Source: a virus (Duplodnaviria; Heunggongvirae; Uroviricota; Caudoviricetes). Taken from it: 64,000 nucleotides of DNA. This document shows, one piece after another, positions 1 to 64,000 of the stretch. The DNA is taken from positions 12,067 to 76,066 of IMG/VR virus record IMGVR_UViG_2563366840_000011; one strand, 5' to 3'. The first letter of the stretch is position 1; every line of letters starts with the position of its first letter. The notes beneath the pieces are model-generated. The model saw only the letters and a program-made list of their open reading frames with translations, made no database searches and had not been told where the DNA came from. The position numbers and the translations under genes were made by a program.

Positions 1-229
1 GCCAGGGCAGACCACCGGGGTGGCTGTGGACCAGCGCCACAATCTCACCCTGCATTTCTGCCTTCAGCCAGTCTTCCGGCGACATACGGAAATACGCCTC
101 CGGCTCACCGGAGATATTCACGCAGGGGAAATATCTTTCCCCCTCCGGCGTGCTTACCACGAAGCCGCACGACTCCGCTGGCGCACATCGCCGGGCGTGC
201 GCCAGAATCGCTGATTCTGTCTGTGTCAT
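1..229 (-). CDS. K: Minor tail protein K, 5' part (3' end beyond window start)
   Basis: Minus-strand translation from ATG at 227-229 reads MTQTESAILAHARRCAPAESCGFVVSTPEGERYF..., lambda gpK-like; directly downstream of L. Alternative internal start near 88. Confidence 0.85.
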   Translation of the reverse strand, partial: MTQTESAILAHARRCAPAESCGFVVSTPEGERYFPCVNISGEPEAYFRMSPEDWLKAEMQGEIVALVHSHPGGLPW

Positions 230-234
230 GGGAT

Positions 235-933
235 TTACTGCGAAAGTTTGTTAATGGAAAGGAAGCCGCCAAAGTTGCCGACGTTATTGCGGAACTTACA
301 ACCGCTCAGGCATTTGCTGCATTTATCCTTCGTGATATCGGACGTTGGCTGGTCATATTCATCCGCGACAGCCGGACCGCTATAACCGCACTCGTCACCG
401 CGATAGGTCCAGGTGCAGGTGTTGGCCAGCATGATACGTCCCGGAAAAACAGCGCCATCCGTTTCCGTCGGCGTGGACAGTACAAAAGAGGCACTCACCG
501 CGCTCAGTTCGCTGCACTGCTCAATGCGCCAGCGGCTGATCACCTCCTGCTCCGGATCGGCGCCACTGTTTCCGTTGACGAAGTTCACCGCATCCAGAAA
601 ACGGGCGTAAACCTTACGCCGGACCACCGTTCCACCGACCAGACTCTGCAGATCTTCCGCCATCCCGGTGACCATACCGTACAGGTTAGAAACCGTCAGT
701 GTGGGGCGCGTACTGGTGCCTTTGCCATTCAGTTCAAAACCACTCCCCTGAATGGGATACGGCTGATACTGTCGCCCCTGCCAGGTGACCGGCTCACCTT
801 TTTCGTTCTGCTCATTACAGAAAAAATAACGTTCTCCACCGACCTCTGTCAGGTCGATTTCCCAGAGCACCACGCTGGCCGACTGCTCCGCACGGGTGCA
901 TTCATTCAGTGTTTCCTGCCGGATATCCTGCAT
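235..933 (-). CDS. L: Tail tip protein L
   Basis: 232-aa ORF MQDIRQETLNECTRAEQSASVVLWEIDL... essentially identical to lambda gpL as recalled; M-L-K gene order. Confidence 0.95.
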   Translation of the reverse strand: MQDIRQETLNECTRAEQSASVVLWEIDLTEVGGERYFFCNEQNEKGEPVTWQGRQYQPYPIQGSGFELNGKGTSTRPTLTVSNLYGMVTGMAEDLQSLVGGTVVRRKVYARFLDAVNFVNGNSGADPEQEVISRWRIEQCSELSAVSASFVLSTPTETDGAVFPGRIMLANTCTWTYRGDECGYSGPAVADEYDQPTSDITKDKCSKCLSGCKFRNNVGNFGGFLSINKLSQ

Positions 934-1262
934 CAGTTCACCACCTGTTCAAACTCTGCGCTGAACTCAACACGCAGCATACTGACCCGCGACGACCATT
1001 TTGCGCAGGTCACCTTTATCTGCCGCCACTCATAAGGCGGCGTCCACAGAAAGGCTTTCCAGCCCCCGTGCTCAGCCAGAAACGACTCCAGCGCCGTGGC
1101 CTCCCAACGGGGAACAGAAAGCGTCACGCTGTACGTTTTCAGGTCGGCATTCAGCCCGGCAGGCGCTCGCTGGGAATAGCCATCACCAAAGCGCACTTTC
1201 CTGACGGAAGGGGCCGAAGCCACATCCATACCGGGTTTCACTTTCCAGCGGAAGGTCTTCAT
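933..1262 (-). CDS. M: Tail tip protein M
   Basis: 109-aa ORF MKTFRWKVKPGMDVASAPSVRKVRFGDGYSQ... matches lambda gpM; ATGA overlap with L. Confidence 0.95.
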   Translation of the reverse strand: MKTFRWKVKPGMDVASAPSVRKVRFGDGYSQRAPAGLNADLKTYSVTLSVPRWEATALESFLAEHGGWKAFLWTPPYEWRQIKVTCAKWSSRVSMLRVEFSAEFEQVVN

Positions 1263-3838
1263 CGTCCACCTCCGGAGAACAGACCACCATCGCGCATCTG
1301 TGCCTGAATTTCATCACGGGCACCCTTGCGGGCCATGTCATACACTGCCTTCATCATCTGTGGACCTGGCAGACCATTCGTACCGTCGTTCTGAATCACC
1401 ACGTGATTGTTCTGATTAAAATTAATGCCTTCAGCCCGCCGCATCTGCGCCGGACTTCCGGCACCGCCCACATAACCACCTTCCGCATAGCCCCGCATCA
1501 GGCGGTACAGGTTGCCGACACCAATTCGGCTGGTTGCCTCCTTCGTGAAGACAAATTCACCACGGTGAACAATCCCCGCTGGCTCATATTTGCCGCCGGT
1601 TCCCGTAAATCCTCCGGTTGCAAAATGGAATTTCGCCGCAGCGGCCTGAATGGCTGTACCGCCTGATGCGGATGCGCCGCCACCAACAGCCCCGCCAATG
1701 GCGCTACCGATACTCCCGACAATCCCCACCATTGCCTGCTTAAGCAGAATTTCTGTCATCATGGACAGCACGGAACGGGTGAAGCTGCGCCAGTTCTGCT
1801 CACTGCCGGTCAGCATCGCCGCCATATTCTGCGCAATACCATCAAAGGTCTGCGTGGCTGCACTTTTAACCTGCGACATACTGTCCGTGGCGCTCTCTTC
1901 CCACTCACTCCAGCCGGACCTGAGGCCTGCCATCCAGCTCCCGCGAAGCTGGTCTTCAGCCGCCCAGGTCTTTTTCTGCTCTGACATGACGTTATTCAGC
2001 GCCAGCGAATTATCGCCATACTGTTCCTTCAGGCGCTGTTCTGTGGCTTCCCGCGCTGCCTGCCGGTCAGTAAGCCCCCGGTTTTTCGCCTCAATGGCTG
2101 CCCGTTTTGCCCGTTGTTGCTGTGCGAACTTATCCGCCTGCTGCGCCAGCGCGTTCAGGCGCTCCTGATACGTAACCTTGTCGCCAAGTGCAGCCAGCTG
2201 GCGTTTGTACTCCAGCGTCTCATCTTTATGCGCCAGCAGGGATTTCTCCTGTGCGGACAGCTGGCGACGTTGCGCCGCCTCCTCCAGTACCGCGAACTGA
2301 CTCTCCGCCTTCCACAAATCCCGGCGCTGCTGGCTGATTTTCTCATTTGCTCCGGCATGCTTCTCCAGCGTCCGGAGTTCAGCCTGAAGCGTCAGCAGGG
2401 CAGCATGAGCACTGTCTTCCTGACGATCGCCCGCAGACACTTTCACGCCGGACTGTTTCGGCTTTTTCAGCGTCGCTTCATAATCCTTTTTCGCCGCCGC
2501 CATCAGCGTGTTGTAATCTGCCTGCAGGATTTTCCCGTCTTTCAGTGCCTTGTTCAGTTCTTCCTGACGGGCGGTATATTTCTCCAGCGGCGTCTGCAGG
2601 CGTTCGTAAGCCTTCTGCGCCTCTTCGGTATATTTCAGCCGTGATGCCTCAGACTCGGCCCAGTCCTTTGCTGCCATCTCTCTGGCCTTTTCAAGATCGG
2701 CCTGCAACGTGGCGGCTGAAAGCCCAAGTTGCGCATTCGCTCTGTCCTCCCATGCTCCCCGGAGATTGGCAAGAAATGCTGAGGTTTTACCGCGCCGGTG
2801 GCTTCGGCTCTGATACCACTGCCATTTTTTGTCCGCCTCATCAAAAGCCTTTTCTGCTTTCTCCAGCATTCCCTGGGCAGTGTCCGGGCGACCAATATCC
2901 AGCACCGAATCCCACATGGATTTGAATGCCCGTGCTGTCCTGTCTGCCCAGGTCTCCAGCGTGCCCATGTTCTCTTTCAGGCGGCGGGTCTGGTCATCAA
3001 ACCCTTTCGTTGCGGCCTCGTTCGCCGCCTGCAATGCCCCGGCTTCATCTCCGGAACGCTGCAACTGAGCAACATACGCAATCTGCTCCGCCGTCACGTT
3101 ATGGAACTGACGTGCCATCGCTGTCAGTCCCGACGTCGGGTCTGTGGTCAGCTTCCCGAAGGCTTCAGCGACCTTGTCCACCTCCACGCCGGATGCAGAG
3201 GAGAAACGCGCCACACTCTGGCTGATCGCCTCAAACTGCTCACCACCACGCACACCGGCATTCACCAGCGCCGTCAGTGACTCGCTGGTCTGGTTAAACG
3301 TCAGCCCTGCCGCCTGCCCGGCTCTGGACAGGGCCAGAATACGATCTGCCGTCAGTCCCGCCTGATTGCCGGAAAGGACCAGCGTTTTGTTGAAATCGGA
3401 CAGGGTTGAGTTGCCCTGATACCAGGCATACGCCAGCGCACCGGTCGCCACCGCCAGCGAGGTGGCCCCCACCATCGGCAGGGTGATCGCACCGGCAAGC
3501 CCCCTGAACATGGGGATCATCCCGCCGAAGGAGTCCTTAACCTGACCACCCTGTTGCAGCAGGATCAGCCACGGACTTTGCCCGCCTGCAAGCTGCGTGG
3601 CCACGTCGGTGAACTGTGCAGGCAGCATACGCATGGCGGCTTTATACTGCCCGACGGAAATCCCCGCTTTCTGTGCAGCCAGCGCCTGTCGGCTCAGCGA
3701 CTGTTCAACGACTGCCGCTGTTTTTTTCGCATCAGTTTCCGTACCGGAAAAATGACGCCTGACTCTGGCCATCTGCTCGTCAAATCTGGCCGCATCCAGA
3801 CTTAAATCAACGACCAGATCGCCTACCGGTTCAGCCAT
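1259..3838 (-). CDS. H: Tail tape measure protein H
   Basis: 859-aa ORF MAEPVGDLVVDLSLDAARFDEQMARVRRHF... lambda gpH-like, Ala/Gly-rich C-terminus; between T and M. Confidence 0.95.
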   Translation of the reverse strand: MAEPVGDLVVDLSLDAARFDEQMARVRRHFSGTETDAKKTAAVVEQSLSRQALAAQKAGISVGQYKAAMRMLPAQFTDVATQLAGGQSPWLILLQQGGQVKDSFGGMIPMFRGLAGAITLPMVGATSLAVATGALAYAWYQGNSTLSDFNKTLVLSGNQAGLTADRILALSRAGQAAGLTFNQTSESLTALVNAGVRGGEQFEAISQSVARFSSASGVEVDKVAEAFGKLTTDPTSGLTAMARQFHNVTAEQIAYVAQLQRSGDEAGALQAANEAATKGFDDQTRRLKENMGTLETWADRTARAFKSMWDSVLDIGRPDTAQGMLEKAEKAFDEADKKWQWYQSRSHRRGKTSAFLANLRGAWEDRANAQLGLSAATLQADLEKAREMAAKDWAESEASRLKYTEEAQKAYERLQTPLEKYTARQEELNKALKDGKILQADYNTLMAAAKKDYEATLKKPKQSGVKVSAGDRQEDSAHAALLTLQAELRTLEKHAGANEKISQQRRDLWKAESQFAVLEEAAQRRQLSAQEKSLLAHKDETLEYKRQLAALGDKVTYQERLNALAQQADKFAQQQRAKRAAIEAKNRGLTDRQAAREATEQRLKEQYGDNSLALNNVMSEQKKTWAAEDQLRGSWMAGLRSGWSEWEESATDSMSQVKSAATQTFDGIAQNMAAMLTGSEQNWRSFTRSVLSMMTEILLKQAMVGIVGSIGSAIGGAVGGGASASGGTAIQAAAAKFHFATGGFTGTGGKYEPAGIVHRGEFVFTKEATSRIGVGNLYRLMRGYAEGGYVGGAGSPAQMRRAEGINFNQNNHVVIQNDGTNGLPGPQMMKAVYDMARKGARDEIQAQMRDGGLFSGGGR

Positions 3839-4669
3839 ACCGGACTCCTCCTGCGATCCCTTCTGATACTGTCATCAGCATTACGTCATCCTCCGTCATG
3901 TCCGCCACATCCGGGGAAGCGGGGATAACTTCATTCCCGTCCGGGCCAAAACGAACGCCTCCGGCAAGCCCTGCCGCTTTCTGCATCAGCACATCATCTT
4001 CAGGCTCTTCGTCAGCCTCGCGCCGGTTCAGCAGACTGAAATCCAGCGGATGCATATCCGGATCGCTGAAAAACAGGCTGAGCACGGTGTACGTCAGCCC
4101 GGAAAAGTGCATATCCAGCAGAACATCATGAAAATAATGGGTACTGTAAAAGCGGTGCCAGTCGGCATACTCCGTGGATGACATCCCGGCAAGCATGGCA
4201 CGCCAGTCGGGTCGCCCCATCTCGCGCGCCAGTTTCAGGGCAAAACTCAGCTCACCGTCGAACACTTTCCCGCAGAAACAGGCTCTGCAGGCCCGGCATC
4301 CTCTGCCTGTTCAGGGGCATCATTCACCACAAACTCATACATACCGGACAGCCGGTACACCACGTTTTCAGCATGAGAAATTGCCTCTGTAGGCCAGGTG
4401 GTAAGCACTTCCTGCTCAATCTGTTTAACGGCTTCATTCATGGAAGGCATCTGCGTCTTCTGCGGATGGTTATGCCACAGGGACATCGCCACCACACAAG
4501 CACCGGTTCTGATGGCGTCTTCCACAGTAAACTTCCGGTTGCTGTCTGACTCCGCCTGTTCTGCCTGCCGTTTCATCAGGGCGAGATGCTCAATACGCTG
4601 CAGGGCTGACAGTTCAGAAAGCGTGACGGTCACACCGTTATGTTCAAATGATTCGGTTTTCAGGAACAT
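3831..4669 (-). CDS. T: Tail assembly chaperone G-T fusion (programmed -1 frameshift product)
   Basis: T reading frame (3831-4265) is -1 relative to G and opens at the G GGA AAG heptamer; T ORF ...FDGELSFALKLAREMGRPDWRAMLAG lambda gpT-like. Confidence 0.9.
4247..4669 (-). CDS. G: Tail assembly chaperone G
   Basis: 140-aa ORF MFLKTESFEHNGVTVTLSELSALQRIEHLALMKRQ... matches lambda gpG; ends just after the GGGAAAG slippery site. Confidence 0.95.
   Translation of the reverse strand: MFLKTESFEHNGVTVTLSELSALQRIEHLALMKRQAEQAESDSNRKFTVEDAIRTGACVVAMSLWHNHPQKTQMPSMNEAVKQIEQEVLTTWPTEAISHAENVVYRLSGMYEFVVNDAPEQAEDAGPAEPVSAGKCSTVS
4265..4271 (-). promoter_or_regulatory. -1 ribosomal frameshift slippery heptamer GGGAAAG (G to G-T)
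   Basis: Minus-strand sequence G GGA AAG is in frame with G codons ...A G K C S T V S stop; the -1 frame continues into T. Confidence 0.9.
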
Positions 4670-4684
4670 CGCTGACTCTCCGGA

Positions 4685-5425
4685 TTAACTGGCGGTGACG
4701 TTGATTTCTGCAACCGCAGCAAGTTCACCATTACCGGATACGACCGGAATGTTGACCTTGCCTGCAGCAACACCTTTCACGGTGATGGTCATACCACTGA
4801 CCGACACGGTGGCTTTTGTTTTATCCGCTGACACCGCACGGAAGCTCTTGTCGGTTGCGCCTTCCGGCTGGAATGCCACGGTCAGCGTGGTGCTCTGCCC
4901 TTTCACCACCGAGGTGCTGGCAGGCGTCACGGTCATGCCGGTTGCCGCTGTGACCGTGCTGTGATCTTCTGCCATCGACGGACGGCCCACATTGGTGACC
5001 TTCACCGTGCGGGTGATCACTTCCTTCGCCGTCACCGCCTTACCGATACTGCTGACCCAGCCGCGGAACACATCGACCGTGCCATTCGGGAAGCGGATTT
5101 TATAGGCTCGGGTATCCCCTTCATTAAACCACGCCAGCAGCGCCTGCTGCCCCTGCTCTCCGGGCATCCACGCCAGCGTGAAGCTGGTATCTCCGGCAGA
5201 TTTCTGCCCCTGCCCGGTCGCAGTCCAGTCCGCATCTTCATCATCGAGATAGCTGTCGTCATAGGACTCAGCGGTCAGTTCGCCGGGCGTCAGGTCTTTA
5301 ACTTTAGCCAGACGCGACCAGTCAACGTCTGAAAGCGGGTTCGCATAAGGGTCACCGTTCCCCTTATAAACCCACAGTGTGGTCCCGGCCCCTTTCACCG
5401 GCATTACTGGATTTGGTACAGGCAT
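4685..5425 (-). CDS. V: Major tail protein V
   Basis: [36 protein letters not shown]... lambda gpV-like, 246 aa from ATG at 5425; ORF track extends 10 codons upstream to 5455. Confidence 0.93.
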
Positions 5426-5432
5426 AGCGTCC

Positions 5433-5828
5433 TCACATTTCATAGGTAATGACATAAGTCAGATCGGCTGAACTCCACAGGCCCGCATCATCGTCGCGCC
5501 GGTAGTCATAGCCGCTGGCCACCATACTGGTGATCAAATCTGACAGTGCCGGGATATCGCTCATCACCGGATAAATCCGGGACTCCATCCACGAATCCAG
5601 CTCTGAATCCGGCACCTGAGCAGGCAGGAAAACTTCAATATGCAGCTCCGCCTGCCAGGTATCGCTGTCCAGCTCTTCGCCCGTGTATTCAGCGCCGGTG
5701 AGATAAACGGCAATTGCCGGAAAATCCGCCTCATCAAAAACAGCGGGGCGACCATCAAAAAGCGTCGCCCCGGTGTCATGCTTCTCCAGTGCATCCAGTA
5801 CGGCTGCACGGAGTTCAGTATGTTTCAT
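5433..5828 (-). CDS. U: Tail terminator protein U
   Basis: 131-aa [51 protein letters not shown]... lambda gpU-like. Confidence 0.95.
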
Positions 5829-6403
5829 CGCTTTATTACCATTCTCAGTTGATGCTGCAGCGCATAGCCCAGCTCTTTCGGAAGACGTTCACGCCGTATC
5901 CGTTCAATATTCTGTTTAAACGCCGTGGTAAGCGGCACCGCCATCGGGATTTTCACCACATCAATGGGGTAACGGTTTTTCCCGGCCACACGCTGCATGA
6001 CATGCCACCGGCCATTTTTCAGTTGCTGAATAAACGCGCCGGGAATACGACGGTTTCCCACCACAAGCACGCTGCCGCCACCTTTCAGGGATGAACGCTG
6101 CCCCTTTTTACGACGTCTGCGGCGGGAAAGGACAACCCGCGCGTTACCCAGCTTGATTACGGGCAAATCCCCCCGGTTAACCCTGATTCTGGCCTGCGGA
6201 TTTTTGACCGTGGCCCTTTTCAGCCTGGCCCTTTCCTTTACCAGTTTCCGGCGTACCTTTGTCTCACGGGCAACCTGTGACGCAGACTGCGATATCGCGG
6301 ATGACGCAACGCGGTTAATGGCCATTGCGGCGGCACCAGGCACCGCCGTTTTGCTGATACGGCTGAGGTTTTCAACGGCCTGCTCAAGACCTTTTATGGC
6401 CAT
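5825..6403 (-). CDS. Z: Tail completion protein Z
   Basis: 192-aa ORF MAIKGLEQAVENLSRISKTAVPGAAAMAINRVASS... lambda gpZ-like. Confidence 0.95.
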   Translation of the reverse strand: MAIKGLEQAVENLSRISKTAVPGAAAMAINRVASSAISQSASQVARETKVRRKLVKERARLKRATVKNPQARIRVNRGDLPVIKLGNARVVLSRRRRRKKGQRSSLKGGGSVLVVGNRRIPGAFIQQLKNGRWHVMQRVAGKNRYPIDVVKIPMAVPLTTAFKQNIERIRRERLPKELGYALQHQLRMVIKR

Positions 6404-6414
6404 ACATCCCCCTT

Positions 6415-6768
6415 TCAGCGGCGACGGTTAACGGCAGGCGGCACGCCACGCCCAAGCCAGAGATGACAGCTTCCGCCATCATCCGGCGAAATCCGGTCCA
6501 CCCAGAAGTTTTCCTCGCCGATGGTCAGTGTGTCTCCACGCCGCAGCTGCCGCACATCATCAGTCCGGACAAACAGGGACGGGCTGGAGCCTTCAACGCG
6601 CACCCCCTGTCCGGCATAGCTGATATTTTCAGGGTCATCAAAAACACCACGTATCACAGCACCGGACAGCTCACCGGATGTCATGGTGGCTGACGTTCCC
6701 ATGTACCCGCGTATCGTTTCATCGGCGCGGGCAATGGCAGCATCGAACAGGTTATCGGAATCAGCCAC
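6415..6768 (-). CDS. FII: Head-tail joining protein FII
   Basis: 117-aa ORF MADSDNLFDAAIARADETIRGYMGTSATMTSGELSGAVIRGVF... lambda gpFII-like. Confidence 0.95.
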   Translation of the reverse strand: MADSDNLFDAAIARADETIRGYMGTSATMTSGELSGAVIRGVFDDPENISYAGQGVRVEGSSPSLFVRTDDVRQLRRGDTLTIGEENFWVDRISPDDGGSCHLWLGRGVPPAVNRRR

Positions 6769-6779
6769 AGCGCCTCCCG

Positions 6780-7175
6780 TTATTGCATTCTGGCCAGGCC
6801 ATGTTCTGTCATTTCGGCTGCCACACCGGCAGAGACACGAAACGCCGTTCCCGGCAGCACAAATGCCACAGGCTCATCCCGCGTGGCGTGAAGTGCATCA
6901 GTATGCAGCGTCACCAGTGCCACGACCGTGACCAGAGCAGCCGTATCAATCACGGTATCCGGCTGCGCTGATACCACCTCATTTTCATGTCCGGTCAGCG
7001 CATTTTCCGGGCTGACAGATGTGTCCTGACCGGCAGCGTCATCCGTGTCATCAAGCTCCTCTTCCAGCTCTGCCACACGGAGCACCAGTTCTTCTTTCGT
7101 CCCCGTCAGGCTGACATCACGGTTCAGTTGCTCACCCAGCACCTGAAGACGGGCAATCAGTTCATCTTTCGTCAT
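6780..7175 (-). CDS. FI: DNA packaging protein FI
   Basis: MTKDELIARLQVLGEQLNRDVSLTGTKEEL... lambda gpFI-like from internal ATG at 7175; ORF track extends to 7214. Confidence 0.9.
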   Translation of the reverse strand: MTKDELIARLQVLGEQLNRDVSLTGTKEELVLRVAELEEELDDTDDAAGQDTSVSPENALTGHENEVVSAQPDTVIDTAALVTVVALVTLHTDALHATRDEPVAFVLPGTAFRVSAGVAAEMTEHGLARMQ

Positions 7176-7216
7176 GGACTCCTCTACAGAGAGAAAATGG
7201 CCCCGAAGGGCCATGA

Positions 7217-8242
7217 TTACGCCAGTTGTACGGACACGAACGCATCAGGATCAGCCAGCAGCATCAGCGGTGCTGACTGAATCATGGTGAACTCACGCGC
7301 CGGATCGCCGGTGGTCACCCAGTTTTTCGGGTAGCGGGCAGAGGCGTTAATACCTTCGCGCTGTGCGTCCGCATCCTGAATGCAGCCATAGGTGCGCAGA
7401 CCGCGTGCCTGAGTGTTCCCCAGCACCATCGTGTTGTCCGGCAGGAAGTTCTTTTTGACGTCGTTTTCCACGTACTGTCCGGAATACACGACGATCGCCG
7501 TATCGCCATACATCCCCTTATAGGACACCGCTTCGCCCAGGTCTTTTACCGCTGTCTCCAGCTCGGAATTAGAGCCGCGACGGGTATCCAGCTTCTCCTT
7601 GACGGCTTTGAAGGAACGGAACAGCGCCCAGCCTTTCGGATCAAACACGATGATATTCACCACGCCGCTGGCGTTCAGCGCATAGGCTTCGATATCGTCG
7701 GTCGGGTCATACGTGGACTTGTCACGCTTGCTCCACTCCGTACCACCGGACTGTGTGATGTTGTTCGCCGCACTGCGGCCCATATCCACCTCAACCGGAT
7801 CGAAGGCTTCACCGGTCATGGTGTATTTGCCCTTAAGCACAGCAGAAACTGCCTGCATCTCTTCGACCTGAGCAATGGCCAGCTCTTCGTCTCGCATGTT
7901 CTGCATGATGATGCGACGGCGGCGGTAAGCCGGGTCCGCCAGATTCTGCGGATCTTCATCCGGCAGGCGACGCAGGGTCATCTGCGGATTCACCTCATGC
8001 TTGGGTTTGACATATCCCGGCGTAAATTCAGAGGTGGAGCCGCCACGGGAACGGATAACCTCACCGGAAACAATCGGCGAAACGTACAGCGCCATGTTTA
8101 CCAGTCCCGGAATTTGTGAGAGATAGACTTTCTCCGTGGTGAAGGGATAGCTCTCACGGAAAAAGAGACGCAGAAACAGCGGATCAAACTTAAATTTCTG
8201 CTCATTTGCCGCCAGCAGCTGGGCGGTTGTGTACATCGACAT
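7217..8242 (-). CDS. E: Major capsid protein E
   Basis: MSMYTTAQLLAANEQKFKFDPLFLRLFFRESYPFTTEKVYL... lambda gpE-like, 341 aa from ATG at 8242; ORF track starts 9 codons upstream. Confidence 0.95.
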   Translation of the reverse strand: MSMYTTAQLLAANEQKFKFDPLFLRLFFRESYPFTTEKVYLSQIPGLVNMALYVSPIVSGEVIRSRGGSTSEFTPGYVKPKHEVNPQMTLRRLPDEDPQNLADPAYRRRRIIMQNMRDEELAIAQVEEMQAVSAVLKGKYTMTGEAFDPVEVDMGRSAANNITQSGGTEWSKRDKSTYDPTDDIEAYALNASGVVNIIVFDPKGWALFRSFKAVKEKLDTRRGSNSELETAVKDLGEAVSYKGMYGDTAIVVYSGQYVENDVKKNFLPDNTMVLGNTQARGLRTYGCIQDADAQREGINASARYPKNWVTTGDPAREFTMIQSAPLMLLADPDAFVSVQLA

Positions 8243-8297
8243 AAAAAAATCCCGTAAAAAAAGCCGCACAGGCGGCCTTTAGTGATGAAGGGTAAAG

Positions 8298-8630
8298 TTA
8301 AACGATGCTGATTGCCGTTCCGGCAAACGCGGTCCGTTTTTTCGTCTCGTCGCTGGCAGCCTCCGGCCAGAGCACATCCTCATAACGGAACGTGCCGGAC
8401 TTGTAGAACGTCAGCGTGGTGCTGGTCTGGTCAGCATCAACCGCCAGAATGCCAACGGCAGTACCGTCGGTGGTGCCATCCCACGCAACCAGCTTACGGG
8501 TGGAGGTGTCCAGCATCAGCGGGGTCATTGCAGGCGCTTTCGCACTCAATCCGCCGGGCGCGGTTGCCGTATGAGCCGGGTCACTGTTGCCCAGCGGCTG
8601 GTAATGGGTAAAGGTTTCTTTGCTCGTCAT
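8298..8630 (-). CDS. D: Head decoration protein D
   Basis: [40 protein letters not shown]... lambda gpD-like, 110 aa from ATG at 8630. Confidence 0.95.
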
Positions 8631-8639
8631 AAACATCCC

Positions 8640-9245
8640 TTACACTGGTGTGTTCAGCAAATCGTTAACGGCATCAGATGCCGGGTTACCTGCAGCCAGC
8701 GGTGCCGGTGCCCCCTGCATCAGACGATCCAGCGCAGTGTCACTGCGCGCCTGTGCACTCTGTGGTGCAGCTGCCAGAATGCGGCGGGCCGTTTCCACGG
8801 TCATACCGGGGGTTTCTGCCAGCACGCGGGCCTGTTCTTCGCGTCCGTGAGCCTCCTCACAGTTGAGGATCCCCATAATGCGGCTGTTTTCTGCCGCAAC
8901 CGCAGCGGTGATCTGCGCGTTCACGTCCGGCTGCGCCGCGCTGGCGTTTTCGCCCTCCGTCGCTGGCACCACGTCAGTAACGTCAGCCTGCGAAGCAGTG
9001 GCTGAAACAGTTGTTGATTGAGTCTCTTTGGTCATTCGCCCTCCTGAGAGACGGGATTTACGTGCATCCAGTGCATCACGCATAACGGTGATCGCATCGG
9101 TGCTGTTGACAAGTTCATCAGCCAGTCCGGCATCAATGGCCTCCTGACCGCTGTACACTGCAGCCTCGGTATCCAGCACAGCCTGCACGGACAGGCCGGT
9201 ATATGCCGACACCTTCTGTGCAAACATCCGGCGGGTTGCATCCAT
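8640..9245 (-). CDS. Nu3: Scaffolding protein Nu3 (in-frame internal start within C)
   Basis: In-frame ATG at 9243-9245 giving MDATRRMFAQKVSAYTGL... to the C stop; corresponds to the lambda Nu3 arrangement. Confidence 0.75.
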   Translation of the reverse strand: MDATRRMFAQKVSAYTGLSVQAVLDTEAAVYSGQEAIDAGLADELVNSTDAITVMRDALDARKSRLSGGRMTKETQSTTVSATASQADVTDVVPATEGENASAAQPDVNAQITAAVAAENSRIMGILNCEEAHGREEQARVLAETPGMTVETARRILAAAPQSAQARSDTALDRLMQGAPAPLAAGNPASDAVNDLLNTPV

Positions 9246-9939
9246 CCGGGACTGCAGTGTCTCCCGGACATCATCCGGTAGATGGCTGTAGGGGTTGCCA
9301 TCCACCTTATGGCTGCCGCTGTAAATCAGCGTGATTTCCACGCCCTGTTTCTCCAGTGCAGCGCCGTAATTACTGTGAGCCATCATGACGCCGATGGAGC
9401 CTGTCCGGGCGGTCTGCGTGACCAGACGCCGGGAGGCGGCACTGGCAAGCAGCTGACCTGCGCTGCAGTTCATGTCATTGGCCAGCGCCCATACCGGCTT
9501 TATGTCACGCACACGGGCGATGATGTCAGCGCAGTCAAATGCCCCCGCCACCATCCCGCCGGGCGTGTCCATATCGAGCAGAATGCCGTCCACCATCGGA
9601 TCGCTGGCAGCCTGTTGCAGACGGGCGATAATGCCGTTGTAACCGGTCATCCCCGAGTACGGCTGCAGCGCCCGCGTCCGGCTGACCAGCGTGCCGGACA
9701 CCGGCAGCACGGCGATGCCGTTCATGACCTGATAACTGCGGGCCTGTCGTGGTCCGTCATCATCACCGGATAATGCCAGCGTCGCGAGTGCCTCCTGGGC
9801 AGTCAGGCTGTCGCCGGACACCGCATCCGTCAGGCGGCTGATCTCAAGCTGGCCTGCAAGCGCACAAAAGAAAACCCGCGCATAGGCGGGTTCAAGCATC
9901 AGCGGCTCATTAAAAGCCATGCTGGCAATATGCGGGAGA

Positions 9940-9959
<20 letters not shown>
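8640..9959 (-). CDS. C: Head maturation protease / minor capsid protein C
   Basis: GTG start at 9959 (reverse complement of cac 9957-9959) then TAELRNLPHIASMAFNEPLMLEPAYARVFF... lambda gpC-like, 439 aa. Confidence 0.93.
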
Positions 9960-13640
<3,681 letters not shown>

Positions 13641-13666
<26 letters not shown>

Positions 13667-14186
13667 TCAGCAACCCCGGTATCAGTTCATCCAGCGCGGC
13701 TGCTTTGTTCATGGCTTTGATGATATCCCGTTTCAGGAAATCAACATGTCGGTTTTCCAGTTCCGGAAAACGCCGCTGCACCGACAGGGGGATCCCGTCG
13801 AGAATACTGGCAATTTCACCTGCGATCCGCGACAGCACGAAAGTACAGAATGCGGTTTCCACCACTTCAGCGGAGTCTCTGGCATTTTTCAGCTCCTGTG
13901 CGTCGGCCTGCGCACGCGTAAGTCGATGGCGTTCGTACTCAATAGTCCCTGGCTGGAGATCTGTCTCGCTGGCCTGCCGCAGTTCTTCAACTTCCCGGCG
14001 CAGCTTTTCGTTCTCAATTTCAGCATCCCTTTCGGCATACCATCTTATAACGGCGGCAGAGTCATAAAGCACCTCATTACCCTTGCCACCGCCTCGCAGA
14101 ACGGGCATTCCCTGTTCCTGCCAGTTCTGAATGGTACGGATACTCGCACCGAAAATGTCAGCCAGCTGCTTTTTGTTGACTTCCAT
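13641..14186 (-). CDS. Nu1: Terminase small subunit Nu1
   Basis: 181-aa ORF MEVNKKQLADIFGASIRTIQNWQEQGMPVLRGGGKGNEVLYDSAAVIRWYAERD... lambda Nu1-like, full length. Confidence 0.95.
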
Positions 14187-14199
14187 TGTTCATTCCACG

Positions 14200-14400
14200 G
14201 CCAAAAACAGAGAAAGGAAACGACAGAGGCCCAAAAGCTCGTTTTCAGCACCTGTCGTTTCCTTTCTTTTCAGGGGGTATTTTAAATAAAAACATTAAGT
14301 TACGACGAAGAAGAACGGAAATGCCTTAAACCGGAAAATTTTCATAAATAGCGAAAACCCGCGAGGTCGCCGCCCCGTAACCTGTCGGATCGCCGGAAAG
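14200..14400. other. cos site (cosB/cosN region); 12-nt cohesive-end sequence at about 14364-14375
   Basis: Plus strand reads ...gcgaaaacccgcgaggtcgccgccccgtaacctgtcggatc..., containing the reverse complement of the lambda cohesive end GGGCGGCGACCT; immediately upstream of Nu1. Confidence 0.85.
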
Positions 14401-14574
14401 GACCCGCAAAATGATAATAATTATCATCTGCATGTCACAACGTGCATCTACGCCATCAAACCACGTCAAATAATCAATTATGACGCAGATATCGTATTAA
14501 TTGATCTGCATCAACTTAACGTAAAAACAACTTCAGACAATACAAATCAGCGACACTGAATACGGGACAACCTC

Positions 14575-14808
14575 ATGTCAACGAAGAACAGAACCCGCAG
14601 AACAACAACCCGCAACATCCGCTTTCCTAACCAAATGATTGAACAAATTAACATCGCTCTTGAGCAAAAAGGGTCCGGGAATTTCTCAGCCTGGGTCATT
14701 GAAGCCTGCCGCCGGAGACTGTGCTCAGAAAAAAGAGTTTCTTCTGAAGCAAACAAAGAAAAGAGTGACATTACTGAATTGCTCAGAAAACAGGTCAGAC
14801 CAGATTGA
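14575..14808 (+). CDS. ynfO: YnfO/YlcI-like small prophage protein
   Basis: 77-aa ORF MSTKNRTRRTTTRNIRFPNQMIEQINIALEQKGSGNFSAWVIEACRRRL...; size and position next to cos match the Qin-type gene as recalled. Confidence 0.6.
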   Translation: MSTKNRTRRTTTRNIRFPNQMIEQINIALEQKGSGNFSAWVIEACRRRLCSEKRVSSEANKEKSDITELLRKQVRPD

Positions 14809-14865
14809 AGCAATTTAGATAATCGTGCAGACTACGCCCCCTCATATCACATGGAAGGTTTATCT

Positions 14866-15276
14866 ATGGATCAGGTAGTCATTTTTAAACAAATATTTGA
14901 TAAAGTTCGAAACGATTTAAACTATCAATGGTTTTATTCTGAGCTAAAACGTCACAATGTCTCACATTACATTTACTATTTAGCCACAGAGAATGTTCAT
15001 ATTGTATTAAAAAATGATAATACAGTGTTATTAAAGGGCCTAAAAAACATTGTGTCTGTCAAATTTTCAAAGGATAGGCATCTTATAGAAACGACCTCTA
15101 ATAAGCTGAAATCCAGAGAGATCACATTTCAGGAATACAGAAGAAACCTTGCTAAAGCAGGAGTTTTTCGGTGGGTTACAAATATCCACGAACAAAAAAG
15201 ATATTACTATACCTTTGATAATTCATTACTATTTACTGAAAGCATCCAGAAAACTACACAGATCTTACCACGCTAA
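14866..15276 (+). CDS. ydfO: YdfO/YbcV-like prophage protein
   Basis: ATG at 14866 giving [39 protein letters not shown]... (136 aa); AT-rich, opposite strand to the phage late genes. Confidence 0.65.
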
Positions 15277-15427
15277 ACCATAACGTCCGGCTTCTCTCAC
15301 TCCTGAGCCGGACTGCATTGGTTTAATAAAAACCATCAACAATTGTGATTTAGATATTCGGAACCATTCAAATATAACAAAACCCCGTAAAAACGAGGTT
15401 TATGGATAAATTTTATTATTGAATACA

Positions 15428-15601
15428 TCAGATTAAATTAATCTTGACATCATAGCTTTCAAGACCCGTCATTTTTTCCCGTGCGGTAAACTGAATACTG
15501 GTAACTTCTTTCCCGGTCTTTTTCTTAAGTTCAATAATTTTTTTTGTTATATATTCAGAAATATCTGCTTCTGCTTTTGTTTTTAAGTTTTCAATATTCA
15601 T
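15428..15601 (-). CDS. gnsB: GnsA/GnsB-family small protein
   Basis: Minus-strand ORF below the 60-aa track cutoff: MNIENLKTKAEADISEYITKKIIELKKKTGKEVTSIQFTAREKMTGLESYDVKINLI; Gns-family-like; alternative start one codon upstream at 15604. Confidence 0.6.
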   Translation of the reverse strand: MNIENLKTKAEADISEYITKKIIELKKKTGKEVTSIQFTAREKMTGLESYDVKINLI

Positions 15602-15772
15602 CATTTCCTCTTTTAGTCTGTTATGACTTTCCAGTTACACAGTAAGTCGATTATATGGTGCAAACGTGTAAAAGATAAGATGAAACATCGCAATAATCAA
15701 CATACGATAGTCTAAATTTTACACAAACAGACAAAGAAAATTTTCCTGAATTATCAATACAATAGCATCAAA

Positions 15773-16003
15773 TCAACTCAAGAGCCTTATTGCTGCTTCC
15801 AGAATTTCTTCTGAAGTAACATGTCGATCCGCGGCTACATAAATGACTTTATGATCTCCGGTCAGAGATGGAAACCCTGCGGCCATTACAGTAAGGTGTG
15901 TTTTTTCGCCATTTGGATATTCACGCATGATGGTGTTAACTCCAGTCATCGCTGGCACTACCACTGCAGGTTCAGAGTTAAAAAAAACTATGATTTTTTT
16001 CAT
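15773..16003 (-). CDS. Hypothetical small protein (start uncertain)
   Basis: ORF MKKIIVFFNSEPAVVVPAMTGVNTIMREYPNGEKTHLTVMAAGF...; ORF track extends to 16045, but a terminator hairpin at 16051-16069 favours the internal start. Confidence 0.4.
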   Translation of the reverse strand: MKKIIVFFNSEPAVVVPAMTGVNTIMREYPNGEKTHLTVMAAGFPSLTGDHKVIYVAADRHVTSEEILEAAIRLLS

Positions 16004-16039
16004 GATGTTACCGTAGTATGTGAGTATCCATCGAATAGA

Positions 16040-16069
16040 TACCAAGCAAAAAAGCTCCCGAAGGAGCCT
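16040..16069 (-). terminator. Rho-independent terminator downstream of cspI
   Basis: Hairpin gctcc-cgaa-ggagc at 16053-16066, followed on the minus strand by TTTTTTGC. Confidence 0.6.
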
Positions 16070-16274
16070 TCATTTTCACTTTTTTAAATCCAACGACAGA
16101 CGGCTGGCATTTAAGTATTGTGAAATATTATCAAATGTAATCATCATTGATTTACAAAAGATACATTTTGCCCCGAAAGGATTCATGTCAGAAACATCAA
16201 AAGATGATGTTCTATACTGGGAACCATGACAACACGGGCATCTAAAGTGAATATGGTTTGTAATATTGTCTACC

Positions 16275-16487
16275 TCAAAGCGCCACTACATGAACAGCGG
16301 CAGGACCTTTAGGTCCGTTCTCAATACCAAATTCAACTTCCTGATTCTCAGTTAATGTTTTGAAATCGTTGCTCTGAATTGCTGAGAAATGGACAAACAC
16401 ATCTTTGCTGCCATCTTTCGGCGTGATGAAACCAAAACCTTTTTCAGGGTTAAACCATTTCACTAAACCAGTCATTTTGTTAGACAT
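16275..16487 (-). CDS. cspI: Cold shock protein CspI-like
   Basis: 70-aa [73 protein letters not shown]; CspA-family fold, sequence as recalled for CspI; long AT-rich 5' region upstream. Confidence 0.9.
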
Positions 16488-16850
16488 AATTATTACCTTT
16501 TGAAGAAATTAGCCCTTGGGCAGAATGGTCCGAAAAAAAATATCAGAGAGAAAAACCAACAAGGAAATCTCAAGAGGTACAAATAATAAAATTATAACAA
16601 TGACTGCTTCAGATAAATTTGTAACAAACCAGAACACCATTAACGCATGATTAACCACCCATAGCAAGGATTACTTTTGTAAAGAAAAACACAGCAATGA
16701 AAGAATAGCTTTATTTATTAATAATAACGTGTCATTCTGATTAAGACCTTTTATCTTACCCTTAAGATTTCAGGAATTTTGGCTCATGGAAGAGTCCTTT
16801 TTATTTAAATTTTACATTCCGCGATGTAAATGTTCCGATTTAATATTACC

Positions 16851-17874
<1,024 letters not shown>

Positions 17875-17878
<4 letters not shown>

Positions 17879-18186
17879 ATATATTTATGATGAGGACGCT
17901 CGTGCTTATTGGCAGGATTTTCAATCTTAAAGGAGTACTGATGCTGCAGATAAGACTCAACTTTTTCTGACAATTTTTCTGCTACTTCCAGGAAGACTTG
18001 CCGGACGCTCCTTCTGGCTGCTGCCTCATAAAACTCCAGCGCAGCTCCTTCAACACGGTCCATGGCGACATCCAGGTCAAAAATTTCACCGTCAAAGCGT
18101 TCTTTGTCCTGTAAGGCTACAGTTACCGTAACTTTATTCTCAAAATTACGGACTCCTTTCACAACCAGTTCATAGTCTTGAGTCAT
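17875..18186 (-). CDS. ydfR: YdfR-like protein of unknown function inside the lysis cassette
   Basis: 103-aa ORF MTQDYELVVKGVRNFENKVTVTVALQDKERFDGEIFDL... between holin and endolysin. Confidence 0.6.
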
Positions 18187-18190
18187 TGGA

Positions 18191-18406
18191 TTACTCTCCT
18201 CTCGCAGCCTTACGCCTGTCTTCTTTAATCTTGAAATAAAGATTTGTCAGATACGTCAGCAGGCCAAAAACCAGGCTACCCAGCACACCGATTGCAGCCC
18301 ACTGTGACGGAGTTACTTTATCGAGTAACTGCAATGCCCAGAAACCAGCATTACCCGCCGATGTGCCATAGGCAACACCTGTTGTTAACTTATCCATTGA
18401 TTTCAT
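18191..18406 (-). CDS. essQ: Class II pinholin (phage 21 S-like) with dual-start motif
   Basis: ATG at 18406 gives [71 protein letters not shown] (71 aa), two TMDs, Met1/Met4 dual start; ORF track extends to 18481. Confidence 0.85.
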
Positions 18407-18625
18407 ATCCTCACCCCGATGTACACGGATGGTGCAATATGTTTGAAAAGATCGGAGTCTACGGGGTAGTTTTGACAGCACACGTTGTTCTCAACGGCGC
18501 TAAAAAAACATACACATTAAAAATGTGGGTAATTATTTTGAAAGAAAGTCATATATAAAATAATAATACGAGAAATGTTTTCATATTTAGTGTACTGTAT
18601 ACGGCCATTTATACAGGAAAAGCCT

Positions 18626-18796
18626 ATGTCAGAACGTAAAAACTCAAAATCACGCCGTAATTATCTCGTTAAATGTTCCTGCCCAAACTGCACCCAAGAG
18701 TCAGAACACAGTTTTTCAAGAGTACAAAAAGGTGCCCTTTTGATCTGCCCTCATTGCAACAAAGTATTCCAGACAAATCTTAAAGCTGTAGCCTGA
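18626..18796 (+). CDS. Hypothetical small zinc-ribbon protein (CxxC...CxxC)
   Basis: ATG at 18626 preceded by AGGAAAAG; MSERKNSKSRRNYLVKCSCPNCTQESEHSFSRVQKGALLICPHCNKVFQTNLKAVA; opposite strand to the late operon. Confidence 0.4.
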   Translation: MSERKNSKSRRNYLVKCSCPNCTQESEHSFSRVQKGALLICPHCNKVFQTNLKAVA

Positions 18797-18850
18797 TTGA
18801 TTTTATTAGTAACAAGTATTTTTTATATTTTAATAATATATTTAAAGCAG

Positions 18851-18880
18851 ATAATAAAAAACCCGCCTGAGCGGGTTTGA
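18851..18880 (-). terminator. Rho-independent terminator downstream of cspB
   Basis: Hairpin aacccgc-ctga-gcgggtt at about 18859-18878, followed on the minus strand by TTTTTTATT. Confidence 0.65.
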
Positions 18881-19159
18881 GATTGTGGTGCTTTTTGTGG
18901 GAGTCATCCACTTACGCACTTTGTTTTGCCATGCCAGCAGTTAGCTTCTGCTGTAAAACTATTCATGCAGCAAACCTGCACTTCACCACAATGGTTAGCA
19001 TACTTTTCCTGATTAAGATTTTGCCAAATATGCTAGCCATTGTTTCATGTATTGGACCTCCTTACTTTTTATTAAAGAGATCCAATATTCACTACTCTGT
19101 CCGTATCTCTACTCAGGCATCAGCCTTCTTCGTTATCGTATACAGACGAGCGATGAATT

Positions 19160-19375
19160 TTAATCAGTAATGATGACATTTGCTGCTGCAGGACCTTTAG
19201 CACCACTCTCTATAGAGAAGGTAACCTTTTGACCTTCAAATAAGGTTCGATAATTATCATTCTGAATCGCAGAAAAATGCACAAACACATCTTTACTACC
19301 ATCAACAGGAGAAATAAAGCCGAAACCTTTATCAGCGTTAAACCATTTTACTAAACCAGTCATTTTATTTGACAT
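19160..19375 (-). CDS. cspB: Cold shock protein CspB-like
   Basis: 71-aa [74 protein letters not shown]. Confidence 0.9.
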
Positions 19376-19675
19376 TCTACATTCCTTAACTTGAGCCTTT
19401 CGGCATAAATGGTTTGCATAACAGAAACGACTTCGTACTTAATTGGAGAGACTCAAAGAAGGAATAAGTGAATAACACCTGAAATGAGAACTGCTTTAGT
19501 AAACTACTTCGTATATCGTCTGTTCTTCAAACCGACGCAATCATTAACGCATAGTTGAACATATGAAGCAATGTTTATTTTAGACATCCAGCCATCTTCA
19601 ACCCCATCAAAAAACTATAGCTTTCTTCAGGAACGTGTGTATAGTGCGCCAAGTTATCAGTATTAAGGAATTTTT

Positions 19676-19888
19676 TTGTCCCGTAAAATGACAGGAATTG
19701 TCAAAACCTTTGACGGCAAAAGCGGCAAGGGTCTTATCACCCCATCCGATGGTCGTATCGATGTCCAGCTTCATGTTTCAGCGCTCAATCTCCGCGATGC
19801 AGAAGAAATTACCACCGGATTACGCGTGGAATTTTGCCGGATAAATGGTCTGCGTGGCCCTTCAGCTGCCAATGTTTACCTTTCATGA
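19676..19888 (+). CDS. cspF: Cold shock protein homolog CspF-like
   Basis: 70-aa [73 protein letters not shown]; divergent from cspB. Confidence 0.85.
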
Positions 19889-20164
19889 GCTATATTAAAG
19901 CTTTAATTTCAGGCCCCATCGGATCACACATGGAGAGTTTTTATGAATAACCCCGTCTGTCTTGATGACTGGTTGATTGGCTTTAAAAGCTTATGCTGTA
20001 CTTTGGCCGTAATAGCTCTGCTAATAATATAATAAGCAGACTCATTGTGTTTAGGGACATTGTACTGGAAGAAAACATTTTAAACATCAGGCAAATAACC
20101 AAGTCACCAGCTAAATAATAAGTTAACAGACATGAGTCCCGGGATGAGATTCAACATTACCATT

Positions 20165-20206
20165 GCCCCATTTAAAGCACAAAACCCGCTCATCAGCGGG
20201 TTTTCT
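20165..20206 (-). terminator. Candidate tR'-like terminator downstream of the late promoter (possibly bidirectional)
   Basis: Hairpin aacccgct-catc-agcgggtt at 20183-20206, followed on the minus strand by TTTTGTGCTTT; about 60 nt downstream of the candidate PR'. Confidence 0.5.
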
Positions 20207-20249
20207 ACTTTTTCTTAACGTCGGGTATACAAAGCCCATCGTTGAAAAA

Positions 20250-20278
20250 ATTTTATCCATATTTTTTGAAAAATGCAA
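20250..20278 (-). promoter_or_regulatory. Candidate PR'-like late promoter just downstream of Q
   Basis: Minus-strand TTGCAT, 17-bp spacer, TAAAAT, beginning about 30 nt after the Q stop codon. Confidence 0.5.
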
Positions 20279-20309
20279 ACATCATGTCGCCATCTTCAGC
20301 AAAAATCAT

Positions 20310-21062
20310 TTATCTCGTCACCTTCCTCAATTGCGCTTCCGCGTATGCTTCTTCCTGCCAGCACTTTGTTACCAGTTTACCAATGACGTCCGCATACCCC
20401 TTATACCACTGATAATCGGTCAGGTCTGGTACCAGCTTCTGGACATGACGTCGTGCCAGCGTGGTCGGTAAACGACTAAACCGGTTTCCATTACAACGCC
20501 CACAAATCTTATATACCGGTACGCCATGAAACCGGGTTCTTTTTTCATCCAGAACAATCCCTTTACCCTTACACCCTCTGCACGCTGTGCTGGCTTCGCC
20601 CTTACCATGGCAATGCTGACATAGTTCCTTCACCCATTCTTCCTTGATTACAGATTCCCCGCGTCTGTAGTGTTTCACCACTTCGCGCAATACATTATAA
20701 AATCCCGTACCTGAACAATGCTCACAGCGAGCCTTACTTGCCGCAGACCTGGAGTAATCAGCAAAGGCAAAACTCACGAGGTAAGGAATAATCTGTAACC
20801 GGATTTCTTCACTCAATTTGTTCAATGTCGGGTTATCCAGTGCCATCGCGTAATTTAGCAGGCCTTCAATCGCAAACTGAGGGTCCTGAACACCAACTTT
20901 TGCCAGAAATAAGGCCAACCCAAGTGGTGCTTTCGACTGCACCATCCCCTGCGCTGCCATTACATCCGTAATTGTTAAACAACCGGTGCCTGTCGCTGGA
21001 GCGTCATCGCTCAATTTTGGAGATTTTGGGGAGTAATATTTTGGTAAGGCTTCAAGGTTCAT
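20310..21062 (-). CDS. quuQ: Late antiterminator Q (Qin-type)
   Basis: From ATG at 21062: MNLEALPKYYSPKSPKLSDDAPATGTGCLTITDVMAAQGMV... (250 aa) with Cys-rich zinc-binding region; upstream of the lysis cassette. Confidence 0.85.
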   Translation of the reverse strand: MNLEALPKYYSPKSPKLSDDAPATGTGCLTITDVMAAQGMVQSKAPLGLALFLAKVGVQDPQFAIEGLLNYAMALDNPTLNKLSEEIRLQIIPYLVSFAFADYSRSAASKARCEHCSGTGFYNVLREVVKHYRRGESVIKEEWVKELCQHCHGKGEASTACRGCKGKGIVLDEKRTRFHGVPVYKICGRCNGNRFSRLPTTLARRHVQKLVPDLTDYQWYKGYADVIGKLVTKCWQEEAYAEAQLRKVTR

Positions 21063-21075
21063 GCTCGTTCTCCAC

Positions 21076-22125
21076 TTACGCCAGTACGCCAATTGCCAGC
21101 GCGCGATCGATAAAACGAAATATCAGCTCCAGTTGGGAGCCATACTTATCTTCAAATGCCACTGTATCCGTATGCAGCTCGTTGTGATGCTTTCTGCACA
21201 AAGGCAACACAAAGAGATCATGTGCTTTTGTTCCCATTCCGCCCTGCCCGTGACCAATCAGATGATGCGGATCGTCGGCTGGCATACCGCAGCAAGCACA
21301 CGGCTGTGTCTTAACCCAACGTGTGTATTTCTCCTTAACCCAGCGGCGACGTTTAGGCAGCTTCATGAAAGATTCCGGAGACTCTGGATCAACGGTGATG
21401 CTTACCACCGTCTTTTCCTGTGGTGATTTTTGTTGCTGGTGGGCGTAAGGCAACGGTGCAAGATTTTTTGTGCGTTGTTTCAATATGCTGGTGGCGGTCT
21501 GCTCTCCCGGTACGATGTCGCTTTCGCGGTACACCGAGCAGATTTTTTCCGCTGGTAATCCCAGCGAACGACGCGATACAGCCTCAGGTAGTGCATCCAC
21601 CACCTGATTGCAGACCGCCCACCAGGATAATTCAGCCAAAGATAATTCCCGCTCCTGCGTACCGCTTATTGCGTGACGGATGACGTCAATCACCCATGCT
21701 GTCAGATTTTGTTGAGCAAGCAGCTCCAGTGATTCCGATGTCTGGTCACGCAGTTGGTTGTCGCAGTGCCAGCACAACACCATTGCGCCGGTACCATAAC
21801 GGTGAATGACTGTTTCAGTGTGATGGTAATCGCCATTAGGCCACTGGCAGGATGTAACATGACGTAATAGCCAGTCGGACAATGCGCCAACGCCGCCAGC
21901 AGCACGAATCACCCGTTCGTTACTAAAAAACGGCAGCAATGTTTTGTCTTCCGCCAGCGGCTGGCGAACGGCAGGAACGACTCCGGATGGCAGATTACGC
22001 ATGCTTTTTGGTTCCGGTTCCACCAGCACTCGAGGATTATGAAATATCTGTATGGATTCACGGCCCGGCTTAAGGACCACCAGCCCAAGCTCAGGCACCA
22101 GAACAGGTCTAAGTAATACCCGCAC
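21076..22125 (-). CDS. ydfU: YdfU-like protein with C-terminal HNH-like Cys/His motif
   Basis: GTG at 22125 preceded by GGAGG; C-terminus ...QPCACCGMPADDPHHLIGHGQGGMGTKAHDLFVLPLCRKHHNELH; 349 aa from this start, ORF track extends to 22164. Confidence 0.7.
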   Translation of the reverse strand: MRVLLRPVLVPELGLVVLKPGRESIQIFHNPRVLVEPEPKSMRNLPSGVVPAVRQPLAEDKTLLPFFSNERVIRAAGGVGALSDWLLRHVTSCQWPNGDYHHTETVIHRYGTGAMVLCWHCDNQLRDQTSESLELLAQQNLTAWVIDVIRHAISGTQERELSLAELSWWAVCNQVVDALPEAVSRRSLGLPAEKICSVYRESDIVPGEQTATSILKQRTKNLAPLPYAHQQQKSPQEKTVVSITVDPESPESFMKLPKRRRWVKEKYTRWVKTQPCACCGMPADDPHHLIGHGQGGMGTKAHDLFVLPLCRKHHNELHTDTVAFEDKYGSQLELIFRFIDRALAIGVLA

Positions 22126-22126
22126 G

Positions 22127-22405
22127 TTACCTCCAGATCCGTTGCTGGAAAGTGCGGGACGCACGTGGTGGGCGTTCGGAATAAGGCAGCCTGACAGAGA
22201 TTATCCAGTGCCGATAGTCGAGACTGAGAGCTTTCTTAACCTCGAACCCGCGCCTGCGGTAAGAATGAATCAGCCATTCGGCCTGTTCTGCAGTGCATGG
22301 AGGGTGCTGGAACCATTCAGACTTGAATGCGTGAGAATACCGCCCGTGCGTGCAGGCAAGAACGGGCGAATTATCAGAATTGTAATATTTTGCGTTGCGT
22401 GCCAT
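22127..22405 (-). CDS. Hypothetical protein
   Basis: 92-aa ORF MARNAKYYNSDNSPVLACTHGRYSHAFKSEWFQHPPCTAEQAEWLIHSYRRRGFEV...; stop abuts the ydfU start. Confidence 0.45.
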   Translation of the reverse strand: MARNAKYYNSDNSPVLACTHGRYSHAFKSEWFQHPPCTAEQAEWLIHSYRRRGFEVKKALSLDYRHWIISVRLPYSERPPRASRTFQQRIWR

Positions 22406-22471
22406 CGGTTTTCTCCGGTGGCACGGTGTTACTCAGCGGGAGTTCAGCCCCGCGCAAGATTGTAGATGAGT

Positions 22472-22723
22472 TTATTCTTCTGAAAAAGCAGAAAAGCCAG
22501 CTTTTATTCCGATCTCTTTCAATGCCTGTAATGAAGTGACAAACTCACCTTCGCGCAAGATAAATCCGTCCGTGACCCGAGCATCCACAAAATTAATTAA
22601 CGCAGCCCCATTCTTTCGCAAACACATAATGCGGTAATGACTAACAAGATTTCCATTTTCAACGCACACAGCATAGAGGCCATCTTCACAAAAAATTTTA
22701 CGCAGTTCTTCGATGTTCATCAT
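22472..22723 (-). CDS. rem: Rem-like small protein (assignment by size and position only)
   Basis: 83-aa ORF MMNIEELRKIFCEDGLYAVCVENGNLVSHYRIMCLRKNGAALINFVDARV... between ydfU and hokD. Confidence 0.45.
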   Translation of the reverse strand: MMNIEELRKIFCEDGLYAVCVENGNLVSHYRIMCLRKNGAALINFVDARVTDGFILREGEFVTSLQALKEIGIKAGFSAFSEE

Positions 22724-22835
22724 CAGAATCCTTCCGGATAATTAGCTCTCCCCTTTAAGGGACCATCCCTCTTATCCCTGCGCGCTACTTAAGTATTTTT
22801 GATTCTATTCCGGCACCGTCCAGAACTTCAAACGC

Positions 22836-22871
22836 GTTGAAAATAAAAACAAAAACCCGCCGAAGCGGGTT
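22836..22871 (-). terminator. Rho-independent terminator of the relB-relE-hokD operon
   Basis: Hairpin aacccgc-cgaa-gcgggtt at 22854-22871, followed on the minus strand by TTTTTGTTTTTATTTT. Confidence 0.7.
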
Positions 22872-22939
22872 AAGTGCGGGTGCGTTGAGGATGCCTGCCA
22901 CATCAGAGGTGGCGAGGGATTTCTCCCCCGCCGGGTCTC

Positions 22940-23095
22940 TTACTCCTCAGGTTCGTAAGCTGTGAAGACAGCGACCTCCGTCTGGCCGGTTCGGATTCGT
23001 ACCTCGCAGAGGTCTTTCCTCGTTACCAGTGCCGTCACTATGACGGTTAAACAGATGACGATCAGGGCGATTAACATCGCCTTTTGCTGCTTCAT
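22940..23095 (-). CDS. hokD: Hok-family membrane toxin HokD (RelF)
   Basis: Minus-strand ORF missed by the 60-aa cutoff: MKQQKAMLIALIVICLTVIVTALVTRKDLCEVRIRTGQTEVAVFTAYEPEE (51 aa). Confidence 0.85.
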   Translation of the reverse strand: MKQQKAMLIALIVICLTVIVTALVTRKDLCEVRIRTGQTEVAVFTAYEPEE

Positions 23096-23166
23096 AGCCT
23101 GCTTCTCCTGTCAACGCAAAGCAGAAGTGTCACCTTCGGTGCGAAACAGAGATGTCATGCTTTGGT

Positions 23167-23454
23167 TCAGAGAATGCGTTTGACCGCCTCGCTATATACT
23201 TCCGAGCGTTCTCTTTTCCCAACAGAAATCACGAAAACGACAACTTTCTCGTCTATAACCTGGTATACAAGGCGATAGCCTGAAGACCGGAGCTTAATCT
23301 TGTAACAATCAGGCATACCACGGAGCTTGTTTGCTTCAATCCGGGGTGACTCAAGTACTTCAACCAGCTTCTTTTTCAACTGTTCACGTACCGTCGAGCC
23401 CAGCTTTCGCCATTCCTTTAGTGCCCGCTCGTCAAAATCCAGAAAATACGCCAT
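23167..23454 (-). CDS. relE: RelE mRNA interferase toxin
   Basis: 95-aa ORF MAYFLDFDERALKEWRKLGSTVREQLKKKLVEVLESPRIEANKLRGMPDCYKIKLRSSGYRLVYQVIDEKVVVFVISVGKRE... Confidence 0.93.
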   Translation of the reverse strand: MAYFLDFDERALKEWRKLGSTVREQLKKKLVEVLESPRIEANKLRGMPDCYKIKLRSSGYRLVYQVIDEKVVVFVISVGKRERSEVYSEAVKRIL

Positions 23455-23693
23455 CAGAGTTCATCCAGCGTCACACGTACTGGCTTAGGATTACGAAGCC
23501 GTTCTTTCACTATCTCCACAAGTTCAGCATCTTCATCACTCAGGAGTGTCTGTTTGAACGGCAAGCGTTCATTGTCAGCGATATACTCGAGCATGAGACG
23601 AAGCGCTTCAGAAGGAGTTACACCCATTTTTTCAAGCGCGGCGTAAGAACGCGCTTTAAGTTCATCGTCAATACGCAGGTTAATGCTACCCAT
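23454..23693 (-). CDS. relB: RelB antitoxin
   Basis: 79-aa ORF MGSINLRIDDELKARSYAALEKMGVTPSEALRLMLEYIADNERLPFKQTLLSDEDAELVEIVKERLRNPKPVRVTLDEL; one-base overlap with relE. Confidence 0.93.
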   Translation of the reverse strand: MGSINLRIDDELKARSYAALEKMGVTPSEALRLMLEYIADNERLPFKQTLLSDEDAELVEIVKERLRNPKPVRVTLDEL

Positions 23694-23699
23694 GTCTTA

Positions 23700-23735
23700 C
23701 ACCTCTTGTAATTACAAATGTCATTACAAGTATCG
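23700..23735 (-). promoter_or_regulatory. relBE promoter/operator (relO-like TTGTAAT repeats)
   Basis: Minus strand reads CTTGTAATGACATTTGTAATTACAAGAGGTGTAAGAC immediately before the relB ATG. Confidence 0.75.
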
Positions 23736-24023
23736 CACTACAACATGCTTAGGGCAAGTCACGAAGGAAGTCAGAAAGTAGTCGTAAGAACGGTGATCAC
23801 TGTCCGCTTTGTGCCAGGAGCAGCCATTGCTAAGTCCATCCTGTATTGTGCAGGTCAGCTCGTTTTTAAAGAGTCCGGCCATCATCTTACTGGTACAGAC
23901 ACCATATACTTTGTGACGGTCAGGCTACATATGCACAACTCAACTTATTCATCTATTTTTTGCTTTAGCATGTCAGTGTTGCTTTCTCGTCGGCGGGTGA
24001 GCGGTGACCTGACCTGTCGATAA
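23718..24023 (+). CDS. ydfV: YdfV-like hypothetical ORF (possibly non-coding)
   Basis: 101-aa ORF between relB and flxA; no recognisable motif; assignment by size and position only. Confidence 0.3.
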   Translation: MSLQVSHYNMLRASHEGSQKVVVRTVITVRFVPGAAIAKSILYCAGQLVFKESGHHLTGTDTIYFVTVRLHMHNSTYSSIFCFSMSVLLSRRRVSGDLTCR

Positions 24024-24225
24024 AGGAACGTAACACGTTTTATGCAACACCCGCATGCGGCAGAAAATTATTGCCGAACGTTTACCCCTGTCAACAAGCT
24101 TTACTTTCTGAGGCGCGCCAGCCCGCGAGGAAAACAATCTGAACATCAAACAATTAATGACACAAGAAATACGATTAAAGATTTTTTTGTGCATGCCGAT
24201 AGTGCTTTTTTAAAAGGAGAAATCT

Positions 24226-24558
24226 ATGTCTGTCACAATTCAGGGAAATACCTCAACCGTTATTTCAAACAACTCCGCCCCGGAAGGAACATCAGAAATA
24301 GCCAAAATCACAAGACAAATTCAGGTGCTGACTGAAAAGCTTGGGAAAATCTCATCGGAAGAGGGGATGACGACACAGCAGAAAAAAGAAATGGCTGCAT
24401 TGGTACAGAAGCAAATTGAAAGCCTCTGGGCTCAACTGGAGCAGTTGTTAAGGCAGCAGGCAGAGAAAAAGAATGAAGACGCGACAGTTCAGCCTGATAA
24501 AAAAGAAGAGAAAAAAGACGATACAAATACCGCTGGCACCATTGATATTTACGTCTAA
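24226..24558 (+). CDS. flxA: FlxA-like protein
   Basis: 110-aa ORF MSVTIQGNTSTVISNNSAPEGTSEIAKITRQIQVLTEKLGKISSEEGMTTQQKKEMAALVQKQIESLWAQLEQLLRQQAEKKNE... Confidence 0.85.
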   Translation: MSVTIQGNTSTVISNNSAPEGTSEIAKITRQIQVLTEKLGKISSEEGMTTQQKKEMAALVQKQIESLWAQLEQLLRQQAEKKNEDATVQPDKKEEKKDDTNTAGTIDIYV

Positions 24559-24572
24559 GTGACAGCCGTATT

Positions 24573-24599
24573 GTGGCCCTCATCGGGCCACTTTTCGCC
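24573..24599 (+). terminator. Rho-independent terminator downstream of flxA
   Basis: Hairpin gtggccc-tcatc-gggccac at 24573-24591, followed by TTTTCGCC. Confidence 0.65.
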
Positions 24600-24994
24600 A
24601 TCAGCCTTTTCTTTAAAGACATATTATCTTTGTATCATTTCTGATAGTTAACATTACAAGATATAAGTAATGGACGCACTCCCAATTAGTCTATTTAAAT
24701 CGCCACGAGTTTAACTGACAACCCATGATCAATTATGAATTGCAACTATTTCTGTAGTCACTTTTGTGGGGACAGTCCACAAAACTGCCAACTTCCGCTT
24801 CTTGCTCTTAGCGGACATTAGCATAGGCTATTTACCATAACGCCTCATTACGCGCACCGCCCAGACTGACTCAGCGCGTTTCTGGCATATCCCCGGTAAA
24901 ACAAGTAACAAACCACCCGAAAATGAACACCAGAAACGCGACTTAAGAATCTACCCTATGAATGGATATGCACTCAACCGAATCGATCTTGGTT

Positions 24995-26308
24995 TCAATC
25001 TTTTTTATCGGGATCAGGCTTCTTTTTAGGTAACTTCGGGGGCTTAACTTGCTGATGACTTTGCGTTCGGCGCGTAAGCCAGGGATGGTCAGCTTTAGGT
25101 TTAACATAGTATTTTGAGCGTAAATCAATACGGGCATTATCCACTCGTTCATGGACACTCTTTTCATCATCCAGTGGTATAGGCTCCGGGCCATCAACAT
25201 ACTTTTCCCAGCCCAGCGCTTTCCCGTCATACAGAACGTTAATTTCACCGTCAAAGTTCTCGCATACAGTAACAACCGAATGCCTAAGTCGATATCCCCG
25301 GCCCTCACTGCGTACCTGAAACGCACTGCTTTTGTACTGGAAAGTGAGATTTTTAGACAGAACGCGCTTCGCCTGTAGGCTGAAGATATAACCCAGTTCC
25401 TCTTCAGAATGGTGCACATCAAGATGAGCATTATCAGTAGTACGAGGCGACGTAGCGAACCGGTTGTTATAGGCTTCAATAAAGGTCGGCAACCATGCAT
25501 TTGCTGTTTCAATATCACTGATATTCTGAAGCCGCATTTCTTTGACCAGCCTGTCCTGTAGTGTCTGATTGGCGCGCTCTACCCGCCCTTTTGCCTGCGG
25601 GCTGTTGGCATGGATTGGCTCGATGCCCAGTGTCTTTATCGCACGAGTGAACTGGGTCAGCTCACCTTCCCGCTCTGGGTTATTTACCCTGAATATACTG
25701 TGTCTATCAGAGTAGAGAGCGAGCGGTACGCCATGATCATTAAGGTAACCCCGGAGGGTTTCCATGTAAGCCCGGGTTGTTTCAGCAGGCACAAAACGCA
25801 ACGCCATCAACGCACTGGTGGCATCATCAATGAAAACGATCAGTGTACATCTGGGGCCTCGATTTTCAAACCAGTCATGAGGTGAGCCATCAATCTGGAT
25901 CAGTTCACCGTAAGATGGTCGTCGCATGCGGCGTTGATATATACGGGCAATTTTACGACGGCGTTCACGCCATAACCCCTCTTCTATCATCCACTTTCTG
26001 AGAGTTTCAACGGATAAAGATAAACCGTGTATCTCGCGCAATTTTTCGCACGCAAACGTAGGTCCAAAATCAGCGTAACGGCCTTTGAGGAGTGAAATTA
26101 CTGTTGCTCTGAATTCAGTAGAAAAGGAATTATTAGGACGCTTTCCACGTCGGTGGGAAACCAGACCAGAAGGCCCTTCATTTCTATACCGTTGCACCAG
26201 ACGTTTAACCTGCCGAATAGAAATGCCAATGCGTGCCGCAGCTTGTTCCTGAATAATCTGAAGTCGATGGAGTTCCTTATGACTCATCGTAACAGTCTCT
26301 TTGATCAT
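24995..26308 (-). CDS. DDE (integrase-core type) transposase of an unclassified IS element
   Basis: 437-aa ORF with N-terminal HTH-like region, then IQIDGSPHDWF..., LYSDRHSIF..., ANSPQAKGRVERANQTLQ (DDE/rve-like); element ends not resolved. Confidence 0.65.
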   Translation of the reverse strand: MIKETVTMSHKELHRLQIIQEQAAARIGISIRQVKRLVQRYRNEGPSGLVSHRRGKRPNNSFSTEFRATVISLLKGRYADFGPTFACEKLREIHGLSLSVETLRKWMIEEGLWRERRRKIARIYQRRMRRPSYGELIQIDGSPHDWFENRGPRCTLIVFIDDATSALMALRFVPAETTRAYMETLRGYLNDHGVPLALYSDRHSIFRVNNPEREGELTQFTRAIKTLGIEPIHANSPQAKGRVERANQTLQDRLVKEMRLQNISDIETANAWLPTFIEAYNNRFATSPRTTDNAHLDVHHSEEELGYIFSLQAKRVLSKNLTFQYKSSAFQVRSEGRGYRLRHSVVTVCENFDGEINVLYDGKALGWEKYVDGPEPIPLDDEKSVHERVDNARIDLRSKYYVKPKADHPWLTRRTQSHQQVKPPKLPKKKPDPDKKD

Positions 26309-26949
26309 GAAAAATCCCCCAGAGAATTGTCTGGGGACATTTTAGAATGGTTCAAAGGGGACATTACAGCTTGGTGTTAACAATAGCCTGCTTCTCCGTG
26401 CCTTTCGGCACGTAAGAGGCTAACCTACATGTGTCTAGCATGAAATTGGCCTCAGATTAATGTTAAGCGTCTTGCAGGACGCGTAATGTTAACTGGGGCT
26501 TTTCTCTATCTGCCGTTGGTGTCCATGCCCGAGGCAGATAGCCTCAAGCACCCGCAGTCATTCTACTTAACTAAGATTTCCCCGCAAACCGTTTTTGTCC
26601 AGCACAGTAAATATCCAACTAAACCAATGGAGTTCGCTGTATTTACCGCCAGTATTCAATGCACATGACCGCCATGAACACCCCTAAAAAAAGGGCATTT
26701 ATATATCCAAATATTAATATCAAAACATCAACTTTTTCCATATACCTTGCTGTGAAGATGATGGGCATACATGATGCGAACAACCAGAACGCAACAAACA
26801 AAAACTGCAATGCGTTTTTCATTATTCCTCCTACAATCAATGTGCAATTACATTTAAACACACCTCAATTTGGCCGGACATATAAATATCTAAACCAGAA
26901 AAAATCACTTACATAGCGTTACAAACTCTTTAGTCTAAAGGTTCATCGT

Positions 26950-27750
26950 AAAACATTCCCCATACTTATCAGTCCGTTCCGCGCCAGGTAGCTCATTGCC
27001 TTATCTGGCAACCTGTAATCAGGTTTCCGCTTTTTCAGTTGGCTGGTCGTTTAACCGACATAGTTAATCCATTAATCTAGTTGCCGGATGTTGGTGGATT
27101 TTCGCGTTTTAGTTGTTCATAAAAGTGCACAGCTTTAACCAGTTCTTCTGATGTAACTGGGACTGGTGAGGCAGTGAATAAGGCCTGAATTTGATAGTTC
27201 GGCCTGTCGTTACAATCCTCTTTTTTCGGTACATATTTCCAGTCACCAGACCACTACTTCCCCTGAAAGTCCGTAACGCCTTTTTTCACGTAGCGATATC
27301 GCCATGCCACTGGTTTTGCTTGCCCCGCCGTTTCATGCCCTTCCTGATAATTAATCTCGCTCATTCATCGCCCCACTCATCACAATATGCTTCGACCGGA
27401 GTTTTTCCCGCTTCATAGTCATCACGCTAGGATTCGACATCAGCAGCACTTCCACCGCGTAACTCACCATAGTCCATTAATAGTTCATCCCGCTCTTCAA
27501 AACTGATGTTATATTTAGCTGAACAAAAATCAGCCACTTTGTTCTTCCTCATCGTCTTTTATTTCGTGGTATGAGTAATTGCAGTAGTTAAAGAAAATTT
27601 CTTATGCTCCGTCATGAATTTCCTCAGGTGTTGCGTCATCGTCCACTTCGAATACATCCTCAAAATCTCCACCAGCTATTCCCGTTTCAATAATAATTTT
27701 GAACTTTCGCATTTCACTACCGCCCTTTCGGGCGGCCTCCTGATGTTCTG
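26950..27750 (-). pseudogene. Chain of frameshifted/interrupted small ORFs (decayed phage accessory genes)
   Basis: Minus-strand segments such as MRKFKIIIETGIAGGDFEDVFEVDDDATPEEIHDGA, ...KYNISFEERDELLMDYGELRGGSAADVES, ...AKPVAWRYRYVKKGVTDFQGK | WSGDWKYVPKKEDCNDRPNYQIQ..., separated by stops and frame changes. Confidence 0.4.
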
Positions 27751-28127
27751 AGGGTGCAGAAATCCATCCGGTTAAGGATTAAATTTTATTTACAGAACTG
27801 AATTTAATTATTCAGATATACGTATCTGTAGCCTTACGAATCTACTCACTGGATGCCTCTTTCATAAAAATAATCCAGTGGGTTTTATCGTTTTTTCCCC
27901 TGTTCGTTGACAGATAACAGGTTTTCTGTCTGTCAGTGCCAGAATCTGGCTTACCGGTATTTGCGTTTCATTCCATTAAAAAATCAGAACGCCGTGCGGC
28001 CTCAACACCCGAAAGGCTTCTTTAAATCTCTGTCGCGAATCATCACGCCAGGCATCTTTATTCAGCCGTCCATATTTCTTTCCCATCCAGGCGTTATCAC
28101 CAACACTCTCAAGGTAATGACTCCAAC

Positions 28128-28631
28128 TTATTGATAGTGTTTTATGTTCAGATAATGCCCGATGACTTTGTCATGCAGCTCCACCGATTTTGAGAACGAC
28201 AGCGACTTCCGTCCCAGCCGTGCCAGGTGCTGCCTCAGATTCAGGTTATGCCGCTCAATTCGCTGCGTATATCGCTTGCTGATTACGTGCAGCCTTCCCT
28301 TCAGGCGGGATTCATACAGCGGCCAGCCATCCGTCATCCATATCACCACGTCAAAGGGTGACAGCAGGCTCATAAGACGCCCCAGCGTCGCCATAGTGCG
28401 TTCACCGAATATGTGCGCAACAACCGTCTTCCGGAGCCTGTCATACGCGTAAAACAGCCAGCGCTGGCGCGATTTAGCCCCGACATAGCCCCACTGTTCG
28501 TCCATTTCCGCGCAGACGATGACGTCACTGCCCGGCTGTATGCGCGAGGTTACCGACTGCGGCCTGAGTTTTTTAAATGGCGGAAAATCGTGTTGAGGCC
28601 AACGCCCATAATGCGGGCGGTTGCCCGGCAT
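28128..28631 (-). CDS. insB: IS1 transposase InsB
   Basis: 167-aa [67 protein letters not shown]... Confidence 0.95.
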
Positions 28632-28825
28632 CCAACGCCATTCATGGCCATATCAATGATTTTCTGGTGCGTACCGGGTTGAGAAGCGGTGTAAGTGAAC
28701 TGCAGTTGCCATGTTTTACGGCAGTGAAAGCAGAGATAGCGCTGATGTCCGGCGGTGCTTTTGCCGTTACGCACCACCCCGTCAGTAGCTGAACAGGAGG
28801 GACAGCTGATAGAAACAGAAGCCAC
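28550..28825 (-). CDS. insA: IS1 protein InsA
   Basis: 91-aa [54 protein letters not shown]...; A-run frameshift site at about 28559-28566. Confidence 0.95.
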
Positions 28826-28880
28826 TGGAGCACCTCAAAAACACCATCATACACTAAATCAGTAAGTTGGCAGCATCACC

Positions 28881-29221
28881 CCTTTTTCAGTGAAAATCTC
28901 GCCAAGCGGTGTCTGGCTGTTATTAATCGCCCAGTCAGCCCCGCTCTCTTTCGCTTTTTCCAGTCGTTCATCAATGCGATCGGCAACAATCACATTTTTA
29001 ACGTTATAGACGCCTTTTAATACCTGAACGATCGTCAGGCCGATTGGACCGGCACCATAAACCAGAACGGTATCATTTTCAGTCGGTTGACCATGTCCGG
29101 TTACGTTAGCCGCAATGGTAAAAGGTTCGATCATTACCGCATATTGATCGGCCACTGCTTCAGGAATTTTCCACGCATTTTTTGCCGGAACCACGGCATA
29201 TTCACTGAAACCACCGTCAGC
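28881..29221 (-). pseudogene. rspB: Internal fragment of rspB-like zinc-dependent alcohol dehydrogenase gene, cut by the Mu-like prophage upstream and IS1 downstream
   Basis: Minus-strand frame DGGFSEYAVVPAKNAWKIPEAVADQYAVMIEPFTIAANVTGHGQPTENDTVLVYGAGPIGL...EIFTEKG runs into the IS1 end; continues the reading frame of the fragment at 63661-64000. Confidence 0.8.
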
Positions 29222-29400
29222 TGTGGGGAGGTGATCGTTTCTGCACTGTGAAGAATCTAGGGAAAAATGCCGGGAAGGCCGATGAATAGAGAGATTGCGT
29301 GGATTCTGTGATTTTGCACTGCAAAAAATAAAATGAGAAAAAATAGCTATTTTTGCGTTTAATTCTGCACTCGAATGAAAGGCTTTAGATCCTTTTTAAA
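29222..29400 (+). repeat. Mu-like left end with repeated candidate transposase-binding motifs
   Basis: GTTTCTGCACTGTGAAG, TTTTGCACTGCAAAAAA and TTCTGCACTCGAATGAAAG within the first ~170 bp; the same TTTTGCACTG-type motif recurs inverted at the right end. Confidence 0.6.
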
Positions 29401-29484
29401 GACCGTTTAAGCATTTTTCGATGCCAAGCACTATACCGTATAGTAGGTTGGTATGTAAGAAGTTGGCTTCAAAATCCATTTCGC

Positions 29485-30054
29485 TTAACCGGCCTTCTTG
29501 TCGTGACTTGTTAGGCCCGCTTCGGCTGTCTGTTGATCAGCCTCAGATGACCCTTTTTTCAGTTGCTCATTCAGCCTAAGCAAACGCTCTTTGTCTTCTA
29601 AGGGGAGATTCATCAGACTCATATCAACATCCTTAACGCTAGCCACAAGACCTACCATGCTGCGAGCGCCTTCCTTAAAGCAGTACTCTAATATTTTTTT
29701 CTGATCATCTGGTTCTAGACTGTCGAAAATCATGTTCCACGCGCATTTAGCAGGGTCTGCATATCCTCTGTGCGCTTCATCAACAGCGATGATGCGATTC
29801 AAATTAGAATCAGCCTCATGCCCAAATGCCAGCCAGTCCAACGTGACATGCTCTTTCGCTGCGATGGCTTGCATGGCAATGAAGGATGGTTCTGTTCCCC
29901 TGCTAAGGTAGTTGTTCAATGTCGAGAATGATAACCCCCAATCTTTTGCCGCAGCCCTTACACTGCGAGTGCCTACGAGAGCTTTTAGTCTCTTGATAAA
30001 GTTTTCTTTTCTCTCTTCATCAAAAGCAAATTCGTTTGCTTTACGGTATCCCAT
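29485..30054 (-). CDS. Prophage repressor (Mu c analog, HTH)
   Basis: 189-aa ORF MGYRKANEFAFDEERKENFIKRLKALVGTRSVRAAAKDWGLSFSTLNNYLSRGTEPS... with HTH-like segment; divergent from ner-A-B. Confidence 0.7.
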   Translation of the reverse strand: MGYRKANEFAFDEERKENFIKRLKALVGTRSVRAAAKDWGLSFSTLNNYLSRGTEPSFIAMQAIAAKEHVTLDWLAFGHEADSNLNRIIAVDEAHRGYADPAKCAWNMIFDSLEPDDQKKILEYCFKEGARSMVGLVASVKDVDMSLMNLPLEDKERLLRLNEQLKKGSSEADQQTAEAGLTSHDKKAG

Positions 30055-30237
30055 TTTCTTTCCTGTTTAACATATTGATTATAAAAGAATTGATTTCAAT
30101 TAGATTCAATCAACCACAAAAAGACAAAAGAAAGAGGTCTTTTTTGCTTTACGTGGTGCAAATTTGGATCAATACTTATCCCAACGGATAACCCCTGCGG
30201 ATTATCCGCCCGGTTAACTTTTTAGGGTAATCGAAGT
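30055..30237. promoter_or_regulatory. Divergent promoter/operator region between repressor and ner
   Basis: AT-rich; repeated TTGATT/TGATTTCAAT/GATTCAATCA motifs and palindrome CGGATAACCCCTGCGGATTATCCG. Confidence 0.5.
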
Positions 30238-30465
30238 ATGGAAAGAAATGAAGTACAGCGTGACTGGCATCGCATTGATATTGTCGCCGAGCTGCACAAG
30301 CGTGGCGTCACTATGCGCGGCCTTTCCGCCAGCGCGGGACTAAAACCCGACACGCTGAAAAATGCGCTGGCACGCTCTTATCCAAAAGGAGAGCGCATTA
30401 TTGCAAATGCTCTCAATTTAGAACCCGCCAGTATCTGGCCAAGCCGTTACAACAAGGACCTGTGA
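30238..30465 (+). CDS. Ner-like DNA-binding protein
   Basis: 75-aa ORF MERNEVQRDWHRIDIVAELHKRGVTMRGLSASAGLKPDTLKNALARSYPKGERIIANALNLEPASIWPSRY; Mu Ner/Nlp-like pattern. Confidence 0.85.
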   Translation: MERNEVQRDWHRIDIVAELHKRGVTMRGLSASAGLKPDTLKNALARSYPKGERIIANALNLEPASIWPSRYNKDL

Positions 30466-30466
30466 C

Positions 30467-32524
30467 ATGTTCGTGACTGTTAACGAATTAGTTGGCGTCC
30501 CTGGATTGCCAACAACACAACAAGGACTGCGATACAGTCTTAAAAAAAGTGCAGGCAACTCCCCTGAACTGGTTCGCAAGCGTGCTGGCAGCAAAGCATT
30601 CGAGTACCACATCGACTGCCTTCCTGAACAGGCGCGTGAAATAGTCAAAGCCCGGCATTATCGGGAGGTGTTGAAACAGTCTGATTGCTCACCCGCTCCA
30701 GCGGCACCAAAGCGGGAAGTCACCACGACCCGTGATGAGCTGGCGTTATTACGGCAGTGCCCGGTATTGCTGGAGCGTGAAGTTTCCGACCTTACCGAAC
30801 GCCAGAAACAGATCGCCGATGCGCGTGCATTATTAGCCGCAGAGGTTGAGCGCCTTCGGGATATCGGTATGTCTCGCGCATCGGCGGTTGAGTTCATCGC
30901 CAAAGAGTCACGCAAGGGTTCACTCCCGGAGAACATCCAGGCTGCGGCTGATATTGCCAATGCCCGTAAAGGCTCCAGCCGCCGTGGCGTGGGGGAAAGA
31001 ACACTCCAGGAATGGCTGTCTGTTTACCTTTCAACCCGCCCTGGTATCGAACGCCTTGCTTTACTGGCCCCAGGCCATCTTAAAGCGCGTAAGCCTGAAC
31101 AGATTAAGTGGCTCCCTGATTTTCTTGCTCACTGGCGGAAACTCTCAGGCCCTTCCCTGGTTGATGCGTGGCGTTCATTCAAGACTGAATGGCAGGCTAT
31201 CTATGCGGGACAGCCAGCGATGCTCGCAGTCTGCCCGTCTTATGATGCCGTTCGCCGTGCGATGGAAAAGTTGCCCAAACGTGAACGCGCTCGCGGCCGT
31301 ATCAGCGGTTCAGCGGCTCTGGCCTTTGAGGTTTACCAGAAACGTGACTGGTCACAGATGCCTGTAAATGGTTGCTGGATTGCGGATGGTAAATCGCTGG
31401 ATATGAAAGTTGCTCATCCGGTCCATGGCCGCCCATTCACGCCCGAACTGACGCTGGTGATTGATGGACGAACCCGCTTCCTGGTGGGCTGGAGCCTGGC
31501 GCTCTCGGAGAACGTCATCGCCGTAGCGGATGCCTATCGCTACGCCATGAAATTCCACGGGAAACCTCTTTTTGTTTATTCGGATAACGGTGGCGGCGAA
31601 ACGAACAAAACGCTGGATGCTGATATCACCGGTATTTTCACCCGCATGGGGATTGATCACCCGACCAGTATTCCTGGCCGACCTCAGTCTCGCGGGATTA
31701 TCGAACGCCTGAACGCCGTAATACCGAGAGCGATCGCCAACAAATTTGATACTTACAACGGATTCGGGGCCGACCGTGAGCATGTCCGGATGACCGGTCG
31801 CGCCATCCAGTCAGCGATTAAGGCTCAGGAGAATGGCCGCGAGCTCACGAGCGTACAGCGTAATGCGCTGCGTAAACTGCCGTCATGGCAGATGCTGCTG
31901 GATACCATTGCCGAGGAAGTCGACAAATACAACAACCTGCATGAGCACAGCGAGTTACCGAAGCGTAATGGTGTTCATATGACGCCAGCACAGTACCGTC
32001 GCGAGGTCCTGGCCACTGAGGGTGACGAGATTGAATATCTGACGGATATCGAACTTCGTGAAGCCTTCATGCCGGAAATGTGCCGTACGGCCCAGAGAGG
32101 CTGGATTGACCTGATGAACAACCAGTATTTCAGCGCTGACCTGATACAGGTCGATGGTGAAGAGGTTCGTGTTGCCTATGACATTCACGACCCTGCCGCC
32201 GTCATCGTTCGCCGTATGGACGGTACTTATGTCTGCACCGCCATCTGGAACGGCAACAAGCGTGCCGCGCTGCCAACCAGCATGATGGATATCGCCGTTG
32301 AGAAACGCCGCCAACGTCGTCTGAAGCGCATTGACGAACAGCGAGAAGAGATTGAAGCAGAGGCGCGAGGACTGCTGCCAGAAAGCGATATGTACCCTGA
32401 TTTCGGCGCATTAATACCATCAGATGCCGAGCGTATTAATGATGACCGGGAACACGTGTTCCTGTTCGAGTCAGAGCGAGAAGAGTGGCTGAAAAGTCAG
32501 GGCAATAAAAAAGCGGCCTTCTGA
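30467..32524 (+). CDS. Mu-type DDE transposase (MuA-like)
   Basis: 685-aa ORF; DDE-core-like segments ...IADGKSLD..., ...VYSDNGGGETN..., ...GRPQSRGIIERLN...; directly follows ner. Confidence 0.9.
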   Translation: MFVTVNELVGVPGLPTTQQGLRYSLKKSAGNSPELVRKRAGSKAFEYHIDCLPEQAREIVKARHYREVLKQSDCSPAPAAPKREVTTTRDELALLRQCPVLLEREVSDLTERQKQIADARALLAAEVERLRDIGMSRASAVEFIAKESRKGSLPENIQAAADIANARKGSSRRGVGERTLQEWLSVYLSTRPGIERLALLAPGHLKARKPEQIKWLPDFLAHWRKLSGPSLVDAWRSFKTEWQAIYAGQPAMLAVCPSYDAVRRAMEKLPKRERARGRISGSAALAFEVYQKRDWSQMPVNGCWIADGKSLDMKVAHPVHGRPFTPELTLVIDGRTRFLVGWSLALSENVIAVADAYRYAMKFHGKPLFVYSDNGGGETNKTLDADITGIFTRMGIDHPTSIPGRPQSRGIIERLNAVIPRAIANKFDTYNGFGADREHVRMTGRAIQSAIKAQENGRELTSVQRNALRKLPSWQMLLDTIAEEVDKYNNLHEHSELPKRNGVHMTPAQYRREVLATEGDEIEYLTDIELREAFMPEMCRTAQRGWIDLMNNQYFSADLIQVDGEEVRVAYDIHDPAAVIVRRMDGTYVCTAIWNGNKRAALPTSMMDIAVEKRRQRRLKRIDEQREEIEAEARGLLPESDMYPDFGALIPSDAERINDDREHVFLFESEREEWLKSQGNKKAAF

Positions 32525-32569
32525 CTGGACATCACAGGCCGCTGATTTACTAAAACAGAGGAAGTAATT

Positions 32570-33463
32570 ATGTCAGCTAAAAATGAACTTGTCGAACTGA
32601 TGAAAGCAAAAGGTCTTAACCAGACGCAGGTCGCCCGCGCTATTGGTAAGAGCTCTGCCGTAATCAGCCAGTACCTGAATAATAAATACGACGGCGATAT
32701 TGCATCGCTGGAAAACGATATTCGTAGCTTTATCGATCGTCAGCATGAAAAAGAGCGCTCGGCACGTATCAGCGTCAAATTTGTTGATACCCCAACAACG
32801 CGCAAAGCCGTTGATGTTATACGCATGGCGCACGTCGAAGGTGATATCAACGTGCTTTACGGCGAAGCCGGTCTGGGCAAGACGATGATTTGCAAAGCCT
32901 ACGTCTCTAAATACCGGGATGCGTTGCTGATTGAGGCCGACCCTGGCTACACCGCACGCGTAATCCTGGAAGAACTCTGCAACCTGCTGGGGCTCAGTAC
33001 CCGCGGCAATATGCATGAACTTAGCGAAGCCTGCATCAACAAGCTGCGCGACTCCGGGCGCGTGCTGATTATTGATGAAGCTGAGAACCTCCCTCTGCGT
33101 GCGCTGGAATCTATCCGCCGCATTCATGACAAAACGGGGATCGGCATCGTCCTGGTTGGTATGCCTCGCCTGATTCTGAACCTCAAGGGCAAACGCGGTG
33201 AGCTCGTACAGCTCTATAGCCGTGTCGGTTTCGCCCTCAACCTCGGGCATAGCCTGCCGGGTGCTGATATTGACGTCATCGCCAGCAGCGTTCTCCCGGA
33301 TGGCCTGAATGAAGACCTGAGCAAAGCGCTGTTCAACGCATCAAAAGGTAATGCCCGCCGACTGTTCAAGCTACTGCGCGGTGCAGTTCGTACCAGTGCA
33401 ATGAATGATGTTCCGGTCAGCGGTCATATCGTCAATCAGATAGCCGAAATGCTGATCCATTAA
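32570..33463 (+). CDS. Transposition ATPase (MuB-like, AAA+)
   Basis: 297-aa ORF with N-terminal HTH-like region and Walker A GEAGLGKT, Walker B LIIDEAE. Confidence 0.88.
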   Translation: MSAKNELVELMKAKGLNQTQVARAIGKSSAVISQYLNNKYDGDIASLENDIRSFIDRQHEKERSARISVKFVDTPTTRKAVDVIRMAHVEGDINVLYGEAGLGKTMICKAYVSKYRDALLIEADPGYTARVILEELCNLLGLSTRGNMHELSEACINKLRDSGRVLIIDEAENLPLRALESIRRIHDKTGIGIVLVGMPRLILNLKGKRGELVQLYSRVGFALNLGHSLPGADIDVIASSVLPDGLNEDLSKALFNASKGNARRLFKLLRGAVRTSAMNDVPVSGHIVNQIAEMLIH

Positions 33464-33483
33464 TCCGGATTTAAGGGGGTTTT

Positions 33484-33762
33484 ATGCTGACTTTAACATC
33501 AGATAACACGCTGGTTTCAGCGCTGTATCGTACCGAAGCTGTTGTCGTTTCCCTCCAGGCTCGTGGCGTGGAAGTGAAAGGCATCGTGGTTCGGGAAGGT
33601 CAGCCGGTCATTCGTATTCAGCGCCATGCCATGTGTGATTACCTGCTCACCAGCGGTAAAGCCAGCTACATCGAATATGGCCAGGGGAAATCGGGTAAAT
33701 ACCGCCAGGGCCTTTTCATCCAGGACGGCTGTCGTGTCGTCTGGTCAGAATCTATTCATTGA
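33484..33762 (+). CDS. Hypothetical early protein
   Basis: 92-aa ORF directly after B; no recognised motif. Confidence 0.45.
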   Translation: MLTLTSDNTLVSALYRTEAVVVSLQARGVEVKGIVVREGQPVIRIQRHAMCDYLLTSGKASYIEYGQGKSGKYRQGLFIQDGCRVVWSESIH

Positions 33763-33774
33763 AGGAGAAAATAA

Positions 33775-33966
33775 GTGGCAAAAGTCGTAATCAGCATAAC
33801 CGATGCACCGCGCGGCATCAGTGTGGAGTGCCAGGTTTTTCCAGATGAAAAAGACAGTGAACTGACCCAGAAGGTCGCAGCCACTGTGGGGTATGGCCTG
33901 GCTGGCCATGTTAACGAAAAAATCCGTAATGCAATCCAGAAAAAGGGGAAGTCCAATGTCCACTGA
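33775..33966 (+). CDS. Hypothetical early protein
   Basis: 63-aa ORF MAKVVISITDAPRGISVECQVFPDEKDSELTQKVAATVGYGLAGHVNEKIRNAIQKKGKSNVH. Confidence 0.4.
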   Translation: MAKVVISITDAPRGISVECQVFPDEKDSELTQKVAATVGYGLAGHVNEKIRNAIQKKGKSNVH

Positions 33967-34606
33967 AAACACCATCAAACAATACACTACCACCCAGGCT
34001 CCAGAGGGATACTGGACTGATGCTCGCGGCGTTCTGACGCCAGTCAGTCTGATTAAAGAAATCGACCGCGATCGCGACCAGCTCGTTGGCGAACTTGTTG
34101 AGCAGGCGATTGTCGTTTCCTCTGCTCTGAGTGAGCTGAAATCACGCGCCTTTGCTGATATTCAGGCGTTTATCGACCTTTCGGCTGAAAAATACGGGGC
34201 CACCAAAGGCGGTAAAAAAGGTAATGTCACGCTCTACAGCTTTGATGGCCGTTTCAAAATCCAGCGAGCCATGCAGGACAGAATTGCCCTGGACGAGCGT
34301 ATACAGACTGCAAAGGCGCTTATTGATACCTGTCTTGCTGACTGGACAGAAGGTGCCCGCCCGGAGCTGAAGGCGCTGGTCAATGAGGCGTTTGATACTG
34401 ACAAAGAAGGCAATATCAATACCGGGCGCGTTCTGGCACTTCGTCGCCTGGAAATTGATGATGAACGCTGGCAGCAAGCCATGCAGGCAATCGGTGAAGC
34501 GGTGCAGGTCGTCGGTAGCCGTTCTTATATCCGCGTGTATGAACGTGTTGGTGACTCGGATGAATATCGTCCGATTGCTCTCGATATTGCCGGTGCGGGG
34601 GTGTGA
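33956..34606 (+). CDS. Hypothetical early protein (resembles a conserved Mu-like prophage family of unknown function)
   Basis: ATG at 33956 after AAAAGGGGAAG; MSTENTIKQYTTTQAPEGYWTDARGVLTPVSLIKEIDRDRDQLVGELVEQ... 216 aa. Confidence 0.55.
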   Translation: MSTENTIKQYTTTQAPEGYWTDARGVLTPVSLIKEIDRDRDQLVGELVEQAIVVSSALSELKSRAFADIQAFIDLSAEKYGATKGGKKGNVTLYSFDGRFKIQRAMQDRIALDERIQTAKALIDTCLADWTEGARPELKALVNEAFDTDKEGNINTGRVLALRRLEIDDERWQQAMQAIGEAVQVVGSRSYIRVYERVGDSDEYRPIALDIAGAGV

Positions 34607-34607
34607 T

Positions 34608-34841
34608 ATGTATGTTCTGGTAGATCGCACCCATGCCCGTAAACCATGCAGTCCATTTATGTCTTATGCAGTCAGCGCTGTACTTGCTGAGCAAGTTGGC
34701 GATTTTCATAACGCTGCAACAGCCTGGAAAACTGCATTCAGCCTGGCGAAAACAGAGGTCAATTCTATCTGGGCAATATCGCGAATGGAGTTCTGTCTTC
34801 ATGCGGCGAATCGTGGTTGGGGGATTCCGAATGAAAGCTAA
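34608..34841 (+). CDS. Hypothetical early protein
   Basis: ATG at 34608: MYVLVDRTHARKPCSPFMSYAVSAVLAEQVGDFHNAATAWKTAFSLAKTEVNS... Confidence 0.45.
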   Translation: MYVLVDRTHARKPCSPFMSYAVSAVLAEQVGDFHNAATAWKTAFSLAKTEVNSIWAISRMEFCLHAANRGWGIPNES

Positions 34842-35022
34842 AGAGTTCAATCTGCGATACCCGGTTGGCAGCGTCTTTATTTATCAGCCAAATCCGGTTT
34901 TACGTGGCGGTAAGGTCGTCAGCACCGTTGACCAGGCTCGTGACTGCCGCGATGTATCGGTAGTTGAAATAAATCAAGAACCTTATTTCGCCAATATTAA
35001 ATCGCTGATACCAGCTAGCTGA
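34831..35022 (+). CDS. Hypothetical early protein
   Basis: ATG at 34831: MKAKEFNLRYPVGSVFIYQPNPVLRGGKVVSTVDQARDCRDVSVVEINQEPYFANIKSLIPAS. Confidence 0.4.
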   Translation: MKAKEFNLRYPVGSVFIYQPNPVLRGGKVVSTVDQARDCRDVSVVEINQEPYFANIKSLIPAS

Positions 35023-35102
35023 AATAACTTTTAATTAAACCTGTTTTAAATATGGCGTAAACCCGCCGGGGCTGGCTTACGCCTGAATTAAGGAGTTCTG
35101 TA

Positions 35103-35825
35103 ATGGAAAATAAAGAGAAATATCTCCAGCGTATTAAAAAACTGCTGGCAATGGCGCGTAATAACTCCAGCGCTGAAGAAGCAGCACTCGCGCTGAGCCG
35201 CGCCCAGCGCCTGATGGAAACCCACAAACTGACTGAAGCCGATGCGGCGATGATGGATATCAACGAGGCATCCACTCAGAAAGCCCCATCACATGCTGAA
35301 AAGATGCCTGAATATATGGCGCTACTGGCTCATATGATAGCGCTGGCATTCGGGGTTAAGTTCTATACCACCCACGGTCATGAGCGCTGGGATGCTCCAG
35401 CAAAACGCACCATCACCTATTACGGACCGGACGAACGTCCGCAGGTTGCAGCTTATTCCTTCGAGGTTCTTGGCAAGCAGCTGGCGAAGGCCCGTCGTGA
35501 ATACACCGCCACGTTGCGTAAAAATATCAAACCCGCCACCAAGGTGGCTCGTGCCGATACGTTCTGCTCTGCCTGGGTGAATGGTGCCTATGCCGTTATC
35601 AGTGACTTTGCCGTCACTGAGGCCGAAGAGACTCTCATGGAGAGCTATCGCAGCAAAAAACTGAGTCAGGGCATGAAGAAACTGGAGCCTCGTAAACCGG
35701 GAAAAGCCAGCGGCACCGATGATGCAGCTAATCAGGGTTATCGGGCTGGCCGCAATGCGCAGTTACATCATGCTGTGACGGGGTCTTCAAATGCTGTAGC
35801 TCGAATTGAAGGGGGACCTCAATGA
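35103..35825 (+). CDS. Early protein of unknown function (N-terminal region resembles DUF2786-type domain)
   Basis: 240-aa ORF MENKEKYLQRIKKLLAMARNNSSAEEAALALSRAQRLMETHKLTEADAAMMD... Confidence 0.5.
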   Translation: MENKEKYLQRIKKLLAMARNNSSAEEAALALSRAQRLMETHKLTEADAAMMDINEASTQKAPSHAEKMPEYMALLAHMIALAFGVKFYTTHGHERWDAPAKRTITYYGPDERPQVAAYSFEVLGKQLAKARREYTATLRKNIKPATKVARADTFCSAWVNGAYAVISDFAVTEAEETLMESYRSKKLSQGMKKLEPRKPGKASGTDDAANQGYRAGRNAQLHHAVTGSSNAVARIEGGPQ

Positions 35826-36325
35826 GAGATATCACCGCACTGGCGCAACACCTAAGAGTGTATGCCGAAGAATTCAGTTATCCGGTTCTATCTCCTGATG
35901 ATTGCAAAACGCTGGTAGATGCGCTGGAAGCAGGACAACCACACCACAACGGCCTGATGCAGCTCTCTAATGAACTGGTGATGGCTAAGCAGAGAATCGC
36001 AGAACTGGAGTCCGGCACAGCCACCGCGTCGCAGAGCGATTACTTTGCCTCTCTGGTAGCAATGGCTCGTGTTTCAGCAGAAAAAGCGATGCGGAAGTTC
36101 CCTCAGCCGAACTACGTGCTTCTTAAGGTTGCGGAGGAAGCTGGCGAGGTCGTGCAGGCCGGGGTCCATTACGCAGAGAAACGGATGGAGTGGCAGCAGG
36201 TAGAGGGCGAGATTGTCCAGCTGTTGGCAATGCTGATTCGCCTGGTGACGGAGGGCGACCAGATTAATGGCATCACTCCTCCGGCCGATGGCATCCAGGT
36301 TATCGAAGGGGATAATTATGACTGA
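35822..36325 (+). CDS. Candidate MazG-like nucleotide pyrophosphohydrolase-domain protein
   Basis: 167-aa ORF; C-terminal half ...NYVLLKVAEEAGEVVQAGVHYAEKRMEWQQVEGEIVQLLAMLIRL shows an EExGE ... E-x-E pattern resembling MazG/HisE-type motifs (second motif divergent). Confidence 0.4.
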   Translation: MRDITALAQHLRVYAEEFSYPVLSPDDCKTLVDALEAGQPHHNGLMQLSNELVMAKQRIAELESGTATASQSDYFASLVAMARVSAEKAMRKFPQPNYVLLKVAEEAGEVVQAGVHYAEKRMEWQQVEGEIVQLLAMLIRLVTEGDQINGITPPADGIQVIEGDNYD

Positions 36326-36683
36326 ACAACAGCGCAAGCCGGTGGTATTCATCGCCGGGCCGATGACCGGGTATCAGGATTATAACCGGGCAGAGTTCGA
36401 CGCTGAGGCTAGTGTCCTGTCCGATCGAGGCTTCACCGTACTAAATCCGGCGATACTTCCAGATGGCCTTGAGCACCAGCAATATCTGGCAATTACGCTG
36501 GCGATGCTGGAGCAGGCTGATGCGGTATTCCTGCTGAACGGGTGGGAAAAGAGTACCGGCGCTACCAGGGAGTTTGATCGTGCCTGTGAACTAGGGCTGC
36601 TGTTCCTTTACCAGGACTGGGAAAGCGTGTCTGTTGCGATCCACCGTAAGCGTCACCCATTAACGGAGGTGAGTTATGCATAG
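36318..36683 (+). CDS. Candidate nucleoside 2-deoxyribosyltransferase-like (Rossmann-like) protein
   Basis: ATG at 36318: MTEQQRKPVVFIAGPMTGYQDYNRAEFDAEASVLSDRGFTVLNPAILPDG...ADAVFLLNGWEKSTGATREFDRACELGL; VFIAGP start and late conserved Glu resemble NDT/Rcl-like fold proteins. Confidence 0.45.
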   Translation: MTEQQRKPVVFIAGPMTGYQDYNRAEFDAEASVLSDRGFTVLNPAILPDGLEHQQYLAITLAMLEQADAVFLLNGWEKSTGATREFDRACELGLLFLYQDWESVSVAIHRKRHPLTEVSYA

Positions 36684-36891
36684 CGTAACGGGTTGCCAGT
36701 TTCAGGACAACGGAAACCGCCGAATCTGGTTCTTCCGCGATAACAGCCAGGTTGTCGAGTTGTTGGCGGTGCCACTTAAGCTGCGGTTCAACTATTACGA
36801 CGCGAACAACCGTACAGTTCGCAATAAGGGTACTCAGGCTGATATGAAAAAGGCGATTGAATCTTTCAAGAAACTTCGGGGGATAAAGTGA
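36676..36891 (+). CDS. Hypothetical early protein
   Basis: 71-aa ORF MHSVTGCQFQDNGNRRIWFFRDNSQVVELLAVPLKLRFNYYDANNRTVRNKGTQADMKKAIESFKKLRGIK. Confidence 0.4.
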   Translation: MHSVTGCQFQDNGNRRIWFFRDNSQVVELLAVPLKLRFNYYDANNRTVRNKGTQADMKKAIESFKKLRGIK

Positions 36892-37109
36892 TGGATATAG
36901 CTTTAGTCCTAATATTTCTGGCGATGTATTTAACACTTGGCTGGTGTTGGGTATGCATCCTTGTCCGATTAGTGGGATTAGCTAATTTATCCCGACAGAA
37001 TTGCTGGTTTGCCTTTCTCTTATGGCCTTTGAGCATTATCGCGACCGATGCGAATCTGGAGGAAAACGATGGGACATCTCCTGAGAAATCTGACAGCAAA
37101 GACCTTTAA
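36888..37109 (+). CDS. Hypothetical small membrane protein
   Basis: 73-aa ORF MMDIALVLIFLAMYLTLGWCWVCILVRLVGLANLSRQNCWFAFLLWPLSIIATDANLEENDG... with two hydrophobic segments. Confidence 0.4.
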   Translation: MMDIALVLIFLAMYLTLGWCWVCILVRLVGLANLSRQNCWFAFLLWPLSIIATDANLEENDGTSPEKSDSKDL

Positions 37110-37278
37110 CCAGCGCTTCCCCGTTGACTCACAGTTCCATTATTACCTGATACCTGGTGTATCGGAGCGGGAAACTGTAATAACCCGCCCGGCAGCCTGG
37201 CATATGCGCAATGGTCGTCTGGTTGTCAGGGTCGAAGGGAAAATCGGTGGTATATCAGTCAGCAAAATGAAACCTTGA
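37069..37278 (+). CDS. Hypothetical early protein
   Basis: ATG at 37069, 8 nt after GGAGG: MGHLLRNLTAKTFNQRFPVDSQFHYYLIPGVSERETVITRPAAWHMRNGRLVVRVEGKIGGISVSKMKP. Confidence 0.45.
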   Translation: MGHLLRNLTAKTFNQRFPVDSQFHYYLIPGVSERETVITRPAAWHMRNGRLVVRVEGKIGGISVSKMKP

Positions 37279-37293
37279 AAGTAAGTCATTACA

Positions 37294-37317
37294 GCAGGCA
37301 CTTCATAAAGTGCCTGC
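37294..37317 (+). promoter_or_regulatory. Perfect 8-bp inverted repeat upstream of gemA/mor (candidate regulatory site or terminator-like hairpin)
   Basis: GCAGGCAC-ttcataaa-GTGCCTGC between the last early ORF and the gemA-like gene. Confidence 0.35.
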
Positions 37318-37345
37318 GATAATGACAACCAACAGGAGAAATATT

Positions 37346-37822
37346 ATGTCCACGCCAGCAAAACGAGGCCTTATAGGGGCAATTAAAGCCGGTCAGGCAT
37401 ATCTGGGGTGGGATGAGGTAACCTACCGTAGTGTTCTGTCTCGCTTATGCAACGGTAAAACATCATCCACTAAATGCACCCTCGACGAGCTGCAGGCTGT
37501 CAGGGAATATATGCATGACAAGGGTTTTCCTCGCTACTCAGCAAAACACGGTCGACGCCCAAAGGTTGCCAATACGCGCGAGTCAATTCTTTCTAAAATT
37601 AACGCATTACTTGCAGATGCAAAACGTCCGTGGAATTATGCCGAGAAAATGTGCGATCATATGTTTCACGTCAAATACATCGAGTGGTTGACGACTGAAC
37701 AGTTAACCAAACTCATGCAGGCTCTCAGCATTGATGCGAGTCGGCGAAAAAAGCGGGAGCGTAATAATGAATCTGGAACAGGTAACGGAGCTGCTGCCAT
37801 CAGCAGTGATTCAAATAGCTGA
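37346..37822 (+). CDS. GemA-like (Mu gp16-like) protein
   Basis: ATG at 37346 after AGGAG: MSTPAKRGLIGAIKAGQAYLGWDEVTYRSVLSRL..., the L-I-x-x-I-K...LGWDE-x-TYR pattern seen in GemA-family proteins; directly precedes mor. Confidence 0.6.
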   Translation: MSTPAKRGLIGAIKAGQAYLGWDEVTYRSVLSRLCNGKTSSTKCTLDELQAVREYMHDKGFPRYSAKHGRRPKVANTRESILSKINALLADAKRPWNYAEKMCDHMFHVKYIEWLTTEQLTKLMQALSIDASRRKKRERNNESGTGNGAAAISSDSNS

Positions 37823-38201
37823 CCTGATAGGCTTCCCGGCGACCGAGCAGCTTCTTTCTGCTTTTGGTGGCACCACGTTCCCGATAGGTAAAGGCCTCCG
37901 CGCTATGGGGGCCAGCCGCGCAGCCCTCCTGCGCAATACTATCGGCGATGATAAAACCCAATTACTCATCAAGAATTTCGGCGGAGAAGTTCTCTATTTA
38001 CCCCGCTGTGATCGTGCCCTTCGTGAATTACGCAACCGCCGCTTTCTCGCCGAGTTCGCCGAAGTGCGTGAACAAGGTTCATCCTCTCTTATGGCCATGA
38101 CCTTTCTTTGCCCTAAGTATGGATTTAGTGATCGCTTTGCGTGGGAACTTCTTGCACAGCAGAAAAACAAAGGTTGTAACAGTCAAGGAAAATTATTCTA
38201 A
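37767..38201 (+). CDS. Mor/C-family transcriptional activator
   Basis: ATG at 37767: MNLEQVTELLPSAVIQIADLIGFPATEQLLSAFGGTTFPIGKGL...LYLPRCDRALRELRNRRFLAEF...YGFSDRFAWELL (C-terminal HTH-like); between gemA and the late region. Confidence 0.7.
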   Translation: MNLEQVTELLPSAVIQIADLIGFPATEQLLSAFGGTTFPIGKGLRAMGASRAALLRNTIGDDKTQLLIKNFGGEVLYLPRCDRALRELRNRRFLAEFAEVREQGSSSLMAMTFLCPKYGFSDRFAWELLAQQKNKGCNSQGKLF

Positions 38202-38707
38202 TGCGCAATACAATGAGATATATGGCATTTTTCTTGGTGGTATTTAGTACTACTGTAGTGGCAAAAACAGTACCCAATACAAAAGCAGTTGAAACTTATA
38301 AAAATCAACTTGAGGAAACTAAGAGAATATTTAATGAAACGCAGAGCACTTTAATGGGTGCAACTGCTGTTTTTGATATGTACAAGAGTCTGGGATATCT
38401 TACACCTGAAGTTGTTGCAGTGAGTCGTCATTTCCTCCTCCTTGATGAGGATGCGAAAAAATTGTATGGGGAGAATCTTCTTTTAAACCCTACACCTTTT
38501 AGCTCTTGTGCTACGTTACCAGCAGCAGCTTACTCATATTGGATGGCAAGGCTATCTTCATTAAAAACTGATAATGTTAAGGCTGTGAATGCGCAGGGTG
38601 AATCATACATAAAACAGGGTAAGGAATGTAAATTTGCAATTAACAACCCACCTCCCTCGCATATTGAAGAAAGTGATTATGTAGAGATAATTGATGTTAC
38701 TCAATAA
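38201..38707 (+). CDS. AT-rich moron: predicted secreted/periplasmic protein of unknown function
   Basis: 168-aa ORF MRNTMRYMAFFLVVFSTTVVA|KTVPNTK... with a signal-peptide-like N-terminus and 2 Cys; codon usage visibly more AT-rich than flanking genes. Confidence 0.55.
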   Translation: MRNTMRYMAFFLVVFSTTVVAKTVPNTKAVETYKNQLEETKRIFNETQSTLMGATAVFDMYKSLGYLTPEVVAVSRHFLLLDEDAKKLYGENLLLNPTPFSSCATLPAAAYSYWMARLSSLKTDNVKAVNAQGESYIKQGKECKFAINNPPPSHIEESDYVEIIDVTQ

Positions 38708-38708
38708 A

Positions 38709-38726
38709 CCACTGAACCCCTTCACC
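38709..38726 (+). promoter_or_regulatory. Conserved late box, copy 1 (upstream of endolysin), candidate late promoter/activator site
   Basis: CCACTGAACCCCTTCACC, then GATTAT, then inverted repeat cgccatcc/ggatggcg (38758-38783) covering the SD region before ATG 38786. Confidence 0.5.
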
Positions 38727-38785
38727 TGATTATTCACCTAACCTGATGAAATACTGACGCCATCCCTTTTTAACCGGATGGCGTT

Positions 38786-39430
38786 ATGCTTTTAACACTC
38801 CCACAATTTCAGCGAGCCGCAGGCCTTTCGCCAGTAATGGCGCAACGCTGGTTTGAACCATTCAGTAAAGCCACCGCTGAATTCGAAATTAATACACCCG
38901 CCCGACTTGCCGCCTTTATTGCTCAAACCGGCCATGAGAGCGCGGGTTTCAGTCGGCTCAGTGAAAATCTCTATTACTCAGATGCTGAGCGCGTGGCGCG
39001 TATTTTCCGCAGCGACTTCGATCTCAATAAGAATCGTATTATCGATCCGAGCGAGGTTGAATTTGCCCGCCGCTATACCCGTAACCCTGAAAAAATGGCC
39101 AATTATGTTTACGCAAATCAGGGGGGTAACGGTAATGAAGCATCAGGCGATGGCTGGCGCTTTCGCGGACGTGGCCTGATTCAGATTACCCTGCGCAATA
39201 ATTACCGCCTTTGCGGTAAGGCGCTGGGCCTCGATCTCATCGCGGATCCCGATTTGTTACTGGAGTATCTCAACGCAGCCCGCAGCGCTGCCTGGTACTG
39301 GAAGGCAAATGGCTGCAACGAGCTGGCTGACAAAGGCAATTTTCTGGCCGTAACCCGGCGTATCAACCCTCCGGCTGAAGGTCAGGCTGACCGCGTGGCG
39401 CGGCTGAATGTCGCTAAGGCGGCGCTATGA
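38786..39430 (+). CDS. Endolysin, glycoside hydrolase family 19 (chitinase-like) type
   Basis: 214-aa ORF ...ARLAAFIAQTGHESAGFSRLSENLYYS...GRGLIQITLRNNYRLCGKALGLDL...: GH19-lysin-like motifs; followed by membrane proteins and spanins. Confidence 0.75.
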   Translation: MLLTLPQFQRAAGLSPVMAQRWFEPFSKATAEFEINTPARLAAFIAQTGHESAGFSRLSENLYYSDAERVARIFRSDFDLNKNRIIDPSEVEFARRYTRNPEKMANYVYANQGGNGNEASGDGWRFRGRGLIQITLRNNYRLCGKALGLDLIADPDLLLEYLNAARSAAWYWKANGCNELADKGNFLAVTRRINPPAEGQADRVARLNVAKAAL

Positions 39431-39690
39431 AAATATCTCTGCGCGATCTGGTGACGAACCCGGCCACCGGTCGTCTCTCTACGTCAGACACCATCGTTTT
39501 TCTGGCCTTCCTGGTCAGTTCCTTCGTACTGGTCTGGCTCACCGTTACCCGCCCCGAAACTCCTGGTGAGCTGTATCTCACCTATCTGGGCGCGTGGGTG
39601 GCTCAGAGTCAGGCATCAAAACATATGTCCATCAAACGAGCCAGAGAGGTGCGCGATGTGGGAAGCAGCCCAGAAAATCCTGAGGGTTAG
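39427..39690 (+). CDS. Small single-TMD membrane protein (candidate holin or lysis accessory)
   Basis: 87-aa ORF with TMD IVFLAFLVSSFVLVWLTV; directly after the endolysin. Confidence 0.45.
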   Translation: MKISLRDLVTNPATGRLSTSDTIVFLAFLVSSFVLVWLTVTRPETPGELYLTYLGAWVAQSQASKHMSIKRAREVRDVGSSPENPEG

Positions 39691-40288
39691 CTGGAAACCG
39701 CTGCTCGTCGTCGTGGTTCTGACAGGCAGCGGGATATGGTTCGGCACCTTCCTCACAGGCAACAAGCTGGACGCTCAGGCGCTGGCCTTCAGCCAGGAGA
39801 AGCAACGCCTGACTGATGGTTTCAGTGAAAAAGAACGGCAGTGGGATCAGGAGAGGCTCGGCGCTGCAAATCAGTATGCAGCTAACCTGAAGGCTGCACT
39901 TGATAAGCAGAACGCCTGGCAGCAGAAAGCGGATGCGCTGACCCGCGAGCTGGCTGAAAAGCAAAAGGCACATGACGAGACTGTTCGCGATCTTAAAAAG
40001 AGGCTTAAAGATGCACTTGATAAAGATGGTCCTGGTTATACCGGCATTGGCCCTGGCGGCCTGCAGCTCTTCCGTGAAGCCTTTGGCTACTCAGGATCCG
40101 AAAGCCTCCCCGCTGGTCAGCATCTGCCAGCCACCGCCAGCGGCGCTCCTGGTCATACCGGCCAGACCACAGGCACCGGTGGCGGACTCTCCCCCACTGG
40201 AATAGTGTCGTTTTCAGCGGAATACGGCGCATGGTGCCAGCTCATTGAGGGCAGGCTGCAGGCAATAAATGAGTATTACAGGAAGTGA
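39656..40288 (+). CDS. i-spanin (Rz-like)
   Basis: ATG at 39656 after GAGG: MWEAAQKILRVSWKPLLVVVVLTGSGIWFGTF... N-terminal TMD then coiled-coil-like region (...QERLGAANQYAANLKAALDKQNAWQQKADALTRELAEKQKAHDETVRDLKKRLKD). Confidence 0.7.
   Translation: MWEAAQKILRVSWKPLLVVVVLTGSGIWFGTFLTGNKLDAQALAFSQEKQRLTDGFSEKERQWDQERLGAANQYAANLKAALDKQNAWQQKADALTRELAEKQKAHDETVRDLKKRLKDALDKDGPGYTGIGPGGLQLFREAFGYSGSESLPAGQHLPATASGAPGHTGQTTGTGGGLSPTGIVSFSAEYGAWCQLIEGRLQAINEYYRK
40011..40205 (+). CDS. o-spanin (Rz1-like lipoprotein) embedded in the i-spanin +1 frame
   Basis: MHLIKMVLVIPALALAAC SSSVKPLATQDPKASPLVSICQPPPAALLVIPARPQAPVADSPPLE: lipobox LAAC, Pro-rich mature part; start could be 40026. Confidence 0.65.
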   Translation: MHLIKMVLVIPALALAACSSSVKPLATQDPKASPLVSICQPPPAALLVIPARPQAPVADSPPLE

Positions 40289-40539
40289 ACAACATCATGA
40301 CTCTTGATATGGCCTTTCAGATTGCGCTGGCGCTGGCTGCAACCTTCGGCACCATCTGGATACGCCGTCTGCAAAAAGACATTACCGACCTGGAAAAGGC
40401 GGTTGATCGCATCCGGGATGAATACCAGCGCCGTGAGGATGCGAAAAGTAACTACACCGCAATGATGGATGCGATGAGGGAGCTGCGAGCGGCTATCGAG
40501 CGCATTGATAACAAACTGGACAGGAAACAGGACAAATGA
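40285..40539 (+). CDS. Small membrane-anchored coiled-coil protein
   Basis: 84-aa ORF MNNIMTLDMAFQIALALAATFGTIWIRRLQKDITDLEKAVDRIRDEYQRREDAKS... Confidence 0.45.
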   Translation: MNNIMTLDMAFQIALALAATFGTIWIRRLQKDITDLEKAVDRIRDEYQRREDAKSNYTAMMDAMRELRAAIERIDNKLDRKQDK

Positions 40540-40820
40540 AAGCCAGACATAAGCGCAGAACCCGCCGCGCGACAATCAGCCAGAGCGAGCAGGAAACGCT
40601 GAGCCGGATTTCCGCTCAGCTCGAACGCCTGCAGCCCCCCGTCAGCCCGGACATTCTGGGCGGGATTAATGACAAGCTGAGCCGAATTGATGTTCGCCTC
40701 ACGACCATCAGCGACGATGCGGCTAGCCGTGGTGCGTCTGCCGGTGCGATTACGGGTGGAATTGCAGGCGGTGTCATCACTGTGGCGATTCTGCTCATTC
40801 GCGCAAAACTGGAGCTGTGA
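40536..40820 (+). CDS. Small protein with C-terminal TMD
   Basis: 94-aa ORF ...RGASAGAITGGIAGGVITVAILLIRAKLEL. Confidence 0.45.
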   Translation: MKARHKRRTRRATISQSEQETLSRISAQLERLQPPVSPDILGGINDKLSRIDVRLTTISDDAASRGASAGAITGGIAGGVITVAILLIRAKLEL

Positions 40821-40821
40821 T

Positions 40822-41322
40822 ATGGCGCATCCGCAGGAAACACGGGAAAAACTGCGACGATCTTATATCTTCGGCCAGATGTCGCTCGAAATCGCCTCCG
40901 CTCAGGCTGGCGTGGCATTTGCGACAGCTCGCCGCTGGAAGAAGGAAGCACAGGACGCAGGCGATGACTGGGACAAGTTACGCGCCGCTCACCTTATGGC
41001 CGGGAATGGTCTTGAGGAGATTGGCCGCGCCATTCTCACCGGGTTAATGACCCAGTATCAGACCACGCTGGAACTGCTGACAACCGAGTCTCAGCTCCCT
41101 CCGGGGGAACGCGTCGAGCTTCTGGCAAGCCTTGCCGATGCATTTAACAAAGCCGTCGCAGCAAACAAGAAAATACTGCCGGAGGTGAGTCAGCTGGCGG
41201 TGGCGCTGGATGTTATCCAGAAGCTCAGCGCATTTGTCGCCGAGCACTATCCGAAGCATCTGGCAGCGTTCGTGGAAATCCTTGAACCCTTCGGCAAGGA
41301 GATGGAGCAACACTATGGCTGA
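40822..41322 (+). CDS. Candidate terminase small subunit (Mu gp27-like, N-terminal HTH)
   Basis: ATG at 40822: MAHPQETREKLRRSYIFGQMSLEIASAQAGVAFATARRWKKEAQDAGDDWDK...; precedes the terminase large subunit. Confidence 0.6.
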   Translation: MAHPQETREKLRRSYIFGQMSLEIASAQAGVAFATARRWKKEAQDAGDDWDKLRAAHLMAGNGLEEIGRAILTGLMTQYQTTLELLTTESQLPPGERVELLASLADAFNKAVAANKKILPEVSQLAVALDVIQKLSAFVAEHYPKHLAAFVEILEPFGKEMEQHYG

Positions 41323-41521
41323 CCAGTTAATCCGGGTTAACAGTGAAAACTATGTGATGGCCAGTGACGTGCTGGGTGTCCGGTTCGCGGGCGGCAGAAA
41401 CGTAACCGTCGCGACGTCGACAGGCTGCTACAGCCTCGATGTTGATCGAGATAAAACCGGCATCGAGTCGATGAACCGCTTCATCAGCGAGGTTAATAAA
41501 GCCCTCCGCAATCATCATTAA
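41315..41521 (+). CDS. Hypothetical protein
   Basis: ATG at 41315: MADQLIRVNSENYVMASDVLGVRFAGGRNVTVATSTGCYSLDVDRDKTGIESMNRFISEVNKALRNHH. Confidence 0.45.
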   Translation: MADQLIRVNSENYVMASDVLGVRFAGGRNVTVATSTGCYSLDVDRDKTGIESMNRFISEVNKALRNHH

Positions 41522-41545
41522 CAGGCTGTTAAGGGCAAATTAATC

Positions 41546-43195
41546 ATGGCCAGAACTAAGTTATCCAGCAAAGATTTTCTTGCCGAACTGGCGGAACTTT
41601 CCGCCAGTCTTCGTCGCACCATTGAAGCCGAAGATGTGGGCTTTGACCCCTCCGCAGCTGCAATTGCTGAGCGTCGCGGCCTCGTTGCTGACCCTGTAAC
41701 GGGGTTTGAATACTTTGTGCAGCATTATTTTCCGCACTATGTCCGCCATGCCGCCCGCAGTGAGCTGCATAACTATCTCTATAAGCGTCTGCCTGAAATC
41801 ATCCAGGCCACGGGGAGCCAGAACGATGCAATAGCGGCTCCCCGTGGTGAAGCCAAATCCACCATCGTGAGTCAGCTTTTTGTCATCTGGTGCATTGTGC
41901 TGGCGCTCAAGCATTACCCGGTCATCATTATGGACTCCATCGACCAGGCCTATCCGATGCTGGAGGCGATAAAGGCGGAACTGCAGTTTAACCCCCGTCT
42001 GCTGATGGACTTTCCTGAAGCGACGGGCGGTGGCCGCGTCTGGCAGGCCGGGACAATTCTCACCCGCAACGACATTAAGGTGCAGGTCGCCGGTAGTGGT
42101 AAAAAGTTGCGTGGCCTGCGCCATGGCCCGTATCGTCCAGACCTGGCTGTGCTCGATGATATCGAGAACGACGAGCTGGTGCGTAACCCTGAGCAGCGTG
42201 ACAAGCTCGATAACTGGCTCAAAAAAACCGTCCTGCCGCTCGGTGGTGCGGGGGCCAAGTTCGATGTGGTGTATATCGGGACAATCCTGCACTACGATTC
42301 CGTGCTTTCCCGCACCCTTAAAAATCCGCTATGGACGCGGGCCCGGTTCAAAGCGCTCATCAGCTGGCCGCACAATATGTCGCTGTGGGATAAATGGGAA
42401 GAGATCCTGCGCAACAACGATGAAGATGGTCAGGTTCTGGCGCAGGCATATTACCGTGAGCATCAGGCTGAGATGGATGAAGGAGCTGTTGTTTCATGGG
42501 CTGCGCGTCCGCTTTATGCATTGATGCTCATCCGCGCCCGTGATGGCCACAGTACCTTTGATGCGGAATATCAGAACGATCCCGTCAGCGGCGAAGATGC
42601 GCCATTTACCGGCTGCATTAACTTCTGGGTCAACCGCCTTAACGAGTGGCGCTTCTATGGCGCATGTGACCCCAGCCTGGGTAAACACGGTAACAGCCGC
42701 GACCCTTCCGCATTACTGGTCGGTGGCTTCAACCGCTTCACCGGCATTCTGGATGTGGTCGAAGCGCGTATCCGTAAGCGTGTGCCGGACAAAATTATCT
42801 CTGACGTTATCGAGCTGCAGCGGGAATATAACTGTCTGGTCTGGGCGGTCGAGTCCGTCCAGTTCCAGGAGTTCCTGCGCACCGAACTGGTGAAGCGCTC
42901 CGCTGCGATGGGTATCCCCGTTCCTGCCAGGGCCGTCACGCCTTCGGTTGATAAGCTCCTGCGCATTGAGTCACTGCAGCCACATATGGCCAACGGCCTG
43001 ATACGGCTGCACCCTTCCCAGACCACACTTATCGACCAGCTCCGGCATTTCCCCAAAGCTGACCATGATGACGGGCCAGATGCCCTGCATATGCTCTGGA
43101 TGCTGGCCGTTTCCGGCGCTGGTAATTTTGAATTTAAAGCTGTTCCCCGTCGTGGCCATAGCGGAGACAGGTTCGGTCCTTCAGGAGGATTTTGA
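41546..43195 (+). CDS. Terminase large subunit (Mu gp28-like)
   Basis: 549-aa ORF; ATPase-like N-terminal region (...APRGEAKSTIVSQLF..., ...LAVLDDIEND...) and nuclease-like C-terminal region; Mu-like late gene order. Confidence 0.85.
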   Translation: MARTKLSSKDFLAELAELSASLRRTIEAEDVGFDPSAAAIAERRGLVADPVTGFEYFVQHYFPHYVRHAARSELHNYLYKRLPEIIQATGSQNDAIAAPRGEAKSTIVSQLFVIWCIVLALKHYPVIIMDSIDQAYPMLEAIKAELQFNPRLLMDFPEATGGGRVWQAGTILTRNDIKVQVAGSGKKLRGLRHGPYRPDLAVLDDIENDELVRNPEQRDKLDNWLKKTVLPLGGAGAKFDVVYIGTILHYDSVLSRTLKNPLWTRARFKALISWPHNMSLWDKWEEILRNNDEDGQVLAQAYYREHQAEMDEGAVVSWAARPLYALMLIRARDGHSTFDAEYQNDPVSGEDAPFTGCINFWVNRLNEWRFYGACDPSLGKHGNSRDPSALLVGGFNRFTGILDVVEARIRKRVPDKIISDVIELQREYNCLVWAVESVQFQEFLRTELVKRSAAMGIPVPARAVTPSVDKLLRIESLQPHMANGLIRLHPSQTTLIDQLRHFPKADHDDGPDALHMLWMLAVSGAGNFEFKAVPRRGHSGDRFGPSGGF

Positions 43196-43197
43196 TA

Positions 43198-44766
43198 ATG
43201 GTTCAGATTCTTGACCAGTATGGTCGCCCGCTTAATAAAGAGGTGCTTAAAGCCCCCCAGACCTCCCGCACGTTCGAGCTTCAGCGCGACTGGCCAACTC
43301 ACCCCTCGCGGGGTATGACCATTGCCCGTCTTCCTCGTTTGCTTGAAGCGGCTGAGCGCGGCGATCTGGCGGCTCAGGCTGACCTCTTCGAAGATATGGT
43401 TGAGCGGGACGGGCATATTTTTTCCGAAATGGCCAAGCGCAAGAATGCGCTGCTTACTCTGGACTGGAGCATCGAGCCACCGCCGAACGCGACGGCGGAA
43501 GAAAAGCAGATCGCCGCGATGGTGGCCAGCTGGTTCGCTGACCTTCAGGAAATGGAAGATATTACCCTGAACGCGGCGGAAGCTATCGGGCATGGTTTTT
43601 CTGCTCAGGAGATTGAAAAGTGGGAACTTGACGGCAATCTGTGGTTGCCCGTCAAAATCAAACTGCGTCCGCATCGCTGGTTCTGTACCACGCCGGAAGC
43701 CGGGGACGAGGTGCGTCTTAACACCGGCACGCTGGGTGGAGAAGAGCTCTGGCCGTTTGGCTGGCTGGTGCATACGCACAACGCCAAGTCAGGTTATATC
43801 GCGCAGTCAGGGTTATACCGCGTGCTGGTCTGGCCGTATCTGTTTAAAAACTACAGCGTGCGCGATCTCGCTGAGTTCCTTGAAATCTACGGACTGCCGC
43901 CGCGTATCGGGTCGTATATGTCCGGGGCCAGCCAGGATGAGCAGGATAAACTCATGGAAGCGCTGGTCAGTATCGGTCATAACGCATCGGGGATTATTCC
44001 TGACAACACCAAAATCGAATTTAAGGATGCCGCCGAGGGGCAGTCTGATCCTTTCATGGCGATGATTAACTGGTGCGAGCGTACCGAATCAAAGGTCATT
44101 CTCGGCGGCACGCTGACGTCACAGGCGGACGGTAAGTCCTCAACAAACGCCCTTGGTAATGTGCATAACGAAGTCCGTCACGATCTCCTGACCGCTGATG
44201 CCCGACAGCTGGAAGGGTTTTATCGAGGCTTCATTCGTATGTTACTGGCCATTAATGGTTATAACGTCAGCCCGCGCCGTCAGCCGCGTCTGGTATTTGA
44301 TACCCGCGAGCTGGAGAGCATTGAAACCTTTGCCAATGGTGTTTCCGCACTGGTACGCGCCGGGATGGACACTATTCCGACCTCATGGATACACAAAAAG
44401 GTCGGGATTCCGGTACCAAAAGATAACGAAGCTGTGCTGACGCCGCCTGCTGCACCCTCTCCGGTGGGGCTGAGCACCACGCCGGTATTCCGCCATTTCA
44501 CGGCACTCAGCACCACGGGTGAGGTTATTGACCCTGCGCAGGATGCGCTGGACAGCGCCACATCGCCAGGGGAGAGCATCGCGGTGGCCATGGATAAGCT
44601 GATTGCGCCGCTGGTCTCGGCTCTGAGCAAGGGGCAAAGCCCTGATGAGGCACTGGATATCATTGCTGCGAGTTATCCTCAGCTGGATGATGCGCAGCTG
44701 CAACAGCTGATAAAGCAGGCGCTTTTTGTCAGCGAGGTCTGGGGGCGACTCAATGCCGAAAGCTGA
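43198..44766 (+). CDS. Portal protein (Mu gp29-like)
   Basis: ATG at 43198, 9 nt after AGGAGG: MVQILDQYGRPLNKEVLKAPQTSRTFELQRDWPTHPSRGMTIARLPRLLEAAERGDL...; about 520 aa; follows terminase. Confidence 0.85.
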   Translation: MVQILDQYGRPLNKEVLKAPQTSRTFELQRDWPTHPSRGMTIARLPRLLEAAERGDLAAQADLFEDMVERDGHIFSEMAKRKNALLTLDWSIEPPPNATAEEKQIAAMVASWFADLQEMEDITLNAAEAIGHGFSAQEIEKWELDGNLWLPVKIKLRPHRWFCTTPEAGDEVRLNTGTLGGEELWPFGWLVHTHNAKSGYIAQSGLYRVLVWPYLFKNYSVRDLAEFLEIYGLPPRIGSYMSGASQDEQDKLMEALVSIGHNASGIIPDNTKIEFKDAAEGQSDPFMAMINWCERTESKVILGGTLTSQADGKSSTNALGNVHNEVRHDLLTADARQLEGFYRGFIRMLLAINGYNVSPRRQPRLVFDTRELESIETFANGVSALVRAGMDTIPTSWIHKKVGIPVPKDNEAVLTPPAAPSPVGLSTTPVFRHFTALSTTGEVIDPAQDALDSATSPGESIAVAMDKLIAPLVSALSKGQSPDEALDIIAASYPQLDDAQLQQLIKQALFVSEVWGRLNAES

Positions 44767-46012
44767 TGTTGATCTGGGGTACGCCATCGGGTTAAAGCCC
44801 GAAGAAGCGATAGCCTACTTTGAGTCGAAGGGCTACACCACCGGCTTTAACTGGCACGATGTTGAAGCCCGCGCCCACGCCACCAGTTTCACCGTGGCGG
44901 GCGTCCTTAAACAGGATGTGCTTGAGGATATTCATCAATCGCTGCGCGAGCATATTGTTAACGGCGGCACGCTCCGGGACTTCGAACGGCAGATTACCCC
45001 AACGTTGATCCGTAAGGGCTGGCTTGCTGACCGTGCCAGGCTGGTCGCCGATGAAGATGGTGTACTGGAGGGTAAACAACTTACGCCACGCCGTCTGCGC
45101 ACCATCTTTGAAACCAATATGCAGGCGGCGTATGGTGCCGGTCGCTATGCGGAGCAGATGGCCAACGCGGAGTTTCGCCCCATATGGGAACGCGTGGCCG
45201 TCATGGATATGCACACCCGGCCACTCCACGCCAGGCTCAATGGTTTCACTGCCCGCTATGACGATCCTGTGTGGCAGTTCATGTACCCGCCTGACGGATA
45301 CCACTGCCGGTGCCGCATTCGCGCCAGAACCCAGGCGGATGCTGACCGCATGGGGATTGAGGTCAAATCGTGGGAGCAGGACATTGTCACGGTACAACAG
45401 GCATGGGGACCAAAAGAAACCCGTGACGTTAAGGCGTTACGCTTCAACGGCGAGCTTTACACGCCTGATGCCGGATTCGGGCACAATCCGGGTCAGGGCT
45501 GGCTCTCTTCTCTCGGACAGCGCCTTATGAATAAATCTGCAACCACCACGCCCCGGATTGCCTCTCAGGCCATCCATGAAACACTGTCTGAACCTGCAGT
45601 GCTGGATGCCGTCAGTGATGATGTGCGTCGCTGGGTCGACACCGTCAGCGTGCGGCAGAAGACCCGTGGCGACCTGAGGCGCGTTGGCGGTATCCAGCCT
45701 GAGCTGCTGAATCGCCTCGAAGAGCGTGGTGTTAACGGTGCGATCACATTAAGCATTCACGAAGAGGATGTCCGGCTGGCTCCGGGCCCGATGTGGTCAG
45801 AGCTTCCCGTTCTGCTACGTCAGCCAGCGGGTGTCTGGCTTGATGATGATGCTCTGGTGTGGCTCCTCTCCGGGCAGAACGGTATCCGCGCGGTGCGTGG
45901 TGTGCAGTCTGACAATGGCTGGCGTCTGTCGCTGATGAACGCCGGTGCCACCGTCACTCCTGGTGATGTGTTATCTGAACGCGCGACGCAGCTGCTGGAG
46001 CTGAAATCATGA
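44753..46012 (+). CDS. Head morphogenesis protein (Mu F-like)
   Basis: ATG at 44753: MPKADVDLGYAIGLKPEEAIAYFESKGYTTGFNWHDVEARAHATSFTVAGVLKQDVLEDIHQSL...; overlaps the portal stop. Confidence 0.8.
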   Translation: MPKADVDLGYAIGLKPEEAIAYFESKGYTTGFNWHDVEARAHATSFTVAGVLKQDVLEDIHQSLREHIVNGGTLRDFERQITPTLIRKGWLADRARLVADEDGVLEGKQLTPRRLRTIFETNMQAAYGAGRYAEQMANAEFRPIWERVAVMDMHTRPLHARLNGFTARYDDPVWQFMYPPDGYHCRCRIRARTQADADRMGIEVKSWEQDIVTVQQAWGPKETRDVKALRFNGELYTPDAGFGHNPGQGWLSSLGQRLMNKSATTTPRIASQAIHETLSEPAVLDAVSDDVRRWVDTVSVRQKTRGDLRRVGGIQPELLNRLEERGVNGAITLSIHEEDVRLAPGPMWSELPVLLRQPAGVWLDDDALVWLLSGQNGIRAVRGVQSDNGWRLSLMNAGATVTPGDVLSERATQLLELKS

Positions 46013-46551
46013 GTTACGCCATCAGGTATGACATTGGTGACTTTGAGCGTTCACTCGGTGAACTCATTAAAAAGCTGGAAAACCGCGCCCCCCTGATGCG
46101 CGAGATGGCCGCTGCCATGGGCGATGCCGTCGAAGAAAATTTCGCGCAACAGGGTCGCCCCGCATGGATGGGCTGGAGCCCGGCATACGCCCGTCAGCGC
46201 CGGGGCGGTAAAATTCTCCAGAAGAGCGGTCGACTGGCGGCAAGTATCACCCAGTACAGCACGAATGATGAGGCGACGGTCGGGACCAATGTGAAATACG
46301 CCCGCATCCACCAGGAAGGCGGGGAAATCAGCATTCCGGCCCGCAGTCAGAAAGCCTGGTACCGCCAGAAAAAGGATGGTTCAGTGGGTAACCGGTTCGT
46401 TAAAAAATCCCGCTCCAACTTTGAGCAGTGGAACACTATCGGGGCGTATAAAATTAGGATGCCCGCGCGTCCTTTCCTGCATCTCACCGAAGATGACGTG
46501 GAGAAGATGGAGAATACGGCTGAGCAGTATCTGAAACATATTTTAGACTGA
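46009..46551 (+). CDS. Virion morphogenesis protein (Mu G-like)
   Basis: 180-aa ORF MSYAIRYDIGDFERSLGELIKKLENRAPLMREMAAAMGDAVEENFAQQGRPAW... Confidence 0.7.
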   Translation: MSYAIRYDIGDFERSLGELIKKLENRAPLMREMAAAMGDAVEENFAQQGRPAWMGWSPAYARQRRGGKILQKSGRLAASITQYSTNDEATVGTNVKYARIHQEGGEISIPARSQKAWYRQKKDGSVGNRFVKKSRSNFEQWNTIGAYKIRMPARPFLHLTEDDVEKMENTAEQYLKHILD

Positions 46552-46864
46552 GGGCAAATTCGTCCTGTAACGCGCTGTGACGCGTTCAGTCTGATTGTGC
46601 TAGAGTGATTCGCCAAAGAGGTGTTCAGACGTTTTTAAAAGCGGTTTAAAAAGGCCTGGGCTCATAAATGCATTACGGGAGCGGGCAACTGGACACATTC
46701 AAAGCTTTCCTTGATTATTTCACCCCGCAGCAGTGGGTCTTCATTGGCATCTTAGGGGGCTGGTTATAAAGGTTGCTGAGTGGTTCACTGACCGATACTT
46801 TGCCCGCAGGCGTCAGTCTGCTAAACCCGATAAGCCGACAACCAAAGCGATCCTCAGCGATAAT

Positions 46865-46882
46865 CCACTGAACCTCTTCATC
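46865..46882 (+). promoter_or_regulatory. Conserved late box, copy 2 (upstream of protease/scaffold gene), candidate late promoter/activator site
   Basis: CCACTGAACCTCTTCATC, then inverted repeat tggtgccg/cggcacca (46898-46919) abutting ATG 46919; lies in a 370-bp intergenic gap. Confidence 0.5.
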
Positions 46883-46918
46883 TGAACCTCCCCGCAGTGG
46901 TGCCGTATCGTCGGCACC

Positions 46919-48034
46919 ATGAAAAAGACACTCATCGCTTCACTCACCCAGGAAATTAACACCGCTACTCCCGGTGTCATTCAGCTCTTTCCGGCTGGTG
47001 AATTCCGCGCCAGTGATGGTCGCCCGACCGAATGCGCCGCCTGGCTGATGACGCGGGAAATTGCAGAGCGCCTTATTGCCGCTGCTGATGCCCGCGCCAC
47101 CCCCTATGTCCTTGACTACGAACACCAGACCCTTCGGGCCGCTAAAAACGGTCTGCCTGCGCCTGCAGCTGCATTCTTCAAAAAGCTGGAGTGGCGGGAC
47201 GGCGAGGGTTTGTTCGCCATCGATGTCGAGTGGACAGCCGCTGCGGCTGCAATGGTCGAGGCGAAAGAGTATCGCTTTATTTCCCCCGTATTTTCTTACG
47301 ACAAAACCGGTCAGGTGCTGGAGTTGCTTAACGCCGCGCTGACCAATACACCAGCGGTGGACGGGATGGAGGAAGTGTTACTTGCTGCCGCCTCCCTGAT
47401 GGCCGCGCATTTAACCACAGAGGGTCAGACCGAAATGGATGAAGAATTTCTCAATGAGCTACTGAGCAACCTGCGCTGGATGCTCAATCTGCCAACCGCC
47501 TCAACGAAAGAAGAGATTATGGCTGAGCTGCAAAAAATCATCACCATGATTTCCAATGGCCAGGGGACTGCAGCGGCGTCGGTCAGTCTGCTGGATATCC
47601 TGAACCAGAACGCGCAGAGCATCGCCGACCTGTCAGCGAAACTCGACACGCCTGACCCGGCTAAGTGGGTTTCGGTGGAGGTCATGCATTCAGCCGTTCA
47701 GCAGGCAACAGAGCGTGCAGGTGCGGGTAATACCGCCGCACTCGCCACGCAACAGGCTGAAGCGTTGATTACGGTTGCCCTCGGCGACGGTCGTCTGCTT
47801 CCGGCACAGCAGGCATGGGCTGCGTCACTGGCGAAATCCGATCCGGCCAGTCTTACCGCCTTTATCGAAAAAGCGCCAAAGATTGCCGCACTGACGACCA
47901 GTCAGACTCAGGGGCAACCGCCTGCAGGCCTTCCGTCACACCCGTCACAGGGTGCTGAAGATGATGCGATTGACCCGGCCATCTGCTCCATGATGGGCAA
48001 TGACCCGGAAAGCGTCGCGAAATACCTCAAATAA
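46919..48034 (+). CDS. Head protease/scaffold protein (Mu I-like)
   Basis: 371-aa ORF MKKTLIASLTQEINTATPGVIQLFPAGEFRASDGRPTECAAWLMTREIAERL... Confidence 0.8.
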   Translation: MKKTLIASLTQEINTATPGVIQLFPAGEFRASDGRPTECAAWLMTREIAERLIAAADARATPYVLDYEHQTLRAAKNGLPAPAAAFFKKLEWRDGEGLFAIDVEWTAAAAAMVEAKEYRFISPVFSYDKTGQVLELLNAALTNTPAVDGMEEVLLAAASLMAAHLTTEGQTEMDEEFLNELLSNLRWMLNLPTASTKEEIMAELQKIITMISNGQGTAAASVSLLDILNQNAQSIADLSAKLDTPDPAKWVSVEVMHSAVQQATERAGAGNTAALATQQAEALITVALGDGRLLPAQQAWAASLAKSDPASLTAFIEKAPKIAALTTSQTQGQPPAGLPSHPSQGAEDDAIDPAICSMMGNDPESVAKYLK

Positions 48035-48045
48035 AGGAGAGCGAA

Positions 48046-48438
48046 ATGGATCGTCATACCCCTTATCGCGACGGCCAGCTGTTTGCCGTCCCGGTTGCGG
48101 CAGCCACTGAACTCTTTGGCGGCCACATTATTGCGGCCAACGCAGCGGGTTTTGCTGTACCAGGCAGCGCCACTGCAGCCAATACCACCCTCGGCATCTG
48201 TGATGGCTGGGTGGATAACTCTGCAGGTGCAGCCGGTGATGCAAGCGTGCTGGTTCGCCGTGGTAAAGCCTGGTTCCTGGCCAACAGCACTGCTGACGCG
48301 GTCACGCAGACGCAGATTGGCAAAGATTGCTACGTGGTGGACAGCCAGACAGTGGCTAAAACCAGTGATACCAACGCCCGCCCGGTCGCCGGAAAAGTGC
48401 TGGGTCTTGAGAATGATGGCGTCTGGGTTCTGATTTAA
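48046..48438 (+). CDS. Hypothetical head-region protein
   Basis: 130-aa ORF after ATG preceded by GGAGAG; Ala/Gly-rich; between protease and major capsid genes. Confidence 0.5.
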   Translation: MDRHTPYRDGQLFAVPVAAATELFGGHIIAANAAGFAVPGSATAANTTLGICDGWVDNSAGAAGDASVLVRRGKAWFLANSTADAVTQTQIGKDCYVVDSQTVAKTSDTNARPVAGKVLGLENDGVWVLI

Positions 48439-48451
48439 TAAGGAGAGAACC

Positions 48452-49360
48452 GTGTTAATTAACGTAAAAAATGTGCGTCAGATTTTCATTAATCTGAAAG
48501 CGACCTTCCAGAACGCCTTTGATCAGACACCGTCCGACTGGCAGAAGATTGCGATGGTGGTACCGTCGACCGGGAAAGAGAACGACTACAGCTGGCTGAG
48601 CCGTTTCCCGAAAATGCGTGAGTGGATTGGCGACAAGGTTATTAAAGCGTTCGCCGCGTTCAACTACACCATTCGCAATAAAGACTGGGAAGCGACGGTT
48701 GAAGTTGAGCGTAACGATATCGAAGACGATCAGATTATGGGCTATGCCCTGCAGGCTAAAGGTGCGGGCCAGTCCGCTGCCGAACTGCCAGCCGATATCG
48801 TCTTTGCACTCCTGAACAACGGCTTCACCAACCTTTGCTACGATGGTCAGCCCTTCTTTGATACCGACCACCTTTCCGGTGGCAAGTCGGTCTCTAACAA
48901 AGGCACGAAAAAGCTTGCCGTCACCTCGCTTGCCGCAGCAAAAGCAAGTTACGGCGCTGCACGAACCGCCATGCGCAGCCTGAAGGATGATGAAGGCGCA
49001 TCCCTGAAAATTCGCCCGACCATCCTGGTTGTACCTCCGGCTCTTGAAGATGATGCCAACTACCTGATGACGGCTGACCGCTTCCCGGACAATACGCCAA
49101 ACCCTTACAAGGGGACGGCTGAGGTTATGGTTGTCCCTGAGCTGACGTCTGATACCGCCTGGTTCCTTCTGGATAACACCAAACCCGTGAAGCCCCTGAT
49201 TTACCAGGAGCGTAAGAAACCAGTCTTTGTTGAGCAGACCGACTACAACTCTGACAACGTGATGATGCGTAAGAAGTTTCTCTTCGGTGCTGAAGCACGT
49301 GCAAACGGTGGCTACGGCTTCTGGCAGATGGCGTATGGCTCTACCGGGGAGGACGCATAA
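48452..49360 (+). CDS. Major capsid protein (Mu T-like)
   Basis: GTG start after AGGAG; 302-aa ORF MLINVKNVRQIFINLKATFQNAFDQTPSDWQKIAMVVPSTGKENDYSWLSRFPKMREW... Confidence 0.85.
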   Translation: MLINVKNVRQIFINLKATFQNAFDQTPSDWQKIAMVVPSTGKENDYSWLSRFPKMREWIGDKVIKAFAAFNYTIRNKDWEATVEVERNDIEDDQIMGYALQAKGAGQSAAELPADIVFALLNNGFTNLCYDGQPFFDTDHLSGGKSVSNKGTKKLAVTSLAAAKASYGAARTAMRSLKDDEGASLKIRPTILVVPPALEDDANYLMTADRFPDNTPNPYKGTAEVMVVPELTSDTAWFLLDNTKPVKPLIYQERKKPVFVEQTDYNSDNVMMRKKFLFGAEARANGGYGFWQMAYGSTGEDA

Positions 49361-49767
49361 TGCCGATTCAAATCACTGCCCGCCGTAACGGTTTTCGCCG
49401 TCTCGGCATCGCCCACAGCGCGAATACTGTCACCTGGCCGGATGACCAGTTCAGCGACAGCGAACTCCAGATTCTGGAAAACGATCCCAATCTGATTGTG
49501 GTCCGCCTGCAGGATGTGCCTGAAATCTCAGGAGGTGATGATGCTGTTTCCGCCCTGATCGCTGAGCGTGACGGCCTTAAGGTACGCATCAGCGAACTGG
49601 AGGCGACGGTTCTGCAGCTCAATCAGGATGGTGATGCACTTAAGCAGCAGCTAACCAGTGCAAACAGCACCATCGCAGAACTGGAAACTGAACGCAATGC
49701 ACTGCGTCAGGAGCTGGATTCGCTGAAGGCCGGTTCGCAAACCCCGGACAAAAAGGCGAAGGGGTAA
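49360..49767 (+). CDS. Hypothetical head-region protein (coiled-coil C-terminus)
   Basis: 135-aa ORF MPIQITARRNGFRRLGIAHSANTVTWPDDQF... with heptad-like C-terminal segment. Confidence 0.5.
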   Translation: MPIQITARRNGFRRLGIAHSANTVTWPDDQFSDSELQILENDPNLIVVRLQDVPEISGGDDAVSALIAERDGLKVRISELEATVLQLNQDGDALKQQLTSANSTIAELETERNALRQELDSLKAGSQTPDKKAKG

Positions 49768-49770
49768 GCC

Positions 49771-50199
49771 ATGTACGCGAACCGTGAGGACATGGTCAGG
49801 GCGTTTGGTGAGCGTGAGTGCGTGTCGCTCACCGACCGCAGCTATACCGGGCAGATTGACGATGATGTGCTGAACGGCGCACTCATTCAGGCCAGCGCTG
49901 AAATCGACGGTTATCTCTGCGGTCGCTATCCGGTGCCCTGGGCTGATGAGCCCCGTGTTCTCGTCGGTCGCTGCTGCAACATCGCCCGCTACCTTCTGTG
50001 CGGCTCTGAGACCCAGATGACAGATGAAATCCGCGAGCGGTATGAAGACACCGTTCGTTACCTGGAAAAAGTTGCATCCGGGCGAATCAATCTGGGCCGC
50101 ACGACGACGGGGGACGTGGTGAAAAGCGGAACCGGTGCGCGGATGGTGTCTGGTGGTCGCGTCTTCGGGCGTGACCAGACTGGCGGAGGAAGTTTCTGA
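49771..50199 (+). CDS. Mu gp36-like head-tail connector protein
   Basis: 142-aa ORF MYANREDMVRAFGERECVSLTDRSYTGQIDDDVLNGALIQASAEIDGYLCGRYPVPW... Confidence 0.65.
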   Translation: MYANREDMVRAFGERECVSLTDRSYTGQIDDDVLNGALIQASAEIDGYLCGRYPVPWADEPRVLVGRCCNIARYLLCGSETQMTDEIRERYEDTVRYLEKVASGRINLGRTTTGDVVKSGTGARMVSGGRVFGRDQTGGGSF

Positions 50200-50858
50200 T
50201 GGTGATTACGGATATCGAAAAAGCCATCGTGGAGCGCCTTCGTAAAGGTATGGGGCGTATGGTGAAGAACGTGCGCTCCTACGGCGGCGAGCTGGACGGC
50301 GAACCTGCGGAGGTGCTGCGCCAGCTCCCTTCGGTCTGGGTGACCTTCGGCGGGGTACAAAAAACCGAGCCGTACAGCACAGCCCGGCAACGGTTTGTCA
50401 CCCACGGTCGCTTTGTCGTGGTGGTTGGCGAGCGCAGCCTGCGCAGTGAAGAAGCGGCCCGAATGGGGGGGCCGCATGTGCAGGAGGTGGGGACGTATAT
50501 TCTGGTCGCCGCCGTTCGTCGTCTGCTGTCGGGTCAGGATATGGCCGATACGGGTATCAAAATCGACCCGCTCAGCCCTGGTCGCGTGCGCACGCTCTTC
50601 AACACCCAGATAGAGTCTCAGGCATTTTCCGTTTTTGCCTGTGAGTTCGACACAAAGTGGATTGAGTCGGCGCTGGAGAACGGGCGTTACCCGCTCACGG
50701 CTGCGCCGGAAGACCATGCTGACCATATGTTCCGGATTTATGGCGGTGCCACTACCGACGATGACCCGGCATGGCTGAGAACCCGACTCAGTTACGATCT
50801 TAAGCAGCCTGATAAAGACAATGCAGCAGAGGACATTATCAGTCATGAGCAAAATTAA
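50199..50858 (+). CDS. Mu gp37-like protein
   Basis: 219-aa ORF MVITDIEKAIVERLRKGMGRMVKNVRSYGGELDGEPAEVLRQLPSVWVTFGG... Confidence 0.65.
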   Translation: MVITDIEKAIVERLRKGMGRMVKNVRSYGGELDGEPAEVLRQLPSVWVTFGGVQKTEPYSTARQRFVTHGRFVVVVGERSLRSEEAARMGGPHVQEVGTYILVAAVRRLLSGQDMADTGIKIDPLSPGRVRTLFNTQIESQAFSVFACEFDTKWIESALENGRYPLTAAPEDHADHMFRIYGGATTDDDPAWLRTRLSYDLKQPDKDNAAEDIISHEQN

Positions 50859-51066
50859 AGTAAAAGCCGCCAGAGGGTTGAGCGTGCCGCGCGAAGATAA
50901 TGCGCGCCGCTACATTACTGATGCGGAACCAATTGAGGTGGAGAACACCGCTTATTACCAGCGTCAGGTAATGGCCGGTGATCTGATTATTGTTACCAGC
51001 AGTGACAAGAACACCAAAAGCAAAAGCAGCGAGCCCAGCGCGGAGGTGAACGGTGAGCAGTCCTAA
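50845..51066 (+). CDS. Mu gp38-like small protein
   Basis: ATG at 50845: MSKIKVKAARGLSVPREDNARRYITDAEPIEVENTAYYQRQVMAGDLIIVTSSDKNTKSKSS... Confidence 0.55.
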   Translation: MSKIKVKAARGLSVPREDNARRYITDAEPIEVENTAYYQRQVMAGDLIIVTSSDKNTKSKSSEPSAEVNGEQS

Positions 51067-52471
51067 TATCAGCTTTGACACTATCGGTACGAACCGCAAG
51101 CCGGGTCAGTATATTGAGTTCAACACCCGCCTGGCCGTTCGTACCCTGCCAGGTAACACCCAGAAGGTGCTGATGATTGCGCCAATGCTGGCCTCCGGTT
51201 TGTCTGCACCGCTTGTCATTCAGTCTGTTTTCTCTGATGAAGAAGCTGCGACGTACTTTGGCCGTGGCTCGCTGGCGCATCTGATGGCCACAGCGGCCAT
51301 CGGTGCCTACCCCTATCTGCAGCTGCAGATCGTCGGGGTCAGCGATGCGGCCACTGCAACAGCCGCGACGGGCAAAATCGCCCTGACCGGCACAGCATCT
51401 TCCGGCGGGAAGCTGAGCGTGACCATTAATGGTACCCGTATTGATGTCGGTATTTCGGCAGCAGATACGGCGGAGACCATTGCGGCAGCGCTGACGGAAC
51501 TGATTACCCAGAAAGACGGGTTGCCAGTGACGGCAACAGCAAACGCGGGGGAAGTGACCCTGACCTGCCGCCATAAAGGGGCGGTTGGTAACGACATTAT
51601 TGTCTCTTCCGGCGTAACGGCAGCGGGTATCACAGCGGCGACCACCACGCTTGCAGGCGGCAATGTTGATCCGGATATTACGCCAGCGCTGGCAGCGGCG
51701 TTCTCAGCAGGTCATAACATTGTTGTTTGTCCGTTCTCCACCCAGGAGGCGATGACGGCGCTGCGTAACCATCTGACAAACGTCAGCAATGCGATGGAAC
51801 AGCGCGGCGCAATCGGTGTGGGTGGGTGGCGCAAGTCGCTTTCCACCGGCATTGCACTGGCAGCTTCACTTAATGACGGACGTATCACGCTGGGCTGGCA
51901 TAGCGGTTCGGTAAAAACACCGGCGCAGATCGCCGCTGCCTATGCTGCTGTTATCGCCAGTGAAGAGGACCCGGCACGCCCGCTGAACACCCTTGCGATG
52001 AGCACGCTGGACGTGACTGCAGTAGAGAGTCAGCCAGGGCGAACTGAGCAGGAGAACGCCCTGCGGAATGGTCTTACGCCGTTTGAGATTGGCCCCGGTG
52101 ACAAAGTGCAAATCGTTCGCGCGATCAGCACCTACACCAAAAACGCCCAGGGCGTGGATGATGTGGCGCTGCTGGATATCACCACCATCCGAACGCTGGA
52201 CTATGTGCGCAAGGCCTGCCGTGAACGCATCGCTCTGCGATTCCCGCGCGACAAGCTCAGCTCAAGAACACCTCCGAAGGTGCGCAGTGAACTGCTTGAT
52301 GTGCTTTACAAGCTGGAGGAGCTGGAGATTGTCGAGGAGGTGGATGCCAACAAAAACGGACTTATTGTAGAGCGCGATCTGCAGGATGTTAACCAGCTGA
52401 ACGGTCGCATCCCTGCGGATGTTGTGAATGGCCTGCACGTCTTTGCCGGTCGAATTGATTTGCTGCTCTGA
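51053..52471 (+). CDS. Tail sheath protein (Mu L-like)
   Basis: GTG start after GGAGG; 472-aa ORF MSSPNISFDTIGTNRKPGQYIEFNTRLAVRTLPGNTQKVLMIAPMLASG... Confidence 0.85.
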   Translation: MSSPNISFDTIGTNRKPGQYIEFNTRLAVRTLPGNTQKVLMIAPMLASGLSAPLVIQSVFSDEEAATYFGRGSLAHLMATAAIGAYPYLQLQIVGVSDAATATAATGKIALTGTASSGGKLSVTINGTRIDVGISAADTAETIAAALTELITQKDGLPVTATANAGEVTLTCRHKGAVGNDIIVSSGVTAAGITAATTTLAGGNVDPDITPALAAAFSAGHNIVVCPFSTQEAMTALRNHLTNVSNAMEQRGAIGVGGWRKSLSTGIALAASLNDGRITLGWHSGSVKTPAQIAAAYAAVIASEEDPARPLNTLAMSTLDVTAVESQPGRTEQENALRNGLTPFEIGPGDKVQIVRAISTYTKNAQGVDDVALLDITTIRTLDYVRKACRERIALRFPRDKLSSRTPPKVRSELLDVLYKLEELEIVEEVDANKNGLIVERDLQDVNQLNGRIPADVVNGLHVFAGRIDLLL

Positions 52472-52484
52472 GGAGTAAACCATA

Positions 52485-52859
52485 ATGGCCCTTGAAGAAT
52501 ATGTTGGCGCGATCGTCATGGAAGTCGACGGCCAGGAAATTGAAGTGACTGACCTCAAGGAAGATGTGACCACTGGACGCAAGCTGGTTAAGACGATGAA
52601 CAAAACGGGACGTGCCAAAGGTTTTTCCCGTGGCATCGAAGAGATCCAGCTGACCGTTACGGTAGTTATCCCGGAATCCGGCGACCTGAACTGGGGCGGT
52701 ATTGAAGGTGCGAAAATCACCCAGTATCCACTTAACAGCAGCGGTAAACGTGTTTCTTACCTGGACTGTTTCAGCACTCAGGTCGGGGCTCAGTATACCG
52801 TCGACAACGAAGCGAAGCGCGATATCACCATGAATGCGCTTCGTCGGGTGGAGGAATAA
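52485..52859 (+). CDS. Tail tube protein (Mu M-like)
   Basis: 124-aa ORF MALEEYVGAIVMEVDGQEIEVTDLKEDVTTGRKLVKTMNKTGRAKGFSRGIEEIQ... Confidence 0.8.
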   Translation: MALEEYVGAIVMEVDGQEIEVTDLKEDVTTGRKLVKTMNKTGRAKGFSRGIEEIQLTVTVVIPESGDLNWGGIEGAKITQYPLNSSGKRVSYLDCFSTQVGAQYTVDNEAKRDITMNALRRVEE

Positions 52860-53252
52860 ATGGAAAAGCAGCAACTTTTATATGGCGTTAAATGCGGTGA
52901 TAAAGTCCATTTTGACTTTGCCGTCAGGCTGCCTGTGGTGAGCGATACCATTGAAGCGCTGCGGGCAACCGATGAAGCCTGCGGCACTACCGAAGGCGCA
53001 GCCGCAAACATGTATTACCGTGTTGCGGTAATGGCGTGTGCGATTACTGCCCTCGGAGATGTGCCAAAGGAAGAAATCACGGCGGAGCTGCTCCTTAACG
53101 AGCTGAATGATGATGATTTCGATCTCATCGATGCTCAGATTGAAGCCATTAAAAAAAAGCGGATGGATTTGAACAAAAGCTCACCGGCTACCGAACCCTC
53201 GTCCTCGCCCTCGGACGATACGGGATCAGTGAACAACAAATCGGAAGCATGA
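52860..53252 (+). CDS. Tail assembly chaperone (short, in-frame product)
   Basis: 130-aa ORF immediately upstream of the tape measure gene; acidic C-terminal region. Confidence 0.7.
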   Translation: MEKQQLLYGVKCGDKVHFDFAVRLPVVSDTIEALRATDEACGTTEGAAANMYYRVAVMACAITALGDVPKEEITAELLLNELNDDDFDLIDAQIEAIKKKRMDLNKSSPATEPSSSPSDDTGSVNNKSEA

Positions 53253-53386
53253 CCCGAACGGAACTCGACGGCTACACCGAAGCGCTTGCCCGGTTACATG
53301 GAAAGAAAACCGGGCAAACCACCACCCGCACAACCCGCACTGTCAAATCGCAACGCCGGAAGAAAGTCGGCAAACGGAGATAGTCC
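52860..53386 (+). CDS. Tail assembly chaperone, predicted -1 frameshift extended product
   Basis: The -1 frame is open from the A AAA AAG heptamer (53153-53159) to TAG at 53384-53386, adding ...ADGFEQKLTGYRTLVLALGRYGISEQQIGSMTRTELDGYTEALARLHGKKTGQ... and ending 1 nt before the tape measure start. Confidence 0.6.
53153..53159 (+). promoter_or_regulatory. Candidate -1 ribosomal frameshift slippery heptamer A AAA AAG
   Basis: In-frame codons AAA AAG (K K) within an 8-A run inside the chaperone gene; the -1 frame has no stop for 227 nt. Confidence 0.6.
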
Positions 53387-55528
53387 ATGGCGCGTAACTT
53401 ACAACTGGCGCTGCAGCTGCTTGCCCGTGATACCGGCTCCAAAGTGCTTAAACAGGCACTGCAGGGCATCAGCCGGGATACCAAAGCGGCGCAAAAAACC
53501 GATGATGAGCTGGCGAAATCCCGTCAGCAGAACTCGACCACAGCGATTCGTGCCTCCCGTTCTCTGATTGAGGAATACCGTCGCGCCAGTTCGGCGCGAG
53601 CAACTCTTGGCATTCGCTCAGAGCGCGAAATACAGCGCGAAATACAGCAGACCATGGCGGCCTATAATCGCCTTACCCGCACAGGTATGCTGTCCGCAAA
53701 TGAGCAGAACCGGGCTTTCAGGGCCATGACTGACAGGGTCAAAGCGCTGCGAACTGAGCTTGGCGGCGTCAATGACTCAATGACGCGCATGCAGCGATTC
53801 CGTGCTGCAGGTTCAACCGTGGCAGCAGTAGCCGGTGGGTTAACTGCTGCGGGTATGATTATAAAAGACCCGGTTCAGCGTCAGATGGCTTACGAACGGC
53901 GTAATGCTGAGATTGCAAATACCGCTTATAACAATCTCTCCGCACCAGACCGTATTAAGAAAATACCTGAGATCAATAATGCAATCCGTGGGGCTGTACG
54001 TTATGGCGGTGGAACGCCAGAGGCCGCACAGGAAACCATTAATTCACTTTTCGCAGGTGGTCTTGATGATAAAACGGCATTAAAAATATTGCCTAATATT
54101 ACTCGTTACGCTACTGCTTCAGGCGCAAATCCGAATGACCTTGCGCGTATTGCTATTGGTGCAATTAAGAACTTTGATATAAAGGCTGAGGATTTACCAG
54201 CGGTATTTGATAAAACCATCAGGTCTGGTGAGAACGGTAAATATGAACTCGCTGATATGGCTGGCTCATTACCATTAACCATGACAAAAGCAAACTCTGT
54301 AGGTATGTCAGGGTTAAAAGATTTGGATGTCATTCTCGCGATGTTACAGGCTAACGCTGAAACAGCAGGTGATAATAGCGCTGCATCAACAAACGTTAAT
54401 AACTTGCTTGATAAATACACCAGTGCTGACACTCAGAATGCGTTAAAAAATAAAAGATTCAGGACTAAAGACGGGAGGATGCTTGCCTATGCTGATTATA
54501 TGGCTGACCAGCGACTTTCAGGAGTGAATACTTCTGATGCATTCACTAATGCTGTATCAGGTATTGTTTCAGCAGACCCACGAGTTAAGAAATTACGGGC
54601 TCAGGCTACCAAATTCAAAGGGACGGACAAGGAGAAAGACATTCTTGCCTCACTGGATATTATTGTTTCCTCCATTACGTCAAAAATAGTTGCTGACCAG
54701 CAGGCCAGTACTGCACTAAAAACAAGCATAATGAAAAAAGACTTCATTAAGGAGCAAATTTCAGGAACACGTGATTCTGTCGGTGCTGGTGCAGCCTCAT
54801 ATGAGGTTATGTCGTCAACAAATGATTTTAAGTCACAACAATTTGAGTCAGAGAAAATGTTTTCTGAACAGGACGCAATGAAACCTGTTGCCGATTTATA
54901 CGGTGATTTGACGTCAAAACTCACCGATTACGCTAAAGAATATCCTGAGCTAACCACGGCTATTTCTGGTGCCACTACTGGCATTAAAGCCATGACAGCG
55001 GCTGCGGTAGCTTTTGCCGGGCTCAACTTTCTGACGGGCGGTGGAATAAAAATGCCAGGCTCTCCTGGAGGTGGAGTGCCACCTGCAGGAGGATCTGCTC
55101 TGGGGCGTGCATGGTCCGTTATTCGTGGCGGAGCTGGCAAGATATTAGCTCCACTGGCTCTTTATCAGGGTATGCAGGATGCCCCACTCGTTCACGTTGA
55201 GCGAGGTGATTCAAATGCACGTTCGCGCCTTAAGGTTGACAATTATTCAAGTCAATCAGAGCGAATGTTGGATGCTGTTAAAGCCCGCCCAGGATTGCTG
55301 GATGCCGTGGATGAGATCAAATCATGGTGGAGTTCTCCGGCCACAGTGGGGCAAAACACACCAGCCACAACAGGCGTACCGTCTTATCTGTTGCCTCAGC
55401 AGCAACAAAAGCCTCAGCCAGTAAACATCACAACTAAAGTCATGCTCGATGAGCGTCAGATTGCCGAGGCCGTCAATCAGTATAATGGCGATCAATCCGT
55501 TCGCGGCTCAACAGGAGGTCCACAGTGA
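53387..55528 (+). CDS. Tail tape measure protein
   Basis: 713-aa ORF after the chaperone genes; central region more AT-rich; C-terminus Gly-rich. Confidence 0.85.
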   Translation: MARNLQLALQLLARDTGSKVLKQALQGISRDTKAAQKTDDELAKSRQQNSTTAIRASRSLIEEYRRASSARATLGIRSEREIQREIQQTMAAYNRLTRTGMLSANEQNRAFRAMTDRVKALRTELGGVNDSMTRMQRFRAAGSTVAAVAGGLTAAGMIIKDPVQRQMAYERRNAEIANTAYNNLSAPDRIKKIPEINNAIRGAVRYGGGTPEAAQETINSLFAGGLDDKTALKILPNITRYATASGANPNDLARIAIGAIKNFDIKAEDLPAVFDKTIRSGENGKYELADMAGSLPLTMTKANSVGMSGLKDLDVILAMLQANAETAGDNSAASTNVNNLLDKYTSADTQNALKNKRFRTKDGRMLAYADYMADQRLSGVNTSDAFTNAVSGIVSADPRVKKLRAQATKFKGTDKEKDILASLDIIVSSITSKIVADQQASTALKTSIMKKDFIKEQISGTRDSVGAGAASYEVMSSTNDFKSQQFESEKMFSEQDAMKPVADLYGDLTSKLTDYAKEYPELTTAISGATTGIKAMTAAAVAFAGLNFLTGGGIKMPGSPGGGVPPAGGSALGRAWSVIRGGAGKILAPLALYQGMQDAPLVHVERGDSNARSRLKVDNYSSQSERMLDAVKARPGLLDAVDEIKSWWSSPATVGQNTPATTGVPSYLLPQQQQKPQPVNITTKVMLDERQIAEAVNQYNGDQSVRGSTGGPQ

Positions 55529-56856
55529 GCTGGGAAGATTCATTACAGGATGCCTCATTCAGGGGCGTCCGCTTCGATGTGGTTAATACCCGTGACAGCG
55601 CCAGCCGCGACATTGCGACGTATGAGTATCCCTATGTCGACGGTGGTGATGTTGATGACCTTGGCCGCAAGCCTCGTAACCTGAGAATGACGGTCCTTTT
55701 CTGGGGTGACGATTACGATGTGCGACTCCAGGCGTTTCTGGCCGCGCTGGATACACGCGGCAGCGCGGAGTTAATACACCCGGTTTTCGGCTCCATGACG
55801 GGCATGCAGTGCATTGAGTATCAGGCATCGCATGAAGCGGAGAACGTTGATTACTGCGTTGTCGAAGTGGTCTTTATCCAGGGGGGACTTAATCTGCCTT
55901 TCTTTGGCAGCGACTTCCCGCTGTCGAAAGCCGATATCATTTTCAACCAGGCGCAATCCGCTCTGGAGAAAGCCCAGACAGCCATCGACAATATTCTCTC
56001 GCCTCTGCGTACAGCGAAAAAGTGGATGAAGAAAGCGAAATCGCTGGCAACAACGACGCTGAATATGGTGACCATGCTTAAGGGGGAACTGACAGGATTT
56101 GTCAGTACCACCTCGGATTTTGTTAATTATCCGAAAGCGTTCATGAATGATCTGCAGAGTGCGCTGAGCCTGACGTCGCTTCAGTCCAAATCAAGTGTCA
56201 GTAATAACCCAGGAAGCTATTCACAGTCCTCAGACGTTTCCGGTACAGCGGGCATCGTGATGGCCGACTGGAAGAATGGCCGTAACAATCTGCAGGAGGT
56301 GGCCGCATTACCTCAGCAAATCGTGACCGGGCAAAAGACGGTTGCTGTTGCTGTTCCGGCAGGCTCATCAACCTCGGATATTACTGAGGTGGTAACGGCG
56401 GTAAAAATCCAGGTTGCAATCCAGCTGGCGCTTGATGCTTCCGACATACTCAGTGACAGCAGCATCAGCGATATTCTGTCTCCAGTCGATATTGAGCAGA
56501 TCACCAACGATACCAGGACGGCCATTCAGACGGCAATCGACCAGACGCGGGACACCTTTGCTGCCGATACGCAAAACGTGAGCGCCGGTGAAACACCGGC
56601 TGGCGTGACATGGCAACCCGTGGTTGAAAGCCTCAAGGATATCGCCCTGACCGTTCAGGAGCTGGGCGCAGCGGTTATTACCAGCAGACCGCCACTGACG
56701 ACGCGAGTGATATTGGCCGACACCAACCTGCATTTGCTGGCCCATCTGTGGTACGAGGACTACACCCGCGCCACCGAGTTGTTGCGTCTCAATCCGACAC
56801 TACGTAATCCTAACAACATCAAAGCCGGTGACGTTCTGAATGCCTACTCAAGATAA
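55525..56856 (+). CDS. DNA circularisation protein (Mu N-like)
   Basis: GTG start after AGGAGG; 443-aa ORF MSWEDSLQDASFRGVRFDVVNTRDSASRDIATYEYPYVDGGDVDDLGRKPRNLRMTVLFWG... Confidence 0.8.
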   Translation: MSWEDSLQDASFRGVRFDVVNTRDSASRDIATYEYPYVDGGDVDDLGRKPRNLRMTVLFWGDDYDVRLQAFLAALDTRGSAELIHPVFGSMTGMQCIEYQASHEAENVDYCVVEVVFIQGGLNLPFFGSDFPLSKADIIFNQAQSALEKAQTAIDNILSPLRTAKKWMKKAKSLATTTLNMVTMLKGELTGFVSTTSDFVNYPKAFMNDLQSALSLTSLQSKSSVSNNPGSYSQSSDVSGTAGIVMADWKNGRNNLQEVAALPQQIVTGQKTVAVAVPAGSSTSDITEVVTAVKIQVAIQLALDASDILSDSSISDILSPVDIEQITNDTRTAIQTAIDQTRDTFAADTQNVSAGETPAGVTWQPVVESLKDIALTVQELGAAVITSRPPLTTRVILADTNLHLLAHLWYEDYTRATELLRLNPTLRNPNNIKAGDVLNAYSR

Positions 56857-58057
56857 AGATTCGCAGAATACAGTGAGCCTGGTTATTGATGGCAAAATCC
56901 ACAGTGCATGGAGCCGCTATCAGATTGACTCCGATTTTCTTATCCCCTCCGATGCCTGGAGTGTAACGCTTGGGCTGCCTGATGGTATTTTCCCTCCGGC
57001 CATTAAACGTGGTGTGCCGGTGCTGGTCAGGGTGGGTAATGATGTTGTCATGTCCGGTCGGGTGGATGTGGTTCAGCGCCGGGTATCCCGTCAGCAGGTT
57101 TCTTTATCTCTTTCCGGTCGCGATGGTGCAGCCGTGCTTGTTGACTGCGCTTCACCCGTTTTTACCTCCCGCCAGCTCAGTCTTGAAGAGGTGATCGCCC
57201 AGGTTGTCAGACCGCTGGGGATAACGAACATCCGCATCGAGGCTGAATCATCCCTGCGTAATGACAAGGTCAGCGTGGAGCCCGGAGAACGTGCGTGGGA
57301 TACCCTTGAGCGTGCAGCTGCTGCACGCGGGTTATGGCCATGGTTTGAGCCAGATGGCACGCTGGTAATTGGAGGGCCGGATTACACAAAAGACCCTGTA
57401 GCCACGCTTGTTCTGAATCGTGACGGTCGGGGAAATAATGTCCTCGATCTCAGTGACCGGTCATCCATTACCGGTGCGTTCTCTGAACTGACAATGCTGG
57501 CACAGGGACACGGCCAGGGGAAAAAGTCAGGAAGACTGGAAGTTATTGACGTTGATGATCAGAGCGCTGAGGCTGAAGACGATGATGATGCCGACGCAAT
57601 TTATGACAGCACCGGCTCTGCAGAGAATGGCTTTCATGGCTTACGTAGTACCGTTCGCGACAGTACCGTACCTTTCTATCGTCCGCAGATTATGGTTGCT
57701 GGTGATGCTGATAATCAGGCGCAGGTTGATTATCGCGCGAGAAAGGCCATGGCTGACGCCCGTCTGAACGGGTTTGATCTGACAGTAATTGTTAAAGGCC
57801 ATCGCATGGAGAACGGTCAGTTATGGCAACCGGGCCAGCGTATTCGTGTCCGAAGCGAGCCGCATGGCATTGATGACATTTACTTCCTCATGGGAAGAGA
57901 GTTTTCAGGTGGTCGTCCAGACAACACCATTACCACCCTGCGGCTCAAAGAGGATGGAATATGGATACCGGATGCTTATCCGAAAAAACGCAAATCACGT
58001 AAGCGTCGCGCCAAAGTAAATAAAGAGCTGGAGATTATCGATGTGGAACAAAATTGA
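56840..58057 (+). CDS. Tail/baseplate hub protein (Mu P-like)
   Basis: 405-aa ORF MPTQDKDSQNTVSLVIDGKIHSAWSRYQIDSDFLIPSDAWSVTLGLPDG... Confidence 0.8.
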   Translation: MPTQDKDSQNTVSLVIDGKIHSAWSRYQIDSDFLIPSDAWSVTLGLPDGIFPPAIKRGVPVLVRVGNDVVMSGRVDVVQRRVSRQQVSLSLSGRDGAAVLVDCASPVFTSRQLSLEEVIAQVVRPLGITNIRIEAESSLRNDKVSVEPGERAWDTLERAAAARGLWPWFEPDGTLVIGGPDYTKDPVATLVLNRDGRGNNVLDLSDRSSITGAFSELTMLAQGHGQGKKSGRLEVIDVDDQSAEAEDDDDADAIYDSTGSAENGFHGLRSTVRDSTVPFYRPQIMVAGDADNQAQVDYRARKAMADARLNGFDLTVIVKGHRMENGQLWQPGQRIRVRSEPHGIDDIYFLMGREFSGGRPDNTITTLRLKEDGIWIPDAYPKKRKSRKRRAKVNKELEIIDVEQN

Positions 58058-58646
58058 CTCTCGTATTAACACGGCGTTAAACCGTATCAGAAAGGCCTTC
58101 AGGGGCGTTTTAATAAGGGTTAACAGCGGCGGTGATATTCAGACCATTCAGGGTAAAGGTCTGGCCACTGAGTCTCTGCAGGATGTGGAGATGTTTCAGC
58201 AGTACGGTTTTACATCCAACCCGCCCAGGGGGACTAAAGCCATTGTGCTCCCGCTTAACGGGCGCACCAGTCATAGCGTGGTGATTGCCACGGAACACGC
58301 TGCATACAGGCTAAAGAGCCTGAAAAGTGGTGAGCTTGCCATTTATTCGGATGAAGGAAGCAACATTATTCTGAAGCGCGGAAAAATAATTGAAGTAAAC
58401 TGCGATGAATATATAGTTAATACTAAAAAGCACACGGTGAATACCGAACAACATATTGTTAATACCAAAACGTATAAAACCACAGCCTCAGAGCGGGCAG
58501 ATTTTGATACACCATTGCTGAAAGGCAGTAATGAAGTCGCTGACGGCAAGTCTACGCTGAACACCATGCGTGAGACTTATGACGGTCACGACCACGACCA
58601 CGGCGGTGATGCAGGCACAACGCAGAAACCTAATCAGCAAATGTAA
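58041..58646 (+). CDS. Baseplate spike/assembly protein (Mu gp45-like) with short tandem peptide repeats
   Basis: 201-aa ORF; repeats YIVNTKKHTVNTEQHIVNTKTY; His/Asp-rich C-terminus GHDHDHGGD. Confidence 0.7.
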   Translation: MWNKIDSRINTALNRIRKAFRGVLIRVNSGGDIQTIQGKGLATESLQDVEMFQQYGFTSNPPRGTKAIVLPLNGRTSHSVVIATEHAAYRLKSLKSGELAIYSDEGSNIILKRGKIIEVNCDEYIVNTKKHTVNTEQHIVNTKTYKTTASERADFDTPLLKGSNEVADGKSTLNTMRETYDGHDHDHGGDAGTTQKPNQQM

Positions 58647-58682
58647 TTTGTGGTAACGTAAGTTCTCCTTCAAAAGCAATAC

Positions 58683-58700
58683 CCACTGAACCCCTTCACC
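58683..58700 (+). promoter_or_regulatory. Conserved late box, copy 3 (upstream of gp46-like baseplate gene), candidate late promoter/activator site
   Basis: CCACTGAACCCCTTCACC, immediately followed by GATAAT, then 10-bp perfect inverted repeat TTCCATGCCG/CGGCATGGAA (58713-58741) containing the first ATG. Confidence 0.55.
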
Positions 58701-58735
58701 GATAATTTAAATTTCCATGCCGGTAGTATTACGGC

Positions 58736-59086
58736 ATGGAAATGTTGATTGATCCAACGACCGGCGATTATACCGGCGACAGCTCAGACTCTTTAGCGAA
58801 TGCCGTCTACTTACGGCTGATGACGCCCCTTGGCTCATGGTGGGCTGATCCAACTCTGGGCTCTCTTTTGCATACACTCCGCCGCGAAAAGGATGTGTCT
58901 CGCGTTCAACAACTCGCGGTGCAGTATTCGCGGCAGGCCCTGCAACCGATTATTGACGACGGTCGCGCCCAGTCCATTTCCGTTACTGCAGAGCACTGGC
59001 AAAAAGGCTGGATGCTGCTTCATATCACCGTCACGTCTGCGAGCGGAACGCCGCAGACCTGGAAATATCCGGTTAAGGTCAGCTGA
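58736..59086 (+). CDS. Baseplate protein (Mu gp46-like)
   Basis: 116-aa ORF MEMLIDPTTGDYTGDSSDSLANAVYLRLMTPLGSWWADPTLGSLLHTL...; translation may start at the second ATG (58742). Confidence 0.7.
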   Translation: MEMLIDPTTGDYTGDSSDSLANAVYLRLMTPLGSWWADPTLGSLLHTLRREKDVSRVQQLAVQYSRQALQPIIDDGRAQSISVTAEHWQKGWMLLHITVTSASGTPQTWKYPVKVS

Positions 59087-60153
59087 TGCCATTCATTACC
59101 AAAAATGCCGCGCAAATACGCACTGACATTCTGCGGGATATCAAAAATCTCCTGCAGTTGTCAGATGATACGCTGGGCCCGGACAGCGACTGGTACATCC
59201 GGGCATCGAGTGTAGCCAGTGTTGCCGAGGGGCTTTATCAGCATCAGGGATGGATAGTCCGTCAGATCTTTCCGGATACTGCTGATTCGGAATTCCTCTA
59301 TCTGCACGCCCGTTTACGTGGTTTAAGCAAAAAAGCAGCCAATAGCGCCTCCGGGCCTGCCACGTTTACCGGCGAACCAGGAGCGGTGGCCGCTGCCGGT
59401 CTTGTGTTCAAACGCGACAGTGTTTCGTGGACAACAACCGAAGATATTATTGTCGGGTCAGATGGAAAATCATCGGTAAACGCAGTGTCTTCTCTGGCCG
59501 GAACCACTGGTAACACCACTTCCGTCACATCGGCCACACTGACCACAACACCTGATGGGTTTGACAGCACAGTGACAGTAGGCCTGATGACTGGCGGAAC
59601 AGATGAGGAAACGGATGCAGAGCTGCTTGCTCGTCTGCTTGAAATCATCCGCCGACCTCCTGCAGGCGGCAATAAATATGATTACAAACGCTGGGCGCTT
59701 GAGGTATCAGGCGTATCCGCCGCATATGTTTACCCTTTGCGGCGGGGGCCGGGTACCGTTGATGTTGTGATCACGTCTGCAGGTGGGCTGCCATCTCAGG
59801 ATGTGATCGACAGGGTGCAGGCTCACATTGACGATGTCCGGCCTGTTACAGCAAAAAACACGCTGGTGCTCATGCCTGTCATCCGTACATTTGACGTCCT
59901 CGTGAAGGTATCACTGGAGGGCATCACCCTCGCAGCAGCCAAACAGGCTGTCGCCGGAACGCTGGAGGACGATGACTCGCGCCGAGAGCCTGGAGTGGCT
60001 TTTATTCGCAGCCAGGCGGGGACATTGATTTCTCTAATTCCGGGTATTACCGACTATGACATCGTTACACCATCGGCAAATATTCAACCGATAATCGATG
60101 CCACGAAAGTCGAATGGCTCAGATTAGGAAACGTTGAGGTAGAGCTGCTATGA
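59086..60153 (+). CDS. Baseplate J-like protein (Mu gp47-like)
   Basis: 355-aa ORF MPFITKNAAQIRTDILRDIKNLLQLSDDTLGPDSDWYIRASSVASVAEGLYQHQGW... Confidence 0.8.
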   Translation: MPFITKNAAQIRTDILRDIKNLLQLSDDTLGPDSDWYIRASSVASVAEGLYQHQGWIVRQIFPDTADSEFLYLHARLRGLSKKAANSASGPATFTGEPGAVAAAGLVFKRDSVSWTTTEDIIVGSDGKSSVNAVSSLAGTTGNTTSVTSATLTTTPDGFDSTVTVGLMTGGTDEETDAELLARLLEIIRRPPAGGNKYDYKRWALEVSGVSAAYVYPLRRGPGTVDVVITSAGGLPSQDVIDRVQAHIDDVRPVTAKNTLVLMPVIRTFDVLVKVSLEGITLAAAKQAVAGTLEDDDSRREPGVAFIRSQAGTLISLIPGITDYDIVTPSANIQPIIDATKVEWLRLGNVEVELL

Positions 60154-60722
60154 GCTACTTCACGCTGTTAAATCGTCTGCTGCCACTTGTTTCGTACAGC
60201 CCGGGCCAGCCTCTGCTTGATGCATCATTGCGATCTGAATCAGGTGTTTTTGAGACTCTCGATGCGTCTGCAGGGCTTGTTGAAGGTGGAGTTACTCCAT
60301 TTTATGCACGCAGCCTTTTGTATGACTGGGAACGCGTCCTGGACCTTACTCCTGCTGAAGGTGCGACATACCAGCAACGCCAGCAGCGTGTACTGGCTAA
60401 ACTGGCTGAAGTCGGTGGTCTCAGTATTCCGTACTTTACTCAGTTGGCAAGCAACCTTGGCTACATCATCACAATTGATGAACCGCAACCTTTCAGGGCG
60501 GGAGTTGGCCGCGCCGGTGATCGCCTCTGGGTTGAAGACATTATCTGGGTCTGGCGCGTCAATATTCAGAACTCAGGAACTCAATCCTATCGCTTTCGCT
60601 CAGGCAGTTCAGCTGCAGGTGAGCGCCTGACAACGTTTGGTGATCCGATTATTGAAGACGTCTTCCGTGATCTCAAACCAGCCCATACATTTTGCTACTT
60701 CGCATATCAGGAGAATGAATAA
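60150..60722 (+). CDS. Tail/baseplate protein (Mu gp48-like)
   Basis: 190-aa [69 protein letters not shown]... Confidence 0.75.
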
Positions 60723-61366
60723 TGCGGCCCTTAATGCCACCGGTGCAGACGCCGGATAATCTTTTCCATGATGGTAATCCGCTCACAGGTGAGCTGGGGA
60801 CCATTGTTGATGCTGAGCATCTGAATAACGTGCAGGGAGCTGTCAGAGATGCGCAGTCGGAGCTTATTACTGTCCTGAACGCTGCCGGTATTAATGTTGA
60901 TCCTTCTAAACAAAACCAGTTATTAACAGCATTAAAAGCGCTGTTACTGAGTCGCTCAAATCCGTTTGGCGATATCAAATCGGATGGCACCGTGAAAACG
61001 GCTCTCGAAAATCTTGGTTTGGGAGAAGCGGCTAAAAGGAATGTAGGGACAGGGGCGAATCAGATACCTGATATGGGTAGCTTCACGCTTTCTGTTTCAG
61101 ATACTGGATATCAAAAATTACCATCAGGTTTTATTCTTCAGTGGGGCTCAATCGGCGCTCCAGGCATTGCACAGGATGTAGTAACCCATTTCCCGATTGC
61201 ATTTCCAAACAGATGTCTGCGTGTTTTGGTCTCACAAGACTACACACCAGATAGCGGGGCTGTTGGTTATATTGCCTGTGCAGGTTTTAGTCCCGACCCG
61301 GTTAAATTTATATCCAGAGCCAGTACTCCTGGCCTCGGCGCTTCATTTTTAGCGTTAGGCTGTTAA
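60722..61366 (+). CDS. Tail fibre protein (constant N-terminus plus currently expressed variable part)
   Basis: 214-aa [44 protein letters not shown]...; followed by fibre assembly gene; an alternative fibre C-terminus is encoded inverted downstream. Confidence 0.8.
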
Positions 61367-61387
61367 TTTAGCTATATGGAGTGAAAA

Positions 61388-61828
61388 ATGAATTACATAT
61401 ATTCCGCGACTACAAACTCTTTCTATCCGCTGGAGATGAAAGAGGATTACACTCAAGCTGACTCATGGCCAGATGATGCTGTTGAAGTTGATGAGCAAGT
61501 GTATATTGAGTTTTCCGGATTACCGCCGAAAGGAAAAATCCGTATCGCTGGAGAAAATGGTTTTCCTGCATGGTCTGAAATTCCACCACCAACATATGAG
61601 GAACAGATTGCTGCAGCCGAACTGGAAAAGCAGCAACTGATTAATCAGGCCAACGAATACATGAACAGTAAGCAATGGCCCGGTAAAGCCGCTATTGGTC
61701 GTCTGAATGGTGAGGAACTGGCGCAATATAATTTGTGGCTGGATTATCTGGATGCACTGGAGCTGGTTGATACTTCCGGTGCGCCAGATATTGAATGGCC
61801 TACGCCTCCGGCAGTTCAGGCCAGATGA
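61388..61828 (+). CDS. Tail fibre assembly protein (Mu U-like)
   Basis: 146-aa ORF MNYIYSATTNSFYPLEMKEDYTQADSWPDDAVEVDEQVYIEFSGLPPKGK... Confidence 0.8.
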   Translation: MNYIYSATTNSFYPLEMKEDYTQADSWPDDAVEVDEQVYIEFSGLPPKGKIRIAGENGFPAWSEIPPPTYEEQIAAAELEKQQLINQANEYMNSKQWPGKAAIGRLNGEELAQYNLWLDYLDALELVDTSGAPDIEWPTPPAVQAR

Positions 61829-62411
61829 CATCCGGCGCGGTGCTGGTATCTGTTGCCGTCACCGCGTCAATGTAATCCAGCACAGCGTTAAGGCGGGTTG
61901 TTTCTGCCTGCGTCAGTTTACGTCCGGCCTGCAATTTCAGCTGAATCAGACTGATGGAGGCCATTGCAGTATCAATCAGCGACTGGCGCTGTGCTTCTGC
62001 TGCATCTACTGCTGCGCCGTGCTGTGCCTCGGTATCCGTCACCCATTTCTCACCATCCCATTTATCGTATGGGGTTAACGGGGCGATAGTGGTTGTATTA
62101 TCAGGGTAATCACCCGGAGCTGTGATTTCTTTTGATTCCCCTGTTTCGGTGCTAAAAACGATTTCACCGCGATGGTCTGGCATATATTCCCATGATTTTA
62201 AATCTGCTGAACGGCAGATAGTATAACCAGCCTTATATGTACCAGGAGCATCTAAACAGGAATACGCCGGAATACCGACGCCGACAGCGAGATATTCAGT
62301 TGATGTAGAAATATATTCCCGCGTTTCTCCGTTGTAGTTGTAAACGGTAATAAAGCCAGCTTCCGTGGCAAATCCGTTTTCATCCAAAGTGATTTTTTTT
62401 GTGGTCATCAT
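61800..62411 (-). CDS. Alternative tail fibre assembly protein (U'-like), inverted orientation
   Basis: 203-aa minus-strand ORF MMTTKKITLDENGFATEAGFITVYNYNGETREYISTSTEYLAVG...; convergent with the plus-strand assembly gene. Confidence 0.75.
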   Translation of the reverse strand: MMTTKKITLDENGFATEAGFITVYNYNGETREYISTSTEYLAVGVGIPAYSCLDAPGTYKAGYTICRSADLKSWEYMPDHRGEIVFSTETGESKEITAPGDYPDNTTTIAPLTPYDKWDGEKWVTDTEAQHGAAVDAAEAQRQSLIDTAMASISLIQLKLQAGRKLTQAETTRLNAVLDYIDAVTATDTSTAPDVIWPELPEA

Positions 62412-62956
62412 GATGCCCTTACAATGTAGTTAAATGCAATGTTACGTGGTCGGTTTTCTTCCGCAGTTGGTACAACTCTGGCGGCGGAAAAACCTACGTC
62501 ATACCTATTACCGGGCGATGAGGTTGTTTGACCAGCGCCGCCTTCGTATACAGCATTAAATGGCCCTGTTACCCACTCGTCTGCTGTCCTCTGGCTTCCC
62601 GCAGTGGTCATAAGTCCCAAGAGCTTCCCTGATATGTCCCTTATAGCATCACCTTGTGCGGACAGCAGCGCTCGCCCTGAATCGACCCCACGCCCGTCAT
62701 CCCAGCCACGAATAAACTCACCACGTAAATCTGGCAATTTATTTGTCGGATAAACTTTTGCCAGTTCCGGATACTCTTCGGCAGAAAAAGGTGCACCATT
62801 GCATTTCAGCCAGCCTGTTGGCGGAGTGGCTGAAGGCCACGGAACAGGCACGCCAACGGGTAATGCCGAACCTTCTCCCAAACCAACCTTTTGTGGATTG
62901 AGATTTTTAATGTCAGCGAAGCTCTTCGTCAAAAGTGAAACTCTGATAACCTGGTT
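62408..62956 (-). CDS. Alternative tail fibre variable C-terminal segment (Sv'-like) lacking its own start
   Basis: Minus-strand frame open from the stop at 62957-62959: NQVIRVSLLTKSFADIKNLNPQKVGLGEGSALPVGVPVPWPSATPPTGWLKCNGAPFSAEEYPELAKVYP...; no ATG or SD at its 5' end. Confidence 0.65.
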   Translation of the reverse strand, partial: NQVIRVSLLTKSFADIKNLNPQKVGLGEGSALPVGVPVPWPSATPPTGWLKCNGAPFSAEEYPELAKVYPTNKLPDLRGEFIRGWDDGRGVDSGRALLSAQGDAIRDISGKLLGLMTTAGSQRTADEWVTGPFNAVYEGGAGQTTSSPGNRYDVGFSAARVVPTAEENRPRNIAFNYIVRAS

Positions 62957-62993
62957 CTACTGACGAACAGAAGGATAAGCAGGAGATCGCTTT

Positions 62994-63554
62994 ATGATTA
63001 TTGGGTATGCACGAGTATCAAGTAACCATCAGGACACCGAGCTTCAGATGCAGGCGCTCAGAGCTGCTGGCTGTAAGTTAATTTTTGAGGAAAAGGCTTC
63101 TGGCCGTAAGACGAACCGACCAATTTTGAAGAAAGTGGTTGAGATGCTTGAACCCGGTGACGAGCTGGTCATCTGGAAGCTGGATCGTATCGGTCGCAAT
63201 GTGCTGCACGCATTATTGACGTTTCAGAGCCTCGCAGAACGCAATGTTAACATCCGTTCTATTACTGATGGCGTTGACCTGAGTACCGCCAGTGGGCGCT
63301 ATAACTTCCGTAATATTCTCTCTGCGGCACAATATGAGTCTGATCTGAATAGTGAACGCACTTTGGCGGGGTTAGCGGTTGCCCGCGCTAAGGGGAGGAT
63401 TGGCGGACGTAAGCCTAAGTTCACTAATGAGCACTGGGATGCGTTTGAACGGGAAATTAAGTCCGGCTGCTCACATCGTGATATAGCTCTCAAATATGGA
63501 GTCGGCCTGTCGACTCTCTACAAACGTTATCCGGCTCAGCAAGAGCATCAGTAA
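62994..63554 (+). CDS. gin: Serine DNA invertase (Gin/Pin/Hin family)
   Basis: 186-aa ORF MIIGYARVSSNHQDTELQMQALRAAGCKLIFEEKASGRKTNRPILKKVVEMLEPGDELVIWKLDRIGRN... resolvase-type catalytic domain plus C-terminal HTH; last gene before the right end. Confidence 0.9.
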   Translation: MIIGYARVSSNHQDTELQMQALRAAGCKLIFEEKASGRKTNRPILKKVVEMLEPGDELVIWKLDRIGRNVLHALLTFQSLAERNVNIRSITDGVDLSTASGRYNFRNILSAAQYESDLNSERTLAGLAVARAKGRIGGRKPKFTNEHWDAFEREIKSGCSHRDIALKYGVGLSTLYKRYPAQQEHQ

Positions 63555-63559
63555 ACACT

Positions 63560-63660
63560 CTTTGCGTTCATTTTTGCACTGTGCAGAATGTGTCTTTTTG
63601 GCACCTTCCGACAGTGCAAAATTTATCGCGTTTTTGTGCAAAAAAAATCGCCGCGCTACA
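63560..63660 (+). repeat. Mu-like right end with inverted copies of the terminal TTTTGCAC(T)G motif
   Basis: TTTTTGCACTGTGCAG, CAGTGCAAAAT and TTTTTGTGCAAAAAAAATCG within the last 100 bp; element ends ...CGCGCTACA. Confidence 0.6.
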
Positions 63661-64000
63661 CAGCGTGCACACCTAATACAGCCAGTGTCGTACAAACGTT
63701 CGGTTTACCTATAGAGCACGGATAGCAATGCCCACAGCTGACCACCGGATCGACAGCAACACGTTCACCGACTCTGGCGCTTTCCACGCCTTCACCCACT
63801 GCATCAATGACGCCAAAGAATTCATGACCAATGACGCGCGGATATTTCGCAAAAGGATTATGCCCACGATAAATATGGCTATCTGAACCACAAATTCCGG
63901 CAAGTTTCACTTTTACTCGTACTTCACCCGCTGACGGGGTGGGTATTTCACGTTCGACAATCGCCAGTTGATTCGGTTTTTCAATTAATATGCTTTTCAT
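63661..64000 (-). pseudogene. rspB: 5' fragment of rspB-like zinc-dependent alcohol dehydrogenase gene (codons 1 to ~113), interrupted by the Mu-like prophage
   Basis: Minus-strand ORF from ATG at 63998-64000: MKSILIEKPNQLAIVEREIPTPSAGEVRVKVKLAGICGSDSHIYRG...CSIGKPNVCTTLAVLGVHA, then V-stop from prophage-end sequence; frame continues at 29217 with DGGFSEYA... Confidence 0.8.

Follow-up and report, generated by a model that had tools for sequence, protein, structure and literature searches.

A complete IS1 element beside rspB very probably marks a deletion of the early-left arm of a Qin prophage, with one IS1 copy left at the joint; comparison with an intact locus leads us to put the probability of this reading at about 95%. 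The element lies in the window, that is, the whole 64-kb stretch of DNA that was analysed, from which alone the genome evidence at the joint is drawn. Judged by annotation and by its match to the locus of E. coli strain cq9 (L001), which served as the intact reference, the host element of the joint is a Qin-type cryptic lambdoid prophage of E. coli, and the Qin gene order is present from nohA through to cspI-rzpQ-rrrQ-essD-cspB-cspF-ydfT-ydfU-rem-hokD-relEB-ydfV-flxA. Features of the region are given in Table 1. Related joints were sought in a comparison set of 5,426 complete E. coli genomes.

Table 1. Features at and around the IS1 joint, in window coordinates
Feature	Position	Strand	Basis or remark
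flxA	24226-24558	plus	last intact Qin gene before the region; Pfam FlxA, E = 2.3e-14; annotated in syntenic loci
ISNCY-family (IS1202/ISEsa1-like) transposase ORF, 437 aa	24995-26308	minus	NCBIfam NF033594
Qin pseudogene (hypothetical protein)	26943-27364	minus	frameshifted, internal stop; cq9 14384-14805
Qin pseudogene (DUF7167 family)	27530-27712	minus	internal stop; cq9 14971-15153
Qin class I SAM-dependent methyltransferase, 3' remnant	27976-28112	minus	44 codons and stop; cut by IS1
IS1, complete, IS1B-like	28113-28880	minus	768 bp; inverted repeats, Pfam domains, identity to known copies
IS1 IRR	28113-28135		abuts methyltransferase remnant
insB'	28128-28631	minus	intact; IS1 Pfam domains
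insA	28550-28825	minus	intact; IS1 Pfam domains
IS1 IRL	28858-28880		abuts rspB
rspB internal fragment, codons 113-225	28881-29221	minus	NF007489 positions 113-225 of 339, E = 1.1e-58
Mu-like transposable prophage, ~34.4 kb	29222-63660	plus	inserted in rspB; Pfam domains, ends, duplication
Mu-like prophage repressor	29485-30054	minus	
Ner-like gene of Mu-like prophage	30238-30465		
MuA-like transposase	30467-32524		
MuB-like ATPase	32570-33463		
rspB 5' part, codons 1-112	63661-64000	minus	after duplicated CAGC; cq9 25119-25458, 97.4% identity

The IS1 joint and the intact Qin locus

On the left of the element, window positions 12558-28113 are collinear with cq9 1-15553 at 99.6% identity. On its right, 28881-29225 corresponds in the same orientation to cq9 24782-25125, the rspB fragment itself to 24782-25122. 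The 9,228 bp that lie between these flanks in cq9 (15554-24781) are absent from the window. Missing with them are the 5' two-thirds of the methyltransferase gene, DUF977, an O-like replication gene, ydaT, dicC, dicA, ydfA/B/C, dicB, ydfD, an exonuclease gene (exo), xis, int, the prophage end and the last 343 nt of rspB. dicF carries no annotation in the syntenic records compared and presumably lies in the ydfC-dicB gap, as in K-12. Likewise deleted are the integrase and the right attachment end that adjoin rspB in cq9, AH21 and NT1N31. The loss of the lambdoid dic/int side and of distal rspB, proposed earlier from the window alone, is thus confirmed, and the deletion explains why Qin here lacks integrase, excisionase, the dicA/dicC immunity region, dicB and the replication genes. 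Genomes without IS1 at this place continue straight into the methyltransferase gene, and the same junction without IS1 was seen in no genome.

The IS1 is complete, as had been reported, with intact insA and insB' and terminal inverted repeats of 23 nt that are 78% complementary; the published length is 768 bp, with repeats of ~30 bp (PMC12428005). Its frames give Pfam matches to Zn_ribbon_InsA (E = 1.8e-20), HTH_Tnp_IS1 (E = 1.7e-30) and DDE_Tnp_IS1 (E = 1.2e-77), and on the minus strand an A6C frameshift motif can be read at ~28570. The element is 98.8-99.2% identical to annotated IS1A and IS1B copies; its closest match among ~75,000 E. coli copies, an IS1B, reaches 99.9% identity. It is a coherent IS1B-like variant, a single substitution (a private change) away from common IS1B copies.

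The 9 bp to the left of IS1 read CACTCTCAA (28104-28112) and those to the right CCTTTTTCA (28881-28889). Re-inspection of these flanks, one-base shifts included, found no 8- or 9-bp duplication, in agreement with the earlier note; the sole ambiguity concerns the first G of IS1, which may just as well belong to the flank as cq9 base 15554. IS1 normally generates an 8-9-bp duplication (PMC12428005), and where one is missing, an adjacent deletion or recombination of one IS copy with another has been named as the cause (PMC11708052). Such a duplication is the mark of a simple IS1 insertion, not of IS1 identity, and here its absence is explained by the 9,228 bp that separate the two flanks in cq9. 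Where IS1 has simply inserted in this region, it does have perfect 9-bp duplications (L003, TAAAGGTTC; L004, GCGTCTGCA; L012, TTAAGCGTG), and every IS1 at a deletion joint of the region is without one. Had IS1 simply inserted at the rspB site and left its duplication, the sequence would read IS1 joined to ...GATGCCTTTTTCA.

The short minus-strand frame on the left is the end of the Qin methyltransferase (cq9 15416-15553, within the CDS at 15416-15772; full protein WP_001310834.1, 118 aa): its last 44 codons translate as ESVGDNAWMGKKYGRLNKDAWRDDSRQRFKEAFRVLRPHGVLIF followed by a stop, the frame ending in AFRVLRPHGVLIF and that stop. The sequence on the right is the rspB fragment, as the earlier note had it.

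Possible routes to the loss of the arm

Adjacent deletion by IS1 is, by a modest preference, the best explanation for the loss of the arm, and recombination between two IS1 copies is a close rival. An IS1 resident at one endpoint would have undergone intramolecular (replicative) transposition into the other, an event expected to retain one IS1 and to join one IS end to a new target without target-site duplication; the rspB site CCTTTTTCA could have been either the anchor or a preferred target. Turlan and Chandler, cited in PMC12428005, reportedly described such replicative deletions (adjacent deletions) by IS1 in 1995. The joint resembles them in its single complete IS1, the missing 8-9-bp duplication, the collinear flanks, the loss of DNA beside one IS end, and relatives with a common junction at one end of IS1 and a variable one at the other. 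It differs in being known from sequence alone, in which recombination between IS1 copies gives the same product. The contrast between simple insertions and deletion joints in their 9-bp duplications argues for adjacent deletion, as does the constant IS1-rspB end, which is combined with a variable other end when the window is compared with ET490, ET670 and ET979.

In those three frog isolates the IS1(IRL)-rspB junction is identical to that of the window, whereas IRR abuts the O-like gene at a point 1,487 bp farther on; the deletion in the window is the longer by 1,487 bp. A single anchored IS1 is called into question by the IS1 variants, since the copy in ET670 is an IS1A and differs from the IS1B-like element of the window at 9 of 768 positions, and by the rspB flank, which differs between the two at 3 sites. 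Independent hits on a hot spot may therefore account for the shared junction, and a descent of the window from the ET490/ET670/ET979 lineage by nested deletion, considered as a candidate, is unsupported in view of these 9 and 3 differences. The Res13 strains (O9:H10, pig isolates) also count against adjacent deletion, with IS1 at the same rspB nucleotide in the opposite orientation.

The same product would have been left had RecA-dependent homologous recombination between two directly oriented IS1 copies excised the 9.2 kb, an alternative that deserves serious weight although we consider it the less probable of the two. Its precursors would be simple insertions in the Qin methyltransferase gene and at the rspB site CCTTTTTCA, and the one IS1 remaining would be bordered on the left by what had flanked the first copy and on the right by what had flanked the second, that is, one element with collinear flanks and no duplication, as seen and as indistinguishable by sequence from an adjacent deletion. 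IS1 is abundant (E. coli genomes carry it at a median of 11 places), and recombination between copies is named as a frequent cause of missing duplications (PMC11708052). AH21 carries a simple IS1 insertion, in the orientation of the window's copy, within this methyltransferase gene, which shows that precursors of this kind do arise; KE51 has a simple insertion in rspB, and the int region of YSP8-1 contains two direct IS1 copies. The AH21 insertion was considered as a candidate for the window's exact left junction and rejected, since alignment puts it 42 bp away. The rspB site has been hit in both orientations, which makes independent insertions plausible. However, a two-copy precursor would need a simple IS1 insertion at an endpoint, and none was found at either exact endpoint in the 5,426 complete genomes. 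Two insertions and a recombination are also more steps than one insertion and one intramolecular event. The IS1 itself has no evident chimeric pattern, although at one substitution from common IS1B this is uninformative.

It is improbable that an assembler collapsed two IS1 copies around an intact 9.2-kb dic-int segment into one. IS1 is a multicopy 768-bp repeat of a kind often mis-joined by short-read assemblers, and the left junction of the window (methyltransferase, 28112/28113) was found in 0 of the 5,426 other complete genomes and gave 0 exact matches in metagenome_contigs and genome_contigs. Yet closed genomes contain similar real deletions (ET490, ET670, ET979, HS, MB51, A23, ETEC1720 and Res13), and the window continues for 64 kb across IS1 and the 34-kb prophage, which would suit a finished or long-read assembly. 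Least probable of all, to the point of being negligible, are an inversion and a simple insertion whose duplication has decayed by point mutation. Intramolecular IS1 transposition can yield inversions, and the earlier note had left the choice between deletion and inversion open; the deletion stands and the inversion falls, because both flanks are in reference order and orientation and no second IS1 copy, inverted or otherwise, is present within the 64-kb window. A decayed duplication is excluded by the flanks, which are unrelated and come from genes 9.2 kb apart.

The rspB site as a target of IS1

In ~30 of the 5,426 genomes IS1 is found within the 3' end of rspB or close to it. Five other genomes have the IS1-rspB junction at the same nucleotide as the window, each with a different partner across IS1 and two with IS1 inverted, and this one position has been reused in three different configurations. 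Searches of metagenome_contigs and genome_contigs for the exact IS1-rspB junction, in both IS1 orientations, gave 0 matches. In ET490, ET670, ET979, HS, MB51, A23, ETEC1720 and Res13 O9:H10, IS1 borders either the 3' part of rspB or sequence immediately beyond it, and, as in the window, the int arm or the whole prophage is gone and there is no duplication. The reused rspB nucleotide speaks, modestly, for a hot spot of IS1 targeting at the prophage boundary. Tentatively, CCTTTTTCA could be a true hot spot that IS1 entered independently, in one orientation or the other, in lineages unrelated to one another: that of the window, that of the frog isolates (ET490, ET670 and ET979) and that of the pig isolates (Res13 O9:H10). 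With it would go a convergent and possibly selected domestication of Qin. Were this doubtful proposal true, IS1 at the 3' end of rspB would repeatedly remove the dicB/int arm of Qin or the whole prophage, together with dicF if it lies in the ydfC-dicB gap as assumed; cell-division inhibitors and excision genes would be lost, and toxin-antitoxin and cold-shock genes retained.

In the window, the Qin prophage would no longer be able to express DicB or DicF, nor to excise, since the integrase/excisionase region is gone; it would retain relBE, hokD, flxA, the Q/lysis genes and the cold-shock genes. The event is of an ordinary, recurrent kind of IS-driven prophage decay and is known biology, and a literature search returned nothing specific on IS1 with Qin or rspB. 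The finding matters little beyond annotation, as one more case in a visible IS1-rspB pattern.

Resident Qin pseudogenes, rspB and the Mu-like prophage

The transposase and decayed ORFs to the left of the joint had been proposed as part of the event, but they are conserved at 99.8-99.9% identity in Qin prophages with the dic/int arm (99.9% for the region of the hypothetical-protein pseudogene) and therefore took no part in it. Nor is the transposase unclassified, as first described: model NF033594 places it in the ISNCY family with 456 bits against a cut-off of 250, over model positions 7-365 of 368. RefSeq annotates the ORF as a pseudogene, and its last 49 codons (24995-25144) are the ydfW of RefSeq. 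Of the 5,426 genomes, 785 carry the region in full length, the median being one place in each; in all the full-length matches listed (n=15) it lies together with ydfW, and so in Qin. A variant with 27 extra in-frame bp exists, and no inverted-repeat pair bracketing 24995-26308 was found. On this distribution, the transposase is best regarded as an old, fixed, single-copy resident of Qin, unrelated to the deletion.

The Qin of K-12 is the same prophage, with the same order from nohA to flxA, and each of the two has undergone internal deletion. In K-12 records, a query starting at 24640 finds a match for its first 540 nt only, and K-12 therefore lacks the region between ydfW and ydfX, which the window retains. 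The window in turn has lost dicC to int, whereas K-12 Qin retains its dic region.

The truncation of rspB noted earlier holds at IS1, where the 3' 343 nt are deleted, but not at 29221, which is the left end of a Mu-like prophage; the rest of the gene, displaced by 34.4 kb, follows at 63661-64000, the window ending at the rspB start codon. This 5' part is identical to rspB of AH21, Res13 and MB51. The gene would thus be a doubly disrupted pseudogene, broken by the IS1 joint and by an independent prophage insertion, and is to be annotated as such rather than as a truncated gene.

The Mu-like prophage resembles bacteriophage Mu in having MuA-, MuB- and Ner-like proteins and a repressor in Mu order, TG...CA ends (TGT...ACA) and a short duplication. 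Pfam domains include Mu-transpos_C, HTH_Tnp_Mu_1, rve, AAA_22 and HTH_35; the identifiers at the left end are PF09299, PF02316, PF00665, PF13401, PF13693 and PF07022. The target duplication of Mu is 5 bp, whereas the unambiguous duplication here is the 4-bp, perfect CAGC, or 5 bp with one mismatch. The one E. coli relative (FDAARGOS_1303) likewise has 4 bp, GATG; were its element shorter by a base, the duplication would be AGATG. The closest phage record, Klebsiella phage ST405-OXA48phi1.1, has a transposase of only 68.5% amino acid identity. This neighbouring prophage is rarer than the IS1 scar and of more interest.

A deletion joint at IS1 in the Qin prophage

The IS1 copy in the window lies with its IRL end towards rspB and its IRR end leftward. 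It is 98.8-99.2% identical to annotated IS1A and IS1B copies, and the nearest of ~75,000 IS1 places in 5,426 complete E. coli genomes differs from it by one substitution. IS1 generates target duplications of 8-9 bp (PMC12428005). Because the 9 bp bordering the element outside its ends differ (CACTCTCAA vs CCTTTTTCA), no 8- or 9-bp duplication is present in the flanks inspected. The earlier note, which described a complete IS1 with unlike 9-bp flanks, was right in every detail, as ends, domains and flanks agree.

Features of the IS1 junction and adjoining elements
Feature	Position	Strand	Evidence or remark
ISNCY-family transposase ORF	24995-26308	minus	NF033594, 456 bits (cut-off 250 bits)
Decayed ORFs	26943-27364 and 27530-27712		conserved pseudogenes
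Methyltransferase remnant, last 44 codons	27976-28112	minus	translation, L001 alignment; frame end ...AFRVLRPHGVLIF*
IS1, complete, 768 bp	28113-28880	minus	inverted repeats, domains
IS1 terminal inverted repeats	28113-28135 and 28858-28880
insB'	28128-28631	minus	IS1 DDE domain
insA	28550-28825	minus	InsA zinc-ribbon, InsA HTH
rspB codons 113-225	28881-29221		NF007489 positions 113-225 of 339, E = 1.1e-58
Mu-like transposable prophage, ~34.4 kb, in rspB	29222-63660		domains, ends
rspB codons 1-112	63661-64000		resume after duplicated CAGC

Both flanks were traced in E. coli strain cq9 (reference locus L001), whose Qin-type cryptic lambdoid prophage retains the dic/int arm. Window 12558-28113 is collinear with L001 1-15553 at 99.6% identity, sharing the gene order nohA, cspI, rzpQ/rrrQ/essD, cspB, cspF, ydfT, ydfU, rem, hokD, relE, relB, ydfV and flxA, and window 28881-29221 equals L001 24782-25122. 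The left flank belongs to a gene for a 118-aa class I SAM-dependent methyltransferase, which is intact in cq9 and into which the sequence runs directly in genomes without IS1 at this site. In cq9 the flanks lie in the same order and orientation, separated by 9,228 bp (L001 15554-24781; the endpoint is ambiguous by one base, as the first G of IS1 could equally be L001 base 15554). Lost with this segment are the remainder of the methyltransferase gene, genes for a DUF977 protein, an O-like replication protein and a ydaT-family member, together with dicC, dicA, ydfA, ydfB, ydfC, dicB, ydfD, an exonuclease gene, xis and int, as well as the prophage end and the 3'-terminal 343 nt of rspB. The segment presumably also held dicF, which we place in the ydfC-dicB gap as in K-12 and which is without annotation in the compared records.

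Sequence comparison establishes an IS1-associated deletion at this site. IS-mediated loss of the dic/int side and of distal rspB, as the earlier note had proposed, is borne out by these 9,228 bp; its alternative of an inversion was rejected, since both flanks are collinear with cq9 and the 64-kb window holds no second IS1. Simple IS1 insertions in the same region provide an internal control, carrying perfect 9-bp duplications (TAAAGGTTC in 25-07338, GCGTCTGCA in AH21 and TTAAGCGTG in KE51), and IS1 at deletion joints in the compared loci lacks a duplication in every case.

An "unclassified transposase" and decayed ORFs had also been read as parts of the event. The transposase belongs to the ISNCY family, occurs as one copy per genome (full length in 785/5,426) and is 99.8-99.9% identical in genomes retaining the dic/int arm; among the matches listed, it accompanies ydfW, and hence lies in Qin, in 15 of 15 full-length rows. 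It is an old Qin resident with no role in the deletion. The decayed ORFs likewise occur in intact Qin copies. RefSeq ydfW (24995-25144) consists of the final 49 codons of the ISNCY ORF, which is 437 aa long. Some genomes carry 27 more in-frame bp near its N-terminus (residues ESINRHITQ), and in K-12 records the match is limited to the first 540 nt of a query starting at 24640. Relative to all compared Qin copies covering each site, the window has three differences of its own: T for C at 22479, A for G at 26267 (a site within the ISNCY ORF) and one additional C at 27897.

Origin of the joint and recurrence at rspB

We favour an adjacent deletion, in which intramolecular IS1 transposition would have removed neighbouring DNA from an anchor that could be either endpoint. 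Missing duplications are usually due to adjacent deletions or IS-IS recombination (PMC11708052), and PMC12428005 cites Turlan & Chandler 1995 for IS1 replicative deletions. Recombination between two direct IS1 copies is a close rival that yields an identical product; adjacent deletion is preferred because one junction is constant among relatives and the opposite end varies, because none of 5,426 genomes carries a simple-insertion precursor at either endpoint, and because it takes fewer steps. Assembly collapse across IS1 could also join distant flanks, and is unlikely because many closed genomes carry the same type of scar. The event is real but ordinary: IS1 has eroded a cryptic prophage together with an adjoining gene, by a process and with components that are all well known, and public genomes already contain one of the two junctions.

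The left junction (methyltransferase/IS1) was found in 0 of 5,426 genomes; in AH21 a simple insertion of IS1, in identical orientation, lies 42 bp from it. Exact-junction scans of metagenome and species-representative genome collections, for the left junction and for the rspB junction with IS1 in either orientation, returned 0 matches. At the right junction (IS1 IRL/rspB), the frog isolates ET490, ET670 and ET979 match the window exactly; their IRR end adjoins the O-like gene, so 1,487 bp more are kept than in the window. IS1 also meets rspB at this nucleotide in two Res13 O9:H10 pig isolates, but in reversed orientation; it adjoins ydfJ on the far side, and the locus has no prophage. This case must be an independent event. 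The same junction nucleotide at rspB CCTTTTTCA (28881-28889) is thus seen in three configurations, those of the window, the ET isolates and Res13. The IS1 there is IS1B-like in the window vs IS1A in ET670 (9 differences), and the window's rspB flank has 3 differences from that of ET670 and none from those of Res13, AH21 and MB51; the shared junction may not descend from one anchored element. Together with the reversed Res13 case, these differences make a hot spot at CCTTTTTCA a genuine possibility. One chance coincidence among ~8 independent junctions over ~430 bp has a roughly estimated probability of 6-7%, so the evidence for such a target is only suggestive. A tenable reading is that a recurrent IS1 hot spot drives the Qin dic/int arm to be lost convergently.

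Further IS1 junctions lie in or just past the rspB 3' end (L001 24356, 24363, 24619, 24726 and 24752), as does a simple insertion (L001 24606-24614), and in ~30 genomes IS1 lies no more than a few hundred bp from the 3' part of rspB. From annotation, 2017.10.01CC has apparently suffered a still larger IS1-associated loss between ydfW and rspA. ET670, a frog isolate, and ET979, of the same accession series and presumably also from a frog, carry elements annotated as IS1A and IS1B, respectively, at the same IS1-rspB junction, and their identity to the window differs too (99.7% against 99.5%), a possible sign of gene conversion between IS1 copies.

A Mu-like prophage in rspB

The earlier note's truncation of rspB holds for the distal loss at IS1; the gene does not end at 29221, since a Mu-like prophage splits it there. 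As this prophage interrupts rspB and codons 1-112 lie beyond it, the gene is disrupted twice, independently. The prophage encodes a repressor, a Ner-like gene, a 685-aa MuA-like transposase (Mu-transpos_C, HTH_Tnp_Mu_1 and rve domains) and a MuB-like AAA ATPase, and has TGT...ACA ends. Mu duplicates 5 bp of its target. The unambiguous part of the duplication here is 4 bp, CAGC (29218-29223 and 63657-63666), and 5 bp would require one mismatch (TCAGC vs ACAGC); the relative in FDAARGOS_1303 (L015 about 4330-4345 and 38570-38590) has a 4-bp duplication, GATG, and TG...CA ends.

By sequence searches, the prophage is rare in E. coli. Among 5,426 complete genomes, close matches to its left end are limited to a remnant on plasmid pMCR10_2641_2, 83% identical and followed by an IS26 copy, and its structural region was found only in FDAARGOS_1303, in ydbL, at 94.8% identity. 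Megablast against a phage collection returned almost nothing; the transposase has 68.5% amino-acid identity to that of Klebsiella phage ST405-OXA48phi1.1. The prophage merits attention in its own right. Several different mobile elements interrupt rspB across strains; in ETEC1720, an IS5 (L011 3860-5055, equal to L001 about 25130-25134) sits ~10 bp from the insertion point of the Mu-like prophage.

Follow-up and report, generated by a model that had tools for sequence, protein, structure and literature searches.

The window analysed here, by which we mean the whole 64,000-nucleotide stretch of DNA, carries between two insertion sequences the minus-strand remains of three small phage genes (hereafter A, B and C), preceded by a GC-rich hairpin and by the remains of a DNA methyltransferase gene interrupted by IS1. 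Beyond gene C lie a short A+T-rich open reading frame, the 5' leader of a hok/sok locus and the transposase end of the second insertion sequence (Table 1). The initial annotation of positions 26,950 to 27,750 had described protein-like minus-strand segments split by stops and frame changes. Three-frame translation of positions 26900-27800 recovered these segments, with one frame change among them, and they appear in the list of open reading frames as minus-strand pieces at 27602..27712, 27427..27552, 27254..27364 and 27109..27246. The accompanying reading as a decaying phage accessory region was borne out, since intact homologues of every segment exist in lambdoid phages or prophages and the lesions can be named base by base. 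In the translated search (tblastn) for intact ancestors, the segments are 79-90% identical to intact proteins of phages and prophages. Decay also reaches further upstream than the annotated stretch, into the methyltransferase (28112..27842), which is likewise broken. All four genes combine homology to intact families with disabling lesions.

Table 1. Features identified at the locus, in window coordinates.
Feature	Position	Strand	Description
Predicted ISEsa1-type transposition unit, 3,274 bp	23109..26382		relE, relB, ydfV, flxA, ydfW, 437-aa transposase; flanked by a 15-bp repeat
Orphan hok/sok 5' leader (mok start, sok region)	26382..26553	-	RF01794, 104.1 bits against a gathering score of 59, model positions 1-157
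Candidate small membrane protein ORF	26643..26822	-	59 codons (72 from GTG 26861); AGGAGG upstream; AGGAGGAATAATG
Pseudogene C	26943..27364	-	Ea22-like, phrog_660; two TAG and a frameshift; PGAP pseudogene with identical coordinates
Pseudogene B	27361..27537	-	58-codon acidic protein, phrog_519; ATG to GTG (27537), TGG to TAG at codon 37 (27429-27427)
Pseudogene A	27530..27712	-	DUF7167/phrog_1997, 60 codons; AAA to TAA at codon 37 (27604-27602)
AGGAGG and stem-loop	27720..27741	-	AGGAGG 27741..27736, CCGCCC-GAAA-GGGCGG 27735..27720, 7 nt upstream of the gene A ATG
Methyltransferase 3' remnant	27842..27975	-	Past the nonsense codon; one frameshift, mutated stop
Methyltransferase pseudogene, codons 73-118	27976..28112	-	Premature TAA 27978-27976; 5' part cut by IS1
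IS1, 768 bp	28113..28880		Ends GGTAATGACTCC... and ...GGCAGCATCACC; InsA/InsB ORFs

Over its 1,713 bp, the DNA flanked by the two insertion sequences shares 99.9% identity with the Qin region in Escherichia coli ATCC 8739, W, IAI39, 042 and others. In a nucleotide search, at least 80% of this block (26400-28112) was present in 1,209 of 5,426 complete genomes; 508 records match it at 99% identity or more, and the pseudogene block is 99.9-100% identical across about 500 E. coli records. More than a thousand genomes of E. coli and Shigella hold it nearly unaltered. In ATCC 8739 the block is bordered on one side by ydfU-rem-hokD-relEB-ydfV-flxA-ydfW and an ISNCY transposase, and on the other by the methyltransferase, DUF977, O-like replication genes, a ydaT-like gene, dicC and dicA. 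The window retains the left side of this arrangement and the methyltransferase, and the dicC/dicA side is missing beyond IS1. On the evidence of nucleotide identity, gene order and pseudogene lesions, all in common with the Qin (Kim) prophage of ATCC 8739 and W, we assign the block to the early-right accessory region of a Qin-type cryptic lambdoid prophage, between the replication genes and hok/Q; the window differs from those prophages in having, beyond IS1, an oxidoreductase fragment and unrelated DNA in place of the dicC/dicA side. E. coli K-12 is without the block, presumably through a deletion between the ISNCY remnant (intK/ydfW) and ydfX. The location between replication genes and Q, the tightly overlapping small genes and the mosaic junctions are those of the accessory ('nin'/ea-type) blocks of lambdoid phages, with their ead and Ea22-like genes, from which the window differs in that A, B and C are inactivated.

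The pseudogene block remains 99.9-100% identical across distant phylogroups (ATCC 8739, W, 042, IAI39 and CE10), a similarity greater than expected for neutral DNA under vertical descent since the phylogroup split. Because simple ancient vertical descent leaves this near-identity unexplained, the comparison suggests that the Qin segment may have spread recently by recombination.

Gene A is a copy of a DUF7167 family gene. The segment matching intact proteins in tblastn spans 27712..27533, the comparison with phrog_1997 gives E = 8e-31, and an intact homologue covers the whole PF23768 model with a score of 54.9 bits (cut-off 24.4). Among IMG/VR loci fetched with the gene A protein, which also underlie the counts for B and C, 78 of 79 have an intact gene A of 60 aa, and dN/dS among intact copies is 0.06-0.13. 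The window copy stops at codon 37 and is thus unable to make the domain; among the relatives compared, this TAA is seen in the Qin block only. Gene B (27537..27364 in tblastn) is 79-83% identical to intact 58-aa proteins and matches phrog_519 with E = 4.5e-23; 70 of the 79 loci encode it in exactly 58 codons, and 75 in 56-61. Its TAG is also present in the induced phage vB_EcoM-606R7, and its start lesion is not disabling by itself, since GTG can act as a start codon. Both genes are intact in related phages and prophages whose DNA is approximately 90-94% identical. Substitutions on the Qin branch are mostly non-synonymous, in small counts: seven sites in A (two synonymous, four non-synonymous and one nonsense) and 18 in B (four synonymous changes, about ten changed codons including the conserved W16, now W16R, and one nonsense change).

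In gene C, two CAG codons have become TAG, at codon 37 (27256-27254) and codon 96 (27079-27077), and a frameshift lies near 27046-27052, after which the conserved tail runs on in another frame to a stop at 26943. The tblastn segments fall accordingly at 27364..27089 and 27047..26946: the N-terminal part has 82% identity with a phage protein of 119 aa, and the C-terminal 34 aa, read in the other frame, match proteins of ArgO145 and H19J at 68-71%, with the tail '...KLPDKAMxYLxRNGLIS..D.LR' common to gene C and these Ea22-like proteins. An intact 171-aa form is found in 24 of 80 IMG/VR loci, and most of the others carry 119-aa and other mosaic forms; the window copy is short of about 31 codons present in the 171-aa form. 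The first TAG of gene C is common to other prophages in which A and B are intact, and the gene has been broken independently, by different lesions, in several further prophages. Searches of Pfam, PHROGs, NCBIfam and PDB sequences placed A, B and C only in DUF or 'unknown function' families.

Public annotation already marks part of this chain. In ATCC 8739, PGAP labels the equivalent of window positions 26943-27364 'hypothetical protein; frameshifted; internal stop' and that of 27530-27712 'DUF7167 family protein; internal stop'. The decayed chain in itself is ordinary prophage gene decay of an already known kind, with nothing new in it.

The methyltransferase is a different case, as its Qin copy is annotated by RefSeq as an intact 118-aa 'class I SAM-dependent methyltransferase'. 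The segment at 27976..28112 is 98% identical to the 118-aa coding sequence of ATCC 8739 (tblastn), and the gene matches the phrog_954 DNA methyltransferase family with E = 6e-58. The RefSeq protein ends at the TAA, where intact relatives among the IMG/VR loci, 156-163 codons long, read through as '...GVLIFKWNETQ...' and continue for about 40 codons. In the three-frame translation of the 3' remnant, one frame reads WNETQIPVSQILALTDRKPVICQRTGE and another GKNDKTHWIIFMK, where intact relatives have KWNETQIPVRQILVLTDRKPVIGQRTGKNDKTHWIIFMK followed by the stop codon. Judged against these relatives, the protein annotated as intact is a pseudogene fragment.

In the window the gene has suffered further from IS1, which removes its first 72 codons. 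This IS1 is missing at the 28113 site both in Shigella flexneri SFBU0723, whose Qin block is otherwise alike, and in ATCC 8739. Its right flank matches an E. coli Zn-dependent oxidoreductase gene (a 365-bp fragment; region 28113-29225). Beyond this fragment the window continues into DNA that is rare in E. coli, encoding a helix-turn-helix protein and a 685-aa open reading frame. The rest of the Qin immunity region (dicC, dicA, dicF and dicB) is absent on the IS1 side, so that an IS1-mediated deletion or rearrangement is likely there.

The GC-rich hairpin reported ahead of the segments was found as the stem-loop listed in Table 1, which reads ccgccctttcgggcgg on the plus strand. It consists of six G-C pairs closed by a GAAA loop and forms when its 76-nt context is folded to minimum free energy (-24 kcal/mol, z = -2.3). 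The stem fills the interval between AGGAGG and the gene A start codon: the linear distance from AGGAGG to the ATG is 23 nt, which shortens to approximately 7 nt if the 16-nt stem forms, leaving TAGTGAA-ATG after it. No other Shine-Dalgarno-like sequence has the right spacing for gene A. The hairpin is kept in relatives, with a compensatory variant (CCACCC/GGGTGG) in seven loci, several wobble changes and some changes that break pairs. We conclude that the hairpin is a conserved part of the gene A translation-initiation region and not an intrinsic terminator.

Split Shine-Dalgarno sites bridged by a hairpin are a feature of phage T4 genes 38 and 25. The geometry at gene A, taken together with these T4 cases, points to the same arrangement, in which folding of the stem would bring AGGAGG to about 7 nt from the ATG. 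The likeness lies in an AGGAGG placed 23 nt from the start codon, with the gap filled by a 16-nt stem-loop that is conserved in relatives. The differences are that covariation is not significant here, showing no excess over shuffled controls on 16 distinct variants from 80 loci with one compensatory pair type, and that in five loci gene A is intact even though other sequence stands in place of the AGGAGG and the hairpin's 5' arm.

A transcription terminator or processing site parting the methyltransferase from the A-B-C genes would account for a stable stem of six G-C pairs, closed by a GAAA loop and lying between genes, and for the mosaic junctions between phage variants that fall within or beside the hairpin in 5 of 80 loci. 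We nevertheless consider this function unlikely. An intrinsic terminator is ruled out by the missing T tail: no T/U run follows the stem on either strand (the minus strand continues TAGTGAAATG and the plus strand CCTCCTGATG), and this hairpin is missing from the output of a terminator scan. The stem moreover sits between the conserved AGGAGG and the ATG that has no other well-spaced ribosome-binding sequence, and the covariation result speaks neither for nor against any structural role.

Just upstream (27742-27775, minus strand), a conserved CCCUC has two possible pairing partners. One is the AGGAGG of gene A, which would be sequestered, as the predicted fold has it; the other is a GAGGG further upstream, which is intact in relatives and reads GAUGG in the Qin block. 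This alternative pairing may represent alternative-structure control of gene A translation.

The homology to intact genes, the lesions, the synteny and the distribution among genomes make it very probable that positions 26943-27712 are a non-functional remnant of a Qin-type lambdoid prophage accessory block, presumably no longer expressed, for which relaxed selection offers a plausible cause. In the ancestral phage, a rightward early transcript would have run across four genes packed in a tight, overlapping operon: a small DNA methyltransferase, A (DUF7167, 60 aa), B (58 aa, acidic) and C (Ea22-like, 140-171 aa). Once the prophage had turned defective and was inherited with the chromosome, these four accessory genes would no longer have been needed; for A, B and C we infer this from their decay, and not from a known function. 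They would then have gathered nonsense mutations, a start-codon change, a frameshift and, lastly, the IS1 insertion. The open reading frame fragments would be what is left between the lesions, and relaxed selection would suffice to produce them with no special mechanism.

The first premature stops of A, B and C (27604-27602, 27429-27427 and 27256-27254) each fall at codon 37 of their gene. A common cause was ruled out by the differing distributions of the three lesions, that of A being restricted to Qin, that of B shared with vB_EcoM-606R7 and that of C shared with other prophages. The stops would thus have arisen at different times, and the common codon number looks like a coincidence.

That the fragments are still alive, with truncated reading frames expressed as micro-proteins or with the region kept as a functional RNA or regulatory element, appears very improbable. 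Candidates for such micro-proteins exist, namely the 36-aa N-terminal piece of A, whose region from Shine-Dalgarno through hairpin to ATG is intact in the window, and a 41-aa version of B beginning MRKNK..., for which an upstream ATG opens a 41-codon frame. An apparent sign of constraint would be the 100% identity of the block in hundreds of genomes of different phylogroups, but the flanking insertion-sequence remnant and the pseudogenised methyltransferase are equally identical, so that the identity reflects recent common descent of the whole block and not local constraint. The Qin-specific changes strike residues conserved in the family, such as W16R in B; sok aside, no Rfam family reaches its gathering score here; and PGAP does not call the fragments as genes. 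As for chance open frames in non-coding prophage DNA, which a lack of homology to any intact gene would have indicated and which pieces as short as 36-45 codons might recall, such frames being common in any sequence, tblastn leaves them practically no probability, as each segment matches intact, widely conserved phage or prophage genes at 79-90% protein identity, with Pfam and PHROG family matches and with gene order and overlapping start/stop junctions kept. Decay of a formerly intact operon therefore stays the preferred account of the chain.

Between gene C and the hok leader lies an A+T-rich patch (G+C 0.37, against 0.52 for the window) in which the initial annotation had placed a possibly intact 72-aa reading frame with two transmembrane segments at 26643-26861. 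The frame is indeed open and encodes two hydrophobic segments, but its internal ATG at 26822, which is preceded by a strong ribosome-binding site, AGGAGG, is a likelier start than the GTG at 26861, and the product would accordingly be 59 rather than 72 aa long. This 59-codon frame shows two Kyte-Doolittle peaks above 2.0 and is a candidate for a small membrane protein. It has no match in Pfam, PHROG or NCBIfam and is not called by PGAP; in a search of 5.8 billion proteins, homologues were found in E. coli and Shigella only. A 76%-identical copy keeps the frame with a dN/dS of 0.31, a value that comes from one diverged copy only and is equalled by the antisense shadow frame. An 85-aa reading frame on the plus strand (26659-26916), labelled 'hornerin' in two phage records, was rejected as a shadow of the minus-strand frame, as it has no Shine-Dalgarno sequence and its homology ends at the minus-strand ORF boundary.

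Further along, the hok leader is an orphan. Its RF01794 match stops exactly at the insertion-sequence end, and its alignment with the intact hok locus of phage vB_EcoS-640R1 extends to '...GGAGAAGCAGGCTAT'. The leader ends '...GGCTAT' against the insertion sequence, and no hok reading frame follows it directly; the hokD coding sequence that belongs with it is found at 23095..22943, at a distance of 3,274 bp. Aligned to an intact hok locus, the leader and the hokD region (23109..22852) form two halves that overlap by 16 nt, and a perfect 15-bp direct repeat, ATAGCCTGCTTCTCC, occurs at 23094-23108 and again at 26383-26397. The repeat takes in the Shine-Dalgarno sequence of hok and extends over the first two bases of its start codon.

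The segment between the two repeats bears the marks of a single IS1202-family transposition unit, with terminal inverted repeats, a target duplication and a transposase of the family. The terminal inverted repeats of the unit agree at 22 of 30 positions, where the best of 300 shuffles reached 19. Near the transposase stop no second inverted repeat was found within three mismatches; the partner was located at 23109, 1.7 kb further out. The transposase shares 98% identity with ISEsa1 copies on plasmids, and the exact insertion-sequence end is also present in S. flexneri SFBU0723. The initial annotation was right that an insertion sequence bounds the decayed chain on this side, but the element it had left unclassified can be classified: from its ends, duplication and transposase, it forms the transposase-bearing end of an ISEsa1-type transposon of 3.27 kb, with the relBE toxin-antitoxin pair, ydfV and flxA as cargo. 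The alignment to intact loci places the insertion of this unit exactly at the hok start codon, where it parts hokD from its mok/sok leader.

The transposase gene of the window (24995-26308, minus strand) has 437 codons, owing to a 27-bp in-frame deletion relative to the 446-codon plasmid copies. The corresponding ISNCY transposase of ATCC 8739 is annotated by PGAP as partial, with its C-terminus missing.

ISEsa1 has been described as a 1,609-bp element with terminal repeats matching at 15 of 22 positions and no detectable duplication, in a paper that also reports, for part of the IS1202 family, terminal repeats that are imperfect and target duplications that are long (Harmer and Hall, 2023, PMC10132070). 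The unit in the window resembles ISEsa1 (IS1202 family, formerly ISNCY) in its 98% transposase identity, and its terminal repeats and duplication recall those reported for that part of the family. It differs from the published element in that duplications of 14-16 bp bracket longer units, which end beyond relE. In carrying neighbouring genes along, these units are reminiscent of ISEcp1-style transposition units.

The relE-side outer end occurs together with relBE and repeats of 14-16 bp in three other contexts, in related units of 2.6 to 6.1 kb. A Kluyvera unit of 4,486 bp is flanked by a 14-bp duplication, and a 70%-identical hok lies immediately beyond the unit. An Enterobacter plasmid and Superficieibacter carry 6,092-bp units with a duplication of 15-16 bp; the cargo of these units includes a cation-diffusion transporter and a nested insertion sequence. 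A gut isolate carries a 2,574-bp unit at a target other than hok, with an imperfect 16-bp repeat. As the duplicated sequences differ, the related units appear to be independent insertions and offer comparative evidence for mobility.

The left end of ISEsa1 was compared across 18 contexts, the window included. In seven of them it abuts a full-length Rfam hok leader at the last position of the leader, and by sequence similarity about 12 of the 18 abut a hok leader. One context is reversed, its flank beginning GGAGAAGAAGGCCATG and continuing into a hok reading frame. Outside the window, in other Enterobacteriaceae, most left ends meet a hok leader at one and the same nucleotide, at the start codon, which suggests site-specific targeting of hok by ISEsa1. 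We consider it probable that ISEsa1-type elements are site-specific, hok-targeting, cargo-carrying transposons, whose true ends and duplication were perhaps missed in the 1,609-bp, 'no TSD' definition. No literature linking ISEsa1 to hok or describing a duplication was found in the searchable library.

Two plasmid contexts have the hok leader in common beyond position 16, while the 15 nt touching the insertion-sequence end are wholly different (GACCCATACATTTCC versus ATGGCCTTCTTCTCC). These differing 15 nt correspond exactly to the stretch that is duplicated on insertion.

For annotation, the intact ancestors of the decayed segments can now be named, part of the window is confirmed as dead prophage DNA, and a methyltransferase recorded as intact is revealed as a fragment. 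The unit carrying relBE and probably targeting hok matters more than the decayed chain. A 2019 review noted that relBE is integrated into hokD (PMC6379469). The unit described here would provide a transposition mechanism both for the placement of relBE before hokD (the 'relBEF operon') and for the separation of hokD from its mok/sok control region. If hok targeting holds true, one IS1202-family element would select the translation-start region of hok genes as its target.

Follow-up and report, generated by a model that had tools for sequence, protein, structure and literature searches.

In the 64,000-nucleotide stretch of DNA analysed here (the window), the rspB gene of Escherichia coli is split by a 34,439-bp transposable prophage (29222-63660, 5'-TG...CA-3', read directly at the junctions), flanked by a 4-bp target duplication. 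In the element's transposase lineage, which includes prophage Sp18 of E. coli O157:H7 Sakai, a stagger of 4 bp is the rule in all twelve insertions surveyed, and the repeat is not a damaged 5-bp one. The prophage itself is ordinary and widespread; it is the target stagger of its lineage that has been little noticed. We consider it highly likely that a Mu-like temperate phage entered rspB by DDE transposition, with the stagger typical of its lineage, and is presumably held silent by its repressor.

The first base of the element is 29222 (left junction ...ACCACCGTCAGC|TGTGGGGAGG) and its last base is 63660 (right junction ...CGCCGCGCTACA|CAGCGTGCAC), with copies of CAGC at 29218-29221 and 63661-63664. 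The repeat stops at 4 bp, the neighbouring base being different on each side (TCAGC vs ACAGC; CAGCT vs CAGCG). When the rspB fragments 28881-29221 and 63665-64000 are fused with a single CAGC, the translation is unbroken (...LGVHADGGFSEYAV...) and the resulting 677 nt match, in one piece and with 100% identity, the intact rspB of many E. coli genomes. In other genomes, the flanks start to diverge precisely at 29222 and 63660. An earlier note on this DNA had described a Mu-like prophage interrupting rspB, gene pieces that read continuously across it, a TG start, a CA end and a CAGC direct repeat. The junctions, the gene set and the fused rspB bear out this description, the repeat being the target duplication. 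Since CAGC lies outside both ends, the interval proposed at that time, 29218-63664, corresponds to the element plus both repeat copies. The IS1 copy found in rspB is an event separate from the prophage insertion, and the knockout of the gene by each of them is a routine disruption. The locus is organized as follows.

28113..28880, minus strand: IS1 copy in place of the 3' third of rspB (both inverted-repeat ends, InsA-like translation, Pfam IS1 families on the same contig, L007)
28881..29221, minus strand: rspB middle fragment, its last 4 bp (CAGC, 29218-29221) being the left duplication copy (junction and empty-site comparison)
29222..63660, plus strand: transposable prophage, 5'-TGTGGGGAGG...GCGCTACA-3', 34,439 bp (junctions; flank divergence in other genomes)
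63661..64000, minus strand: rspB 5' fragment with the start codon at the window end, CAGC at 63661-63664 being the right duplication copy (junction and empty-site comparison)

The predicted transposase matches Pfam Mu-transpos_C (1.5e-15, 57.4 bits, cut-off 21.7) and HTH_Tnp_Mu_1 (7e-7, 30.1 bits, cut-off 23.3), and reaches 26 bits with the catalytic core family rve, under the curated cut-off of 32.6. In the profile search it gave no match to the MuA core family PF02914, with which MuA scores 453 bits, or to HTH_Tnp_Mu_2. The residues predicted to be catalytic, D307, D373 and E413, do not vary across 28 homologues (60-96% identity). Sequence search against solved structures returned only weak integrase-core matches and the MuA N-terminal domain; MuA itself emerged only by fold comparison. 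The top Foldseek match of the predicted fold, a model of medium confidence (pLDDT 68.5, pTM 0.40), is the Mu transpososome 4FCY (E 1.2e-13), followed by TnsB. The gene of a MuB-like ATPase adjoins that of the transposase.

All members of the element's family have the same termini (TGTGGGG.../...GCGCTACA), and the inverted repeats next to them, which the earlier note had singled out, hold up as good candidate transposase sites by their clustering at the ends and their conservation in diverged relatives. The motif TTYTGCAC has 10 matches in the 64 kb, 7 of them within ~150 bp of the two ends, where ~0.03 would be expected (from a window-wide expectation of 6.45); three lie on the plus strand at the left end, three on the minus and one on the plus strand at the right end. 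The islands in which these end matches sit are conserved in diverged relatives, as a comparison of 15 left and 14 right ends shows. The candidate sites L1-L3 and R1-R3 share the core TTTTGCAC, and R3 overlaps with a partial site of opposite strand.

29222..29248, plus strand: left terminus with candidate site L1 (GGTGATCGTTTCTGCACTG, 29230-29248); invariant in 15 diverged left ends, motif match
29306..29321, plus strand: candidate site L2 (motif and conservation)
29355..29372, plus strand: candidate site L3 (motif and conservation)
63564..63581, plus strand: candidate site R3, in opposite orientation to R1/R2 (motif and conservation)
63612..63660, minus strand: right terminus with adjoining candidate sites R2 (63612-63630) and R1 (63634-63652) (motif and conservation)

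To judge from their sequence, L1-L3 and R1-R3 are probably bound by the transposase. In the proposed mechanism, the MuA-family transposase would bind these repeated sites, helped by the adjacent MuB-like ATPase, and expose the 3'-OH of the terminal CA at each end of the element. The exposed ends would then be joined to target phosphates 4 bp apart, gap repair would generate the CAGC duplication, and the prophage would presumably be silenced by the divergent repressor at its left end.

Between the termini, the genes follow a Mu-like order.

29485..30054, minus strand: repressor, CI-type helix-turn-helix, divergent from the early operon (Pfam Phage_CI_repr; PHROG 3037 transcriptional repressor, 8.8e-38)
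30238..30465, plus strand: Ner-like small DNA-binding protein (Pfam HTH_35, 6e-28)
30467..32524, plus strand: MuA-family DDE transposase, 685 aa (Pfam, invariant residues, Foldseek)
32570..33463, plus strand: MuB-like AAA+ ATPase, predicted target capture and activator protein (Pfam AAA_22 3.7e-23, TniB 5.8e-7)
33484..37300, plus strand: early accessory region with DUF3164, DUF2786/DUF7168, DUF4406 and small ORFs (Pfam/PHROG)
37310..38201, plus strand: GemA-like and Mor-like late-transcription activator genes (Pfam GemA; PHROG 836 late transcriptional activator)
38786..40288, plus strand: lysis genes, glycoside hydrolase 19 endolysin and Rz-like spanin (profile matches)
40687..46551, plus strand: packaging and head genes, DUF1804, large terminase, Mu portal, Mu F-like and virion morphogenesis (G-like) proteins (profile matches)
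46552..46918, no strand: non-coding gap at the genome centre, between the G-like and I-like genes (ORF list)
46919..49360, plus strand: Mu I-type protease/scaffold, virion protein and Mu T-type major head protein (profile matches)
49360..60722, plus strand: head completion, contractile tail and baseplate genes (Pfam families, same contig, L106/L016)
60722..61366, plus strand: tail-fibre gene, its variable 3' part within the invertible segment (profile match)
61008..62892, no strand: invertible segment resembling the Mu G segment, with 21-nt inverted repeats at its borders (I1, 90% complementary)
62994..63554, plus strand: Gin-type serine invertase (Pfam Resolvase)

The head genes score highly with Mu families (Portal_Mu 4.7e-97, Mu-like_Pro 2.4e-92, Mu-like_gpT 2.8e-95; Phage_Mu_F is also matched), and the region 49360..60722 holds gp36/37, sheath, tape measure, DNA-circularisation N and gp44-48 homologues. 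The invertible segment has its alternative genes for fibre and assembly proteins on either strand, as ORFs 61388-61828 (plus), 61800-62411 (minus) and 62408-62932 (minus); the invertase gene ends 106 bp before the end of the element. The Mu annotation places a gyrase cut site between G and I, and by analogy the gap 46552..46918 may hold the position of Mu's strong gyrase site. At 34,439 bp, the element is slightly under the usual ~35-39 kb of transposable (Mu-like) phages. On its gene content, it is a complete-looking temperate transposable myovirus with a Mu-like organization.

Such a gene set could also persist in a dead, domesticated remnant, the rspB copy being unable to transpose or form particles. 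The surroundings have features of decay: rspB is truncated by IS1, which adjoins what looks, by the K-12 map, like a Qin-type cryptic prophage remnant, and remnants of the same element occur elsewhere: a plasmid fragment bounded by IS26 and, in P2-like prophages, a fossil right end. A remnant at this site is nevertheless unlikely, given that the plus-strand ORF series is uninterrupted and covers all expected functions, that both ends and the duplication are intact, and that the transposase protein is identical to copies at many other sites, a sign that the lineage has moved recently. The assembly collection lists the identical protein in 396 blocks, and the ten locations shown differ in genomic context, in favour of transposition over site-specific integration. 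Under the preferred reading of entry by transposition, this particular copy would remain active; it may carry subtle inactivating mutations.

The length of the duplication was assessed on paired ends, comparing the last k bases of the left flank with the first k bases of the right one. In ten independent insertions with the same conserved termini, the equality holds for k=4 and never for k=5: exactly 4 bp are duplicated in 10/10 pairs (CAGC, CCGT, AAAC, AAAG, GGCC, CGTC, AAAT, GCCT, CTGC and TAAC) and 5 bp in 0/10. Two Sp18-type insertions bring the survey to 12 events and also carry 4 bp (2/2), namely TAAA for Sakai Sp18, whose empty site is 100% identical over 396 nt, and AGAG for Mu_JNE122137, for which the depositors' GenBank annotation calls a 4-bp duplication. 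Concerning the origin of the pairs, a loose end pattern run over species-representative genomes gave mostly chance matches and one true pair, a scan of viral contigs gave no pairs, and five pairs came from metagenomes, scanned with a tighter IUPAC pattern. Exact-protein look-ups with the invertase and the gp48-like protein led mostly to separate contigs, L004/L014 being the sole new pair; no empty site for it turned up in E. coli genomes or in the loci retrieved, which suggests that the host is probably another genus. One surveyed pair joins two contigs from a single assembly, and one event, on a plasmid, is oddly arranged (right end, 2.8 kb, left end).

These data do not support the earlier note's suggestion that the 4-bp repeat results from a misplaced end or a mutated flank. 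A canonical 5-bp Mu duplication, altered later by a flank mutation or hidden by true ends lying one base off TG/CA, would agree with reports that 5 bp, as in Mu and DMS3, is characteristic of Mu and Mu-like phages (PMC11406979), or of the Mu/D3112 group as opposed to 6 bp for the B3 group (PMC8705779), and the base outside each CAGC does differ, as after one mutation. It is however very improbable: the rspB flanks are 100% identical to the intact gene, so that no flank base has mutated, the family termini are invariant with flank divergence starting exactly there, and all twelve events show 4 bp and none 5 bp. In three pairs a T, the element's first base, comes after the 4 bp in the right flank, and in one pair an A, its last base, comes before the 4 bp in the left flank; a shifted 5-bp reading is thus possible for those four alone.

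Site-specific integration with rspB/CAGC as preferred attachment site, to which the same rspB junction on metagenome contig L128 and a weak bias (44 of 87 half-sites carry C at the fourth base beyond the duplication) could point, was rejected and has next to no chance of being correct, since the same termini lie next to 87 distinct flanking half-sites, each paired insertion has its own 4-bp repeat, and the element has no tyrosine or large serine integrase, its sole recombinase being the Gin-type invertase beside the invertible segment. Related transposases number 763, many of them in named Enterobacterales species, and the lineage is widespread. The element's left 4.3 kb had a single match in 5,426 complete E. 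coli genomes, a plasmid remnant; right-end matches in complete E. coli genomes were rejected as further copies, as they belong to P2-like rather than Mu-like prophages.

On balance, we find it slightly more likely than not that a whole clade of the MuA family in Enterobacterales, comprising this element's family (Citrobacter to Providencia) and the Sp18 type, always staggers its target cut by 4 bp. The TnsB transposases of Tn7 and of CRISPR-associated transposons make 5-bp duplications. If real, such a 4-bp clade would be an exception to the 5-bp (or 6-bp) scar rule for transposable phages, and Mu (5 bp) and the Sp18 type (4 bp) would offer a natural pair of related transpososomes for probing what sets the stagger. 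Within the MuA/TnsB structural family, where 5 bp are reported for Mu and Tn7 and 6 bp for B3, a 4-bp stagger would also provide a comparison for the solved Mu transpososome. For 4-bp duplications in Mu-like phages, the searchable literature yielded no paper, and only one GenBank feature table. Delimiting Mu-like prophages or mapping their insertions by a 5-bp overlap, as in the split-read pipeline of PMC11406979, would misplace the ends or miss the insertions of this lineage.

Compared with known systems, the element is, judging by its genes and ends, a transposable (Mu-like) phage in the broad sense, not close to Mu. It combines a DDE transposase, an adjoining MuB-like ATPase, TG...CA ends with repeated candidate sites, near-random insertion (87 half-sites, weak bias) and Mu-type head genes, but its duplication is 4 bp (10/10, and 2/2 for the Sp18 type) instead of 5 or 6 bp. 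With Mu it shares the layout (repressor, ner, A, B, early genes, Mor/C-type activators, lysis, head, contractile tail, G-like segment, invertase), the portal, F, I, T and baseplate proteins, and TG...CA ends with three candidate sites each, L1 set apart and R1/R2 adjoining. It differs from Mu in its transposase, 23% identical to MuA (E 1e-6), with a D-D-E spacing of 66/40 vs 67/56 and without Pfam DDE_2 (PF02914) and HTH_Tnp_Mu_2, in its 4-bp rather than 5-bp duplication, and in having no mom gene. Megablast gave no match to Mu, ~180 nt of weak nucleotide similarity being all that was found. On the transposase identity, the missing PF02914 and the megablast result, identity with Mu or D108, or membership of the genus Muvirus (Mu, D108, SfMu), was rejected.

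The Pseudomonas transposable phages D3112/DMS3 (Casadabanvirus) and B3 have a MuA-family transposase ~30% identical to this one, and the DMS3 large terminase has ~72% nucleotide identity to that of the element; they are, however, siphoviruses, with reported duplications of 5 bp for DMS3 (PMC11406979) and 6 bp for B3 (PMC8705779). TnsB of Tn7 and CRISPR-associated transposons belongs to the same structural superfamily, is the second-best fold match after MuA and also has an AAA+ partner, but TnsB proteins are not phage proteins and their end sequences and target selection are different. The closest deposited phage genomes are Klebsiella ST405-OXA48phi1.1 and Kp4852-3 (~35 kb), whose transposases share 68.5% and 64% identity with that of the element across 98% of the length. 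Both are distinct from it at the species level, and their records lack host flanks. With the first 20 kb as query, megablast placed two Klebsiella records among 60 weak matches (60-80% identity), none spanning most of the query, and the matches shown fall in the terminase gene. Metagenome elements with a left-end variant also present in a Klebsiella genome (L055) have the 4-bp duplications GGCC and AAAT.

Sakai Sp18 has no nucleotide-level similarity to the element by megablast, exceeds it in length by ~4 kb (38.8 kb), has com/mom-like genes as well as further genes past the invertase, terminates in TA instead of CA, and has another left end and another internal repeat motif (TTTGATACC). Its transposase is nevertheless 45% identical over 648 aa, full length, with the same Pfam pattern (Mu-transpos_C, HTH_Tnp_Mu_1, weak rve, no PF02914), and the overall gene order, the invertible fibre segment and the invertase are alike. 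Furthermore, the last ~13 bases of its right end are near-identical (...AAATCGCCGCGCTA-). Relatives of Sp18 such as Mu_JNE122137 sit inside Stx phages. Together with the shared 4-bp duplication, the transposase likeness places the element with the Sp18-type prophages of Enterobacterales, a grouping that we propose here and not a named taxon.

The Mu-like prophage occupies positions 29222-63660 of the window (34,439 bp), begins with TG and ends with CA. On the plus strand, direct reading of the window gives the left junction as ...ACCACCGTCAGC|TGTGGGGAGGTGATCG... and the right junction as ...AAAATCGCCGCGCTACA|CAGCGTGCACACC..., with copies of CAGC at 29218-29221 and 63661-63664. When 28881-29221 and 63665-64000 are joined with one CAGC, a minus-strand ORF runs continuously across the junction (...LGVHADGGFSEYAV...). 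The insertion into rspB, with the gene reading through and CAGC at both junctions, is thereby confirmed as proposed in the earlier note, and comparison with the uninterrupted locus agrees: the 677-nt reconstruction with one CAGC is 100% identical, as a single aligned piece, to intact annotated rspB in E. coli genomes, and at least 80% of it is covered in 4,922 of them. Such an insertion is in itself an ordinary finding. The duplication is exactly 4 bp, the neighbouring base outward or inward differing on both sides, and no base of the flanks is altered relative to intact rspB.

At 28881 rspB borders on a complete IS1 (28113-28880, both inverted repeats located); the gene lacks its final ~343 bp, and what lies to the left of IS1 is other DNA. 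Together with the prophage, this indicates that rspB was hit twice, once by IS1 with an adjacent deletion and once by the prophage. The window matches contig KB732923.1 of assembly GCA_000351905.1 (loci L007, L016 and L106). Further left on this contig (L007), relBE, hokD, flxA and a Q-like antiterminator resemble what we take, from the K-12 map, to be a Qin-type cryptic prophage. In four other E. coli genomes IS1 lies at another position of rspB.

The 4-bp repeat had been read earlier as a sign that one end was misplaced by a base or that a flank had mutated. Strong conservation of the terminal ~24 bp among relatives (left, TGTGGGGAGGTGATCGTTTNTGCA; right, read inward, TGTAGCGCGGCGATTTTTTTTGCA) made it possible to settle this question. 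Species-representative genomes and metagenome contigs were searched with one IUPAC pattern fitting both ends, additional loci came from exact-protein look-ups, and for insertions with both ends available the k bases closing the left flank were compared with the k bases opening the right flank.

Duplications flanking paired insertions
CAGC: window, rspB
CCGT: GCA_013637135.1, ends 34,966 bp apart on one contig
AAAC: plasmid pMCR10_2641_2
AAAG: NZ_SZPQ01000001.1
GGCC: OLJQ01000010.1
CGTC: SKEG01000615.1
AAAT: OBBQ01000018.1
GCCT: OKPX01000001.1
CTGC: PPYE01643497.1
TAAC: two contigs of assembly OKCK01

The flanks agree at k=4 in all ten paired insertions and at k=5 in none. These elements cover several sub-groups with differing left-end and immunity regions, and their transposases go down to ~63% identity, the 63%-identical protein of the homology search being encoded on the NZ_SZPQ01 contig. 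A shifted end is ruled out, as in every copy the conserved termini run exactly from TG to CA; a mutated flank hiding a 5-bp repeat is ruled out by the 100% identity with intact rspB. Neither earlier explanation therefore holds, and the 4-bp repeat is real and lineage-wide, which is the point worth keeping.

The same length is found around Sp18, the transposable prophage of E. coli O157:H7 Sakai, which is flanked by TAAA; its reconstructed empty site in sorM, keeping a single copy of TAAA, matches other O157:H7 genomes in one piece of 396 nt at 100% identity. In GenBank LC727895.1, two 4-bp repeat_region features (AGAG) were annotated by the depositors as 'duplication due to insertion of Mu_JNE122137', an Sp18-type relative inside an Stx phage. 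The 4-bp duplication has thus already been noticed, at least by these annotators. In the open-access literature, to which the search was confined, we found no paper on a Mu-like phage with a 4-bp duplication, and none was found in the open-access papers on Sp18, SuMu, KS10, O165 Stx phages and Pseudomonas saltoviruses.

The repeated motifs in inverted orientation that had been noticed at both ends are also supported. TTYTGCAC has 10 matches in the 64-kb window, 7 of which lie within ~150 bp of the element's ends, and it forms part of a fuller candidate site, approximately GCGAT-N3-4-TTTTGCAC(T)G.

TTYTGCAC and candidate transposase sites at the ends
29239, 29312, 29363 (starts): left end, direct orientation
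63581-63588, 63614-63621, 63636-63643: right end, opposite orientation
63572-63579: right end, 'left' orientation
L1: GGTGATCGTTTCTGCACTG
L3: GCGTTTAATTCTGCACTC
R1: GGCGATTTTTTTTGCACAA
R2: CGCGATAAATTTTGCACTG
R3: GCGTTCATTTTTGCACTG, plus strand, inverted relative to R1 and R2

Alignment of 15 left and 14 right ends, mutually more than 15% different, shows L1, L2, L3, R1, R2 and the R3 palindrome as conserved islands, between which the sequence varies freely. The layout of the candidate sites, with L1 at the tip, L2/L3 ~80-130 bp in, R1 and R2 next to each other and a third site inverted, is reminiscent of Mu's attL and attR.

Among 87 distinct half-sites from the flanks of the fetched loci, no sequence requirement was seen inside the 4 bp. 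Modest preferences concern C four bases outside the duplication (44/87, chi-square p ~5e-5), G/C both at the position adjacent to the duplication and at its last base, and A/T ~9-10 bases out. This pattern fits a symmetric, weakly specific target, as transposition would give. In the best-supported account of insertion, the transposase would assemble on the conserved candidate sites at both ends, the B ATPase would bring target DNA to this complex, the 3'-OH groups of the terminal CA would attack both strands of the target with a 4-bp offset, and repair of the gaps would duplicate those 4 bp.

The predicted genes of the element, listed from left to right, follow the order of transposable phages.

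Predicted gene content
29485-30054, minus: CI-type repressor, left end, divergently transcribed
30238-30465, plus: Ner-like HTH_35 protein
30467-32524, plus: transposase, 685 aa
32570-33463, plus: AAA+ ATPase of the MuB/TniB kind
Small early genes: DUF3164, DUF2786/DUF7168, DUF4406
After the early block: GemA, Mor-type late activator, family-19 glycoside hydrolase endolysin, spanin
Head and packaging: DUF1804, large terminase, Mu-type portal, Mu F, G-like morphogenesis protein, Mu I protease/scaffold, Mu T major head protein
Tail: sheath, tape measure, DNA-circularisation protein, baseplate proteins gp44-gp48
Right end: tail fibre, tail-fibre assembly genes, Gin-type invertase (62994-63554)

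A 21-nt inverted repeat (61008-61028 / 62872-62892, 90% complementary) encloses a 1.9-kb segment in which alternative fibre and assembly genes lie on the two opposing strands, making it the counterpart of Mu's G segment. Since the element ends 106 bp past the invertase, it has no com/mom module. No sign of decay was seen in its sequence, the ORF series being uninterrupted. A 367-bp non-coding gap (46552-46918) lies almost exactly mid-prophage, between the G-like and I-like genes; Mu has a strong gyrase site, according to its annotation, at the matching position.

Protein-identical transposases occur in 396 blocks of the assembly collection, and the ten places shown have ten different genomic contexts. 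Copies with this protein (L003-L012) vary in their repressor gene, with at least four kinds among them (189, 209, 210 and 211 aa), and some have an additional minus-strand 171-aa gene ahead of the terminase, which indicates that immunity and accessory modules are swapped among them. A homology search gave 763 relatives at E <= 1e-10, with named sources including Citrobacter freundii (96%), Cedecea (89%), Shigella sonnei, Enterobacter, Klebsiella, Serratia, Providencia, Yersinia, Pantoea, Erwinia and Photorhabdus. In finished E. coli genomes the element is rare: of the 5,426 searched, the one match to its left 4.3 kb is a remnant on plasmid pMCR10_2641_2.

On this plasmid (NZ_JALDNN010000003.1, 16099-21425), and also in metagenome contigs L119 and L156, an IS26-bounded 5.5-kb module carries the element's last 776 bp (100% identical), then 2,834 bp of unrelated DNA (gstA, hydroxyacylglutathione hydrolase, truncated transposase), then a left end of related sequence (81-89% identical) that includes repressor and ner genes. 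AAAC adjoins both element ends. This order, right end before left end, with a shared 4-bp repeat, implies that the target was either a small circle or duplicated in tandem. Another remnant is found in P2-like prophages of E. coli E41, MB51 and ET734, which carry the invertase gene and the complete right end at ~96% identity (window 62905-63660; NZ_CP069707.1, 1007-1762; NZ_CP100922.1, 40190-40943). The similarity halts exactly at the terminal CA, and an identical junction (…CCCCGCAGAT|TGTAGCGCGG) is seen again in metagenome and viral contigs (L025, L137, L154). It looks like the fossil of a Mu-like insertion upstream of the P2 tail-sheath gene that lost all but the fibre/invertase cassette.

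Judged by sequence, the element is neither Mu nor near any deposited phage. A megablast search of 50,697 phage records with its first 20 kb gave only ~72% identity, in the terminase gene, with Pseudomonas DMS3/D3112-type phages, and the nucleotide matches to Mu are only two, short and weak. Its transposase is 23% identical to MuA (E 1e-6); in Pfam, Mu-transpos_C and HTH_Tnp_Mu_1 exceed their curated cut-offs, a retroviral-type rve core is sub-threshold, and neither PF02914, MuA's own core, nor PF09039, the I-gamma domain, is matched.

Transposase relatives among phages
Klebsiella ST405-OXA48phi1.1 (68.5%) and Kp4852-3 (64%), the closest
Pseudomonas VW-6B: 52%
Yersinia vB_YpM phages: 43-45%
Mu-like phages within Stx phages: 44%
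Mannheimia 3927AP2 and Haemophilus SuMu: 41%
D3112-type phages: ~30%

The putative catalytic residues D307, D373 and E413, taken from the MuA alignment, are invariant among 28 homologues (60-96% identity). An AlphaFold model built on this alignment (medium confidence, pLDDT 68.5) has as its best solved-structure match the Mu transpososome (4FCY, E 1.2e-13), followed by Tn7 and CAST TnsB, then the isolated MuA core (TM ~0.5 on target) and IstA. The fold matches, together with the sequence divergence, place the transposase within the MuA/TnsB structural family, yet in a distinct lineage. The catalytic domains differ, the D-to-E spacing being 56 residues in MuA and 40, with an rve-like core, in the element's transposase; one might speculate that this difference sets the stagger.

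The element is a transposable phage in the broad sense, working like Mu, but it falls outside the genus of Mu proper. The duplication is 5 bp for Mu and 6 bp for B3, and 'the 5/6 bp duplication' is described as a recognisable scar for finding transposable prophages (PMC8705779); the element departs from this hallmark of recent papers. The Sakai Sp18 transposase is 45% identical over its whole length and has the same Pfam pattern. Sp18 differs in its ends and size, and mom is absent from the element. Sp18-type elements (L161, 6093-45429; L162, 471-39225) end ...GCGCTATA, that is TG...TA and not TG...CA; the last ~13 bases of their right end are common to the window's element, and their internal repeats are TTTGATACC as against TTTTGCAC. 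By transposase and duplication length, the element groups with the Sp18-type prophages.

Follow-up and report, generated by a model that had tools for sequence, protein, structure and literature searches.

The repeats at the two ends of a Mu-like prophage in Escherichia coli rspB are very probably its end-recognition sites (L1, L2 and L3 at the left end; R1, R2 and an inverted R3 at the right end), and on sequence grounds they would be bound by the prophage's own transposase. Transposase-bound end repeats are expected in this kind of phage. The complete prophage occupies positions 29222-63660 of the window, i.e. of the whole 64,000 nt stretch of DNA that was analysed.

Prophage boundaries and insertion site

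Boundaries were determined by sequence comparison with E. coli K-12. Host homology within rspB extends to base 29221 and starts again at 63661. The prophage begins with TGTGGGG... and ends with ...GCGCTACA, giving TG...CA termini. In MG1655, the empty rspB site reads ...ACCACCGT CAGC GTGCACACC. Because this site has a single CAGC between ACCACCGT and GTGCACACC, the CAGC copies at 29218-29221 (left, host rspB) and 63661-63664 (right) were assigned as a 4-bp target-site duplication. The comparison with the empty site makes both boundaries exact to the base and gives an insertion of about 34 kb.

The left end (attL-like, 29222-29370, plus strand) begins 5'-TG and carries L1, L2 and L3; its terminal TGTGGGGAGGTGA is kept in 20 or more relatives. 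The right terminus, ...GCGCTACA-3' (63652-63660, minus strand, placed by the empty-site comparison), reads TGTAGCGCG inward, and right-end TGTAGCGCGGCG is likewise kept in relatives. Related prophages were found in many different genes. Megablast searches with the left 3.4 kb returned no match among 50,697 deposited phage records and plasmid remnants only among complete E. coli genomes. Prophages of this type are common among Citrobacter, Klebsiella, Enterobacter and relatives of these, but 5,426 complete E. coli genomes contain none. In the closest phage record (MK388859), the sequence has been cut back to coding boundaries and the ends are missing.

Gene content and transposase

Genes are arranged as in Mu (c, ner, A, B ... 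gin), and a full set of Mu-type virion genes is present. The leftmost gene encodes a repressor (29485-30054, minus strand) of the CI type (Pfam Phage_CI_repr, weak match), unlike that of Mu. It is followed on the plus strand by genes for a Ner-like DNA-binding protein (30238-30465; Pfam HTH_35, E 6e-28), a MuA-family DDE transposase of 685 aa (30467-32524) and, adjoining it, a MuB-like AAA+ transposition ATPase (32570-33463; Pfam AAA_22/TniB; phrog_296 'DNA transposition protein', E 2e-94). The final gene before the right end encodes a Gin-like serine invertase (62994-63554, plus strand; Pfam Resolvase and HTH_7).

The transposase reading frame has the coordinates given in the initial annotation. 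It was assigned by Pfam (Mu-transpos_C, HTH_Tnp_Mu_1 and, weakly, rve), by phrog_310, by hhalign against MuA (probability 99.6%, 599 columns) and by its AF2 model, for which the top PDB match in Foldseek was the Mu transpososome (4fcy_A, E 4e-15), followed by TnsB. By sequence (23% identity) and modelled fold the protein is a distant relative of MuA, which it matches in fold and in the order of its domains: an I-alpha-like N-terminus, end-binding helical domains, an RNase H-like core and a C-terminal barrel. A profile of 28 clade transposases detected no MuA domain I-beta or I-gamma when compared with PDB sequences, and this region of MuA is unrecognisable by sequence in the transposase.

Together with transposable (Mu-like) phages, the prophage has a MuA-family DDE transposase, an adjacent MuB-like ATPase, TG...CA termini with a short duplication, and multiple predicted transposase sites per end that are inverted between the ends. 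The features of Mu proper (genus Muvirus), namely the MuA consensus, a 5-bp duplication and nucleotide or high protein similarity, were not found.

Terminal repeats and site model

The motif TTYTGCAC occurs ten times in the window, and seven of these copies are no more than 150 bp from a terminus (Poisson P for 7 of 10 copies in 2 x 170 bp, 5e-17 to 1e-14). The 34-kb prophage interior, including the repressor-ner control region, contains no copy. On the plus strand of the left end, TTCTGCACTG was found at 29239, TTTTGCACTG at 29312 and TTCTGCACTC at 29363, ending 25, 98 and 149 nt from the terminus; two of these three copies have the form TTCTGCAC. On the minus strand of the right end, TTTTGCACAA (63636-63643), TTTTGCACTG (63614-63621) and TTCTGCACAG (63581-63588) end 25, 47 and 80 nt from the terminus. 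The seventh terminal copy is on the plus strand at 63572-63579 (offsets 82-89) and is inverted relative to the other right-end copies; all terminal copies apart from this one point inward. The initial annotation had described at least three copies within 170 bp of the left end and three within 100 bp of the right end in inverted orientation, and this is borne out (clustering P about 1e-14). It had also placed them at comparable offsets, which holds for the first copy of each end (25 and 25) and fails for the remaining copies. Over the whole window, the exact 8-mer TTTTGCAC occurs at chance frequency (4 copies against 3.9 expected).

The predicted full site is bipartite, GYGWT-N3-TTYTGCAC, and this model selects L1, L3, R1, R2 and the inverted R3. 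As the 16-mer GYGWTNNNTTYTGCAC it has six perfect matches in the window, five of which are these sites; at up to one mismatch, 0.93 matches would be expected in the window. The sixth perfect match (21184-21199) falls within a host ORF, has no terminus beside it and was treated as a chance match.

In the scan with the 16-mer model, L1 (29231-29246, plus strand, offsets 10-25) reads GTGAT-CGT-TTCTGCAC, in a register that is kept in 18 left ends, and L3 (29355-29370, plus strand, offsets 134-149) reads GCGTT-TAA-TTCTGCAC. L2 (29312-29319, plus strand, offsets 91-98) is the 8-mer TTTTGCAC alone, preceded by GA and without the GCG half. At the right end, the scan places R1 (GCGAT-TTT-TTTTGCAC) at 63636-63651 (minus strand, offsets 10-25) and R2 (GCGAT-AAA-TTTTGCAC) at 63614-63629 (minus strand, offsets 32-47). 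R3 (GCGTT-CAT-TTTTGCAC) is at 63564-63579 on the plus strand, at offsets 82-97 from the right terminus and inverted relative to R1 and R2. An extra 8-mer, TTCTGCAC (63581-63588, minus strand, offsets 73-80), forms a palindrome with the 8-mer of R3 and has no GCG half; in this region of the right end, the inverted copy is the one conserved in relatives. Since L2 and the copy at 63581-63588 are without the outer half, not every 8-mer need be a full site.

Comparison with the ends of Mu

The plan of the ends is that of Mu. Both elements have TG...CA termini and three sites per end, with L1 by the terminus followed by a gap and then by L2 and L3. R1 and R2 are 22 bp apart in both (8-mers ending at 25 and 47 here, RCGAAA halves ending at 27 and 49 in Mu), and R3 is inverted in both. 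The right-terminal TGTAGCGCGGCG is similar to TGAAGCGGCG of Mu, and the last 12 nt of the right end are Mu-like. The spacings L1-L2 and L2-L3 are 73 and 51 nt here versus 105 and 41 nt in Mu.

The 22-bp consensus of the Mu sites is TGNTTCAYTNNAAGYRCGAAAA. With up to five mismatches it matched neither end of the prophage, and its only match in the window was in host DNA; the same scan, validated on the ends of Mu itself, recovered Mu L1, L3, R2 and R3. The ends had initially been called distinct from canonical Mu ends. This is correct for their sequence and does not extend to their plan, as site number, order, spacing and orientation are Mu-like. The target duplication is 4 bp here and 5 bp in Mu (PMC5357137).

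The 8-mer resembles the TTCAY half-site of Mu. It may match either the inner RCGAAA half of the Mu site, by position, or the outer TTCAY half, by sequence.

Conservation in related elements

Conservation of the motif at the ends of related elements had been named beforehand as the test of the initial proposal, and the outcome was positive. The same offsets are kept in more than 40 related prophages, while the 8-mer changes by lineage. Among 80 genome loci with a related transposase, 34 have left ends in which one 8-mer ends at 25 and others lie near 98 and 149. Copies ending at 25 and 47 are present in about 15 independent right ends among the matches listed. Offsets of 25, about 98 and about 149 (left) and of 25, 47 and about 80-90 (right) are kept across Enterobacterales, Pseudomonas, Neisseriales and Moraxellaceae. 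The 8-mers fall into the lineage classes TGCAC, TGCAT, TGGAC, GATAC and AAGAT. A scan of viral contigs for 8-mer pairs 22 bp apart yielded mostly chance matches, with a terminus at the right distance in 15 of at least 143 matches listed.

Twenty-four independent R2 and L3 sites were compared. Their terminus-side flank has an invariant G at -8, followed by GCG; the inner flank is nearly uninformative past T at +1. This comparison bears on the register of the sites. In an alternative register, which is considered unlikely, the 8-mer would be the outer TGNTTCAYT half of the Mu site, 22-bp sites would run inward (R1 18-39, R2 40-61), and the array would be set back from the cleavage point by about 12 bp (one helical turn) compared with Mu. 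TTYTGCACT fits TGNTTCAYT at 6-7 of 9 positions, R1 of the window (CACAAAAACGCGATAAA) can be aligned with Mu R1 (CACGAAAAACGCGAAAG) and L1 (CAC-TGTGAAGAA) with Mu L1 (CAC-TTGAAGTA), and MAFFT, in an ambiguous alignment of these ends with the Mu ends, puts an 11-nt gap exactly so. However, the conserved flank of the 24 sites is on the terminus side, and the 16-mer built from this flank recovers five sites including the inverted R3. Both findings argue against the alternative register.

Co-variation of the 8-mer with the transposase

The motif classes could not be told apart by the percent identity of protein segments. They are scattered over the transposase tree and form no clades in trees of the core or of the DNA-binding region. 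Column-level co-variation and held-out prediction were therefore used. The candidate helix for reading the 8-mer comprises transposase residues ~175-189 (VGERTLQEWLSVYLS). In the alignment column of R178, all TGCAC and TGCAT elements have R and all TGGAC elements have S (in GKSSL); GATAC elements carry I or P, and AAGAT elements carry D. Motif class follows this residue of the helix-turn-helix in more than 30 elements, as counts that ignore phylogeny and module recombination. The residue-178 rule gave the right motif class in all 11 held-out loci having a motif cluster. Since the 8-mer and the helix-turn-helix residue change together, the motif is tied to this transposase. Any assignment of the reading helix to a Mu domain is uncertain, as hhalign cannot be relied on around residues 150-215. 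The divergent transposase-DNA recognition proposed at the outset gains support from this co-variation, from the lack of a Mu consensus match at either end and from the 23% identity to MuA.

It is very improbable that the repeats serve regulation or packaging rather than transposition, bound by another protein such as the repressor, Ner, terminase (at a pac site) or a host factor. The packaging signal of Mu lies between L1 and L2, and a CCGGGAAGG block at 29270-29278 is similar to that part of the Mu left end. Yet a pac site is required at one end only, and the motif is found at both, inverted and at set distances from the points of cleavage; the repressor-ner control region and the rest of the interior are free of it; and its class follows a transposase residue, in the held-out loci as well.

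Chance or composition, suggested by the frequency of exact TTTTGCAC and by the perfect 16-mer in a host gene at 21184-21199, can practically be dismissed, being refuted by the clustering and by positions kept over dozens of elements with different 8-mers, as can a mere terminator of the invertase gene at the palindrome TTTTGCAC-T-GTGCAGAA, which lies 18 nt past the gin stop codon but would have a stem of 5 bp and a loop of 1 nt and gave no hairpin in a terminator scan.

Proposed mode of end recognition

Under the preferred reading, in which the repeats are transposase sites, a full site of about 17 bp is predicted. It would consist of a terminus-proximal half, GYGWT, common to the whole clade, and a lineage-specific inner half, TTYTGCAC followed by T. 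The MuA-family transposase (30467-32524) would bind these sites through its N-terminal region (residues ~88-292). Within this region, a helix-turn-helix with its recognition helix at ~175-189 probably reads the inner 8-mer, with R178 as the key residue, and another part may read the conserved outer half. Subunits on both ends would pair them in a transpososome, which would nick beside the terminal TG and CA. The 3' ends would then be joined, with a stagger of 4 bp, to target DNA picked with the MuB-like ATPase.

Relation to other known systems

Lineage-specific terminal binding-site arrays are already known in Mu-like prophages, including Sp18, for which six putative transposase-binding sites were reported (PMC2628397). 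Sp18-type prophages occur in E. coli O157 and other STEC (e.g. the Mu-like inserts LC727895 and LC727881; LC7278xx inserts were described as Sp18-like, PMC10132054). Their transposase belongs to the same clade (44% identity). Their ends are also alike, with 8-mers ending at 25 and 25 and at 47, an outer GCG half and a 4-bp duplication, the last seen in five independent insertions of the Sp18-like sister type. They differ in the inner 8-mer (TTTGATAC), in the reading helix (LSEI(S/T)LKRW), in a right terminus of TA rather than CA and in com/mom at the right end.

Judged by transposase identity (41-68%), the nearest deposited phages are SuMu, Mannheimia 3927AP2, Klebsiella ST405-OXA48phi1.1 and Kp4852-3, and Pseudomonas VW-6B. 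For SuMu, inverted repeats were given and binding sites were not defined (PMC3447690). Kp4852-3 and VW-6B have the same end plan as the prophage, with TGCAT and TGGAC 8-mers, respectively; the tail gene set of VW-6B is different and of non-Mu type. Packaged genomes of transposable phages have variable host DNA at both ends, and the deposited records of two relatives, Tongde and VW-6B, have non-phage sequence at their ends.

The prophage has the features of what is here called the Sp18/SuMu-type clade (a working name defined in this analysis and not a published family): GYGWT-N3-8-mer at 25 on both ends and at 47 on the right, an ANARKG...L..W helix-turn-helix and a 4-bp duplication.

TnsB of Tn7 and of CRISPR-associated transposons, the second-best structural match, also acts on arrays of multiple, unevenly spaced sites per end, which are read by tandem helical domains, and has an AAA+ partner. 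Tn7/TnsB elements differ in not being phages, in their 5-bp duplication and in the sequences and numbers of their sites.

Implications

The analysis provides base-exact ends and a site map for this prophage type, which aids the annotation of insertions and of gene disruptions such as that of rspB. As the duplication is consistently 4 bp, members of the MuA family differ in their strand-transfer stagger. A collection of more than 40 ends in which protein and site change in step suggests a simple swap experiment on MuA-type end reading, and orthogonal in vitro transposition reagents are a possible outcome.

It is quite conceivable, if somewhat short of probable, that the end specificity of the clade has been re-programmed several times. 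One recognition helix (E177/R178 versus K-S, E-I, V-P and R-D) and the inner 8-mer of all six sites would have switched together, with the outer half and the geometry fixed and a stagger of 4 bp instead of the 5 bp of Mu. If so, the clade would consist of naturally occurring Mu-type transposition systems that are orthogonal to one another, with a protein-DNA code that can be read in part, and the switches may keep prophages that share a host cell from mobilising one another's ends or interfering with them.

Prophage and insertion site

The interval 29222-63660 is a complete-looking Mu-like prophage of 34,439 bp (first bases TGTGGGGAGG, last bases GCGCTACA) in E. coli rspB. When it is aligned to the intact rspB gene of MG1655, homology extends to 29221 on the left and resumes at 63661 on the right; relative to this empty site the flanks overlap by four bases, CAGC (29218-29221 and 63661-63664). 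Gene order starts with a minus-strand CI-type repressor, followed by a Ner-like protein, the 685-aa transposase (30467-32524, plus strand), a MuB-like AAA+ ATPase and Mu-type portal, terminase, protease, major head, sheath, tape-measure and baseplate proteins, and finishes with a Gin-like invertase (62994-63554). Two minus-strand ORFs (61800-62932) that separate the tail-fibre genes from the invertase look like a candidate invertible tail-fibre cassette of the Mu G-segment type. In the repressor-ner intergenic region (30055-30237), TTGATT/AATCAA words recur and CGGATAACCCCTGCGGATTATCCG forms a near-palindrome of 24 bp; these are candidate operators or a candidate enhancer for the I-alpha-like domain. 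A complete IS1 (768 bp, both inverted repeats found) was located at 28113-28880, 341 bp left of the prophage, so that rspB is interrupted twice.

Megablast with the left 3.4 kb as query gave no match among 50,697 phage records, and the element was missing from 5,426 complete E. coli genomes, except for end remnants on one plasmid. The mcr-10 plasmid pMCR10_2641_2 of E. coli (2500-3170 and 6001-7305 of the extracted locus) carries a nearly identical right end; 2.8 kb beyond it lies a related left end that includes repressor and ner genes. IS26 cuts both of these prophage ends. The order right end, host segment, left end suggests that two prophage copies were once present or that transposition rearranged the region.

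Repeats at the two ends

The window has four exact copies of TTTTGCAC, the number expected by chance. The degenerate 8-mer TTYTGCAC has 10 matches in the window: three on the plus strand at the left end, ending 25, 98 and 149 nt from the terminus (two of them read TTCTGCAC), three on the minus strand at the right end, ending at 25, 47 and 80, and one more at the right end on the plus strand (offsets 82-89). Seven matches within 2 x 170 bp correspond to a Poisson P of 1e-14 to 5e-17. Because of these terminal copies, their orientation and their clustering, the initial annotation was correct in describing at least three left-end copies and at least three inverted right-end copies as candidate transposase-binding sites; the comparable offsets that it proposed hold for the first copy at each end (25/25), while those of the other copies differ. 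No TTYTGCAC was found on either strand of the 34-kb interior (29371-63563) versus about 3.4 expected from shuffles, a weak signal (P about 0.03) that could reflect avoidance of internal pseudo-ends.

Related ends (18 left, 8 right) were aligned with the 8-mer as anchor. The terminus-side flank is conserved in the same register at sites L1, R1, R2 and L3, with an invariant G at -8 in 24 R2 and L3 sites and usually GCG or GTG at -8 to -6, followed by W-T; the inner flank holds little information except T at +1. This flank conservation gave the bipartite model GYGWT-N3-TTYTGCAC (outer half, spacer, inner half), which has six perfect matches in the window, the expectation at up to one mismatch being 0.93. 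Five of these six are terminal: L1 (29231-46), L3 (29355-70), R1 (63636-51), R2 (63614-29) and R3 (63564-79), the last one inverted. L2 (29312-19) and an extra right-end copy (63581-88) consist of the 8-mer without the outer half. At the right ends of relatives the inverted copy is better kept than the adjoining direct copy, and R3 was therefore taken as the inverted site, as in Mu. The sixth perfect match, GTGATGCTTTCTGCAC (21184-21199), lies within a host ORF (21076-22164, minus strand), has neither a TG terminus 9 nt upstream nor a second copy nearby, and was attributed to chance.

Conservation of the ends among relatives

In tblastn comparisons the transposase shares 64-68% identity with Klebsiella prophages, 52% with Pseudomonas phage VW-6B, 43-47% with Yersinia phages, Klebsiella phage Kp4866-3 and Mu-like inserts in Stx phages, 41% with the Mannheimia phage and SuMu, and about 30% with the D3112 group; identity to MuA is 23%. 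Relatives were scanned with one genome per species, yielding 80 loci. A motif search at related ends, as the initial annotation had proposed, returned the same offsets: in 34 of the 80 loci a left end was detected automatically, 1.2-2.0 kb upstream of the transposase; its terminus is of the TGTGGGG type, one 8-mer ends at 25 and more copies lie near 98 and 149. At right ends (phage records and at least 15 viral contigs), TGTAGCGCGGCG or a variant precedes 8-mers that end at 25 and 47.

The 8-mer itself varies by lineage (TTYTGCAC, TTWTGCAT, TTCTGGAC, TTTGATAY, TTCAAGAT or TTTTAAAC), and the outer GCG half is unchanged across these lineages. Co-resident prophages of the clade can belong to different classes, namely TGGAC and GATAC in one Sodalis MAG (L025, L041, L064, L088) and TGCAC and TGCAT in Serratia fonticola RP0009 (L027, L037), which fits an end specificity that prevents cross-reaction of co-resident elements. 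In the TTTGATAC lineage (Sp18-like, a sister type of Mu-like prophages), the right end finishes ...GCGCTATA-3', that is with TA (L010 42421-42430; right ends of L009 and L008), and the left terminus is still TG. Terminal CA is nearly universal among DDE elements.

Five independent Sp18-like insertions show a target duplication of 4 bp (AGAG, CATC, GTCT, TTAC and CGCA; junctions of L010, L091, L092, L093 and L094), the fifth base matching only once, and in two of these records, both from DDBJ, 4 bp were annotated by the depositors themselves. The element likewise has 4 bp, in contrast to the 5 bp of Mu, where strand transfer occurs 5 bp apart (PMC5357137); a 5-bp shift is also described for a D3112-like phage (PMC5977238).

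Comparison with Mu

The 22-bp MuA consensus used for scans recovers Mu L1 (6-27), L3 (151-172), R2 (28-49) and the inverted R3 (56-77). It has no match at the ends of the element even with five mismatches, and none in the prophage at three, which bears out the earlier statement that the motif differs from the Mu-end consensus. Although this consensus is absent, the site plan is that of Mu: a terminal site, a gap and two further sites on the left and, on the right, a pair of sites spaced by 22 bp with a third, inverted one beyond it. Inner halves end at 25 and 47 in the element and at 27 and 49 in Mu, and the outermost 12 nt at the right (TGTAGCGCGGCG) are similar to those of Mu (TGAAGCGGCG).

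By sequence, the 8-mer resembles the outer TGNTTCAYT half of the Mu site, and MAFFT can align it in this way with an 11-nt gap. By position, it would be the inner RCGAAA half. The conservation pattern of the aligned ends favours the positional reading, with the 8-mer as the probable counterpart of RCGAAA.

The L1-L2 spacer (29260-29300) reads GGGAAAAATGCCGGGAAGGCCGATGAAT, with CCGGGAAGG at 29270-29278, and resembles Mu left-end positions 22-50 (CGAAAAAAACCGGGAGGACATTGGAT); CCGGGA(A/G)G after L1 is also present in Sp18-like and Yersinia relatives. The Mu packaging signal sits in this stretch of its left end, and by analogy the block may be a pac site.

Transposase and motif class

Pfam hits cover the Mu C-terminal and N-terminal (I-alpha) domains and, weakly, an integrase core. 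A clade profile run against PDB sequences matched MuA I-alpha, retroviral integrase and TnsB cores and the MuA barrel; MuA I-beta and I-gamma were not matched. In the AlphaFold2 model (mean pLDDT 71.6), a winged-helix N-terminus precedes two helical domains (88-200 and 216-292), after which come an RNase H-like core, a barrel and a long helix. Among PDB structures the model is closest to the Mu transpososome (4fcy_A, E 4e-15, 561 columns); next come TnsB of Tn7 and CRISPR-associated transposons and, after these, IstA.

Trees of the catalytic core and of the DNA-binding region both intermix the motif classes; a TGGAC element and a GATAC element, for example, are sisters. One short segment tracks motif class, a predicted helix after conserved ANARKG (residues 175-183, VGERTLQEW). 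It reads G/S-x-R-(S/T/A/V)-L in TGCAC and TGCAT elements, G-K-S-S-L in all TGGAC elements, S-E-I-(S/T)-L-K-R-W (once S-V-P-T-L) in GATAC elements and S-R-D-P-L in the AAGAT element. In loci whose ends automatic detection had missed, the residue aligned with R178 of the element predicted the clustered upstream 8-mer in 11 of 11 with any cluster, a count that ignores kinship. Co-variation and held-out prediction, kinship being ignored, give the best support for recognition of the 8-mer by the transposase, probably via helix 175-183. The segment has the helix-turn-helix form G-V-S/G-x-x-T-L-x-x-W and resembles QVSASTLRDKY of MuA domain I-beta, in a stretch where the hhalign alignment is unreliable.

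The Citrobacter murliniae transposase shares only 64% identity with that of the element over residues 1-70, the I-alpha-like part (L011 3995-4204 versus window 30467-30676), but 97-100% over residues 88-600. The clade has at least three types of N-terminus (MFVTVNEL..., MSIWLTAKE... and MSMKSHYSAEEL...). Because of this difference in identity and the several N-terminal types, these comparisons suggest that the module binding the enhancer/operator is exchanged separately from the one binding the ends.

Discussion

The observed sites, offsets, co-variation, fold and 4-bp duplication can be read along the Mu paradigm for binding, domain assignment and chemistry. Transposase subunits would bind the bipartite sites, with GYGWT contacted by a conserved portion of the N-terminal region and the inner 8-mer by the variable helix-turn-helix. 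The two ends would be paired and then nicked at TG/CA, and the 3' ends would be joined 4 bp apart in a target selected with the B ATPase.

Mu-like prophage ends are known to carry arrays of putative transposase-binding sites that differ from those of Mu if the transposase is divergent, with six such sites each in Mu, FluMu, Pnm1 and Sp18 (KS10 study, PMC2628397). The Mu-like inserts of Stx phages compared above have been termed Sp18-like (PMC10132054), and in SuMu repeats were listed without assignment (PMC3447690). Within the part of the literature covered, no description of the TTYTGCAC type, the clade-wide co-variation or the 4-bp rule was found. The principle of terminal arrays is thus already established, and the repeats of this element are a correct, well supported further case; specialists might want to pursue its co-variation and 4-bp stagger in particular.
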